From: Octopus vulgaris
Lineage: Eukaryota
Length of the DNA stretch: 64,000 nt
Direction: 5' to 3'
Assembly: GCA_951406725.2 (NCBI GenBank)
Contig: OX597827.1
Span: 67,332,001 to 67,396,000 of the forward strand
Shown here piece by piece: positions 1-64,000 of the stretch. The notes under the pieces are model-generated. The model did not search any database. It worked only from the letters and a program-made list of their open reading frames with translations, and had not been told where the DNA came from. Both the position numbers and the translations under genes were made by a program. The first letter of the stretch is position 1. Each line of letters begins with the position of its first letter.

Positions 1-799
1 TATATATATATATATATGCGTGTGTGTGTATTCATTTCCTCTGGTTTAGTGGTGTGTGTATATTGTACGCGACTATGTTGTTTGCGTACGTATATTTATG
101 TGTCTGTAGACGATACTGATAAATGTGTGAGTGTATATGTTCGTAGTTCATTTATTGGTACAGCTGATATTATGTTGATTTTTCTCGTTATATGTATTTA
201 TTTTTCCTCTCTATTTCCTCTTGGATTTGAAGTTATGCTGGTTGATATTTTGCCTGTACGAAAACGGTATACGTGCGTTTGAGAAAGGATACACACACGT
301 TCATACACATGGATATGCATGTAGATGTAGATATATACATGTGTGGGTGTGGGGGGTATTCGAGTTTATGTATTTATATATTAATATCAGAATAAGAGAG
401 GTTATTTATTCATATGCGTGTATAGGCATATATGTTATGGAATTGTGTTTATCACATCAAAGGACATAAGAAAATTCACCTAAATCCTGGAGAGTTCCCA
501 GTTTCAAAGATGGAAGAGGACGGGGTGCTGGTGGAGATGGGCCTCGTTACTCATGTAACAACGTGGATGTTTGACTATGTATACGCACGTGTATATATGC
601 AGTCCTACTCACATACATATAAACACATAGACAGACTCATACACACACACGCACACAGATATATGTATATATATATACATTGACGTATCGTCATATATTT
701 ATGCGTCTGTATATATATTATGTAATATATATACATATATAAAAACACATATATATGCATATATACACACATATAGATATATTCATATATATAATTGTG

Positions 800-831
<32 letters not shown>

Positions 832-1589
832 GTTGTATATATATATATGTGTGTGTGTGTATATATATATGTAATATCCACGAATTCATCAATCAGATAT
901 TTTTGTATGAGAGTGTTTTGATTTATTCGTATTTTTTGGAAAGAAAAGTTTCTAAAATTTTCTCATTATAAATCAGTTTCCTGTCAAGAATTAATTAATA
1001 TGGTCATGCAATTTTATTTATTTTTTGTTAAATTTGAAAATATTTTTGTTATATTTTTCTATATATTTTTGAAATATTATAAGTGAATGATTGTCTATGT
1101 TTCTGAGTGCATTTGTCTGTGTATAGGTCTGTGTTTTTGTGTACGCATGTTATTTTTTCCGTAATTTCTAATGTAAATTTTGTAAACTTCACTCCGATTT
1201 CTATTCGAATTTTTTATTCAATAAAACTTTTGTATTACTATGGTTTACACGTATTTTGAAATTTCAATTTAAGAATTTGAAAGAAAAGAAACACCATAGA
1301 GAATTTCTATGAATTTACGTATATTTGTTTGTTTTTATATATACATTCATGAACATGTTTATTAAATTCAGTTTGTTCCTGTTGTTGTTTCATCATGTTG
1401 CCTAATTATATATCGTTTGGAACTCACTCATACATTTTGTTTGTTGAAAGTATGACATTCACCTACTCAACAACACAACTCAGTTTTTAATACTTATTTT
1501 TATTTATATTCAATAAAACCAACCCCAGAGATAGATGAAAAGAATGCTAAGTGGGCCTTGTTGCATTTGAACTAATTACAACGTAATAT

Positions 1590-1678
1590 AGTTTTATATT
1601 TAAGAGATGAGGAATTATGTACATACATTATTTACAATATTTGCATTATTTACATTTGACAGATATTTGTCCTCATCT
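1590..1678 (-). repeat. 3' tail fragment of the tRNA/HHR element family (same as 55140-55217)
   Basis: Reverse complement matches gatgaggacaaatat...aatgtacataattcctcatctcttaaatata at 55141-55210. Confidence 0.8.
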
Positions 1679-1719
1679 GGTATCGTCTGTGGCTGTTCCC
1701 ATACTGCTAATTCATCATT

Positions 1720-2117
1720 GTGGAGGCGCAATGGCCCAGTGGTTAGGACAGCGGACTCGCGGTCGTAGGATCGCGGTTTCGATTCCCAGACCGGGCGTTG
1801 TGAGTGTTTATTGAGCGAAAACACCTAAAGCTCCACGAGGCTCCGTCCGGCAGGGGATGGTGGTGATACCTGCTGTACTCTTTCACCACAACTTTCTCTC
1901 ACTCTTACTTCCTGTTTCTGTTGTACCTGTATTTCATAAGGCCGGCCTTGTCACTCTCTCTGTGTCACGCTGAATATCCCCGAGAACTACGTTAAGGGTA
2001 CAGGTTTCTGCTGTGGAGTGCTCAGCCACTTACACGTTAATTTCACGAGCAGGCTGTTCCGTTGATTCGGATCAACCGGAACCCTCGTCGTCGTAACCGA
2101 CGGAGTGCTTCCGCTCC
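1720..2117 (+). mobile_element. tRNA-derived SINE family A, full length
   Basis: A box tggcccagtgg, B box ggtttcgattcc; 17-bp TSD actgctaattcatcatt at 1703-1719 and 2118-2134; near-identical to 44606-44991. Confidence 0.9.
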
Positions 2118-2371
2118 ACTGCTAATTCATCATTATGCTTTTAAAATTGTAAAATCTGAAATTCAATGTTGGTCGTGAAATTCTGCGCCGATATTTAAGT
2201 TATTATAATTCATAGATAGTATATTACACTGAGCTAATTTTCCGTTAAGATTATGTTTTAAATGTAACGTTTCGGAGATATTATTTTTTCATAAATAAGG
2301 ATGTACATATTTATACCACGGTCACTGTCAATATATTCAGGGGCGACATTTTAAAAACATCTCATAATTCC

Positions 2372-2446
2372 AACTAAGTTACGGGGACGTAAACACACCA
2401 GCACCGGTTGTCAAGCGATGTTGGAGACAAACACAGACACACAACG

Positions 2447-2509
<63 letters not shown>

Positions 2510-3040
2510 AAAATAGTAAAGTGTGAAAAAACGACAGAAGGCTTAAATGTTAAAAAATATATATATTTGTGTCAAAATGTCTGGAGAATATTGGAAAAAT
2601 TTTTTTTCCTTTCCTTAAAATGACATAATTTAAAAATTTTTTTTTTTTAAATTTTTTAATTTTTTAAAAAATTTTTAAATTATGTCATTTTAAGGAAAGG
2701 AAAAAAATTTTTCCAATATTCTCCAGACATTTTGACACAAATATATATATTTTTTAACATTTAAGCCTTCTGTCGTTTTTTCACACTTTACTATTTTCTT
2801 ATATATTCACCCACGTGCTTTACCAAACAAACTTTCTTATCTATATATATATATATATATATATAATAAATATATATATACGACAGGCTTCTTTCAGTTT
2901 CCGTCTACCTAATCCACTCACAAGGCTTTGGTCTGCCCGAGGCTATAATAGAAGACAGTTGCCCAAGGTGCCACGCTATGGGACTGAACCCGGAACCATA
3001 CGTTTCGTTAGCAAGCTACTCACCATACAGCCAATCCTAC
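2372..3040 (-). mobile_element. tRNA-derived SINE family B, split by a palindromic insertion in its internal (TA)n
   Basis: Reverse complement matches 14378-14786 on both sides of 2501-2841. Confidence 0.85.
2501..2806. repeat. Long near-perfect inverted repeat (~140-bp arms)
   Basis: 2501-2641 is the reverse complement of 2666-2806, differing only in A/T-run length. Confidence 0.95.
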
Positions 3041-3483
3041 GACTGTTCATAACTTCGGGAAGAATCATTGAAAATGCTTCTCGAATAGTAAGATTTTCGA
3101 AAACTTACGCTGCGTGATTACGCCTCGGGCACTAATTAACAAATTTTGATTGTAAATAAATATGAGTAATATTTTTTCAAAAACTTATGAATAAAACAGT
3201 AGTATTTCATTTAAGCAGCCATAATTAACATTTACTATATTTTTATTTCTTATGTATTTCAATTTTTCTCTTTTTTTTCATGAATGAAATGATGGAGAAC
3301 TTTGCAGCTGTCCTTTCGTTATCATATTATTTATAAATATATATTAATATATTTATAACTACACACTCGCACAGACATATATACATACATACATGCACAC
3401 ACACAAATTTATATATATATATATATAAGCACACACATGCATATTTGCAAATGTTTATATATATATATATATATAGGCGTGTA

Positions 3484-3531
<48 letters not shown>

Positions 3532-4329
3532 CACATGTATATCTATACATATATACACACACATACATGTTTGTGTGTGCGTGTGTTTATATATCTATAT
3601 GTTATTCAATAATTTCTTGGAAAGAACATCATCATTTAGTAGAGCAGGTACCATCAACGTTACAAAAAAGCAGAATACCATAAAGGAATATAAATACAAA
3701 TTTTTATACATATATTTGAAATATTATTATATAGAATTCATTATAAGGATTGATATAATTACAAATCAGCAGGTGAACCAGACGGGTGTTTTAATATATG
3801 CATAAGCAGATATATTTTTTTCACTAGATCCCACCTTTCAATAGCGAATTAGTTTTCTCGTGAGGCAATTTATGAGGAATAGTCCGAATTTCGCTCGTAA
3901 ACATATGGCCTATGGCTAGAGCAAGAAATAAAGGATATAAATACTATTAATATAATGGGATACTAACCTGACAGACTGTGGGGAAAATTATTAATGTCTA
4001 GTGTACAAGTGTGCAAAATGGAAGGCGTTAATTATAGTTTCGGACGTATAATGGTTTGAGGGAGAAGACAATGACATACAATATTTCGTAAATATCTGGT
4101 GTTGTGGCTGCGTTTCCGCCGGCAATTAGCTGCTACCTCCCGAATAATAAACCATAGTGTTAAAATTCCATATTAGATCATATCTTTGAGAGACAAGGAA
4201 AGTGGTCAGTGATTTAGAAGAAGACAGGGGTGTTAGGACAGGAATAGGAGTGTTAAGGCATTCGAAATGAATGTGGAAAAATATGATAGAGCTGTGAACC
4301 AGAAGTTGGCCCAGACTGAATCTTTTCTA

Positions 4330-4760
4330 TGTTGATAATAAGAACATGGGGTTTGAGGATATTCAATGCAGGAAGTGCTAGTATTGTGAGACAGCTACAT
4401 TGAAGATAAAGATGCAAAAGCGGTTTTATTGTGAGAGACACTGAATGAGCGTTAAGATGCGTTAAGCATCAAAATGCGAAATCATCGGTGATCTGACTCC
4501 AATTGCAACCGCCGAGATCTTGTCTCCATTCTCAGCTCAATCGAAATTACTGATATTGTGAAGTGCGGAATGTTAAAGAGTAACAACATGTTATCGTTAC
4601 ATCTATCGCAGTAGTATCATTATGTATATATATATATATAATGTTGTCATTGAGACCCAAAGGTGTCAGGTAATGCTGAATAAGTGCTATAGACAGACCA
4701 TAGTTAAGTTCCAGGTTCGATAATATTGTGAATAAAGGGTTCAACGTTGGTTCTATGTCA
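4330..4760 (-). mobile_element. Possible decayed Penelope-like ORF C-termini (two pieces)
   Basis: Minus-strand peptides ALNILKPHVL and IQHYLTPLGLND resemble the PLE GIY-YIG C-terminal L.TL.P.GLN motif; adjacent to a fold-back repeat. Confidence 0.3.
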
Positions 4761-4767
4761 GCGTGTG

Positions 4768-4976
4768 TATATAAGAATTTTTTTGCGTAATAAGATAAAA
4801 AACCAAGGCAGTGTAGATATTCGAGCATTTATAGATAGAAGCTCTTACAGCTGTTCTAGGATAGGGATATTATTAATTGATATCCTAGAAAAAGCTGTAA
4901 GACCTTCTATCTATAAATGCTCTAATGTCTATACAGCCTTGGGTTTTTTTATCGTATTACGCAAAAAATTCTTATA

Positions 4977-4978
<2 letters not shown>
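4768..4978. repeat. Imperfect inverted repeat ending in (TA)n, with a decayed HHR 3' half
   Basis: Arms ~4768-4863 and ~4881-4978; right arm reads atatcctaGAAAaagctGTAagacc (GAAAC-AGCT-GTA-like). Confidence 0.8.
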
Positions 4979-5028
<50 letters not shown>

Positions 5029-5032
<4 letters not shown>

Positions 5033-5098
5033 GCAATTATCATCAACACCATCATCTTCATCATGATTTGCATCATCTTCGTTATAAATACGTTCGTT

Positions 5099-5132
<34 letters not shown>

Positions 5133-5425
5133 GATCACGTGATCACATGACCGACCAGACCATCAGATGATGTTGCACATCGCTGGTCACAATGCGTTCG
5201 CATTGTTTTAGCCTTTGAATGACGCCACCCCGCTGGCTAAGCGAGCAGGCCAACAGAAGAAAGAGTGGTGAAAGAGTACAGCAGGGACTACCACCCTCTG
5301 CCGGAGCCTCGTGGAGCTTTTAGGTGTTTTCGCTCAATAAACACACACAACACCCGGTCTGGGAATCGAAACCACGATCCTCCGACTGCGAGTCCGCTGC
5401 CCCAACCACTGGGCCATTGCGCCTC

Positions 5426-5466
<41 letters not shown>

Positions 5467-5551
5467 GAACATATATATATATACGAACATATTTATAATG
5501 ATGATGGTGTAAATCATGAGGATGATGGTGGTGTTGATGATAATTGCCACA
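5029..5551. repeat. Inverted repeat arms (5029-5100 and 5478-5551) around (TA)n plus a SINE
   Basis: tgtggcaattatcatcaacacc... versus ...ggtgttgatgataattgccaca. Confidence 0.85.
5133..5428 (-). mobile_element. SINE with family A tRNA head and an alternative 3' tail
   Basis: 5265-5428 is the reverse complement of the family A head; 5133-5260 differs from the 1720 tail; flanked by (TA)n. Confidence 0.85.
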
Positions 5552-5716
5552 TCATGTGAGATGATAGCTGTCTCATTAAATCATAGTTAGAATCTATACG
5601 TCACTGGATTTTAAGTAAGAAAAGCTTGTACAGCTCTTCTGACTCTCTCAGTCGACATTAAAACTTTCCGGTGACAAGCATTGCAAGATGACTAATAGGT
5701 ACATTTAACCCCTACA

Positions 5717-6010
5717 GGGACCCTGATAGGCACTACTGTTCTGGCTCAGAACTAGTTTGGGAGTAATGAGGATTAAGGGATGACTGCGTGCTCCTCAACA
5801 TTTCTAGAACTTCTAAATTAATGGGTTCGTCATCACAGGATCCTGTTTACTGTCATACCCAGGAAAAGAGATCTATTTTACTAATTGGTAGGATCCTAAG
5901 GGTTAATACCATTTCGGATCACAACGGTCCCTGTGGTATTAAGGAGTACCAAAATTCCCCGAACAGCTCAATAACACTTGCACTGGAGCCGTCTTACCGT
6001 AAGACAAAGA
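5717..6010 (+). repeat. Two decayed tandem copies of an interspersed repeat
   Basis: gggaccctgataggcactactgttctggctcaga... resembles ggatcctaagggttaataccatttcggatcaca... Confidence 0.4.
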
Positions 6011-6060
6011 CATACACACACATACATGCACACACAGACACACAGCCATAGGTATATAAA

Positions 6061-6880
6061 CTTAGATATGTTTCGACCAAAGATTGGTCCAGGCCATGTC
6101 TAACTTAATAGCACCACCTGATAGGATTATTCGAATCCTGTTTAAGTCAAGTTTTGTTCAAGTAGTGAGTTCTTGTTGGGTGAGTTGTATCCAGTTTTGT
6201 TCAAGTAGTGAGTTCTTGTTGGGTGAGTTGTATCCAATTATGGGTGGCTTATCTGGTATTCTTTGAAGGAATCTATCCAGACTCTGTTTAAAGTTGATGG
6301 GATCCTTTTCCTCTTTGATCTCCCTCGGGACAATGTTAAATAGGGCAGGGCCTGTTGAGGAAAAGAAATTATGTTGCAGTGTACATGTATGTTGTGATCT
6401 TGAATTGGGCAGGGGACGTATAGTCCGTGGTCCAAGTCTTGGATGAACCTTGAAGCTAATGTTTAGGTCGTTTGGGCAAAGTTGGTGGTATATTTTCCAC
6501 ATCGTACAAATGATGTACCGCTCACGGCGACGCTGGAGGGAGTAAAGTTTCAAGGCTTTAAGGCGATCCCAATAATCGAGAGCAGCCATGCCTTCAATTT
6601 GTTTAGTGAGTGCCCTCTGGGGTGACTCAATTCTGGAGATGTTTTGTCTTGTGTGAGGAGACCACAGTGGGCAGCAGTATTCAAGGTGTGGCCGTACAAA
6701 AGAGGAAAAAAGTGGTATGATGACGCCTTGTTCTCTGGACCGGAAAATTCTTAAGATCCAGGAACTCATCCTACGAGCTATATCGACCTTCTTGTTGATG
6801 TGTGCACTCCAACTGAGATCGTCATCAACAATTACACCCAGGTCTCTGATATTGTTAGAGGCTGTGAGCGGTTCCCCTAT
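6061..6880 (-). mobile_element. CR1/L2-type LINE, 5'-truncated; ORF2 C-terminus plus 3' UTR
   Basis: ORF 6158-6904 has RDLGVIVD..LSW..HI, VRPHLEYC..LWSP and L.LYSLQRRRER motifs; 43-bp tandem duplication at 6150-6235. Confidence 0.92.
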
Positions 6881-7364
6881 ATTTAAAAACCTGGACAATG
6901 CCATGCTTGTACGTATCCGTATTGTATATCTAACACTCTATTTTGATATATCTGTTTAGCTCTTGCTCCCTCGTTAAACAAATACACATATTTATATGCT
7001 CACATATATGGGCGTATATGTGTATGTATATGTCTGCATATATATATATTTATGAATTTATATAAATAAGGATAAGATCGATAATTTAAATATCGATCTT
7101 ATCAAGTGGCCAGCATGGGAATAAAAACCTTCAATGGTAATAATTATTATTAAAATTATAAGTTAACCACATTAAATATGGTTTTAGAGTCAAGTTTTGG
7201 CTGCTATTTCTAGCGTGGAGGTATCTCTTAGATACCCTAGATTATAATTGCACATATATATATGCATTATACATGCATATATACATACATATATAACTAC
7301 TTATATAAATGTTTACGTATAAACGTGTGTCCCTCAGCTTCTGGCATTTTGCATACGTATGTGC

Positions 7365-7480
7365 AATGCCACCTTCTCTCTCTCTCCTTTTCCCTCTCCC
7401 TATCTCTCTGTATATATATATTTATATATATGCCACCTTGTCTCTCTCTCCTTTTCCCTCTCCCTATCTCTCTGTATATA

Positions 7481-7555
<75 letters not shown>

Positions 7556-7597
7556 CGATAGGGAGAGGGAAAGGAGAGAGAGAGAAGGTGGCATATA
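7365..7597. repeat. ~47-bp unit present twice in direct and once in inverted orientation across a (TA)n tract
   Basis: atgccaccttctctctctctccttttccctctccctatc at ~7365 and ~7430; reverse complement at ~7551-7597. Confidence 0.85.
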
Positions 7598-7630
<33 letters not shown>

Positions 7631-9223
7631 TCGATATATGCTTCTGTACGTGCGTGTGCGTGCTAGTCTGACGTTAGAGGATTATTAACATCAGACATTA
7701 TTTTTCAGTGTTCAATAACAGCATGCTTTACTGCAGTAACGATGACAAAACGTTTATAGCCAGAAGCTAAAGTATCAAAGCATACAGCAAAGACTATTTA
7801 CACTGAAAGAACTCTTCGAAATATTTTTGTATATATTTATTTACGTATTTATTTATTCATATATTTTTCGTATTTTCCTTAAATTTTACATTTAAATCCA
7901 AACCTCTAACAATAAAATCTTTCCCGTCGGGCTAAATAATTGACTGGAATGAGAATAAAATCTCTTGTTGTAAAGATGTGAATCTCGAATATTTTCCATC
8001 AGAAAATTATTCGCTAGGCGCCATTGAACAATTGGACATTTTTTATCGTATATCTGATTTTATTTCGTTTCTGACGTTTTCTGTTTCAATATATTACATT
8101 ATATATTGTTCTATAATTTTCTTGATTTTAATTTTTTTTTTTTTGTTATGGATATTGTTTTTTTTTTTAATTATTTAATTCGAAATGAGAATTTTTTTTT
8201 ATTTTTCATTATTATTTTATCGGATTCTAATGGTGGTAGAAGAGAAAGACAGTTATAATGTTGATTAGCAATGCCTTGAGGTGTTGCTTAGTTACGTCCA
8301 TTAACGTTCTGAGTTCAAATATTAAACGATATCTATTTCGTATTTCGTTCTATCTGAGGAGTGTAGGTCAATATTACAGATAAGCGTCAAGCAGAACTGA
8401 GGCGATTTAATCGTCTAAATCTTCTTTCACATTAAACTTTGTGATCTTGTGTCTTCCATAGAAATCATTGTTATCTGTCATAGCATTTTACTTGTAACCA
8501 TACGTGTTAAGCTTTTACAACACTTTTAATTATGAGGCGAAATCGAAGGCTTACGATCGGGTGTTATATTTACAAGAAATTTAACTACGGAATAACATCA
8601 GAGACATAATCAGAATTTTGAATACAATGAAAGAGCTTCGGTTATTCCAGGTTAAACAAAATTAAGTATGGAAGGACATCGATGAAATAATCGTCATTCT
8701 TTAACATAATTTAAAGCAAAACAGTTGAGGATTTTTATCTCTGTGCATCAAAATTTAAATAAGTACCTTTATATAATGTGGAATATACTACATATTTATA
8801 AGATTAGAAGATTTCCCAAAACTCCTAACGATTTTTCAACACAGTATCTACATATTAATGTAATGTTTTGTGCACTTCGAGATCCGCTGTTCTAAAGAAG
8901 AATTATTTCACGTTCTCTCAAAAGTTTATAATTTCTTATGACGTCAATAAAATACATTTTTAGCCGGAAATATCATGTTCTAAATTGGATAATAAAATTT
9001 GAATGGTTACTTTCGTCCGACGGTAGAACACCTGTTATTTATACAGAATATGTGTGTTCGATTCCCTTGGATAGCCTCCGTCTTTTTCTATCCGAAATAG
9101 ATTTTCATTCTAATATTTACGTGTTCTTATTTATTGCTTTATGTGCTTCGAGATTCACTGTCCCAACATAGAAACATATCACATATATGTGCAAAATATA
9201 GATACATTATAATAATATATATT

Positions 9224-9270
<47 letters not shown>

Positions 9271-10017
9271 AATTATATGCGTTTACTCACACAAACGTAC
9301 ATTTATAATTTGGATAATAAATATATTGTTAATATAGAAGTATGTTTGCATGCATGTATTAGTACAGACGCTGTCCACAATAATTTGGATACAAGGGAGA
9401 ATGTAGTTTTAGATTTTACAAGAAAACATGCTGATCACGACTGGGACATTTTTCATTATTAATCTTCTCGATAAGAATTGACGCAGAGTACAACAACTAC
9501 AACTAACACAGCCGTCATTAGCAACAACAATAACCACAACAATACATCAACTATGACAAATGAGCCGGTGTTTACTACGTTTTCAAATTCCAAATCATAT
9601 CAATCATCGAATTTTGGTGTTGTGTTGCTGCTACTGCTGCTGTTGTTGTTGTTGTTGTTAAGCAACAAGACAGGTAAGGGTGATTAGGTGATGGTCCAGG
9701 GCTTAGGAGCGGGAGACCCCAGACCTTGGAAAAAAAAAACTTTTGTCGTCTTGTTGTAGTCGAGGGTTCTTTGTTGACGCCCGACACCACTGGGAGGTGG
9801 CCCTCGAAGTCGCTGGAAATGGAGATCTCCAGGTCCAAATCATTGAACGGCTGCTGCTGCTGTTGCTGCAGTTGCTGCAGTTGCTCAAGCATTTGTTGGT
9901 ATTGCTGCAGCTGCCGCCGTTGCTGCTGCTGTTGTTGTTGTTGTTGTTGTTGTTGTTAGTGGTGGTGGTGGTGGTGGTGGTGGTGGTGGTGGTGGTGGTG
10001 GTGGTGGTGGTGGTGGT

Positions 10018-10510
10018 CACTCAGAAGCGCTAGAGCCGCAGAAGGGAGACGAATCATCTCATCCATTAAAGCTCCTAGTTTTCGGATATAGCATTCCACC
10101 TAGAGAGCTGGACATCTCAGGCAGAGGTGTTCAGCATATTCCACCTCTTCGTTACAGAGTCTGCATTGATCTGTGTCGATGCGTTCTGCCATCTTTTTCC
10201 ACCGCCTGAGTGCCGGATGATGACCAATACGGAAGCGTATCATGTCTGTGAAGTCTGCCTTCGAGAGGGCTGCTTCGGTTCTTTCATCCGGCTTCTTCGT
10301 GAAGACTTCCTTCAGACGGGGCTGTTGAATTGGCGTTGGCTGGAACGTTCGACGAATAACCGCCTGACGAATGGCTGTATCGATGGCCGCATTCGGTTGT
10401 GGCAGCGCCGAACCACGTTTCGCTTGCATATCTGCGAGTTCATTGCTGCGGTGGTTGCAATGGCCCGGCACCCAGGTCACCATCAAAATCTTTCCAGCTG
10501 TTTCTAGGGC
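10018..10510 (-). mobile_element. I-group (I/Ingi/Nimb-like) LINE 3' fragment with RNase H end and CCHC knuckle
   Basis: WVPGHC..SNELAD.QAK (RNase H) and CRLC..EVE.AEHL...C (CCHC); ends in (CAC)n/(CAA)n. Confidence 0.85.
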
Positions 10511-10839
10511 TGCTGTTCGTTGCAATTCTCAAATTGTTGCTGCTGTTGTCATTGCTGCTGCTATTGTTTTGTTACTGAGATATAGATTTTGTTGGTCTAC
10601 AGTAAATTTTATTGTAAATAGCCAAGTGTAGTCGACCTAGTTGCAAATATATAGGCTCATACGCTGAATTAACAGGTCTTCCTGTGATCTTTTGCTTAAT
10701 TGTCAAAATTTGTAGGAAATATTGGAATTTATTACCCATAAATCACCGCAAAACCGTTTACATAATTTGAAAGACATATTAAATAATGTTGTCATATGTA
10801 CACAAAGATAGAGATAGTGGACAAGCGACAAAAGTAACA

Positions 10840-10861
10840 TAGATGATAGATAGATAGATAA

Positions 10862-10923
<62 letters not shown>
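10840..10923. repeat. (GATA)n microsatellite
   Basis: Direct reading. Confidence 0.98.
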
Positions 10924-11377
10924 GAAAGCTTCATCTCGAGAGATGAAAGCCAGTTCAGTTAACTTACGTCTCTCTTATAATTTCCATTATGCCTGTGAGA
11001 TTTAAACTGGGTCTTAAGACAAGCAGCTCAAATATAAGTGTCCAAACGCATGCGTAGCGTAAGATTCAAAACCTCTTATGTGGTCTATTCGTGTTACACG
11101 TGGTATGGTAATCATATGTACTATGATGTGCCTTTTACAGGAAGGTTGCAACGACAGATTCTTCCATGTACTACACAGGAATTGTACAAAAACCGCGGTA
11201 ATGAAAGGTTAGATGTATGTTGATACGAGCGCAAACTACCGTGAGATTTCATCTGCCTTATGTAAGCATCATTTGAGAGATGTTGATCACAGAGGCTGCT
11301 GTTACAAATCTTATTTTCATCTGTTGCATCTTTGGAACGCCGCTTCCTCGACGTACGATTTATTTATCTATGACGTG

Positions 11378-11806
11378 CGACGAGTTGGCAGAATCGTTAG
11401 CACGCCGAGTGAAATACTTAGCGTCACTTCATATGTCGTTACGGTGTGAATCCAAATTCCACCGAGACTGAATTTCCTTTCTTCCTTTCGGTGTCGATTA
11501 AAAAGTACCAGTTACGCACTGGGGTCGATATAACCAACTTAATCCCTCTGTCTGTCCTTGTTTGTCCCCTCTCTCTTTAGCCCCCTGTGGGCAATAAAGA
11601 AGGCGGCGATCTAGAAGAAAAGTTAGCGAAATGCTTAGCTGTACTTCGTCTGTCTTTACGTTCTGAATTCAAATTACGCCGAGGTCGACTTTGCCTTTCA
11701 TCCTTTCGGGGTTCAATATATTAAGTTTCAGTTGCGTACTGGGGTCTATCTAATCGACTGGCTTCTTCCCCCAACATTTCGGGCTTTGTGCCTAGAGTAG
11801 AAACGA
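11378..11806 (+). mobile_element. SINE family C, two tandem copies
   Basis: Shared block gttctgagttcaaattccgccgaggtcgactttgcctttcatcctttcggggtcgat (Meta-domain-like). Confidence 0.85.
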
Positions 11807-12143
11807 TTTATTTGTGTATATTGGCATTTTTATTATTTTTCTTTTACGCTAGTACAAAGCTAGCAAGACCCTCATTCACTAAAGACCAACATTCATCCGT
11901 GTCAGTAGCCTTCTCTTTTCCAGAATTGCACAAACGTTGTTCAGTTTCTTCAAAGTTGACATCAATACATCTCTTTTACCATTTCTTTGGCTGAGGGTGT
12001 GGTCGTTGTCAAAATTGTTAACTACCATAAAATGAGTGCTTGGGTAGTCTCACAGTTGAAATATCAATGAGATCTCATGACCGTCGCAACTGTTGGTGTG
12101 ATGAGTTACACGGAACACAAAATGGAATATATATATTCGCAAG

Positions 12144-12181
<38 letters not shown>

Positions 12182-12183
<2 letters not shown>

Positions 12184-12500
12184 AGGGCGCGTGGCTTAGT
12201 GGTTAGGGCATTCGGCTCATGATCGTAAGGTTATGAGTTCGATTCCCGGCGACGCGTTGTGTCCTTGAGCAAGACACTTTATTTCACGTTGCTCCAGTCC
12301 ACTCAGCTGGCAAAAATGAGTTGTACTTGTATTTCAAAGGGTCAGCCTTGTCACTCTCTGTGTCACGCTGATTATCCCCGAGAACTACGTTAAGGGTACA
12401 CGTGTCTGTGGAATGCTCAGCCATTTGCACGTTAATTTCACGAGCAGGCTGTTCCGTTGATCGTATCAGCTGGGACCCTCGTCGTCGTAACCGGCGGAGT
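12182..12500 (+). mobile_element. SINE related to family A with a CORE-like block
   Basis: A box tggcttagtgg, B box gagttcgattcc, block gtgtccttgagcaagacac; 3' tail shared with the 1720 copy. Confidence 0.88.
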
Positions 12501-12509
12501 AAAGGAAAG

Positions 12510-12566
<57 letters not shown>

Positions 12567-12691
12567 TAAATTAGAGATAAAACCACTATTAGGCAAATCA
12601 TACAATGAAAAACTTAAGCCAATACATAAGATTAATTAATTTATATTATTTTAAATATATATCAAAATTATTAAAAAACGATAATGAGTAT

Positions 12692-12758
12692 AACACTACG
12701 ATCGTTTCATGGCTGTCCAATTCGTAAAAATTCGAGTTACAGTCAATCTTCAGGTGAT
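12692..12758 (-). ncRNA. Type I hammerhead ribozyme motif (PLE-type)
   Basis: Reverse complement: atcac CTGAAGA ttgactgt...acagccat GAAAC gatc GTA gtgtt; palindromic stem III ACGATCGT. Confidence 0.8.
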
Positions 12759-13110
12759 TGAAATATTTATCTTAGCGAGGTTTAACAATGAACTCACTTG
12801 TCAAATATGTCTGTGTATATCTATATATATGTGTGTGTATATAAAACAGTTCACACGCACTCAGGTACACACATATAAACACATTTGTGTGTGGATGTGT
12901 GTGTTTATTCACCATCGGATACTTGACAGTGAACATAAATCTTGCAAATCCACTGATATTAATTCAGAGATAATTTAGGAAGTAATAAGGATCACTTAGG
13001 TAGCCTTCGACCATTTTGCTGAGTGCACCTAAACCCTATATATACCACGCGTGTATCCACATACACATACACATACAGACGCACACACGCACATACACAC
13101 ACACACACAC

Positions 13111-13179
<69 letters not shown>

Positions 13180-13201
13180 GTGTATGTATATATGTATGTA
13201 T

Positions 13202-13432
13202 ACATACTGGTGAAAATAACGTACAAGTGGCTGAGTACTCCACAGATACGTTTACCCTTAATGCAGTTGTCAGGGAGATTCAGCTTGACACCGAATGTGT
13301 CAAGCTGATACAACTCATGTTGACATCTGGGTGGACTGGAGCAACGTGAAATAAAGAATAAACCGGGCATCGAAAATGGGACCTTAGGACTGTGATCCCG
13401 CATACCCTAACCACTAAGCCACTTGCCTTCAC
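13202..13432 (-). mobile_element. Decayed family A-related SINE
   Basis: Reverse complement has tggcttagtggttagggt head and taagggta..cgtatctgtggagtactcagccacttg tail. Confidence 0.75.
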
Positions 13433-14377
13433 ATATATAGATGTGTGGGCCTAAATGAAGGAAAATGTTAAATTACTACTGCGTTACATAATTATGAATC
13501 CGATTACATTCAATGAATTATTCTGATATAAAATGATAACTGGAAACTATATAGAAATTTCCATAAAATAATCTGTAGGTGTTATTTCACGGAATACTTT
13601 TCAAAAGATATTAATAAAATGATATATTGGATTTTCATTATAATTATTATACACTTATACCTATAACAAATCTTGATTGGCTCATCATATAAATTACACC
13701 ATCTTGATTTGATGTATATACATTTAAATATGGAACAATATACGCTACTGCGAACTGAAGTTAATACATCATCTATGTATTAGAGACAATGCGTGAGACT
13801 GGGTGTAAGTATGTATAAAACCGTAAATTAAAGATTTATCGAAATACACTGTAGGCTATAAAATATGATGTCCACGGCACTTAAGTAGCAATAGAAAGAT
13901 TGTAGGTCTTAACAGGAAAACACAAACGAAAATCTTATTTGCAATGAAATGCATACTCAAGGATAATGGAAACAACATACTTTACCATATCATAATGCTG
14001 TTATCCTGGTGGCTATCTGCTTGAAAATTTTGAAAAATTTTATGATTTCTTTGTTGTCAGCAGTAATGTCTTTCTCAATACCGAAGCTTATTGAGTCTTT
14101 GTTCTCCACAGAGAATCCGCTATTTTTAGTTAACATATTTTAGACTGGAAGAAATGTACTTTTAAAGTTGATGTTTTCAATACAAGTCCTGCTTATGTCG
14201 GATTCGTTATTCTTGATACTCTGGAACTCGTATATATTCACATATTTCGAATTTAAAACGTTTCGAGTATTCACATGAGAGCCAAAACTGGCATGTTAAA
14301 GGGTGAGCTACAGATTATTGCGATTATTTTAACAAGCTGGTTCGAATAGTTATCGCGCCGAACAAAATGATTAGCTC

Positions 14378-14786
14378 CAGGAGTGGCTGTGTGGTAAGTA
14401 GCTTGTTAACCAACCACATGGTTCCGGGTTCAGTCCCACTGCATGGCATCTTGGGCAAGTGTCTTCTGCTATAGCCCCGGGCCGACCAATGCCTTGTGAG
14501 TGGATTTGGTAGACGGAAACTGAAAGAAGCCTGTCGTATATATATATATATATATATAAGTGTGTATATGTTTGTGTGTCTGTGTTTGTCCCCCTAGCAT
14601 TTCTTCACAACCGATGCTGGTGTGTTTACATCCCCGTCACTTAGCGGTTCGGCAAAAGAGACCGATAGAATAAGTACTGGGCTTACAAAGAATAAGTCCC
14701 AGGGGCGATTTGCTCGACTAAAGGCGGTGCTCCAGCATGGCCGCAGTCAAATGACTGAAGCAAGTAAAAGAGTAAAAGAGTAAGAG
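14378..14786 (+). mobile_element. SINE family B, full length
   Basis: caggagtggctgtgtggtaag...ccgggttcagtccca head, cttgggcaagtgtc CORE-like block, internal (TA)n, (gagtaaaa)n tail. Confidence 0.9.
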
Positions 14787-14984
14787 TATATATGTATATA
14801 CGTATGTATGTACGTACGTATGTATGTATGTAGGTATGTATGTATGTATGTATGTATGTATGTATGTATGTATATATGTATACACACCATGTTTTCGATC
14901 ATTTTTGTTTGTTGTCGTACACATTCGCTAGCATTCTTACAACAAAATAATCTAGTGCTCTTAGCTTAATCAACCAAGTATGAA

Positions 14985-15245
14985 CCATTTTGTTGTACAA
15001 TGTGTCTCCATCTTTCCTTTAACTTGCAAAATGCCCTCTTCCCAGAATTGAGGTGATTTCGTGGCAAAGAATTCGTCAAGGTATCTTTTTTCGTCATCCT
15101 AGGAATGGAAATTTTTACCATTAAGACTATTCTGCAGAGACCTGGAAATCCGAAGGAGCAATATCTGGTGAATATGGAGGTTGGGGTAACATATCCCAGC
15201 CGAGCTGCAGCAATTTTTGTCTGGTTCTCAAAGCATCAAGTGCCG
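14985..15245 (-). mobile_element. mariner transposase fragment (decayed)
   Basis: Minus-strand translation RTRQKLLQLGWDMLPQPPYSPDIAPSD, then FRSLQNSLNGK-like; YSPD.AP.D is the mariner motif. Confidence 0.85.
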
Positions 15246-15540
15246 AAAATGAACTTTCTTATCTTCCATTTTAAAGGGTTACAGAATTAACACACTTTAT
15301 AGGAACATAAACCTTCTTCCACAAAAAGCTTAAACTGTGCTCTAAATAAATGTGTAGTAAAATCCTATTTTATGGACTCAACCATGTTCTAAAATAAATC
15401 GAAAGGTACGAACTTTCCGGACGAACTTTCCGGACAACCCAATTCTAATCAAGTCCTGGATGCCAATATATATTACCCGCTCTCTACAAAAATTGATAGC
15501 CCTGTGCCAACATTTGAAACGTTTATTATAATTATTGTAA

Positions 15541-16580
15541 AAGCGGCGAGCTGGCAGAATCGTTAGCAGGAGCAGCATTTCGTCCGCCTTTTTTTTATTC
15601 TGAGGTCAAATTCCGCGGAATCTGATTTTGTCTTTCATCCAGACAATATCCATAAAATAAGCATCAGTCAAGTACTGTTGTCTGTGTACTTGATTAATCC
15701 CCTAACCCCAAATTTCAGGCTTTGTACCTGTATTAGAAAGGATCATTTTATTAGCACTCTCAAATCATATAATTGGGGATATTTCATCAGGCTTTACGTT
15801 GTGATTTCAGATTCCACAGGAATCAGTTTTATTTTTTTTATTCTTTGAGATCGATAAAATGAGAACCATTCGAGCAATGGAGACGATGTAATCTTATTTC
15901 TTTATTGCCCACAAGGGGTTAAACACAGGGGACAAACAAGGACAGACATTGACCCCAGTGCGTAACTGGTACCTAATTCATCGATCCCGAAAGGATGAAA
16001 GGCAAATTCGACCTCGGCGGAATTTGAACTCAGAACGTTACGGCAGACGAAATACCTATTTCTTTACTGCCCACAAGGAGCTAAACACAGGAGACAAACA
16101 AGGACAAACAGACGGATTAAGTCGATTATATCGACCCCAGTGCGTAACTGGTTCTTAATTTATCGACCCTGAAAGGATGAAAGGCAAAGTCGACCTCGGC
16201 GGAATTTGAACTCAGAACGTTGCGGCAGATGAAATACCGCTAAGCATTTCACCCGGTATGCTTACGTTTCTGCCAGCTCGCCGCCTTATGTAATCTATTA
16301 GCATCTTCCAAAATTGCAAGACTTGAGCCAATAGCAGAAAGGATCGTTATTATTATAGTAAAGGCAGGGAGCTGACAACATCGCTAGCACGCACGCCGGA
16401 CAGATTACTTAGCATCATTCCGCAGTGGGGTCGATGTGATCAACTTAATCCCTTCCCCAAAATTTAAGGCCTTGTGCTTCCAGTATAAAGGATATAAGTA
16501 CCAGCTGAGCACTGGGGTCTATGTAATAGACTTAGCCCCCTTCCCCAAAATTGCCAGCCTTGTGCTAAAATTTGAATCTG
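15541..16580. mobile_element. Cluster of family C SINE copies (+ 15541-15745, - 15893-16287 partly duplicated, + 16361-16580)
   Basis: Matches to the family C consensus in both orientations. Confidence 0.8.
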
Positions 16581-16594
16581 CTATTATTGATTGT

Positions 16595-16859
16595 ACGTGG
16601 AGGCGCGTGGCTTAGTGGTTAGGGTGTCAGCATCATGATAGTATGATTGTGGTTTCGATTCCTGGACCGGGCGATGCGTTGTGTTCTTGAGCAAAATACT
16701 TCATTTCACGTTGCTCCACTCCACTCAGCTGGCGAAAATGAGTAACGCTGCGATGGACTGTCGTCCCGTCCAGCTGGGAAACTCGTACGCCATAGAAACC
16801 GGGAACCCGGGTCCGTGAGCGTGGCTAGGGTTTAAAAGGGAGCATTTATTTATTTCATT
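16595..16859 (+). mobile_element. SINE with family A-type head and a third tail type
   Basis: 13-bp TSD tattattgattgt at 16582-16594 and 16860-16872; tail gcgatggactgtcgtcccgtccag...gaaaccggg. Confidence 0.85.
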
Positions 16860-16993
16860 TATTATTGATTGTGGAGGATCATACTCGGTTCTTTTGAATG
16901 TTGCCATTTAGTTTCGGTCTCCTTTCGTGAAACCCTCGTCTATGACACAACTTCGTTTATTCCAGGCACGAACTGAAGAAAACTCTAAGATAT

Positions 16994-17550
16994 ACTCTTT
17001 TACTCTTTTATTTTTTTCAGTCATTTGACTGCGGCCATGCTGGAGCACCGCCTTCAGTCGAGCAAAATAGACACCAGGACGTATTCTTTTGTAAGTCTAG
17101 TACTTATTGTATCGGTCTCTTTTGCCGAACCGCTAAGTTATGGGGACGTAAACACGCCAGCATCGGTTGTCAAGCGATGTTGAGGGAACAGACAAAGACA
17201 CACAAACACACACACACATATATACATATATATATACATATATACGACGGGCTTCTTTCAATTACCCACGACCAAATCCACTCAAATGCTTTGGTCGGCC
17301 TGAGGCTATAGTAGAAGATACTTGCCCAAGGTGCCACGCAGTGGGACTCAACCCGGAACCATGTGGCTGGTAAGCAAGCTACCTTCATTCATTAAATTTG
17401 CCTTGTAGGCAGCACATAGATAAGGTAGCTTTGCGGGCTGGACACAGACATTGATGAGGTGAATGATTATGATACAAAAATGATGGGAGAAGACAGAAAG
17501 CGCCCGCCGACCCTTTACAATCTACTTACCACACAGCCACTCCTGCGCCT
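16994..17550 (-). mobile_element. SINE family B with a 139-bp insertion in its head
   Basis: Family B match resumes at 17522 after the insert 17383-17521. Confidence 0.85.
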
Positions 17551-18348
17551 ATATGCAAAAGAAAAATATCGGCTTGGCGGCAGCGGCGGCGGTGGTGGTA
17601 GTGTTGGGGGGGTTGTGTTTGTGCTGGTGGTGGTGGGTGGGGGACGAAACGTGTAACAATGGTATAGGCTGTAGTCACAATAGTGGTGTTGGCGGTGAGA
17701 TATGAAATACCTGTAAAGAATGAGGTTTATGCCAATGTGCTAATTAAAATTGTACTAGCAGAGAATCGAGAGTGGCGACGTTGGTGGTGCTGATACGCGT
17801 TGTTGTGGTTGGTGTTGATGTTGGTGTTAGCGTTGATTGTTGTGGTAGTGATGATGATGCCGGTACATGTCTGTATGTCTGTCTGTGTGCGTGTCTGTAA
17901 GAGAGAGACTGAGAGAGAGAGAGTCTAATGTAATATTCGAACAGCAGGATATCGAGATAGGAAACATTAAGATTTCGAAATCACAGCAAAGAGAAATTAA
18001 TATGGATTAAATGAAAATACAAAGATCTAAATAAATTACTAAACAAACAAAGAAATTATATATTAAAAATAAATAAATAAAAATTGCGCTATAATACGTT
18101 TTGCATTCTTGAGGCTAGGGATTGTTGTTGCAATGTTGTTGTGTTGGTGATGTTGGAGATGGTGGCGCTGTTGATGTTGGCGACGGCGACGGCATTCCAA
18201 ATAATTCGTTCGATCTCATCATTTTCATTATTTTCAATTTGTATTAAGAACATTAAAAAAGAAAACGTAGAAAATAGTACTTTCACTCACTCAATCTCTC
18301 TCCCTTTCTTCTCCCCGTCTCTCTCTCTCCTCATCTCTCTCTCATTCA

Positions 18349-18396
<48 letters not shown>

Positions 18397-18508
18397 GCAT
18401 GTACATATATGTGTGTGTGTATTAATGTAAATGTATGCATCTGTGTATACACACAGAAATATATAAATATGTGTATATATAAATATATATATATATATGC
18501 ATATATGG

Positions 18509-18552
<44 letters not shown>

Positions 18553-18900
18553 TAATAATATATATGTAAATCGATAATATTGTAGGTCAATATGATTACG
18601 TCAATTAACAATACATATTTATGTACGCAAATGTATATGTATGTGTGTATATATAGATACTCGTAATTTAGTGTAATACATCCCTATGTGTTCGTATGTA
18701 TATGAAGGCAAAAATATACGCTTGCGATCACGTAGGCACGCAGACATACACAAACAAATATTTACATACATATGCATACACACAGATGTATACATAATAT
18801 TACATACGGATGTGTGTGTATATATATACGTGTATGTGAATATATATATATATATATATGTATATATATGTACATATATCTGTATATATATGCATATATA

Positions 18901-18954
<54 letters not shown>

Positions 18955-18999
18955 CATACATACATATATACATATACATATATACATACATATATACAT

Positions 19000-19061
<62 letters not shown>

Positions 19062-19370
19062 GCGAAAAGTGGAAGAAAATGGTAGGGGAATAGAATTATG
19101 ATATAAGGAAGAAACAGCATAAAGAATGATAATGGGACGTAATACGGAAGAAACAAACAGGGAATGAAAGAAAGATGGAAGGATAGACAGAAAAAAAACA
19201 AGAAAGGGAAAGTAGGAAAGAAAAACAAAGATAAAGAGGCCATGAAAGAATCACGAAGAAAAAAGATAGACTCTACCGGAAATTTTATGTCTGATGTAGA
19301 GAAAAGAGAGACAGAATTATTAAAGGACATGGCAACTATGAGGCTTCTTTGAGTGTGTATGTGTGTGTGA

Positions 19371-19406
<36 letters not shown>

Positions 19407-19665
19407 CTGTGTGTGTGAGAGAGAGAGAGTGATAGAGAGAAGAAGTGTGTGTGTGAGAGAGAAAGAAAGTGTGTGTGTGAGAGAGATAGTGAGAGAGAGA
19501 ATGTATGTGAGAGAGAGAAATTGCGATGAACTTAGCAACGAAACTTAGTAAGGCAAGGAGAATAGTGAAAAAAGGAACATGGCAATAAAGGTGACGCTGC
19601 GGTGTGTTTACCCCGAGTCGGTGGTGGATCATACATAGTCTTGCACAGACTTTTGCTTATATGGT

Positions 19666-19985
19666 ATCAGAGTTTGGCACAAGGCCCACCAATTACGGGA
19701 AAGGGAGTTAGCCAACTACATCAACTCCAGTACCTGACTGGTACTTATTTCATCGACCCCGAAAGGAAGAAAGGGCAAAAGTCTATCTCGTCAGAATTTC
19801 AACTCAGAACGTGAAGTAAAGGTGCAGATATAGTTTTGTTGTTTAAATACTCGCTTTGCTACTGCCTAATTTAGGGATCAGTCCCACTGGGAATGTCTTC
19901 TACGGTGATGTCTTCTACTGGAGCGCTTGTCCGACAAATAAATTTTGAGTGAATTTAGTTGACGGAAACTGTAAAGAAACCTTTT
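19666..19985. mobile_element. Decayed family C (-) and family B (+) SINE fragments
   Basis: catcgaccccgaaagga...aactcagaacgt; tcagtcccactg...gacggaaactg. Confidence 0.65.
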
Positions 19986-20319
19986 ACATGTCTATATTTA
20001 TGTGTTTATGGGTTTGGGCTGCTGGTCTTTGCACTCTGCCAACACCACCACCACCACCACCACCACCACTCCGCTTGAGAACCCCTGTTGCGCCTTATAG
20101 CCTACCACGATTGGGAATAGCCATAACCGCCATTTCTTTTCTCGTCAATTCTGCAAAAAGGTTTTGGTATTTAGCATGCTTTGAGTCAGTTAATGGATCG
20201 CAGACTTCTTCTCGTGATTTATTCATGTAAGAAAATCTGCCTGGAAACATTCTGGGTATGTATCAGAATGCACCAGAATACATATATAGAGACGGAGACA
20301 CAGAAAGAGATGAAAAGAT

Positions 20320-20417
20320 ATCATCATCATGATCATCATCATCATGATCATCATCATCATGATCATCATCATCATGATCATCATCATCATGATCATCATC
20401 ATCATCGTCGTCGTCGT
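20320..20417. repeat. (CAT)4GAT 15-bp minisatellite
   Basis: Direct reading. Confidence 0.95.
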
Positions 20418-20676
20418 CCGTTTTGATGTTATTACGCAGTAACATATATCTCCATATTCTAAAAACTTACATTTAAGAGTTATGAGAGTTATGTTTGAGT
20501 TTTATTTTATGTACAGCAAAATTACAATGCACACAGATTCATACCTGCGTAAATACAGGAGAACGTATGTGTGTGTGGCTGAGTGTGTGCGCGTGTATGC
20601 ATATATGCAACCATATATATATAAACATGCGTATCAGTTTATGGCTGATATTTATATGTGCGATTCAAATTCTCTC

Positions 20677-20877
<201 letters not shown>

Positions 20878-20901
20878 GAATTTTCTGCTGCTTTAAATAA
20901 A

Positions 20902-20940
<39 letters not shown>

Positions 20941-20942
<2 letters not shown>

Positions 20943-21105
20943 CGCAGGAGTGGCTGTGTGGTAAGTAGCTTGCTAACCAGCCACATGGTTCCGGGTTCAG
21001 TCCCACTGCGTGGCATCTTGGGCAAGTGTCTTCTACTATAGCCCCGGGCCGACCAATGCCTTGTGAGTGGATTTGGTAGACGGAAACTGAAAGAAGCCTG
21101 TCGTA
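20941..21105 (+). mobile_element. SINE family B 5' half
   Basis: Near-identical to 14378-14537. Confidence 0.9.
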
Positions 21106-21837
21106 TATATGTATATATATGTGTGTGTGTGTGTTTGTAAAAGAGTAAAAGAGTAAGAGTATATATGTATATACGTATGTATGTACGTACGTATGTATGT
21201 ATGTATGTATGTATGTATGTATGTATGTATACACACCATGTTTTCGATCATTTTTGTTTGTTGTCGTACACATTCGCTAGCATTCTTACAAAAAATATAG
21301 TGCTCTTAGCTTAGACTCTCTTTTTGGGGAGCGGGGGGTAATCAGATCGAACTGTCTGAAGTGGAACTGCTCGAAACAGTAAGGACATCTGGTATCTTGA
21401 CTGAAGAAAGAAGGCCACGAATGACTCGCCTTCTTCTTCCCATGTAATTCTAATTGTAGTTTCTCCTGTCCACCCTTGTATCGTCTAACTGTCCAAATGT
21501 CTTATTGTCCTCTACTGCGTTTTTGTTCCATTTTTTATATTTATATATACATATAGCGGCGTACGTACACGCTTGTGCTCACCATATATAGATATATTTA
21601 TTTATTTATTTATTTGTCATAATACATTATAAGTTCATAGCTGTATTGCATCTTGAATACAAACTACTCTTATAACGTATTTATGTTAAATCATATTCCC
21701 ATGCATATTTCTAGTATATGTATATTCATTGATATACATCTGTGAAAACCTTCTTAACTGTATCGCTAAATCATTAATCATTTCTGTGTGTAAGCTTGGG
21801 CATTTGAGTATATGTTTGTGCACGCGCGACCGTGTTT

Positions 21838-21888
<51 letters not shown>

Positions 21889-21896
21889 TGTCTGTG

Positions 21897-21928
<32 letters not shown>

Positions 21929-22286
21929 CGTGTGTATGTGTGTTTGCAACTCCGTCTTAAATTGAGGGAGCTAGTTTGGTGAGTAGGTATCTCATTAGAT
22001 AAATTAGCAGATAGTCTATTAGGCCATATGTGTACGAGCGTATAAGAAGATATATGTATAGCATCTGCCGTATGTAATATAGTGAATTGAAAAACTTCGA
22101 TTAACTGAGATTATCCATGCAATTAACAGAGAAAAATCTCCCTGTAGGCGTTATTAGGGCATGCGCAGAGGAACATACACATATTACATATTTACATATA
22201 TATATATATATATATACATACATACATAGAGATAGTTAGGTAGATAGATAGATAGATATAATAAATGTATGGTTCTATGGATGTTT

Positions 22287-22319
<33 letters not shown>

Positions 22320-22727
22320 GTATTTTTCTTTTATTTAAGACAAATATAACACGAGACATCAATAGTAGATCTCAACATTTGATTCTGTACCACAATCCAG
22401 CTTTAAGTTACTGAAGTTGTCTTCATATAACATTATACAAGATTAGGCTTTATAATTCCGGTGTTGTTGCATATTCTGCATCAACGGCCGTGTGTAGGAT
22501 ATCCGTCAGGTGGACTACAGTTATAACTTGCTGGATTTTTCTCAGTCATGTGGGTATAAGATCTTTATAACTTCACCGATGAAATTATCAGGGTCCCAGG
22601 GAGACAAGCACAAATACAAATGATGTATTACAACGCCACCTACAAGCATAACAATAAAATATTTGGTGGTACTATCATTGTCTTATTAATACATTTTAAC
22701 AAGACACAGACACACATGCACATACAT

Positions 22728-22777
<50 letters not shown>

Positions 22778-22778
22778 A

Positions 22779-22981
22779 TCTATACTATATATTTGTAAAA
22801 AAAAGCGGACGTTGTTTCACAAGCAGTTGTGCAGGCAAAAGTGTTAGTAAATGTGGTTGGATTGACCTGAAAATTTGCACACCTACGTTGTCCAATTGAA
22901 AGGCGTGGCCTCTAGGGCAAAATTCCTCATCTACAAAATGTAGTCTGAGTAGACCCGAATGAAATCGGGTTATAATACTAG
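22779..22981 (+). mobile_element. Non-autonomous Helitron (203 bp)
   Basis: 5' TCTATACTATAT after A; 3' hairpin acccga-atgaaa-tcgggt (22953-22970), then CTAG followed by T; no TSD. Confidence 0.8.
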
Positions 22982-23457
22982 TATATATATATATATGTGT
23001 GTGTGTGTGTGAGTGTGTGTGTGTGTGTTTACACATATATAGATGTATGCATACACATATACATGGATAGATACATACATACATACATACTTACATAGGT
23101 GCAATGACGCATGGGTTAGGGTATTGAACTCACGATTGTGTACTCGTACTTTTTTCCCGTTCCCTGGACGGTATAATGCGTTGCGTTTTTGAAAAAAACT
23201 TTTCATCCCAAGTTGCTTTACAATAATTTCGACACTTGACGTGTGGTACATATTGCAAGTATTCATGCAATATCGATTTGTGGAAAGAATAAGCTAATGT
23301 GTAGCGCAAACATTTCATCACCGTAAACAAATTATTTGTCTCTGCTGTTCAGCACGAAATTGCAGAACCCTCTATATCGGACTACAAGAAACTATCATAT
23401 ACATATATAAGAATATTCATAATCTAACGAAGCGAATACAGGATTTACGTGTATATA

Positions 23458-23517
<60 letters not shown>

Positions 23518-23520
<3 letters not shown>

Positions 23521-23672
23521 GTGTTTAGTGAGAAGAAGTTTGGTTCCCAACCACATAGTTTCAGACTCAGTCCGAAAGTGAGATGCCTTGGACTAGTGTC
23601 TTCTACAATAGCCTCAGGCTGACCAAAGCCTTATTAATGGATGTTGTAGAAGGATAGTGAAAGAAGCCCATC

Positions 23673-23674
<2 letters not shown>
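23518..23674 (+). mobile_element. Decayed family B SINE
   Basis: gtgtcttctacaatagcctcaggctgaccaaagcctt...gaaagaagcccatcgtata. Confidence 0.75.
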
Positions 23675-23714
<40 letters not shown>

Positions 23715-24423
23715 TATGTGTGTGTGTGTAGTGAATGTGTGTGTACCACAGTGTGTGTGTGTGTGAAATAGCGTCAAAGTGTGTGTGTTTGTATGTATGT
23801 ATGCATGCATATATGTATGTATGCGCGTGTTTGGAAGGCAGACACAAACAGGTAAGAGAGAATGAATTGACGGCAATCTATCATACAATTTTAAGTTATC
23901 TACGGACGCACGTTTCGAAATCAAGATACTGAGTTGAGTTGGTGCCTTCTAGTATCTCAAAATTCAATATATAATCATTTATGATAAAAGAATACATAAA
24001 TACCGGGCAATAAGTCTTATACGATTTTTCAAAACCGTCATAGATGTTTCCAACTGTGCATCACTTGTACAAAATATAAAATGGAGGCGGTTTTCGCTTA
24101 GAAATAACTCCTTTCATCTTGTGCCCACACCATGAGAAGTCTTCATCACTCATGACGTACCATCAAGGTGATCCTGAAGCTTTTTTTCATGATCCATATC
24201 AATCTGTTATAGTTGTTTTTAATACAACACACACGCGTGCGCGAAGACACACAGACACACGCTATTTCAGTTTCTCTCTATCTTTTTACTTTTCGCTATC
24301 TCTATTTCTTTCTCGCTCTAATTTACCCAGCTAACTAGCTAACTAGCTGTCTCTCTTAATCAAGCAACCAATTATTCTCTGAATCACTCACAAAATCAGA
24401 ATATATGTATGTGTGTGTGTGTG

Positions 24424-24467
<44 letters not shown>

Positions 24468-24559
24468 TATGTATGTATGCATGCATATATGTATGTATGC
24501 GCGTGTTTGTGTGATTGCGTGTATACGTGTATCTATCAAATTATATACGTATATACAAT

Positions 24560-24621
<62 letters not shown>

Positions 24622-24682
24622 CAGGAAGCAGGTGGAATACTGATACATATGTATATATAATAACCAGAATCATGTATGATAG

Positions 24683-24720
<38 letters not shown>

Positions 24721-25024
24721 GCATACATACACATGTGTGTGTCTGTGTATGTGTATGTATGTGCGCGTGTGCGCAGGTATGTATGCACATACCTACATAC
24801 ATAGATTCCGTCACGAACTAAAAATCTTTTTAAATATTTGTTTCATATTTTCTTTATCTTTTTTTTTTGTTCCTCGCAGATATTCTAAATAAATGTGGGA
24901 ATAAAATAAAATATAGAAATTATTATGGTAAAATGTAATTAGTATTAAAAGAAGGGAGGAATTTAAGAAAGTAACATCTTAAAACATTATTTAAGAAAGT
25001 AATATCATAAAAATAATTCATTAT

Positions 25025-25500
25025 AGACGCAGGAGTGGCTGTGTGGTAAGTAGCTTGCCTACCAACCATATAGTTCTGGGTTCAGACCCACTGCGTGGCA
25101 CCTTGGGCAAGTATTTTCTACTATAGCCTCGGGCCGACCAAAGCCTTCTGAGTGGATTTGATAGACGGAAACTGAAAGAGGCCCGTCGTATATGTGTGTG
25201 TGTGTGTGTGCGAGTGTCCTTGTGTGTGTATGTTTACCCTCCCCCCTCCAACATTTCTTCACAACCGATGCTGGTTTGCTTACGTGCCCACGTTCCCGTA
25301 ACGAAGCGGTTCGGCCAAAGAGGACCGATAGAATAATTACTAGGCTTACAAAGAATAAGTCATGGGGTCGATTTGCTGAAAGGATGCCGATAGAATAAGT
25401 AGCAGGCTTATAAAGAATGAGTCCTGGGGTCGATTTGTTCGACTAAAGGCGGTGCTCCAATATGGCATGGCCGAAGTCAAATGATTGAATAACAATAAAG
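25025..25500 (+). mobile_element. SINE family B
   Basis: Consensus match with a short internal duplication near the 3' end. Confidence 0.88.
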
Positions 25501-25717
25501 GAAAACATATATACTGGGCGATAAATCGTATACCATTTTTTAAAACTGTAATAGTTGTTTCCAACTTTGTATCACTTGTACAAAATATAAATTGGAGGCG
25601 GCTTGCGTTTATAAATAACTCCTTTCATCTTGTGCCCACACCATGAGAAGTCTTCAGCACTCATGACGTACCATCCAGTTGATCTTGAAGCTTTTATTCA
25701 TGATCCATGTCAATCTG

Positions 25718-25915
25718 ATTCGACATGTTAGATCGCAATCCGCCACACATTCTTTATTTTCTCTCCTTGTTTTCTTTCTGTGTTCCTTTCTGTGGAAGAG
25801 CGTAGGCTCGAAACGTTAAAGACTTTTTCACTTCCCGAGCGTTATACTAATACATCTGTTTGTTGCCTGCACAACCTGTCTTCGTCTTTCGTTTTTTTTT
25901 TTTGTGTGAATTCTC
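25718..25915 (+). mobile_element. HHR-bearing element family D, copy 1 (HHR 25786-25821)
   Basis: 8-bp TSD tcaatctg at 25710-25717 and 25916-25923; cttt CTGTGGA a gagc-gtag-gctc GAAAC GTT aaag. Confidence 0.85.
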
Positions 25916-26464
25916 TCAATCTGTAACAGTTGTTTTTAATACCACACACACACACACAGAGACATGCGCTATTTCAGTTTCTCTCTATCTTTTCGCTTTT
26001 CACTACCTCTCTATTTCTACGTATTATCTGATCACATTTCATCTCCCTAAATATCCTACTTATTTTCAGGTTGGCACTTAGATATTTGCATGCATAATCA
26101 AGTGCATTAATGTTTATCATGATAAATAATAACTTTACAACGGAGGCAAAGAAGTTGAAGGTTTCGAAACAGTTCTCCATAAATATGCTCCACAGTGATT
26201 TTAGAAAAACATTTTACAGAACTGGATTCTATGAGACGCTTTGATTCGTTCTGTTAGTAATGCTGATATATGTAATGAACTGAACAACAATATATATGCA
26301 TTTATTTGCATGTATGTATGTATATATGTATGTATGTATATACGTATATGCATGAATATAGACGAGATTTGGTAGTTCGTATACAAATATATATGTGTGT
26401 ACGTATTCACATAATTCGCATAAATATATTTACAAACATATAAATGCATATATATGTATGTATG

Positions 26465-26513
<49 letters not shown>

Positions 26514-26808
26514 ATATATAAATATATATATATGTATATATATATGTATATATATATGTGTGTGTGTGTATATATGTATATATATATGTATGTATGTATA
26601 TACATATATATATATGTTCTGTTGCGTATACTTGTGTGTACGTGTGCATGTGCGTTTGCATGTTGTGTACGTGTGCACGCGTGCGTATGTGCGCGTGTGT
26701 ACGTGCGTGCATCTGCTTGCGTGCGCCTGTTTATTTTCCATTGTTTTATTTTTCCGATTCATTATATCGCTCTATTTCTTTTAATTCTTTCTGAAATCAC
26801 TGCACCTT

Positions 26809-26854
<46 letters not shown>

Positions 26855-27759
26855 TCTTCCTGTCCTACACTCACACAGATGTGCATATAGATATGAATTA
26901 TACACTCAGTCTATCTGTATAACTTATTTTTGCAAAAGTAATCAATTTATCTATGTATTTATATATCAAGGAAGCTATTCATCCGTACATCTATTTATAT
27001 ATTGAATCATTCATTTTTTAAAAAATTAACTACGTATCTCTGCGCCTCGTTGTGTATGTATGTGTGTCTGTTTTAGTTATGAGTGAATTAGACAGAAAAA
27101 TAGACAGAAAATTATAGATTTCTGCATTACATCTGCGCATTCGGTAGGGCGTGATATTGGAAATTAACGATATAAGTACGTAGGATGTTTGAAATACACG
27201 ATATTAAAACGGAGTGTATTTGAAATACAAGATAGGAAAATGCAGTTGTGTTGAAACAAGTATCATCAAAATAAGTAATATTGGAAGTAGGGTATATCAA
27301 ACGACGGATGCATGGAAATCTCAGAAACAAACTTTGCAAAATTTGAAATAGTGGTTATGAAAACACATAGTGCTGAAAACAAAAATATCAGAATACATAA
27401 TTGTTTAAAATAATGCATATCAAAATGTAGGATATTTCAAGTAGAGGATATCAAAATATAAGACATTCGAAGTACAAAGCATCAAAATGTACGTTTGTGA
27501 TAACTGATTCAAATTTTGGCATACGAACAGCCATTTAGGGGAGGCTGCTAATCGATTAGATCGATCACAGTACTAGCTGGGACTTATTTTTTGTACGACT
27601 AAAATAATGAAGGACAAAGTCAGCTTCGATTGAGTTTTTGCTCATATTTGATAGAAGAAATGCAACTGAGCATTTCATTCGGCTTGCTAACATTCCTGCC
27701 GACTGGCCGCCATTGAGTTCTCTAAAATAGTAGGTCACTGGATTTGTATGATATCCAAA

Positions 27760-28157
27760 AGGAGTGGCTGTGTGGTAAGTAGCTTGCTAACCAACCACAT
27801 GGTTCCGGGTTCAGTCCCACTGCGTGGCATCTTGGGGAAGTGTCTTCTGCTATAGCTCCGGGCCGACCAATGCCTTGTGAGTGGATTTGGTAGACGGAAA
27901 CTGAAAGAAGCCTGTCGTATATATGTATATATATATATATGTATGTGTATGTGTGTTTGTGTTCCCCTAGCATTGCTTGACAACCGATGCTGGTGTGTTT
28001 ACGTCCCCGTCACCTAGCGGTTCGGCAAAAGAGACCGATAGAATAAGTACTGGGCTTACAAAGAATAAGTCCTGGGGTCGATTTGCTCGACTAAAGGCGG
28101 TGCTCCACCATGGCCGCAGTCAAAATGACTGAAACAAGTAAAAGAGAGTAAAAGAGT
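27760..28157 (+). mobile_element. SINE family B, full length
   Basis: Consensus match. Confidence 0.9.
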
Positions 28158-28306
28158 ATATCAATTTGAAAGATATTTGATACGCATGATATCAAAATGT
28201 ATATTTTGAATATGGGATATTAAACCTAATGTAAAAATATAGGAAAATACTGCCTATGAAATTACAAATGAAAGTAATGAAGTGCGAGTTCATAATAGCC
28301 GTTCTC

Positions 28307-28339
<33 letters not shown>

Positions 28340-28876
28340 GTATATATATATCGGATAAGTATGGTATGACTTCCTATATTCAACTTATTGTATCCATATT
28401 ATTATTTGATCGTGGCGTTTATCAAACCTATTCAGTTTTATTTTGGGATGTTTAAATATTGGAGAAACATTGTTTGTTTATCATTTAGTAGACATTAAGA
28501 CTCCTCGTTATAGCGGTTATCTAAAATAAAATGTATCTTTACAATTTTCATATCTATATAAAATTTTAAATAATTTCTGTTGTGCGCAACAGCAAGTTAA
28601 TTATACCGGCCCGCTTGATTGTTTGCAAAAGGTATTGTTTATAAATGAAAGGCACTATTTATAACATCTGTATCATCAATGTACTTTGATCGATCCTATC
28701 CTCGACAGCCCTCTCTATGCATGAATATCTGAGATGGATTCACTCTAAAATGAGTATAATTCCCGCATAATTACCCCAAAATTTAGATTACATGTGTTCA
28801 CTAACCTATACGTGTGTACGTGTGTGCGTGTGTACGAGTGTCTTAAATACATGAAACACATACTGAAAATTATTTA

Positions 28877-28932
<56 letters not shown>

Positions 28933-28933
28933 G

Positions 28934-28966
<33 letters not shown>

Positions 28967-29031
28967 GTATATATATGTATGTATGTATATATATGTATGT
29001 ATGTATATATATGTATGTATGTATATATATG

Positions 29032-29084
<53 letters not shown>

Positions 29085-29243
29085 GTATGTATGTATGTAT
29101 GTATATTTGAAGATGTAAGGAATATTTACTTTATATATATCTACAATATATTTCGTTTGGTTTGATCTTCGACCGTCATCAAGTTGTCACCACATATAAC
29201 TGGATAAATTAAATGACCAGAAGTCTAATCTTTGTTTCGCTTG

Positions 29244-29278
<35 letters not shown>

Positions 29279-30056
29279 CATTAATGGAAAAATCTACTCT
29301 TCGTTTGACCTTCGATATTACTGCTGCAACTGTTGTGTAAAGAACAGTACCTTCGAATAACAATGGGTGAATGTATTTCAGCTTTATCACGGTTACTGCT
29401 CTATGTCAATCGTATTATCCCATTTCTATAAAATGGTCGCCTATTTTACTTCACTTCATAATAAATCCCGTAGTAATACATAATTCAATATATTCAAAAT
29501 ATGTCACAGTTTATATTTTTCGAAAATTTTGCTTTCCCTGAACGTGAATTTTAATAGTTATTACAGAGTCTAAAATTGAAAGTTAAATTCCGGGTTGGAA
29601 TTTTAATGCGGTTACGAAATACAAGTATTAGTTTCCCTTTCGATAATTTTCTATGTATAATATCACCGAATGAAAATATATTTATAAAAAGCTATCGCAT
29701 CGTTTAACTAGAAAGCAATGCTAACCAGACTGTGTCTAATATAAAAAATATATATTGATATATGATTATATGCGTGCGTGGGCTGATCAGAAGACATTGA
29801 GATGATAATATATAAACCGCAAAGTGGTCAATATATTGATGACAGTAAATATCTTAGGATATATAAAATTGCAACATTAATATTTGTGATGGATATGTAA
29901 CAGAATAAAAGAACAAAGACTCGGGAAAAAACAAGAGATCAAACGGTAGTGAAAACAAGACAGCCTCTGTTTTACGTATTGAGTTTCTGTGTGTGTAAGC
30001 GAGTGCGTGTATGAGGGTGTGTGATTTAATATACATATAGGTAAGAATCTGTGTCC

Positions 30057-30138
<82 letters not shown>

Positions 30139-30250
30139 CTCATATGTATATGCATAAATATTTATATATACTTGTACATTTAGGCAGGTATATGCGCATT
30201 ATGTATATGTATATATACATATACATACGGTCATTCATTTATATATACAC

Positions 30251-30297
<47 letters not shown>

Positions 30298-30306
30298 CAC
30301 ACACAC

Positions 30307-30371
<65 letters not shown>

Positions 30372-30990
30372 CGTACATACGCGAGGAGGCACATAAGTAA
30401 AAAACGAAGTGGAAACGTAGTACTCGAATACCGAAGGTAGATTAATATACTTTTTTATTAAAACACACACACACACACACTCACAGACACACACACACAC
30501 ACACACGCATATATATATATATATAGATAGATCGATAGATAGATACATACATACATACATACATACATACATACATACATACATACATACATGCATACAT
30601 ACATACATACATACATACATACATACATACATACATACATACATACATACATACATACATACATACATACATGCATGCATACATACATATAGACATACAT
30701 ACATATGTACATATATATAGTTATATATGGAATTATATATATGTATATGTATATATCACAATCATATATATATATCACAATTTTGAAGATAAACTACCGG
30801 AGGTTAGAGTGATTTGCGGGCTGTAACTGGCAAATGGGCCTTGCTATGTTTGACAGGGAATATACAACATAATGTGAACGTGCTTCAATCGATATATTAA
30901 TAGACATATACCCCAAAATCCAAATAGTTATACACCTGCACACACAACCCAAAGACAAACACACACACATATATATATTGTGTGTATATA

Positions 30991-31054
<64 letters not shown>

Positions 31055-31220
31055 GATATGCAGTTACAAACAATATAAATGATAAATATTCAGGTTTCCG
31101 ATCAAAACTTATATGTACCTCGTGATTCAGCCCAGTACCGTGTAAGTGTCTTAGTATTTTGCAGTCAGATGTAAGTTTGTGGTCGATATAGGGACAAAAA
31201 TGGCGTAACCTGGATTTTAA

Positions 31221-31825
31221 AATTTCAGATACAGCGTAAGCGTAATAAATTTCTTCTATTGTTCAGAGGTTTACTCAAAACTCCGCTTTATCCTAAACTA
31301 TTGAGAAAGTTGTTTTGTACACCTACCGCTGACTACTCGGAGCTAACTAACTTCATACACTTAGATTTCATGCAAGCAACGTTTTGAACCATGGAGAATT
31401 TATACCGGAATATTGCAGAATTTTAAAATCTTTTTATAAACATCTTTTTTGCAATTGTCTGATAATACAGACATAGACTTGCCCAAATGCATAACTAAAT
31501 TAACATTGATATTTTCTTCACTGTTGTTACAATCATCTGAAATAGAATTGTAAAAGCGCGATATTAGAGCAATTTCAGATACAGCGTAAGCGTAATAAAT
31601 TTCTTCTATTGTTCAGAGGTTTACTCAAAACTCCGCTTTATCCTAAACTATTGAGAAAGTTGTTTTGTACACCTACCGCTGACTACTCGGAGCTAACTAA
31701 CTTCATACACTTAGATTTCATGCAAGCAACGTTTTGAACCATGGAGAATTTATACCGGAATATTGCAGAATTTTAAAATCTTTTTATAAACATCTTTTTT
31801 GCAATTGTCTGATAATACAGACATA
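31221..31825. repeat. 255-bp direct repeat with a 95-bp spacer
   Basis: 31221-31475 reads identical to 31571-31825. Confidence 0.95.
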
Positions 31826-31907
31826 AGCAATATCAAATAAGTCATCCAAGTAATATTTAAATTTCGTTTCATTTCCAATTTGATTTTTTTTTGTTTTTGT
31901 TTTTGAA

Positions 31908-32165
31908 GTGAACTATATTATTCATTCTTTTTTCGATTCTCGGTAAGCCCTTGTTGTTTGTCTCTGATTGGTATCTTAGCGTTGTTCCAGATCTCATTTA
32001 TTTCTGTATACACACTATCTCATGCTTCCATCACTGTGAACTATATTATTCATTCTTTTTTCGATTCTCGGTAAGCCCTTGTTGTTTGTCTCTGATTGGT
32101 ATCTTAGCGTTGTTCCAGATCTCATTTATTTCTGTATACACACTATCTCATGCTTCCATCACTGT
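31908..32165. repeat. 128-bp head-to-tail tandem duplication
   Basis: 31908-32035 reads identical to 32036-32163. Confidence 0.95.
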
Positions 32166-32389
32166 TTTCTTATCATGTGTGAAATAGAAAAGGAGTCGTG
32201 ATACATCTCCAATTGATGGGAGATTTTTACTACTAATCTTTTCAATCGTTTATGCGATAAGCCACATCTGTTTTTCAGGTCTTTTCATTAAGATAGAAAT
32301 GTTTAATTAAAACACTGCGTCAGTGGGGGTGCTAACATATCTACACACGACAAAATTTATAACAATTCTTATTAGGGAATACGACATAC

Positions 32390-32905
32390 GTGACACCTTG
32401 GCATGTGTCTTCTACTATAGCCACTGCCTACCAAAGCCTTGTAAGTGAATTTAGTAGATGGAAATTGAACGAAGCCCGTCGTATATATATATATATATAT
32501 ATAGGGAGAGTTTCCGAAAAAAACAAAAGATGAAGACAGGTGGTGTACAAAACAAACAGATGTATTAGTATAACGCTCAGGAATAGAAAAAGTCTTTTAC
32601 GTTTCGAGCCTACGCTCTTCTACAGAAAGGGACACAGAAAAAACAAGGAGAGAAAAAAAAGGAGAGAAAAAATGTGTGTAGTGGCTAACGATGTGTGTAT
32701 TTGTGTGTGTGTTTCTTCCCCACCATGGCTTGACAACCGATGTTAGTGTGATTACGTCCCCGTCGCTTGACGGTTTTGCAAAAGAGCCCGATAGAGAAAG
32801 TAGTAGGCTTACAACCAATAAGTCCTAGGGTCGATTTGTTCGACTAAAGGTAGTGCTCCAGCATGGCCGCAGTCAAGTACCTGAATCAAGGAAAAGAATA
32901 AAAGA

Positions 32906-32907
<2 letters not shown>
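32390..32907 (+). mobile_element. SINE family B interrupted by a family D element
   Basis: Family B match at 32390-32482 and 32693-32907. Confidence 0.85.
32503..32692 (-). mobile_element. HHR-bearing family D, copy 2 (HHR 32594-32629)
   Basis: Reverse complement: cttt CTGTAGA a gagc-gtag-gctc GAAAC GTA aaag; inserted in (TA)n. Confidence 0.85.
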
Positions 32908-32967
<60 letters not shown>

Positions 32968-32968
<1 letters not shown>

Positions 32969-33090
32969 GTGAGAATATAAAAAAACAAAAGACGAAGACG
33001 TGCGTATAAACGACAAAAAGTCTTTTATGTTTCGAGCCTACGCTCTTCAGCAGAAAGGAACACAGAAATAAACAGGATGAGAAAATAGAA
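32968..33090 (-). mobile_element. HHR-bearing family D, copy 3, internally deleted (HHR 33022-33057)
   Basis: Reverse complement: cttt CTGCTGA a gagc-gtag-gctc GAAAC ATA aaag. Confidence 0.8.
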
Positions 33091-33322
33091 ATATATACAT
33101 ATATATATATATATAATCAGAGCTTTTGTCTCCAAGCAAACTTTCAGACAAATATACAGCACGTCTTTCTTTTCCAGTATGATCAGACATATTTTGTGTT
33201 TGAACCTTAAGGATTGCTTAGCGACACAAGGAATGATTGAAAAAAATCCATTGATTTACCTTTGTTTCCACAGAGGGAAACTGTTAGTAGACCATATTTA
33301 AATACCATGATTTAAATAAATG

Positions 33323-33363
<41 letters not shown>

Positions 33364-33722
33364 ATGTATATGTACGTATGCAATTATATATGAAGATGCA
33401 TACACATACACATATATATGCATAAGTATTTACATATATTTATTTGCTTTTTATACATTTATATACACACACATTTAGTAACACACCAACACGTAACCGC
33501 TTGTACATACATTCCCATTGAATCTGCACGTGTTCATAAGAAGTGTACACTTAACTTTGTGTATATTTATATATTGTCTTGCAATTTTTGCTGAGATTTC
33601 ACTTTAGAGCTCTAAATGAACGCAATTTTGCTGATTTTTATCGAGCTCTGTATGTTATTGAAAACAAGTAGATGGCTATCTCGCTAGAGTAATTGAACTT
33701 TTAACCGATACCACGTCCTCAC

Positions 33723-33803
33723 CTGCTCCGTTAATGATCCGTTACTTATTATTTTTGCACTAAACAGTAGAATCGTACGTTTTCTACTCGCCGTTCCTAA
33801 CGT
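33723..33803 (-). CDS. Candidate internal exon (81 nt, TLGTASRKRTILLFSAKIISNGSLTEQ)
   Basis: Acceptor cttctctttcag, donor cag|gtgagg, open in phase 0; no homology recognised. Confidence 0.25.
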
Positions 33804-33911
33804 CTGAAAGAGAAGTACAATATCTTCCTGCTTACAACTTTATAATATCAGCTTTTTATAAATATATATATATGTACACATCCAGAATCTCATTCTATCT
33901 CTTCCTTGTGC

Positions 33912-33959
<48 letters not shown>

Positions 33960-34192
33960 CAGACATATGTATGCATATATACAAAGAAGGATACATATAT
34001 AGATAGATACATACATACATAGACAGACAGAAAATAGATAGAAAGAGGGATAAATAGAGAGATTGAGTGATAGATGTAGATATATACACACATATATACA
34101 TACATGTTTATGTGCACATATCTCGCTCTCAATTAATAAATGCGAGGACTCGCGCTTACACACACGCACACACACATTTGTGTGTGTGTGTG

Positions 34193-34280
34193 TGTATAAG
34201 GAGAATAAGACAAGGTAGAAAATGTCCTTCATGATAAAATTATTTTAGCATTTTCTACCTTGTCTTATTTTCCTTATACA
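34193..34280. repeat. Inverted repeat with 32-bp arms
   Basis: 34193-34224 versus 34249-34280. Confidence 0.85.
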
Positions 34281-34348
34281 TATCAACTCGTGTGTTCCTT
34301 TTCAACCTTCTACACACACACATATATATATATATGTATGTGTGTATC

Positions 34349-34443
<95 letters not shown>

Positions 34444-34586
34444 TGTATATATGTATATATACATATGTGCATATGTCCATATACATATATACACATATAT
34501 ATATATACATATATACATATAGATATATGTATATGCATATATATATTTATATAAACATATATATATATATACATATATATATATGC

Positions 34587-34634
<48 letters not shown>

Positions 34635-35691
34635 GTACATATACGCACACACCTATATATGTGTATGCATATACATATCCTAATATTATGTGAGCGTTTC
34701 TCTGTGCCACTATGTGTGGGTGTGTGTTTGTCTGTTTGCCGGTGTGCATAACACCAAATAGATGAAGAAGCTGGCACTGTTGACATTTCCATCAGCAACA
34801 ACGTTCTTATCCTCCTTCGTAGCTGAACCAAACTTCTTTTCCCTTTTGCTTTTTTTCTTTTTTCATATTTATGGAGAGAAATAGAAAGAGAGGCGATAGA
34901 GAGTGGGGACGGAAGAGAGAGTTATTTCCATATTTATTTTTATATTCTTTTGAATTTTTTTCACACATATATATATTCATATATTTTTCAATATATATCA
35001 ATTTACATTTATTGCTTCCACTTTCGTCTCACAGGCTTGTTTTATGCTTCCCACCTTTTTAAGAATCTTATGAATACATAAATACCTGTTAAACAGTCAA
35101 TGAACACTTTGGCATTCTTTCAATTCTTTACGGTTTCTCGCTCTCTGACTGGCTGGCTGGCTGGTTGACTGGGCTGATGGTTGGTTGGTTGATTGGTCGG
35201 CTGGTTACTTAGTTCGTAGGTTTGTTAGAAATTTCGGTTTTTACTTTATTCCATCTAGTATTACTTCATCAACTCCCTCGGTAGGTACTGCTCTCCTCTA
35301 CTGGTCACATGTACTCATCTTAGTAATTTGGTTTCTTTTACATTTATTTCAAAGTACATTTGCTGTTATAGTCTTCAGGCTCTTTTGTAATAATTTTCGT
35401 TGCTGTTTTAGTTGTTGTGGCGCTTTTTGGTATTTTCCAATAGCTGACAGTTTCTCAATATACTTCGACACTATGCCTAATTTTAAGTGATTTACTTTTA
35501 AAGTGGTCTCTATTTTGTTTTTCTTTTTATTGTGAGTGAGAAGAGCTTTGATGGCTAGCATTTGATTCTCGCTAAAGTCATCGAAAATTATATTATCATC
35601 ATCATTATCATCATCATCATTATTATCATTATTATTATTATTATTATCAACATCACCATCATCATCATCATCATCATCATCATCATTATTA

Positions 35692-35743
<52 letters not shown>

Positions 35744-36236
35744 GCCAATAAACCGGATATTGTTGTGAAAGACCAAAACAATAAAGTTTGCTTATTGATC
35801 GACATGAGCATCCTCTGTGATCATAATATCTCGGCGAAAGAGTTTGACAAGCCCAGAAAATATAAAGACCTGCTCATTGAAATTGAGAAAATGTGGCATC
35901 TCAAGGCGGTTACAATACCAGTGATCGTAGGAGCACTAGGAATGATCAAGAAGGGAACCGAAATTTATATGAGAATGATCCCTTGCTTACCATCCATGCA
36001 AGAAGTGAAAAAGATTGTCTTAACTGGTACATCACACGTATTGAGAAGAGCATTGTCGATGTGAGAACTATTACTACCCATGTATTTTAATTTAACTTTA
36101 ATTTTTTTTTTTTTAAATGAACGAACTAGTGAGTTTGGTTTAATGGCCTACCAATGTATACTATGAGTTTCTTTGCCCTAGGAGTCAGGAAGACACTCGG
36201 CAAGAAATGGAAGCAAATTTGAAAGAAGAGGAAATT
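35744..36236 (+). mobile_element. R4/Dong-type RLE non-LTR retrotransposon 3' fragment
   Basis: NKPDIVV...LLIDMS..D...KE..K..KY (PD-D/ExK RLE) and IPVIVGALG; flanked by (TAA)n on both sides. Confidence 0.9.
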
Positions 36237-36255
36237 TATAATAATAATAATAATA

Positions 36256-36885
36256 ATGATAGGGTTTATCGTAGCAGCCCACGATCAATGCCTATCTGCA
36301 AGAAACTACCAGGCCAACATATTAAAGAACGGCAGCTTCCCAATATGTCGTGTACGTCATCAACAAAATGCAACCAATGATCATGCTGTCTCCATGTGCA
36401 GTCTTCTTGCGCCTATAAAGTATCTCAACAGGCATGATAGAACTGCACAATATATTCACTGGATAATTTGCCAATACCTGGACCTGCCCCATGATAAAAT
36501 CTTGTGGGAACACAAACCACCCCCAGTGCTTAAAAATGGTCACATCTCACTCATCTTGGACTTTACCATACAAACTCACTGAATGATACATGCTAATAGG
36601 CCAGACATTATATTGAGAGAGTTCAGACATACCTCCTCATTGATACGACTGTCCCAATCGATATCAATGTATCTCTCAAGACCTACCAAAAACTGAGCAA
36701 GTATTAAGGATCTTGAAATAGAAATTGGCAAAATTTGGACCCTCAAGACTAAAATAATACATGTTGTCATAGGTGCTTTGGGAATGATAGCAAAAGTGAC
36801 TGATTCCTACTTAGCTCAGATACCAGGAAATCTCAAAATGGGAGAAATTCAAAAGGTAGTGCTTATGGGAACTGCCCATATCTTT
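36256..36885 (+). mobile_element. Second R4/Dong-type fragment (CCHC, RHD, RLE; decayed)
   Basis: AAHDQCL, degenerate CCHC (CRV..DH.VS.C), YLNRHD, ANRPDI, VVIGALG; starts at (TAA)n. Confidence 0.88.
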
Positions 36886-37265
36886 GTACCTTTAGTAGAC
36901 AGAATTCTAATTACTATTCGAAAAGAATAAGAATACCACAACTAATCGCTCGTTCAGAAGTTGCGTGAGAGAATAGGGAACACACGTTAGATAAAGTCGT
37001 ACAAGAGGCATTATCTTTACAATATTAGATAGAACCGACAGAGCTGGAGCACATTCTGTTAAAGTTCTGCTTCAGGTAACTCAGACTAACCTCTTTTTTA
37101 TACAACAAACTGTGAATTCTTAGCGGTTTAAAGTTAATGTAGAAAAAAAATTGGCTGACTCAGGTTAAGGTCATAATGCAAAGATTCCCTTGTTTATTAG
37201 AGTCTTACAAATGCAAAATAATGAACTGCAATGTATTATATAAGCTATTTGCTTTAAAGGTGGAG

Positions 37266-37800
37266 GCGATGTATGTGTTTATGAGCGAAACACCTAAACT
37301 CCACGCGGCTCCGGCAGAAGGTAATGGCGAACTTCTGCTGACTCTTTCGCCATAAATTTTTCTCACTCTTTCCTCCTGCATCTTGCAGTTCACCTGCGAC
37401 AGACCGGCGTCCTGTCTAGGTGGGGAAACCTATACGCCAAGGAAACCGGGAAACCGGCCCTTATGAGCCTGGCATTTTTCGAGAAGGAGCATTTTCTGGA
37501 GGCACATGGCCTAGTGGTTAGAGCAATAGACTTGTGGTCGAGGGATCTCGAGTTCGAATCTCAGACCGGGCGATGTGTGTGTTTATGAGCGAAACACCTA
37601 AGCTCTACGCGGCTCCAGCAGAAGGTAATGGCGAACTTCTGCTGACTCTTTCGCCACAACTTTCTCTCACTCTTTCCTCCTGCATCTTGCAGCTCACCTG
37701 CGACGGACCGGCGTCCTGTCCAGGTGGGGAATCCCATACGCCAAGGAAACCGAAAAACCGGCCCTTATGAGCCAGGCATGGCTCGAGAAGCAACAAACAA
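37266..37800 (+). mobile_element. Two tandem SINEs with family A-type head and third tail type
   Basis: 37266-37490 (5'-truncated) and 37498-37800 (tggcctagtgg, gagttcgaatct). Confidence 0.85.
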
Positions 37801-37871
37801 TTTGCTTTAGAGAGTTCTACATTTAAATATTCTTATATCATTTTTTCGTTATTTATGTTATCAGATTAATA

Positions 37872-38087
37872 ACGGTTTCAAATTTTGGCACAAGGCCAGC
37901 AATTTCGGAGAGGATTAAGTCGATTACAGCGACCCCCAGTGTTTAACTGATAGTTATTTTATCGGCTCCGAACGGATAAAAGGCAAAATCGACCTCAGCA
38001 GCATTTGAACTTAAGACGTAAAGACGGACAAAATGGCCCGAAAGATTTTGCCCGGCGCAGTAAAGATTTTGCCAGCATGCTGCCTTC
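37872..38087 (-). mobile_element. SINE family C
   Basis: Reverse-complement consensus match. Confidence 0.8.
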
Positions 38088-39236
38088 ATACCAGATTAAT
38101 AATGACCAAATTATTTTCACAATTGTTTGCAACAAATTCAATGTGTCTCAACATGAGTTTAGTAACGAACGTGTTTAACTATCCACGCATATTTATACAA
38201 ACGAAAAAGATAATCTACCGGTTACTGGCGAATTAAATATAAAAACAAAATAAATAAGATGTTACTTATCGATTTTTTCAAATGTCATATACTACCGTAA
38301 TTCCCAACTTGCCATTTACTTTTCAGACACCATTAATTACCACTAAATTATTCAATATAAAGAAGACAATATAGTACTTTATATAATAAAATGCATACTA
38401 ACATATGCTACCAAATCTAGTCTGAGATATCATTGTTTTAAATGGAAATGGATGTAATTTAAGGGAAAGTCTGTTAGAATACTGCTAGATGGAAAGTTTG
38501 TATGAAATAATCTTTGAATTGTTGCATATTTGTTTATATATTTTTATTGTTTAATTTTATCAGTCTATGTGGTGTATTGCTTGTTCTGGTCGTGAGATTA
38601 ATGTTTGACGGTGCATTCCAAGGATACATATAATATTAAAGAAATTCAGAAATACTACGGTCAAAAAGTATGAAACAATATAAGTAGATTTGAAATTTTT
38701 TGACAGAAAAATCCCAAAACAAAAGAGAGAAATTTATTAATAAACATACGTGTCTATATATATATATATATATATATATCGTAAATACATGATGGAATAT
38801 ATGAGAACTTCTTTTAATCACAAGTGTTTCGACACTTCTAGCATCAATCCCTTTCGGGTGGGACACTTCACAACTGGCTCAGGAGCACACGGCTTTAATT
38901 TCCCCATTCTTATAGACACCAAGCAATTCTTTAACCCACTTTGTGATCATGTGTGCACCAAACCTCACGTGCGCGTATGCTTACATTTTCGTGCATGCTT
39001 GTATGAGCGAATGTACACGTGCAATACAGCTTATGCGAGGGCGCTTATACATCCATATCTGTTAACGGTCATTTTAAATAATTTTCTCGCTGTACTCCAT
39101 GTTAGTTTCTTTTTTGCATCTGTGATTTTATTTTGGATCTTCTATATAAATGAACATATTTTCATCGTTTTCCTGCTTTTCTTTCTACGAAATGGGAAGA
39201 TACATAACGGAACTTTTATTTTAACTAGTTGTGATT

Positions 39237-39344
39237 ATCACTCGATGAGATACATCTGCATCACCGGATGCTCCTGAACCAGTTGTAAAGTATTCCATCC
39301 TTGCCGATGCTATTTGCTAGATGTGTCGAAACAATTGTCGTGAT
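39237..39344 (+). ncRNA. Hammerhead motif with long stem II and variant core (UCGAUGA)
   Basis: atcac TCGATGA gatacatctgca...tgctagatgtgtc GAAAC aatt GTC gtgat; a diverged inverted partial copy lies at ~38792-38888. Confidence 0.7.
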
Positions 39345-40171
39345 TAAAAAAAATTCTCGCATATTCCAACTTCCGTCTTTCATTTACCATATACATAACA
39401 AACACTATGAAAGTGACCGTGCTTTACCAGTTAGCTACCAGGGGTAAATCATTCGTTTTATTATTTAATATACACAGACACGCACACACACACATACACG
39501 CATACACACACACACACATATATAGTGAAAGGAAATAGAGTAATGTTAAAGTGGTCCCTTATATTGAAACGATAAAGGGAACTATTATATCGGTGGATTA
39601 TGTAAAAGAAAAAATGTCTAAATATTTTTTATATTGTACACTGGGGCCTTACTGCTTTCATTGAAAGTTGACTTTAATTTATTTAATTAATTAATGATTA
39701 ATTAATTCAATGATGTGGGTGATTTACAGAAAGTTGTCTCCATTTCTGGCGTGGATCACATGTTGATATTTCTCATCACTAACTTCATTATTGGTAGAAT
39801 TAATGAACAGTCGATAGAATTTGAGCACAACTTGTTTTGGCTCTTTACAGTCGCCGATGTAATAAAAAAAAAGTTCATTTTGACAGAGGTCAATGAAATA
39901 AATTTACTGAGGCCGATTTAATTACTTAGTTCCTACAATCAAGTTTCTGGCGCCAAATTAAAAAGTAATTATATAGAAGAAAATGTTTTGACGATCAGTA
40001 GACAAATAAAAATGCCTTAAATTAAAATCTCATCAAAATAAATTTTTTCCCGTATACCTCTGGGGTTGTTTAAATGATTCTCCAGTCAATCGCTGAGTCA
40101 ATATAATCGATTATATTTAAAACCCATGTGTATGCATCTTAGAATTTCAGTTACATTACACCTACGTACGG

Positions 40172-40202
<31 letters not shown>

Positions 40203-40364
40203 CTATTTTACTGAACCTTCAGTTTTTTTTATGCTAGACCACTGGTGTGAAATCGATGTTAATTAGATTAGTATCTAATTTCTTACCCTCATTTTAAATT
40301 TAAAATTATATATATATATATATTTAAAAAAGGAGATGTGGAACACGAGTTGTGATATATAAAA

Positions 40365-40536
40365 AAAGGAAATGAAGAAAATGCTGACAAAATAATTTAA
40401 GTAAGGGAGAGTGTATTTAATTAGGTGAAAGTTCTTTTGATAAGCATAACAAATGCGCAACCGGTAAAAAGAACTTTCACCTAATTAAATACACTCTCCC
40501 TTACTTAAATTATTTTGTCAGCATTTTCTTCATTTC

Positions 40537-40540
<4 letters not shown>
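40365..40540. repeat. Perfect inverted repeat with 74-bp arms, ending in (TA)n
   Basis: 40365-40438 is the reverse complement of 40467-40540. Confidence 0.95.
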
Positions 40541-40593
<53 letters not shown>

Positions 40594-40604
40594 ATTATAT
40601 ACAT

Positions 40605-40662
<58 letters not shown>

Positions 40663-40751
40663 CATATATATATATATATATATATATGTATATTATGGAT
40701 ACATGTATATATCCATCATCATCATCATCTTCGTCCTCGTCGTCATTTATT

Positions 40752-40890
40752 ATTATTACCTCCGCTTTACCTCAAGAACTGCTGGATGGATTCGGATGAA
40801 ACTTTCACAGATGTTTGACCTTCTGAACGTCACGAACTGATTCGATTTTGGGATCGATCCGTTTCCGGACAAGGATTCTGGATTAATTGT
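40752..40890 (+). mobile_element. Possible Helentron-associated (HINE/DINE-1-like) fragment
   Basis: ttattacctccgc start and aactgctggatggattcggatgaaactttca block resemble HINE cores (from recall only). Confidence 0.4.
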
Positions 40891-41282
40891 TATATTTACT
40901 TTACTTTACATGATTACGATCTTACGTTCACTTTCAAGTCTTTCTCGATTATTTCCCTTTAGGTTGATATGTAGGCATAAATGATGTTTCCATATCATTT
41001 ATGATTAGAAATGATATATTGTAAGGAAAGGAGAAAGATCCTGAAAACTAAGACTTCGTCGAATTTGTAATTTTTTTTTCAAAGAATTTTAATGGCATCA
41101 GATATTCTCAGGTTGACAATGTTTTTCTTAGATAGGTAACACCTATCTGGACAATATTTTGTAGTTCTGAAACTTTGGGCAATTTCTTCTACTTCACAAA
41201 AATTATTTAAGAGTACTATTTGACATAAACTCAATAACTCTGAACACCACATGTACAATTGTCATTATTGCAGTCCAGATTT

Positions 41283-41497
41283 AAGCGGCAAACTGCAGAA
41301 TCGTTAGCTCGCCGGGAAGAATGTGTAGCGTCATTTCATCCGTCCTTACGTTCTGAATTCAAATTCCTCCGAGGTCTACTTTGACTTTCGTCCTTTTGAG
41401 GTCCATAAATTAAGTACCAGTCAAGTATGTGGGTCGATGTGATCGACTTACTTTGTCCTCACAAATTTCAGGCGTTGTGTCTATAGTAGAAAGGATT
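41283..41497 (+). mobile_element. SINE family C
   Basis: Consensus match. Confidence 0.85.
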
Positions 41498-41615
41498 GTA
41501 ACATTCCACACTTTTGGAAATTTCTGTTTCAAGGTACTTGTAACGATTTAAATTTTGAAATGTTTTACAGAAGTGTTGCGGACTGCTGAGACTGACATAA
41601 GTTTGATTAAACATG

Positions 41616-41917
41616 GGTACGGACCGACTCGAGAGCTGCGAATCGTTACGGACTCGGATTTTCCAGGGCCGCCAAGAGTGCACCGGACGCCGCCCGAAAC
41701 GCAACGCTCTACAGGCACCATATCCGATTTCACGGACGCGGTCCTTTACGAAGAAGAGAGAACTCTTACCGGGGCTCCCGGCAACGTCTCCGGGCTTGCT
41801 TGCATTGCCGCTGCTCCGCCCGGCCGCCGTCTTCGATGACGGACGAGCTGCTAGGAGCACGCCGCGTTCCCGCCGCCGGAGGGGCACTCTCCGAGTTTGG
41901 GTTCGGGAATATTAACC
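41616..41917 (-). pseudogene. Inserted 28S rRNA fragment (D7 region)
   Basis: Reverse complement has GGTTAATATTCCCGAACC, CCGGGAGCCCCGGTAAGAGTTCTCTCTTCTT, CCCTGGAAAATCCG and GGTCCGTACCC (conserved LSU blocks); 16-bp TSD agtttgattaa(a/g)catg at 41600-41615 and 41918-41933. Confidence 0.93.
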
Positions 41918-42171
41918 AGTTTGATTAAGCATGCTTTGTCAATGGGACTATTATTTAACTATTACAGACTACATTTGTAAGTAGGGATTCTGCCTTTAGC
42001 CTTGCTAACAACTGGTCGCCTCATCTCTCAAGAACGTCTTTAGAATTGTTGCATGATAGAAGATTTCACTTTTCTACTGGTCAATAAATCTTGTCTCAGT
42101 TTTAGTGACATTCTATCTTTTAGGTTGCAATTTGGGTAATATAATTTACATATTTTCTTATTTCTTTTTAG

Positions 42172-42243
42172 GGACAAGAAATTATACCTTTGAAATATAT
42201 AATCAACTGTAATGAGATGGTTTTATCCTCAAGCTATGTAAAG
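42172..42243 (+). CDS. Candidate internal exon (72 nt, GQEIIPLKYIINCNEMVLSSSYVK)
   Basis: Strong acceptor ttttcttatttctttttag and donor aag|gtaagt; open only in phase 0. Confidence 0.3.
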
Positions 42244-43612
42244 GTAAGTTCCAAATATTATTTAAATACAGACTTTAATATACAGATATAAATGTACGTA
42301 TCTATACGTGTGTGTCTCCATGTGTGCGTGACTGTAACCCAGTGATGTGAGATGTGACCTATCATCTAGAGATGTGAGAGATGAAATATTTGTTCCATTT
42401 CTTGACAGCTGTTTCGAAATTTGTCTCTAGGTATCTCTTCAAACATTTCATAGAGAAAAATATATAGCATACGTGTAACTGTGTGCTTGTGTATGTGTCC
42501 ATGGGTAAGTGTGTGTGTGTGCGCATGTGTGTACGTGCGTGTGTGTGTGATTTCCGTGTCTGTCTTTGTGTGTGTGCATGTGTGTGAGAGTACGTGTGTA
42601 TGATGTACGTGTGTGTGTTTGATCATGAATATGTGTCAGTATGCAATATGTAGATTAGAATCCTTACTGATTCAGTGGTAACTACACTATTCACATAATT
42701 GACGGAAAACTGACGTGGTATAGAACATTGTGTGTGTATATGTGTGCGTGCGTCTCCGTACATATATATATGTGTGTATTTACTTGTATGCATTATATAT
42801 GTACATATATGTATAAATATGTTTTGTTTTTATTTATGTGTATTTGTAAGTTTGTATGAATAAAAAACAGAGTACAGCAGCAGCTTCAGCACGGAAACAC
42901 ATTTACCCTATCATAAATATTTACCTTTTTCCTGTGTACTGGGTGAGTCCTCCCATCTAGCACTATACAGACGAAGGAACATTGTTACTCTTTACTGTTG
43001 TTTGTTTTTTTTTTAGAAAGAAACATTACAGAATACATTAATAGTTCCATTATAAACATTTCAATTTCTTCTCGTTAAAGTTCAGATCTCCTATCAGAGA
43101 CAATATGGCGATAAGAATATTAAATAAGTAACTGTGAATAATGTTGTTGTTGTTGTTGTTGTTGTTGCTTGTTTTTATAAATTTATATCATCGACTCTAT
43201 CAATTTGGGTCAAAAGGTTTTCTCTTCATCAGGAGCAATTATCTTCTTTATACACACACACACACTCACACACATTTTAAATACAAGACTCCGGGCTTGT
43301 TTTCATCCACGTTGCTGCTGTTAGTGTCGTGGCTCTTGTTATTGCTGTTGTTGTCGTTGTTGTTTTTTGTCACACTTGTTGTTGTTGTTGGTGGTGGTGG
43401 TGGTTCTGTTGTTGCTGTTGTAGTTGTTGTAGGTAGGGGCGGTGATGGAATCGTTTCGTCTGCTAGTTCCAGATCAAACGGAACGACGATCAAATAACTT
43501 TGGTCCAAATTTGTGTGATTTTGTGAGCATGCAAAACGTCTGTGTGTGCATGTATGATGAACGCATGTATATATATGTATGCATTTTGCATGTATGTATG
43601 GATGTATGAATG

Positions 43613-43643
<31 letters not shown>

Positions 43644-44104
43644 AAGTGTGCGAGTGTGTGTGTGTGTGTGTATGTGTGTGTGTGTGTGTAATAACTTGAA
43701 TTAGTATAATCATCGGTGTGTATATGTGAATGAGTGTCTGCGCCTGTGTCTATGTATATGATCGATAGACATCATCTTGTGTACATGTGTGAGTGAGAGA
43801 TAGATAGAAAGAAAAGAGAGGGGGAGAGAGAGTGTGTGTATGTATGTGTGTGTACGTGTGTGTCTGTGCCTGTGTGCCTGTGTTTGTGTCTTTGTATGTG
43901 TATGTGTGTGTGTGTCTGTGTTTATATCTAGGCACCTCTATGTATGTTGGAAAGTATGCCTGTAAATGCTTTTTTTGAAATCGTTGTTTTCTCAAACGTT
44001 TTTAACGGCGGCACTCGTGAATATGTACGCTTCGCGTATGTATGTGTTCCGGCGTATGCGTGTGTATGGGCACAAAAGTATCCGTCAGTTCGTGTTTATG
44101 TGAG

Positions 44105-44439
44105 TGTTAAACAAAACGTTAAACGTCGCCCTTTCCAAGCCTAACCAGGCTCGTGGGCCAGTTTTTCTCGGTTTCTGTGGCGTATGTGTCCCCCCACCCC
44201 CAGCTGAACTGGATGCCAGTCCATCTCACCGTTACTCAAGAAACAGGAAGAGAGAGTGAGAGAAAGTTGTGGTGGTGAAAGTGTACAACAGGGATCGCCA
44301 CCGCCCCCTGCCAGAGCCTCGTGGGGATTTTAGGCGTTTTCGCTCAATAAACACACACAACCCCCCGGTCTAGGAATCGAAACCACGATCCTCCGACCGC
44401 GAGTCCACTGCCTTAACCACTGCGCCATTGCGCCTCCAT
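44105..44439 (-). mobile_element. SINE with family A head and third tail type
   Basis: Reverse complement has head ggaggcgcaatggcgcagtggttaag and a tail like 16730-16850. Confidence 0.85.
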
Positions 44440-44605
44440 GTGAGTGTAAACATGTGGATAATTACAACTATGAGCAAACATACCTATTTTGTTATTGTTT
44501 CTGTCGACCTGATCGAGGAGACATATGTTCGAAGGCACACGAAAATAACTACCTTTCTTTGTACGGTGTGTTTGGTGGGGGTCAGTAATATGATATTTAG
44601 AGCTG

Positions 44606-44991
44606 CGGAGGCGCAACGGCCCAGTGGTTAGGGCAGCGGACTCGCGGTCATAGGATCGCGGTTTCGATTCCCAGACCGGGCGTTGTGAGTGCTTATTGAG
44701 CGAAAACACCTAAAGCTCCACGACGCTCCGGCAGGGGATGGTGGTGATCCCTGCTGTACTCTTTCACCACAACTTTCTCTCATTCTTACTTCCTGTTTCT
44801 GTTGTACCTGTATTTCAAGGGGCCGGCCTTGTCACTCTCTGTGTCACGCTGAATATCCCCGAGAACTACGTTAAGGGTGCACGTGTCTGTGGAGTGCTCA
44901 GCCACTTACACGTTAATTTCACGAGCAGGCTGTTCCGTTGATTCGGATCAACCGGAACCCTCATCGTCGTAACCGACGGAGTGCTTCCTTA
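44606..44991 (+). mobile_element. SINE family A, full length
   Basis: 11-bp TSD atttagagctg at 44595-44605 and 44992-45002. Confidence 0.92.
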
Positions 44992-45287
44992 ATTTAGAGC
45001 TGTATTATCTTAGTATATTCCTCTGTATGTGAAAACGTAGTGTGTTAAGAATTTTGGCTGTTATTTCTAGCAGAGGAAGCAGCCACGCAAATGATACATG
45101 CATGAGTGCGTGCGTGCATGCATGTGTCTGTATACGTGAGTGTATTTGGGCAAGAGTTATTTGAGCATAAGTGTATGTATGAGAATATGTGTATATCTTT
45201 ACGTGTGTGTGTATGATGTGTATGAGCACAGATAAGCAAAATGTGTATATCTCGGTATGTGTATATTCGTGTGTGTGTTAGTAGGGG

Positions 45288-45490
45288 TTGAGCTGGCAAC
45301 CGTAGCCGTATTTCGTCTGCCGTTACGTTCTGAGTTCAAATTCCGCCGAGGTCGACTTTGCCTTTCATCCTTTCGGGGTTGATAAATTAAGTACCAGTTA
45401 CGCGTTGGGATTGATGTAATCGACTTAATACCTATGTATGTCCTTGTTTATCCTCTCTGTGTTTAGCCCCTTGTAGGCAGTAAAGAAATA
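45288..45490 (+). mobile_element. SINE family C
   Basis: Consensus match. Confidence 0.88.
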
Positions 45491-46242
45491 TATATGTATG
45501 CAATGTGCTTACAAGTGGGTATGTATATATTTGCAAATGTTTGTGTGAGTATGTGTGTATATACTGTGCGTTTACTACGTGTATATATATAGCAAAATAA
45601 GCAACATAATTTCAAATAGTGATGCAGTTATTTAATTGAACAATGCCATCATTATATCAATTTAAATGCAGTGCCATCTTCAGCTGCACAAATTAATAGA
45701 ATTGTAACCATTAGGAAACATTACTATAATTTTTCTACTATTTCTTAAGAGAGCAAGACGATGCTAAGAATAGACAACACTTCCAAAAATCGCTTGAAGC
45801 CTATTTGGGGGTTCATAGTGTTGTAAGGGATTGTAATTCATTTCTAATTCATTTATCTCTCCATTAAGAACTAAATCTAAGACTAGAAGCCTGTGTATAT
45901 TTTCAATATAGGACAAGAGTGATTTGACAGCTCATGGCTAGGTATGGCCATAAATATTATCATATTTGTTAAAATTCTATTTATGTATTTGTACTGCTGA
46001 CGATAGCATTACATTTAAATTGATGTACTGATTGCATTGTTCAATTAAATGGAACCGCTTGAAACGGTCTACTGCATCACTTCCTGATATCCTATTGCTT
46101 ATTTCGATTTTATTCGCCTTATTTCGAGCTGTGCGGATAATACCTGGCTAACTTGGTACTTCAACTTAAGTACGTAATTCAAATGAATCTCAATTATTTC
46201 TTAACTCGTCAACCAAACCTATATGACGCTTCTGGTACAAAC

Positions 46243-46288
<46 letters not shown>

Positions 46289-47049
46289 GCACACGAGCCT
46301 TTAGCACAATCATTGTCAAAATGTTTAAGAGATGACCATTCCTAACTTTTGTTTCAAGAACCACTGTCTTTGTCCTTTTCTCAGACAGGGGTCTGAAGGG
46401 AAATTGACTGTTATTTCTAGCTGCTCCAAAAAGCGTTTTAAAGCCATGTCCCTCATATTAGTGAAATGTAATTTATCCTTTATGGAAGAATAGGTTAATA
46501 TCGTAATAAGTCAATGGGTAATGAGCTGTAAAGTTCTGATTATTTAACATTATTCAAATGGAGACAAGAACGATTCATTAGTTTCATGATCAAGTGTGAT
46601 CAATTTAGAGAGGATAGATAATCTCGAGAGAGGGGAAAGATGTACGAGAGGGGGGGGGGCAGACGAGAACGAGATTGTAATGTGTTAAAATTAATCAAAA
46701 GGGAATAGTATGTGAAAAGCATATTTTAGCAGTATACGGTGAAAACTCCGACCATATATCCGTCTTATCAGAATACTTCAGTGTGTACAATACTTCTAGA
46801 CAAATATGAGTTCCAGTATAAATAGAAATATGGGAAGACTTAGGAAAATATTTATGAGAGTTTGTATAGTTCGTAAAGTGAAAAAAAATGCGAAAATAGG
46901 TTAATACCCGGAGGAGATATGGCATGCATGCTTAAAATGTCGCAAAAGTATAAAGCCAAAGTTCGGATTTAACGTTGTCTTGACATTTCTCGAATGCAAG
47001 TATATATTAGATGAAGTAAAACTCATAATTATTTCATTGGAGGAAAGGA

Positions 47050-47620
47050 AAATAGATGTTTAAGTGAAATTCTAATAGAGCAAGTATTGCAATAAAATGG
47101 ACGATATCGACGAGGACGACGATGTTATTGGTTTTCTTGAATTGATCTGTACAAATCACTGCTTTATTTCTTCTTTCTGTAAAATAAATAACCGGGTTTT
47201 CCCTATTTACGTAACCCATTTGAAAGGTGACATATCGAAAACTTCAACGACACTTCAAATTGCTAAACTGGGTGAGCAGAAAACATTTTAAGGCTGCCTG
47301 AACCAATGAAATATCTCATTTCCCCAGCCCTGCGAGGAGAAAAATAAAGAGGTACAACCCTCTCAAAACATGTTACAAAATCAAAGGATGCTGTACTAAT
47401 GACATATTCTATATGAACTATCGCAGTAATATCATCGACAAAAGACAACAGACAAAGGGTCTGTGATATCTCTCCTTTTCTCTCGAAGGGAATCTCCCAA
47501 TCAGTTATCACATCCCCTCATGCTCAAAGGATCTGAGTTCATCTCAGTCAACTGCCAAATTCCGAATTCTTAAAACATCTCTAGGGTGGAATACAGCGAT
47601 TATCGAAAAGAAGAGGAGGT
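47050..47620 (-). mobile_element. Possible highly decayed L1/Tx1-type RT fragment
   Basis: Minus-strand LSFVDDITAI followed by FERVVPL resembles YADDI...FE..SGL. Confidence 0.3.
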
Positions 47621-48230
47621 AACTATAAGAAGCAATGGTTTAAAATATGTAGTTCTTACAAGTGGATTTCGTATAATTTAGAATTAAATTCAAAGAAGCA
47701 GGGAATGTATAGACCTAAATAAATGTTAAAGAAGCAATGTTAAAATAAGCTTTTGGATACCTGACGACAAGTATGGGCGCCTGAAAATGTATTACTAGGC
47801 AGATGCGCAATTACATGCCGAAACGATTCCACAGCCATAAGGCGAACAGCGTAATTATCTCAGAAGCTCAATTACTTGCTGATACAAACGAATGGACATC
47901 ATTTCTTCCATTGGCATCTACATGACTAACTCTAATAAATATGCATTTGCTGTTACTTTTCAAAAGCACATACGCCCCTGACAGCACAACAAACCATGTG
48001 ACAAATCGCCTTAGCAAATGCGTTATCAGCCGTACGATTATTGAAATGCCTAGAACGCATTTTAGTGCTGCTATCACAATTCAATTTCATAGTTACCGAT
48101 AAGTATGGAGGACAAACGTCAAACGCAAGAGGCCATTAGGTATGAGGAAATATTGTGATTTATTGCTCACAGATATATAAACGTGCATGTGTGTTTGTCT
48201 GCATCTATGTGTTTGTGCCTCTGTGCGTGT

Positions 48231-48267
<37 letters not shown>

Positions 48268-49319
48268 AGTGTAAAGCGTGTGTGATAGAATTTTTCTATT
48301 GATTTTGACTGGTGTTGCAGAAAACTTTCCAAAACCATACATGAAACCATTTCGTGTGCAGACATTTTTAATTAGGATTTGGAAAGGAGTGTAATATTTG
48401 ATTAAATATTTTTTTGAGGAACTGCCAGTGTTAGCACGATCTGAGAGAGAAAAGGGGGGGGAGAGGGCGTGGGAAAGAGAGAGGGGAAAAAGAGGTGCGG
48501 AATGGAATTTGATTACTGCGCAATTGACAGTTTCCTCTGACTGTCAATCTCCTTGACAAGATGAAATTGCAGACACATTTATATACACATGTGTGTTTAT
48601 GTATGTATACCTCCTTACGTATTTGTTTTAGTATTTCGCCAATTTATTTACCTCATTCCATATTCATTTCCTCTACATTTTTATTAGATATTTTGATTCC
48701 TGCTTTTTAATATCATCTTCTCTTTCCAAGTGAAATGTTCAAAATTTAACTGCTGAAATATCAAATTTTCAGTTTTGAATAATTAATGCTTTATATCCTC
48801 AGATGCCGTCATAATTATGCTTTTATTTTATGTCACACGTTTCATTTATAAGACTACAGGTATTGTGTGGTACCACCTTGACAGTCTTAGACGAGAAAAT
48901 CGACACCAGTACTTTTATTTTCACCTTTGGTACTTGTTCTCTGGGTTTCGTTTGCCTAACATTCAAGTTACAGAGATGCAAATGGCGAATGTCAAGCGGT
49001 GGAGAGAACAATAAACAAACACACACACATACAAACATCATATATATTTGTGTCCATATTTGTATCTATCAATCTATCTGCCTGTTCATCTTACTGTGTA
49101 TATGTGTGTTTGAACGCGTGCGTCATGTATTCCATCCAGTTGGTGAGAAGATGAAAGAAGCTATGCCCGGAAACTTAGAATAAAATGTGTAATCGTGCAT
49201 TATTTTGCCCATGATCCTTCGGGAACTAGAGAACAATACTTAGAAGAGCGAATTACTAAGGCAGATACGGCAAGAAGGTACAATTATATATATAATAGAT
49301 ATATATCTACGTACACATA

Positions 49320-49367
<48 letters not shown>

Positions 49368-49567
49368 GAGGAGCTTCCACAGAGTCTCTGACTACCTACT
49401 AGTTCCTTCGCTAGGCGTTGATCGCCACACACAATACGGACATACATATTTGCGCTAACTCATAAACCTGTACACAAACAGGTTTAGCGAAACAAGCATG
49501 CTAAATAAAATACAATGCATTACATGAGTAATCATATACATACACAAATATATATTCATGTATACAT

Positions 49568-49641
<74 letters not shown>

Positions 49642-50344
49642 CGGAACATTTTCTTTAATTCTATTAACTTTTTAATAAACACATGCAGAAATAGCGGATG
49701 GGCCGAGCATTTTGAAATGTAGTTTACATATCGTGTTTAAGCGCTTTCGCTGCTTAATTTCTAATCTCTCTCTCTCTCTCTTGATCTCTCTCTCTCTCTT
49801 TATCTCTCTCTCTCAAACACACACGCACATACACATATACACACAAATCTACCAGATTTACCAACAATCGCTGATAGTCAAGTAAACATAGAAGAAAACA
49901 CTTGCCCAGCTTATCGTGCAGTGAGATTGAACCTGCAAATCACACCGTTGCAAAGGCGAACTCCTTAACCACATAGCCATGTTAGTACCTGTACCACAAC
50001 GTTTCACATAAACTATTTCCCTTACTCTGTGTCTGGAGTTTCTTACATGCCTTTTCCTAGATATATTATCTTCTAATCGTTACTTCAGCCAGGCATCGCT
50101 GTATTCTACCGGTTAATTCTTGTACAATTTTCTCCATATTTATCTCTGTAAATAGCTCGACTGTTTTTATGCTATATTCACTTTACGTTGACTTATTTAC
50201 TAATGTTCTTCCTAGTTCTTCCAGACCTTCATAGCCATTTCCTTCTAAGTATTGATATTCCTCATGCAATGAGTTCATCCTTTAATAAAAGTTTTATCTA
50301 TAAAACTAACATGTCCATATTGACAGCGCATCACTTACTTAGCT

Positions 50345-50396
<52 letters not shown>

Positions 50397-51649
50397 TGTA
50401 TATATGTATATATATATATACACATATATATATACATATATATACATATATATATGTATATATATATACACATAATATCTCTCTCACTCTACCTCTCTCT
50501 ATATATATATATGTATATATATGTACATATATTTGTATGAGCATGTATGTGTGTGTTTGAGTGTGTATATCCGTACTTACACACACACACACACACGCAC
50601 GCACATATATAGATACACGCCTACCAATTTTAACCACCTGCATTGTGATTTATCTACCTTTCTTTTCTCCTCTTCTTTGCCAGGAGATACGTAATTGCAT
50701 CTATCTTTAAATAATAGTAGAAATACTTCTTTCCTTCTATGTATGAAAATCCACCATATTAACTTTAACATTATCCGAAAGATAATATTAAATTTATCCG
50801 AAGGAATTTTTTTTTTTTTTGCAATTATCACAGTATCTTTCAAAAGTATTATAATACACGTATTATGATTTATATTTCTCTTGCGGTAACGTTCATTGTA
50901 TTACGTATAACGAATCTTGCATCATCTTTCACTGCATATATACTCTTTCAGTATTTCAATATATTTTCTTGTTTCATATATTTCCTTTAGCATAACGATC
51001 ATATTCATAATTACCTTACCATCGTATAAAATACGTATTTCATTTCCATAATAATTACATCCATTTGACTAATTCGCTTTTTCCCTTCCAAATGATTATT
51101 TTAAAAAGCTTAATTCTATCATTAGCTTAAATCACAATACATTTATATATTCTCATGTAAGTTCGATTCTAGTTAATTTTGATATAAGGAATTAATTAAC
51201 TATTATAATATAAGAAAGCTCGTAAGCTCATATACGAACGATTTCGGCAACTTAGTGACTACTTTTCTTTTAAAATAATGAATTATACGTATTTCACGCA
51301 ATAATTTTTGTGTCGCTTTAATTTTAAAATTGAAATAATTCTATGTAATTATTTACGTAGCATTTAGCTTAGCTGTACAACATTATTATTCCTCTGCATC
51401 CTATTTTAATTTAATCATTACATACACTAACTATTCTGTTCAACTTGTCCAAAATGTAGTTTTGCTTTGATTATTCGTTTTCATTATTTTGACGATCAGT
51501 TTAATTCTCGTACGTAATTATATTTACTAAATGCTTTATATCTTTTACACACTATATTCCCACATATACACCAAATACTTGTGACTACACACATTCCTAT
51601 TCGATGTTATCCTAGCCCACATTATCGTTTTCATTATAGAATAAATTAA

Positions 51650-52062
51650 AGGCGGCGACCTGGCAGAAACGTTAGCACGCCTGGCGAAATGCTTAGCGAT
51701 GTTTCGTCTGCCGTTACGTTCTGAGTTCAAATTCCGCCCAGATCGACTTTGCTTTTCATCCTTTCGGGGTCGAGAAATTAAGTACCAGTTACGCACTGGG
51801 GTCGATTTAATCGACTTAATCCGTTTGTCTGTCCTTGTTTGTCCCCTCAATGTTTAGCCTGTTGTGGGCGATAAAGAAATAAGAAACGTTAGCATGCCGG
51901 GAGAAATGCTTAGCTGTATTACATTTTGTTCAAATTCCACCGAGGTCAACTTTGCCTTTCATCCTTTCGGAGTCGATAAATTAAGTACCAGTTGCGTGAT
52001 GAGGTCGATCTTTCCAAAAATTTTGGCTCCTTTCCAAAAGTTTTGGGCCTTGTGCCTAGTAA
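51650..52062 (+). mobile_element. SINE family C, tandem pair
   Basis: Consensus match at 51650-51882 and 51883-52062. Confidence 0.9.
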
Positions 52063-52294
52063 AAAAATTATTATAGAATAAAGTAAATCCCATATGTGTG
52101 TGTGTGTATGCACATGTATGTGTATGATTATGTGTGCGGGTGCATGTGTGTATAAAAAGGGAATAACGGAATTAGCGTTTATTCCACGGTTTGCAATTGT
52201 ATTGAGCAACGTATAGGAGATAAACTATAAAAGAAGCTTGAAGACAGGGAAGCGAGAAATGGTAGCCATATTGATTACAGAACGCGTATTATAT

Positions 52295-52516
52295 TCTTTC
52301 ATTCTTTTACTTGCTTCAATCATTTGATTGCGGCCATACTGGAGCGTCGCCTTGAAGGATTTCAGTCGAACAGTTCCACCCATGGAGTTATTATTTTTAG
52401 AACCTAGTACTTATTCTATCGGATTCTTTCACCGAACCGCTAAGCCACGGGGACGAAAACTCACCAGCAACGGTTGAAAAGCGGTGACAGGGGAAAACAC
52501 AGATAGAAACACACAC

Positions 52517-52557
<41 letters not shown>

Positions 52558-52756
52558 AACACACACACATACACAAACACATACATATATACGACGGGTC
52601 TCTTTCAGGTTCCGTCTACCAAATCCATGCACAAGGCTTTGGTCGGCACGTGACAATAGGAAGAGAGACTTGCCCAAGGTGCCACGCACTGGGACTGAAC
52701 CCTGAACAATGTGGTTGCGAAAGAAGCTTCTTACCACACAGCGACGCCTGCGCCTA
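52295..52756 (-). mobile_element. SINE family B
   Basis: Reverse-complement consensus match. Confidence 0.88.
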
Positions 52757-53220
52757 TTTAAGGATTGATCCACAAGTATTTAGTTTAAACACTTGTGAAC
52801 AAATAAATACTGTTACAGAGTGGTTGAATTACAGACAGATAGACTGACACACTGACTGACAGACAGTCAGACAGATAGAAAGACGGCAAAACCAAAACCA
52901 AAAAAAAAACCCATAAAACCCAAAATACATAAATAAAATTACCCGGGGATGTAATTAGATTCCCACTGAAGGATAATCATACAATATTAATATAATGTAT
53001 AATTCAAACAACAAGATCATTAAAAACCAAGAAACTAAGAACCCCTTTAGAAGTTCGTCCCTAAAAGACGAACGAGACCAAAAGATAAGAGAGCCACAGA
53101 CAACAATCTTATCATATAAAACCATTATCCGCTGCCTATAGGGTACCAGTACGGTCTCGACATTTGGTAAGCACTGTTCAATCCAGGTGCGTCAACAGCG
53201 TCTATACACACACACATATG

Positions 53221-53290
<70 letters not shown>

Positions 53291-53339
53291 ATAGGAAAGA
53301 ATGGAGCTGAACGAAGATTTAACAAAATTCCTTTATTTT

Positions 53340-53425
53340 ATTTTCGACATATGTTTCGAAGTCTGCAAAATCCCTAATTCCGAATGAATAAGGAGTCCAT
53401 TATGCAGCTTTCTCTTCAGGAAAAT
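53340..53425 (-). ncRNA. Type I hammerhead ribozyme with canonical core and GUC site
   Basis: Reverse complement: attttc CTGAAGA gaaagctgca...tgcagacttc GAAAC atat GTC gaaaat; perfect 6-bp stem I, palindromic stem III; in an island (53286-53493) between two (TA)n tracts. Confidence 0.88.
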
Positions 53426-53490
53426 CCAGGAACTTAATTCTCCAACAAAATGCACAAGTTTTTCGCTAAGATACAGCTCATACTCATATA

Positions 53491-53549
<59 letters not shown>

Positions 53550-53654
53550 TTGTGTGTGTGAGTGTATGTATATATAGACGTATATATATATATATGCATA
53601 TATATATATGCACATACATAAATGTGTGTACGCGCACATTGAGGGAAGGCTCAA

Positions 53655-54548
53655 ATGATTGACCCGCCGTGGCTCTCCACCCATGTCATTTCTGTACCAT
53701 TCTGCACAGTTACTAGCTTCTTTGATGTTGTCGCTATAACTGCTTCTAGGTCTTCCTCTTGTTCCTTTTTGATACACCACGCCAGTTGAGAGCAAATTGT
53801 TAAGGACTTGTCTTGTAAGTATAACGTCTGTCCATTTTCTTTTCATAATAACATTTAACAGTCTTTCCTGTCACTTTATATTGCGAAGGACCCACTCGTT
53901 AATTCTTTTATCCGTCCAGCTTATCCTGAGAATACGTCTTAAACGCCATTGTTTAAATGCTTCAATTTTCCTTCTGTTAATTTTCTTCATAGTACAGCTT
54001 TCAGGTCCATATGTGGATATGATAAATATCAATGAATTCAGGAGTTGTTTTCATTTTTTTCGTTTTGTTCTCCTATAGTTTCCCATGCTGTTCAGTTTAT
54101 CAAAGCTGATTTGGTTATTCCGAGTTTTTTCATCTTTTCACGGACGCCATTGCAAGCATTGGTAATAATAGTACAAAAGTTCAGAAATTCATTTTTTGTT
54201 TTAGATATCTTCGTTGTTCATTATGTCACCTTGTTCATTGTCGGTTGTGCTTTTTAATTATTTTGATTACTTAAGTTTGGTCGGAGTGTTAGATGAAACC
54301 CAGCTCGAGTACTTGCATCGGTTATTCTATTAACTAAGTCCTCTAGCACTTGAATGCTACCGGCTATGAGAACTTCATTGTCTGCATACCTCAGATTTGT
54401 GATAAAATTGCTTTTAATTTTGACGCTTCCAGTGAAAACAAACAACATGTATTTCCATTTTGGCTCGGAATATATTTGAAAGAGGTGCTGAGAAAGGATG
54501 CTCCCTGGCGTACACCTCGTACAATGTCAAACCAGTCAGTTTTCAGGG
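53655..54548 (-). mobile_element. RTE-clade LINE fragment (decayed RT and C-terminus)
   Basis: TDWFDIVRGVRQGSILS, NLRYADN, G.RGRPR.SY.DNI. Confidence 0.85.
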
Positions 54549-54747
54549 AGTTATATATATCATTATATATTCATAAGTGAATGTATGTATGTAGCGTATT
54601 ATAGACTACAGTTTTCCACCGTAAGATGAAATATTCAATAAGGTATATGGAGCTAGACGATTTAAACAAAAGTCTCAATGGCTATATAACTTTTATTTTT
54701 CTGAAACATGTTCATTCCATTTGGTAATAGAAAAACCAAGAAAAACT

Positions 54748-55217
54748 TACATTATTTATATTATTTACATTTGACGGATATTTGTCCTCATATTTTTTGT
54801 TGTTAACACGTTTCGGCTGATATAACTTCCAGCCTTCATCAGATGTTTTGGGGAAATTTTGAACCTGGGTTCTCATCCATAAGGTATTTTTCGGTGTTTG
54901 TGGTGGTGGTGGTGTTGTTGTTGTTGTTGTTGTTATTATAATTCGAGTCACTGCCTGGAATCGAACTCGGAATCTTGGGGTTTTGAACCCCGCGCTCTTA
55001 TAATAATAGTAATAATAATAATAATAACAACAACATCGAAAAATACCTTATGAATGAGAACCCAGGTTCGAAATTTCTCCAAGACACCAGAAGAAGGCTG
55101 GAGGGTATATCAGCTGAAACGTTGTGTTAACAACAAACAAGATGAGGACAAGTATCCGTCAAATGCAAATAATGTAAATAATGTACATAATTCCTCGTAT
55201 CTTAAATATAGAACTGT
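54748..55217. mobile_element. tRNA-headed hammerhead element (-) with an inverted copy of its HHR tail (+)
   Basis: Minus strand: tRNA-like 55000-54941 (taagagcgcggg...gagttcgattcc), (AAC)n linker, HHR 54847-54805; plus-strand arm 55034-55217 with HHR 55083-55128. Confidence 0.85.
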
Positions 55218-55457
55218 AAAAATAATCTGTATTCCCAACACAGAGCACCGGAAACCTTAGTGATTAGAAACATTAGTTACTTACAATATTTATATAAGTT
55301 TTACTTTCGTTTTCCCAAAAAGCATCTATTCCCAGAATATATACAACATCTACAGCTAAAATGATGTCCTAAGTTCTAAATTTGTTTCTTTACTCCTACA
55401 TATATACATACATGTGTGTGTTTGTGTGAGTGCGAGCTTGAGTACGTGTGTCAGGGC

Positions 55458-55523
<66 letters not shown>

Positions 55524-55585
55524 TATATAAATATATATAAATATATATATATTTATACATACATGTATATATATATGTATGTATA

Positions 55586-55621
<36 letters not shown>

Positions 55622-56477
55622 AATATATATATATTTATATATATATATGTATATAAATATATGTATGTATATATATATACATATGAAGCACTAACGCACA
55701 TACTCAAACAAACTCAAACAAACACAAGTATAAAGTTATATATATATATATGTGTGTGTGAGTGTGTGTGTGTACTTCTCTCAGCACGCACAATCACATA
55801 CGTATACTTATGCACACACATATAAATATATATAGACATATACCTGTGTACATATTTTCGAAGGTCATCATATGCCATCATCTGAATTACCTTGCATGCA
55901 AATCTGTTGAGATGAATCAATATTCCGGGACGAAATGAATATTGTTGGTATATTTTTTTTCTTGAAAGCAATTTACCCCAAATAGATTGAGTTTATGGGA
56001 TTATATTTAGTTTGGTATTAAGAAACCTGAGCACAGCCAAATACGTCATATGCATACATACACACATACATATGTGTATATAAATATATATACATATACA
56101 TATATAACATATGACATATATATATATGATGTGCATACAGGCTTGCATATTTGTGTTTAAGCATATATTTCTTATTCTCTACAGGTCTGGAGAGAAATAA
56201 CTGCTTACGTATGTGTATTTATAAATATAGTTGAATGGAAACTATGTTTGCAAATACATATGTTCTTACATTCGTGTATGTATACAAGTAAATATATTCA
56301 TAAATATATATAAATACCTATACATTCATACAAACATAGACACGCATATATATACATATACATAGATATACATGCATATATATGTATATGTATAAACATC
56401 TATATATATCTTTATATATATATTTATTTATATCTATATCTATCTATCTGTCTGTCTAATTTATCTAGCTTTCTTTC

Positions 56478-56508
<31 letters not shown>

Positions 56509-57575
56509 AACATATATATCGACTCGCACAGATACCTACACAAATCAGATACATAAAGGCACATCCTCATGTACACGATTGACAGAAAGGTTACTGTGAA
56601 ATGTGTAGCGGCCGACATTGTTTGAAATACAAGTGAAATTGCTCAGAGGGTTGTAAAATAAATAATCTTAAAAAGCAAACGCAATATATATTTTGAAGCT
56701 TGTGCTGAAGAAAAATGTTAACAATATTTCCTTCAGGTCAGTGTGAAACATTTTCAATAAAAGGAAAACATAGAATGATGCAAAACCCGATGTTAAGATA
56801 AAGGGAATTGCTAAATTTGGAACACCAGATTACTATGTGTTTGTTGTCAGAGATCGGTTCCTTATTGCTGAGCACCAACCAACACAACCATACAAACACA
56901 CTGAAACATCAACGCAATAATATATGTACAAACACATACAAACTCGCAGACATTCACACACATACACACACACTCATGTTAAAACTTCCACATAACATTG
57001 GTATACACATCATTTACTAACACGAGCCAATGAAAGCGCATCTTTTTTATCGATCATGCTACCTGTTATAGATATAACATCTGCCTTAAATATTTCTTCC
57101 CTATCTTTCAAAAGAAACGTTTTCGCGTGTGTTGGATGTGTTTGATAAGCAGCCAAGAAAACTTACAGGATAAACAAGACTGGAGGATATTTTCGATCAT
57201 ATCTCGGTTTGATGAGAAAGGTAACGAATTTAGAGTGTATTAAATGGGCCTATGGAGAAGACTGTATGAGAAACAACAACGAGAAACAGCAAGTACACTT
57301 GCATGAAGCCACAAAGTAACATTTTAAGACAAGAAGTTCATGTTAAATCATTATAGCCTCATATACAGCGCCGGAAATAGAATAAATATACTGTGCTGGA
57401 CCTAATACAAGAAAACGGCAATTTAAGGAACGCTTTAATTTTGTGTATGGCAATATGGAGTTTGAAGAAGAGGAGATAAGCTGAGATCTGTTCCGGAATT
57501 GACAGCTGTAAATGATAAACATTTCATCCTCAAAGCTTCGTTACAGAAAAATTAAGGAAAACATTGAGGAAAAAT

Positions 57576-57603
57576 AATTATTAATTAATTAATTTTACCC
57601 TTT

Positions 57604-57644
<41 letters not shown>

Positions 57645-57789
57645 CAGTTGGAAGTTCTATTATATATATATATATGCACACGCAGAGATATTTATCTATA
57701 TGTATATATATATGTATGTATTACAAGAACAATTATAAAACCTCGTACTCGCACATGACAAAAGACAAATACCCAGATAAGCACACAAA
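57576..57789 (+). repeat. Dispersed local duplication (copy at ~62555-62766)
   Basis: Shared aattcagttgga...gcacacgcagagatat...caagaacaattataaaacctcgtactc...atacccagataagcacacaaa. Confidence 0.9.
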
Positions 57790-58041
57790 TATATATATAT
57801 ATTATAAAAAATAAAGTGCTCAGAAATCTGGATGGTTCTACATTTACAGATTTTTATTAATATGTCACATGTTTTTATAAATCATATATATATTAGCGCT
57901 TGCATCTACTCTAGTAGATTCTTCCGATTTTCATAATATATATGTACACATGCATACGCATGTATAAATATATATCATTATATAATGTGTACATACATAT
58001 ATATGTACATATATATATATATTTATATATATGCATGTATG

Positions 58042-58104
<63 letters not shown>

Positions 58105-58124
58105 ATGTATGTATGTATGTATAT

Positions 58125-58158
<34 letters not shown>

Positions 58159-58243
58159 AATGGCATAATGATAGTATTCTTATATAGTAGTGTTGAACAC
58201 GAGTATTTTATGAATATTTAAAGCGATATACACACAGACTCAC

Positions 58244-58277
<34 letters not shown>

Positions 58278-58843
58278 TGCTATATATATACATAAGGTAG
58301 ATGCACACAAGGCCTTTCTTTATGCATAGTATACATTTTGATGGCTTCATCATTTTAGAAATACTACGCAACATGAATATATTATTACATAAATGTACTG
58401 TACGAGAAATTACATTGTTCGTGTCTACGAAGGAAAAAGAGAACTTATTTTCTGGAAAAAGTATTTTTGTACCAACTCACACTTCTTTTAGTCATCTCCA
58501 ACAGATTTTTATCTTTTTAACCAGGAAGCGCCACAAAAAAAAATAAGACTGCAATCCGAAATTTGGACCGCAGTTCTCAGGGATCCGTGACGTCTCGTCT
58601 CGTCATATACAAAGAGTCGTGAGAAATGAAAGAAGACGGGAGAATAGCAGAGTTACTGTTCCCTCATCTTCTTTTGTTACGTACGATTGCTTCAGATCAA
58701 GAGTCAATACGGCTACAACGCGGAGGACAGGAGCAATAAATACAAAAATATATAAAATACAAAATATTAAGATTATCATCGATCCTTTGTAACACATACT
58801 CCAGGCGACTGCAAGAAGTTACATGAAAAACAATTTATATACA

Positions 58844-59072
58844 GAGATGTACTCGCATAGCAAGTAATTTGATCTGAGATCGTGTGCTGAAACGAAAACA
58901 ATTGCAGCGTTGAAGGTGTTTATAAGCCATTTAAGAAACACACAAAAGCCGTTCGATTCACTTCAACATTTAAGTTTAATTTGACAAATTAAACTTAAAT
59001 GTTGAAGTGAATCGAACGGCTTTTGAGTGTTTCTTAAATGGCTTAACAAAACACCTTCCACGCTGCAATTGT
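58844..59072. mobile_element. Fold-back insertion with a 12-bp TSD
   Basis: Arms 58898-58983 and 58985-59072 with a 1-nt loop; direct repeat aatttatataca at 58832-58843 and 59073-59084. Confidence 0.85.
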
Positions 59073-59136
59073 AATTTATATACATCCAAACGTCTATTTA
59101 CATATGTAAAGAACCTTACATAATTACATATTGTCA

Positions 59137-59172
<36 letters not shown>

Positions 59173-59179
59173 CATCATG

Positions 59180-59251
<72 letters not shown>

Positions 59252-59422
59252 TATATATATGCATGCATACATACATATATTATATACGTACATATATGCA
59301 TACATGCATACAGACATACATACTTACAAAAAGAAAAGAAAATACTCATTTCTATATCACTGATTAGATATCTGTCATATATATATATATATATATATAT
59401 ATGATGTGTGCATGCATGTATG

Positions 59423-59474
<52 letters not shown>

Positions 59475-60097
59475 GATACAAGCATACACGCATACATCCG
59501 TACATACATACATACATACATACATGCATACATACATACATACATGTATACGTATACACGGAATGCTTCTGTAACATTTATTTCTGTCTATACATTCCAT
59601 ATATGTTGAAACTTAATTCTAAATTGTATAAGTAATCCTCTGTAAGAACTACACATTTCAATCCCATATGTTTTTCTGCCGACCTCATCGTCCCATCGAC
59701 AATCCCTAAAACATGTCTGCCTTTATAACTACATGAAATGCGAACATGTTCTCGCGTAGTAAATCCTAATATATTTATTATACGTGATTTTCATTGGAAA
59801 GTTTGTATGCAATCATTCCTCGCCAGATATTCGTTAACGGTTTTGTTTTCCTTTTTTTTTGTTTTTTTGTTTTTTGTTACTATGTGTTAATAGTTTCCTG
59901 GATGTTTCTGATTTCTTTTCAGATAAACAATTATCAAAACCAACAAGTATTGCGTTTAACGATGCATATTCCAATTAGCAACTCGAATATTTGCATATTT
60001 ATCAGTACTAGTCATCTTGTTAATCTTCACATATTTAGTCATATCTGTTTTCTGTTTTAAGAAAGTACAAAGCTCACACACCCCAAAAAGTAAATAA

Positions 60098-60153
<56 letters not shown>

Positions 60154-60154
<1 letters not shown>

Positions 60155-61113
60155 TGAGTGAGAGAGCAGTTCATGCCATCAAAGTGACACTGGGGTAAAA
60201 TATACGAAGCCCAATATACCCATCATGACTACCCATCTGATAAGGGTACACCAGGCACATGCATCACAACCATATGTGCACGATATGGTGATCACATATC
60301 AAGATAAACAGTGCATGACCTTGCAGGTGAGGCCCAGTTAAAATTTTCTTCAGGTTAAGTAGCCCATCCTACTCAAAAGGTCCCTGAATGAGGGTTGTTT
60401 AAGTATGTTGAATGAAACACCCATGTTTCCAAACGTGAATTATCCCAACCCCAAATAAATCCTCTCAACACATGGTTATGATGCTCCCCCATTATTCCTC
60501 CACATGATCAGAGATGCACATATCGTCAGCCACTAAGGGACATGGTCAACTGGTTAAGGTCAAACAACTGACAAGTAAATCTGTGGTATTGAGCAGAATA
60601 TTTGCTGTAGCCCATCTTTTATACCAAGACAAAACAATGTACATGATAACACCTCCAACCAGTTAAGATGAGAAGCCATGAAAGCCATTGCCTGGTATGC
60701 CTTTACACAGCTTCTAACGCTGGAGATGAACTACAGTGTCAGCTGTTCACTAACGTAACACCTATTTTCTCGAGCATCTTCCGGAGTATTCGAGCGGTTC
60801 CAACCAGTGCTGTTTTCTGCAAGTGCTCCACACTTATTGCAGCCCCTATTTGTTCCGCGTACTTCTCAAGATTTTTGCTCACTGTTCCCAGGGCTCCGAC
60901 AATTATTGCTACTACTGCTACCTTTTTCATCGACCACAACTGCTTTACCTCCCAAGCTAACGTGTCATATCTATCGACTTTACTTTCTTCCTTATCGCAT
61001 AACTTGTTGTCAGCTGGGCATGCTATATCTATGATCCAGCATAGTTTGTTTTCTTTCTTAATTAAAGCTATGTCTGGCTTCCTATTCTCTATTTCATGGT
61101 CGCACTGAATCAT
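60154..61113 (-). mobile_element. R4/Dong-type RLE retrotransposon 3' fragment with long 3' UTR
   Basis: ORF 60739-61113 has RKPDI...IIDIACPAD..KE..K..RY and IIVGALG; 3' end abuts (TAA)n at 60099-60153. Confidence 0.9.
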
Positions 61114-61412
61114 AAAATTGGCGGAAATTGAACTCAGAACGTAATGACAGACGAAATACTGCTAAGCATTTCGCCCAGCTTGCTAACGTTTCTGCCAGGT
61201 CGACGTCTTAATATGGATGTTTATTGTGTAAGAGTATTTTTTTTTTAGTGTTTGTATACTGTACGTGTTTCTACATAAATATGGGTGTAATATGTCAGTC
61301 TATAATTTCATCACTCTGTTTCAAGTATGTTGGTACTGTATACGTAGAAAGATTTTATTATGCTCATAATATAACGTATCTATGTTTGAAAGTATGTGTA
61401 CGCGTATAAGTG

Positions 61413-61449
<37 letters not shown>

Positions 61450-61969
61450 CGTGGTAGGCAACCAGGGTTGCCAGGTATGCGAATAAAATACAAGAGTTAA
61501 GGAATGGAATAGATAAGTTCCGGGCTATATATTTTTCATAACGAACGGAACATCGGAAGAGGTAAATGTATACCACAGGTGTATACCACAGGCTAATCTT
61601 CAGGCTGAGGGTATGTTGATTAAATGAATTTTACATTGTGATAAGGAGGTGCGTGTCATCATGTGGGTGAAACATCTCTTAGTATGTTCTTGTTCCCTCA
61701 GAAATATGAACTTAATATTTAATTAATTCACCTGGAGTAATTGAAAGAGCTGTAAGAGAGGATGTTCGATTTGTTGTTAATAATAAACTCTTATTAATTT
61801 CACAATCTCCATTTTCTTCTTCCTTTATATGAATAAAAATTACACTGTTTATTTACAGAAATACCTATTATCTTAAGGAAATCAATTCCACCCAAAATAT
61901 TAGGTATTGAACCAGTAATTCCTTGGATGACACCATCCCTTCATGAGGCCAACATAACCTCTAATGGAA

Positions 61970-62147
61970 TTTTTTTTTCTTCTTGTTTCTCTCCTTGTTT
62001 CTTTTCTGTGTTTCTTTCTGTCGAAGAGCGTAGGCTCGAAACGTAAAAGACTTGTTCTATTTCTATTCCTGAGCGCAATACTAATACATTTGTTTGTTTG
62101 TCCTCCCCCTGCCTTCGTCTTTTGTTAATTTTCGTAAACCTTCCCGT
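61970..62147 (+). mobile_element. HHR-bearing family D, copy 4 (HHR 62013-62050)
   Basis: tcttt CTGTCGA a gagc-gtag-gctc GAAAC GTA aaaga; ends at (TA)n. Confidence 0.85.
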
Positions 62148-62148
62148 T

Positions 62149-62194
<46 letters not shown>

Positions 62195-62243
62195 TCGGGG
62201 TGAGTACTTGATCCTTCGCATCATGTTTTTTTTTTATTTTGAT

Positions 62244-62311
<68 letters not shown>

Positions 62312-62317
<6 letters not shown>

Positions 62318-62502
62318 TATTATAATTATGAGTAGAATTATAATTAGGGTTAGGCAAAAAATTTGCTTCACCATGCATCGAACTTTAGAAATAACAGCCA
62401 AAGAACCTAGCTAGGTTCTTTGGCTGCTATTTCTAAAGTGTGGTGAAGCAAATTATTTGCCTAACCCTAATTATAATTATACTCATAATTATAATAAATA
62501 TT
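62312..62502. repeat. Loopless palindrome (~95-bp arms) starting at (TA)n
   Basis: Centre aacctag|ctaggtt at 62410/62411. Confidence 0.9.
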
Positions 62503-63114
62503 GTTTAAATTTACCGATAATGGTCTTTTTAACGTACCGAATAATACTTGGTGAAATTATTAATTATTAATTAAGTAATTAATTAATTTTACCTTTTATT
62601 ATTATTGATATATATATATATAATTCAGTTGGAGTTTGTTATATATATATATATGCACACGCAGAGATATTCATCTATATGTATATATATGTATGTATTA
62701 CAAGAACAATTATAAAACCTCGTACTCACACGTGACAAAAGACTAATACCCAGATAAGCACACAAACTACAACATATACATAAATATTTTCGTCGCAAGA
62801 AAGTGAAGATGATTACATAAATATCTGCATTTAAAGGCTTCTATTACGACAAGCTAATCAATTTAATTACGCATCAATAATTATTTCTTAATGAAACAGA
62901 AGGCAGTAATTTCGGGAACATGATTTAAACAATTATATATACCTCAATACTTGACTTTTATTGTAATTTATCAAACCTGGTGAGATTAAACCTCAAAGTA
63001 TATCGATCGCTCTTGAATTCGAAATGTAAATATCCGGAAGAAATATGCTCCGAGTCTTTTGTCAATGCATGTAATATATTTTATTGATAGTAGGAGTGAT
63101 AGAAGGAGTGATAT

Positions 63115-63532
63115 AGGCGGGGGACTGGCTGTGTGGTAAGTAGATTGCTTGCTAACCACATGGTTCCGAGTTCAGTCCCACTGTGTGGCACTTTGGGTAA
63201 GTGTCTTCTACTATAGCCTCGGGCCGACCAAAGCCTTGTGAGTGGATTTGGTAGACGGAAACTGAAAGACGCATATCGTATATATGTATATATATGTATA
63301 CATGCGTGTATGTATATGTTTGTGTGTCTGTATTTGTCCCCCCCCCCCAACATCGCTTGACAACCGATGCTGGTGTGTTTACGTCCCTGTAACATTAACT
63401 GTTCGGCAAAAGAGACCGATAGAATAAGTACTAGGCTTACAAAGAATAATTCCTGAGGTCGATGTGCTCGACTAAAGGCGGTGCTCCAGCATGACCACAG
63501 TCAAATGACTGAAACAAGTAAAAGAGTAAAAG
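63115..63532 (+). mobile_element. SINE family B, full length
   Basis: Consensus match. Confidence 0.9.
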
Positions 63533-63606
63533 ACCAATTTTTTAATACATGCACAATGCCTGAAATTTTGTGGGTGAGTACTGCAAGTCAATTTACATCC
63601 ATATTT

Positions 63607-63750
63607 GTGCTTAACTGGTATTTATTTTATCGACAACGAGAGGATGAATGGCAAAAGTGGAGCTCGGCGATATTTGAACTCAGAACGTAAAGACGGACGA
63701 AACAACTCTAAGTATTTTGTCCGAGATTCTTACGATTTAACCAGCTCACC
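63607..63750 (-). mobile_element. Decayed SINE family C
   Basis: tttgaactcagaacgtaaagacggacgaaa. Confidence 0.7.
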
Positions 63751-64000
63751 AGGATCTCCTCCTATGTTACATATATGTGTGTCTGCGTGTGCGTGTATAT
63801 ATGTGTGTCTGTGTGTGTGTTTTGGGGATTATGTGTGAGTGCGGAATACATAGTGTGTTTTTGTGTTTGTGTGCTTATGTGTATGTGTATAAATTTCTCT
63901 GTATATGTAGACATTAACAAATGTACGTATATATGTGTGTGAGTGTATATGTGTCTGTATATAATTTATATATATATATGGGGGGTGTTTATATATTTAT

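Follow-up and report, generated by a model that had tools for sequence, protein, structure and literature searches.

The octopus genome carries a large family of minimal hammerhead motifs in which core position 6 is U instead of A, and this U is fixed in the source copies, the pLTRs of a Penelope-like element (PLE). The same genome holds a sister family that has A6, and across the subfamilies of the U6 family the motif is conserved, with only positions N7 and H17 free to vary.

Four U6-type motifs in the window

The window, the 64-kb stretch of DNA analysed, contains four copies of the motif, each within the end of a pLTR (Table 1). They lie where the original prediction had placed them, and position 6 reads U, U, C and U, never A, as it had noted. 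When the 22-nt core pattern is allowed up to 3 mismatches, its 4 matches in the window are these four motifs, and there are 0 matches in 100 shuffles. Set against the core C3 U4 G5 A6 N7 G8 A9, the family deviates at position 6 and conforms at the six other positions. All four have an additional A between A9 and G10.1, an extra base which, in the accessible part of the source, is a known feature of Penelope minimal hammerheads (PMC4209133). Position N7 differs among the four because each belongs to a different subfamily. The C6 and the AUA triplet of the third copy are probably private changes acquired after insertion.

Table 1. Hammerhead motifs and the pLTR ends that contain them, in window coordinates.
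Feature	Positions	Strand	Remarks
Minimal type I hammerhead, core CUGUGGA+A	25786..25821	+	U6 at 25793; predicted cut after 25817
Minimal hammerhead, core CUGUAGA+A	32594..32629	-	U6 at 32622; predicted cut after 32598
Decayed hammerhead, core CUGCUGA+A, triplet AUA	33022..33057	-	C6 at 33050; G16.2->A
Minimal hammerhead, core CUGUCGA+A	62014..62049	+	U6 at 62021; predicted cut after 62045
pLTR 3' end of Penelope-like element, 5'-truncated, G7/U17 subfamily	25719..25917	+	approximate bounds
pLTR end, 5'-truncated, A7 subfamily	32504..32692	-	(TA)n tract at its end
pLTR end, internally deleted, older	32968..33092	-	insertion separate from the 32504-32692 copy
pLTR end, 5'-truncated, C7/A17 subfamily	61969..62146	+	(TA)n tract at its end

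An Rfam scan has no hammerhead family among the best 150 of 441 matches, and the statement that standard hammerhead searches would miss the motif is true by construction for a CUGANGA descriptor. The Rfam matches are dominated by miRNA matches driven by microsatellites, and the repeat search in the window is dominated in the same way.

Position 6 across the genome

Genome-wide, the 22-nt core pattern has 17,870 exact matches and its reversed control 0. Of 17,744 exact-pattern copies, 17,059 (96.1%) have U at position 6, 211 have A, and 474 have C or G. The original prediction had proposed this tabulation, and the consensus that it returns is U6, not A6. A sample of 70 copies picked by a flank motif has U in 68 and A in 2, and on contigs of four organisms position 6 is 98-99.8% U, scored on an A6 reference.

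The four motifs of the window lie in 5'-truncated ends of a young autonomous Penelope-like element with RT, Zn-linker and GIY-YIG. The element has a single ORF of 1080 aa, in which RVT_1 scores above the cut-off (E 1.4e-7) and GIY-YIG is weak and below it (E 0.0066), with a visible C-terminal motif. A DKG motif, a CX2-5CxxC linker and a CCHH motif can be read from the translation of the ORF; a Pfam search of a 358-aa C-terminal fragment gave no matches. Two same-strand motifs about 4.5 kb apart flank the ORF in 12 of 20 long-ORF loci, with U6 in both pLTRs of all 12, and every motif listed for loci L076-L126 has U6. Together with the genome-wide frequency of U6 and the dispersal of A6 copies over the tree, these loci support the claim that the mobile master itself carries the A6U change. 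The median identity of 14 elements is 99.6%, and 6 of them stay free of stops for 2.9 kb. Partial tandem (pLTR) or inverted copies and (TA)n targets are found at L076 and L107. By its motifs, the element is an EN+ PLE of putative Neptune/Nematis type. A non-LTR retrozyme, which consists of non-coding tandem monomers of 170-400 nt, was considered and rejected: here the copies come from a coding element and are its truncated ends, found dispersed.

An A6 sister family and the origin of U6

A looser pattern finds 7,647 A6 matches, mostly from a sister family that shares stem II with the U6 family and has flanks homologous to it; by comparison, non-A6 matches whose stem II is 6-9 nt long number 182. 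Since a sister with the same stem II keeps A6, U6 is probably the derived state. The 4-nt purine loop II (GUAG) and U6 both set the family apart from its sister, and no compensating core change is visible in the comparison of the two. A full-length sister element was not found; in 1 of 20 upstream stretches a related ORF piece is joined to the pLTR.

On the tree of the U6 family the A6 copies lie dispersed, and we read both them and the C6 copies as scattered point changes. An old A6 or C6 subfamily is not supported: the 33 A6 rows (one of them a mislabelled sister row) need 31 changes, and 359 of 500 shuffles give a count as low. Among 492 tests for linkage of a site to A6 or C6 within the family, the best p is 0.0096, and no linked site emerges. 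We also rejected a candidate second independent U6 family. The search for it gave 93 matches, more than half of which have a different stem II, GGCUG/CAGCC; off-target copies of that GGCUG/CAGCC family are A6 in 13 of 15, so point changes are the best explanation for its U6 copies.

Constraint on the motif

Five flank-defined subfamilies (70 copies) differ at 2 of the 36 sites of the motif versus 38 of 80 flank sites (Fisher p 5e-6). Variation in the motif is confined to N7 and H17, the hammerhead's free positions, a pattern that leans towards a hammerhead fold still maintained after the loss of A6. H17 in the 70 flank-picked copies is A in 55, U in 13, C in 1 and G in 1, and each of the fixed sites in G12 A13 A14 and A15.1-U16.1 conforms in 66-70 of the 70. 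The fold consists of a stem II of 4 bp, a stem I of 4-5 bp, the G10.1-C11.1 pair, an unpaired A9.1 and a palindromic stem III, ACGU.

Conservation or covariation of stems I and II had been named as a check on the original prediction. Both stems are conserved, and between families they covary (in 22 hand-picked rows, 98% of cells are paired and covariation is seen for 4 of the 8 pairs, over both stems); within the U6 family, where stem II and loop II are invariant, covariation is absent. Further pLTR blocks downstream are as conserved as the motif, and a long pyrimidine tract lies directly upstream of it. Given the invariant stem and loop II and these other conserved blocks, part of the constraint may act on the sequence itself. 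Of 100 copies of the oldest subfamily, 23 have a base other than U at position 6, versus a median of 6% for other T sites, which looks like relaxation and not like selection for U.

5' junctions and folding

In the U6 family, 8 of 29 5' junctions after (TA)n fall within -1..+2 of the cut site (p 0.10), and in the A6 sister 6 of 31 do (p 0.42), with offsets scored by eye in the first 100 rows (35 and 36 loci, one unclear locus dropped). A pile-up of 5' ends at the cut site is not significant in either family, and since the A6 sister likewise has no junction peak, the test has little power. Of 90 copies, 70 extend through the motif. The 46-nt motif folds no better than its shuffles (z -1.2), and the rod effect, seen in just a single comparison, amounts to 2.4 kcal/mol.

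Proposed explanation and alternatives

Because the other core letters are unchanged through the subfamilies, we see an even chance that the U6 motif is a damped, protein-assisted hammerhead, predicted to be still cutting, slowly and probably only as a dimer. U6 would lower the cleavage rate, by analogy with the natural A6C; in the youngest subfamily, it could also let U4-U7 zip onto A14-G16.2, hiding the ACGU dimer palindrome. Uncut transcripts would be the majority and would be used as templates for reverse transcription. A smaller share would be cleaved at the upstream pLTR, some 735 nt ahead of the ORF, yielding a unit RNA or a new 5' end. The element's own protein may help the dimer cut, and this residual cut would be what selection keeps. 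We advance only tentatively the fuller proposal that, in an active retrotransposon, a cutting hammerhead lacking A6 has been kept by selection through several subfamily turnovers and in related organisms, as a brake or switch that is opened by the element's protein or another metal ion and divides transcripts into uncut templates and cut messengers.

Catalysis could instead have been lost with A6, and the hammerhead-shaped RNA retained because the RT-endonuclease protein uses it as a signal for binding or folding, a possibility we take seriously but would not expect to hold. N7 and H17 would be tolerant in such a fold too, the cut site is without a junction peak, and the sequence of stem II and loop II does not vary. 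The literature, as far as the accessible parts of these papers go, offers further points in its favour: changing A6 strongly impairs the ribozyme in vitro (PMC9901934, PMC7151607), and a full mutational scan found low activity when a single base of the CUGA turn was changed (PMC9901934); catalytic mutants of the Anolis PLE hammerhead still insert in vitro, unimpaired (PMC11167929); and Naiad PLEs are reported to spread without hammerheads (bioRxiv 10.1101/2021.04.23.441226). However, G8, G12, the C3-G8 pair, U16.1 and an H17 other than G persist across 5-7 subfamilies, and it is not obvious why a protein site should require the full catalytic set or disfavour G at H17.

That U6 is instead a fully functional alternative, with a loop II (GUAG) contact or a protein compensating and with U itself under selection, we consider improbable. 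U6 has been as stable as the other core bases through at least 5 subfamily turnovers, in which N7 changed repeatedly, and it distinguishes the family from its sister together with the purine loop II. But one unchanged site is not significant alone, since about half of the flank sites never changed either; moreover, the oldest subfamily has its excess of non-U at this position, and a second independent U6 family was not found. We give similarly little credence to the idea that conservation of the block has its cause at the level of DNA or linear sequence (a promoter, splice or priming signal in the pLTR), with its hammerhead look a relic. The equally conserved downstream blocks, the adjoining pyrimidine tract and the lack of stem covariation within the family all suit a linear signal, which would not account for N7 and H17 being the only two variable sites among 36. 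By simple arithmetic the chance of this is about 1 in 630, rising to roughly 1 in 30 when loop II and position 9.1 are treated as free. The covariation of the stems between families also speaks against a linear signal. On balance the damped, protein-assisted hammerhead remains our preferred reading.

Implications

Penelope hammerheads persist even though they are poor cutters by themselves and insertion in vitro does not need them, and the U6 family bears on their purpose. It provides a matched natural pair in one genome, an intact young U6 element and an A6 sister with the same stem II, to which the natural A6 point variants of the U6 family add a further comparison. Cleavage by U6 would mean that the hammerhead core consensus is too narrow and that tens of thousands of motifs in a genome escape descriptor searches. 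If U6 does not cut, the hammerhead fold has been maintained in an autonomous element for some non-catalytic role, revealing the target of selection. Were the brake or switch real, nature would offer direct evidence that the "invariant" core can be relaxed in the presence of a protein partner and that PLEs tune their own ribozyme down.

Comparison with known systems

In the literature searched, which did not cover the variants of Lunse, Weinberg and Breaker (2017), we found a natural A6C core and no natural U6 core. Those variants, as cited in the accessible part of PMC6765202, are small PLE-associated hammerheads with a diminished stem III and dimer cleavage, and the U6 motif resembles them in its diminished stem III and dimer type. 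Metazoan Penelope minimal type I hammerheads have the consensus CUGANGAH, with U3-A8 as the only core variant given in the accessible part of the report (Cervera and de la Pena 2014, PMC4209133). The octopus motifs share with them the location in both pLTRs, the short stem I, the extra base between 9 and 10.1, the G10.1-C11.1 pair, the minimal palindromic stem III ACGU and truncated solo copies in thousands; unlike them, the source elements here carry U at position 6.

Among EN+ PLEs, the element has the DKG, the CX2-5CxxC and the CCHH GIY-YIG of Neptune/Nematis, as well as their partial tandem and inverted copies and (TA)n targets (Craig 2021, bioRxiv 10.1101/2021.04.23.441226); the accessible part of that report mentions no U6 hammerhead. 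The Anolis Poseidon element PAc likewise has a pLTR hammerhead in an EN+ PLE (Frangieh 2024, PMC11167929), and there, according to the available part of the paper, the hammerhead cuts only with its protein and the main template is uncut RNA. That part mentions no A6 change and has the PAc ORF starting inside the motif; in the octopus element, by contrast, the ORF begins some 760 nt downstream of the motif.

Phage Bcep176 also has a natural pyrimidine at position 6, with the remaining core intact (Perreault 2011, PMC3088659). Its A6C hammerhead cuts at less than 0.1 per min in Mg2+ and well in Mn2+ (PMC3088659, PMC7151607), and A6C is described, in the part of the source available, as costing orders of magnitude in Mg2+ (Naghdi 2020, PMC7151607). 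Bcep176 is a single phage motif with C6, whereas the octopus motif has U6, is minimal and of dimer type, and has become fixed in an autonomous retroelement whose copies exceed 17,000 and which can be compared with an A6 sister.

The motif in the window

A hammerhead motif was read at each of the four places given in the original prediction, with two of the copies on the minus strand. Every copy has the layout CUUU - C3 U4 G5 X6 N7 G8 A9 - A - GAGC GUAG GCUC - GAAAC GU H - AAAG, including an additional A ahead of stem II that was missing from the earlier description and that is a known feature of Penelope minimal hammerheads (PMC4209133). With up to 3 mismatches, the 22-nt pattern from G8 to U16.1 matches only these four motifs in the window, and gives 0 matches in 100 shuffles. 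The copies are fragments of 125-200 bp, and two of the four end right at (TA)n tracts.

The window holds other repeats. Another dispersed repeat of ~200 bp, unrelated to the hammerhead finding, has six copies that are 70-95% alike. An open frame of 259 codons presumably resembles the C-terminal part of a LINE reverse transcriptase. A different repeat family is present as two inverted arms, each of which carries a longer-loop minimal hammerhead with the canonical A6.

Features of the window, with strand and core state where available
Feature	Position	Strand	Core
U6 motif, copy 1	25786-25821	+	
U6 motif, copy 2	32594-32629	-	
U6-family motif (C6), copy 3	33022-33057	-	
U6 motif, copy 4	62014-62049	+	
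~200-bp dispersed repeat copies	14379-14579, 20946-21146, 23516-23716, 25031-25231, 27760-27960, 63121-63321		
259-codon open frame	about 6160-6940	-	
Inverted repeat pair	54745-55220		
Longer-loop hammerhead core	54842	-	intact
Longer-loop hammerhead core	55088	+	U4->A

Position 6 across the genome

In a search of 2.8 Gb in 227 contigs, the 22-mer has 17,870 exact matches (reversed control, 0). Extending the pattern by C3-G5 gives 17,059 copies with U at position 6, 211 with A and 474 with either C or G, a U share of 96.1%; by eye, C accounts for 87 of the first 100 rows among the C/G copies. The A, C and G minority fits decay out of a U source. The original prediction held that the mobile master carries A6U and proposed a genome-wide tabulation, which gives a consensus of U and not A6; the claim is sustained also by the U6 motifs flanking long-ORF elements.

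A core-independent sample used a 19-nt motif 60-80 nt downstream of the hammerhead (90 of the first 100 matches, all in the first 11 Mb of contig 1). An upstream-flank filter kept 70 of these rows, with U at position 6 in 68 and A in 2. Truncation ahead of the motif is seen in most of the 20 excluded rows; L210 and L286 are also among the excluded and do carry a U6 motif. In contigs of four coded organisms mapped on a natural A6 copy, U makes up 98-99.8% of the depth at position 6, where depth is that of contigs and not copy number, and the four labels are possibly fewer than four species.

The element carrying the motif

One locus has the end of an RT and a frame for GIY-YIG immediately ahead of the motif, arranged in partial tandem and accompanied by an inverted piece. 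A search with this locus gave 24,057 candidates, 114 of them scored, and 20 long-frame loci were fetched for element structure; two same-strand motifs ~4.5 kb apart surround the ORF in 12. Every motif listed for 51 loci (L076-L126) has U6, and three of these loci have no motif in range. The ORF of 1080 aa includes DKG, a CX4CxxC linker, which points to the Neptune or Nematis type, and a CCHH-type GIY-YIG; in Pfam, RVT_1 scores above and GIY-YIG below cut-off. Fourteen of 16 elements tried were comparable, with a median identity of 99.6%, and six have no stop over 2.9 kb. Because U6 flanks ORF copies and the elements are near-identical, the U6 state belongs to an autonomous Penelope-like element (PLE) with recent activity.

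The upstream motif lies ~760 nt ahead of the start codon. Since the element ends ~110 nt past the predicted downstream cut, we infer that genomic copies derive from templates uncut or re-joined at that site. Among L365-L384 and L001-L030, most copies of the sister family (a related family with A6) and many of the U6 family begin 70-95 nt upstream of the motif, a common start that marks either a hot spot of 5' truncation or a non-autonomous short form.

Sister family and direction of change

Genome-wide, 7,647 matches fit a looser A6 pattern (control, 9). Most of those listed belong to one family, the sister, which shares its stem II with the U6 family, has a loop of 3 nt and has flanks homologous to those of the U6 family. 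Only 182 non-A6 motifs have a short stem II. In one of 20 sister upstream stretches, a related N-terminal ORF piece (L372:2640-2914, with 58% identity across 50 aa) runs straight into the sister pseudo-LTR (pLTR), an internally deleted relative. In a tree built from 168 pLTR rows without positions 6 and 7, with a sister row as root and A6 copies over-sampled on purpose, the U6 (GUAG) family is one branch (SH-aLRT 96). Its A6 copies do not group together: their 33 rows take 31 changes, and 359 of 500 shuffles are equally low. A third, unrelated hammerhead family in the genome has A6 too. U6 is probably the derived state, because A6 is found in the sister and third families, the A6 copies are scattered, and the universal hammerhead consensus is A6.

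Two further observations concern relatives of the motif. L044:1430-1600 has the sister 5' flank and A6 followed by the U6-family GUAG loop and 3' flank, an apparent chimera that suggests a template switch within the common hammerhead core. L354 and three more matches make up a small set of U6-like motifs whose stem reads GUAG...CCAC; the L354 flanks are unrelated.

Constraint after the loss of A6

Subfamilies clustered on flank columns alone have copies from 10.8% to 2.3% away from their own majority line, a spread that we read as an age series. Five subfamilies of the flank-picked set differ at 38/80 flank sites vs 2/36 motif sites, namely N7 and H17 (Fisher p 5e-6). A larger, partly core-picked set gives 43/106 vs 0/34 with N7 and H17 left out. 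H17, directly after which the cut is predicted, is G in 1/70 flank-picked copies. Variation confined to N7 and H17 is the pattern predicted for a hammerhead. That U6, taken as one site, stayed unchanged carries no weight by itself, because half of the flank sites never changed either.

The stems, whose lack of conservation or covariation would have spoken against the original prediction, are conserved; both covary between families (4/8 pairs, 98% of cells paired in 22 hand-picked related rows). The hammerhead reading has its limits in that stem II and its loop are frozen without covariation within the U6 family, and that other pLTR blocks are also conserved. In the oldest subfamily, position 6 holds 77 U, 14 C, 8 A and 1 G among the first 100 of its 745 matches; for comparison, the non-T share at 31 other T sites has a median of 6%, and three of these sites reach 23%. 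This hints at a phase with co-existing sources differing at position 6, but a linked marker that would support it was not found.

A conserved CCYGAGCG block 15-27 nt past the cut site (L107:1655-1675 and homologous places), also present in the sister family, complements the stem II 3' strand, with C/U variation preserving G-C or G-U. It could form an alternative pairing with stem II, which the predicted fold has in a sister copy and lacks in U6 copies.

Cleavage and proposed mechanism

At the level of sequence, we take element identity, U6 fixation, polarity and constraint after the change as established. Published evidence on cutting points both ways. A natural A6C hammerhead is slow (<0.1 per min) yet active and rescued by Mn2+ (PMC3088659, PMC7151607), and a full mutational scan has low activity for single changes in the CUGA turn, with rescue for the 3:8 swap only (PMC9901934). 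An Anolis PLE hammerhead needs its protein in order to cleave, and catalytic mutants of it retain insertion in vitro (PMC11167929). As a genomic proxy for cleavage we used 5' junctions adjoining (TA)n. Junctions within -1..+2 of the cut are 8/29 for U6 (p 0.10) and 6/31 for the A6 sister (p 0.42), neither a significant peak in these small samples; those just upstream are 5 vs 1 (p 0.10), also small counts. A fold kept for its shape and non-cutting is a possible, rather doubtful reading. We give little credence to full compensation for the loss of A6, and as little to a sequence-level signal behind the conservation.

The reading that we place first, at about an even chance, is a damped ribozyme needing a partner copy and probably also the element's protein. 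The majority of the RNA would remain whole as template, and cutting of a minority would yield either unit RNA or an RNA whose new 5' end lies upstream of the ORF. In viruses, translation can be driven from the cut ends of hammerheads (PMC13725137), which is a lead only. In predicted folds of the youngest subfamily, U6 permits U4-U7 to pair with A14-G16.2 (-10.8 kcal/mol vs -8.4 for a natural A6 copy); the resulting closed rod would mask the ACGU palindrome, but the effect is small and the motif folds no better than its shuffles.

Relation to known hammerheads

Our literature search found a natural A6C hammerhead and no natural A6U one; its scope left out Lunse 2017, the largest motif catalogue, and one supplement of PMC4209133, either of which could remove the novelty. 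The U6 motif is like the PLE minimal hammerhead in location and predicted working, but it departs from the CUGANGA feature, and for that reason we class it as a variant of the PLE minimal hammerhead.
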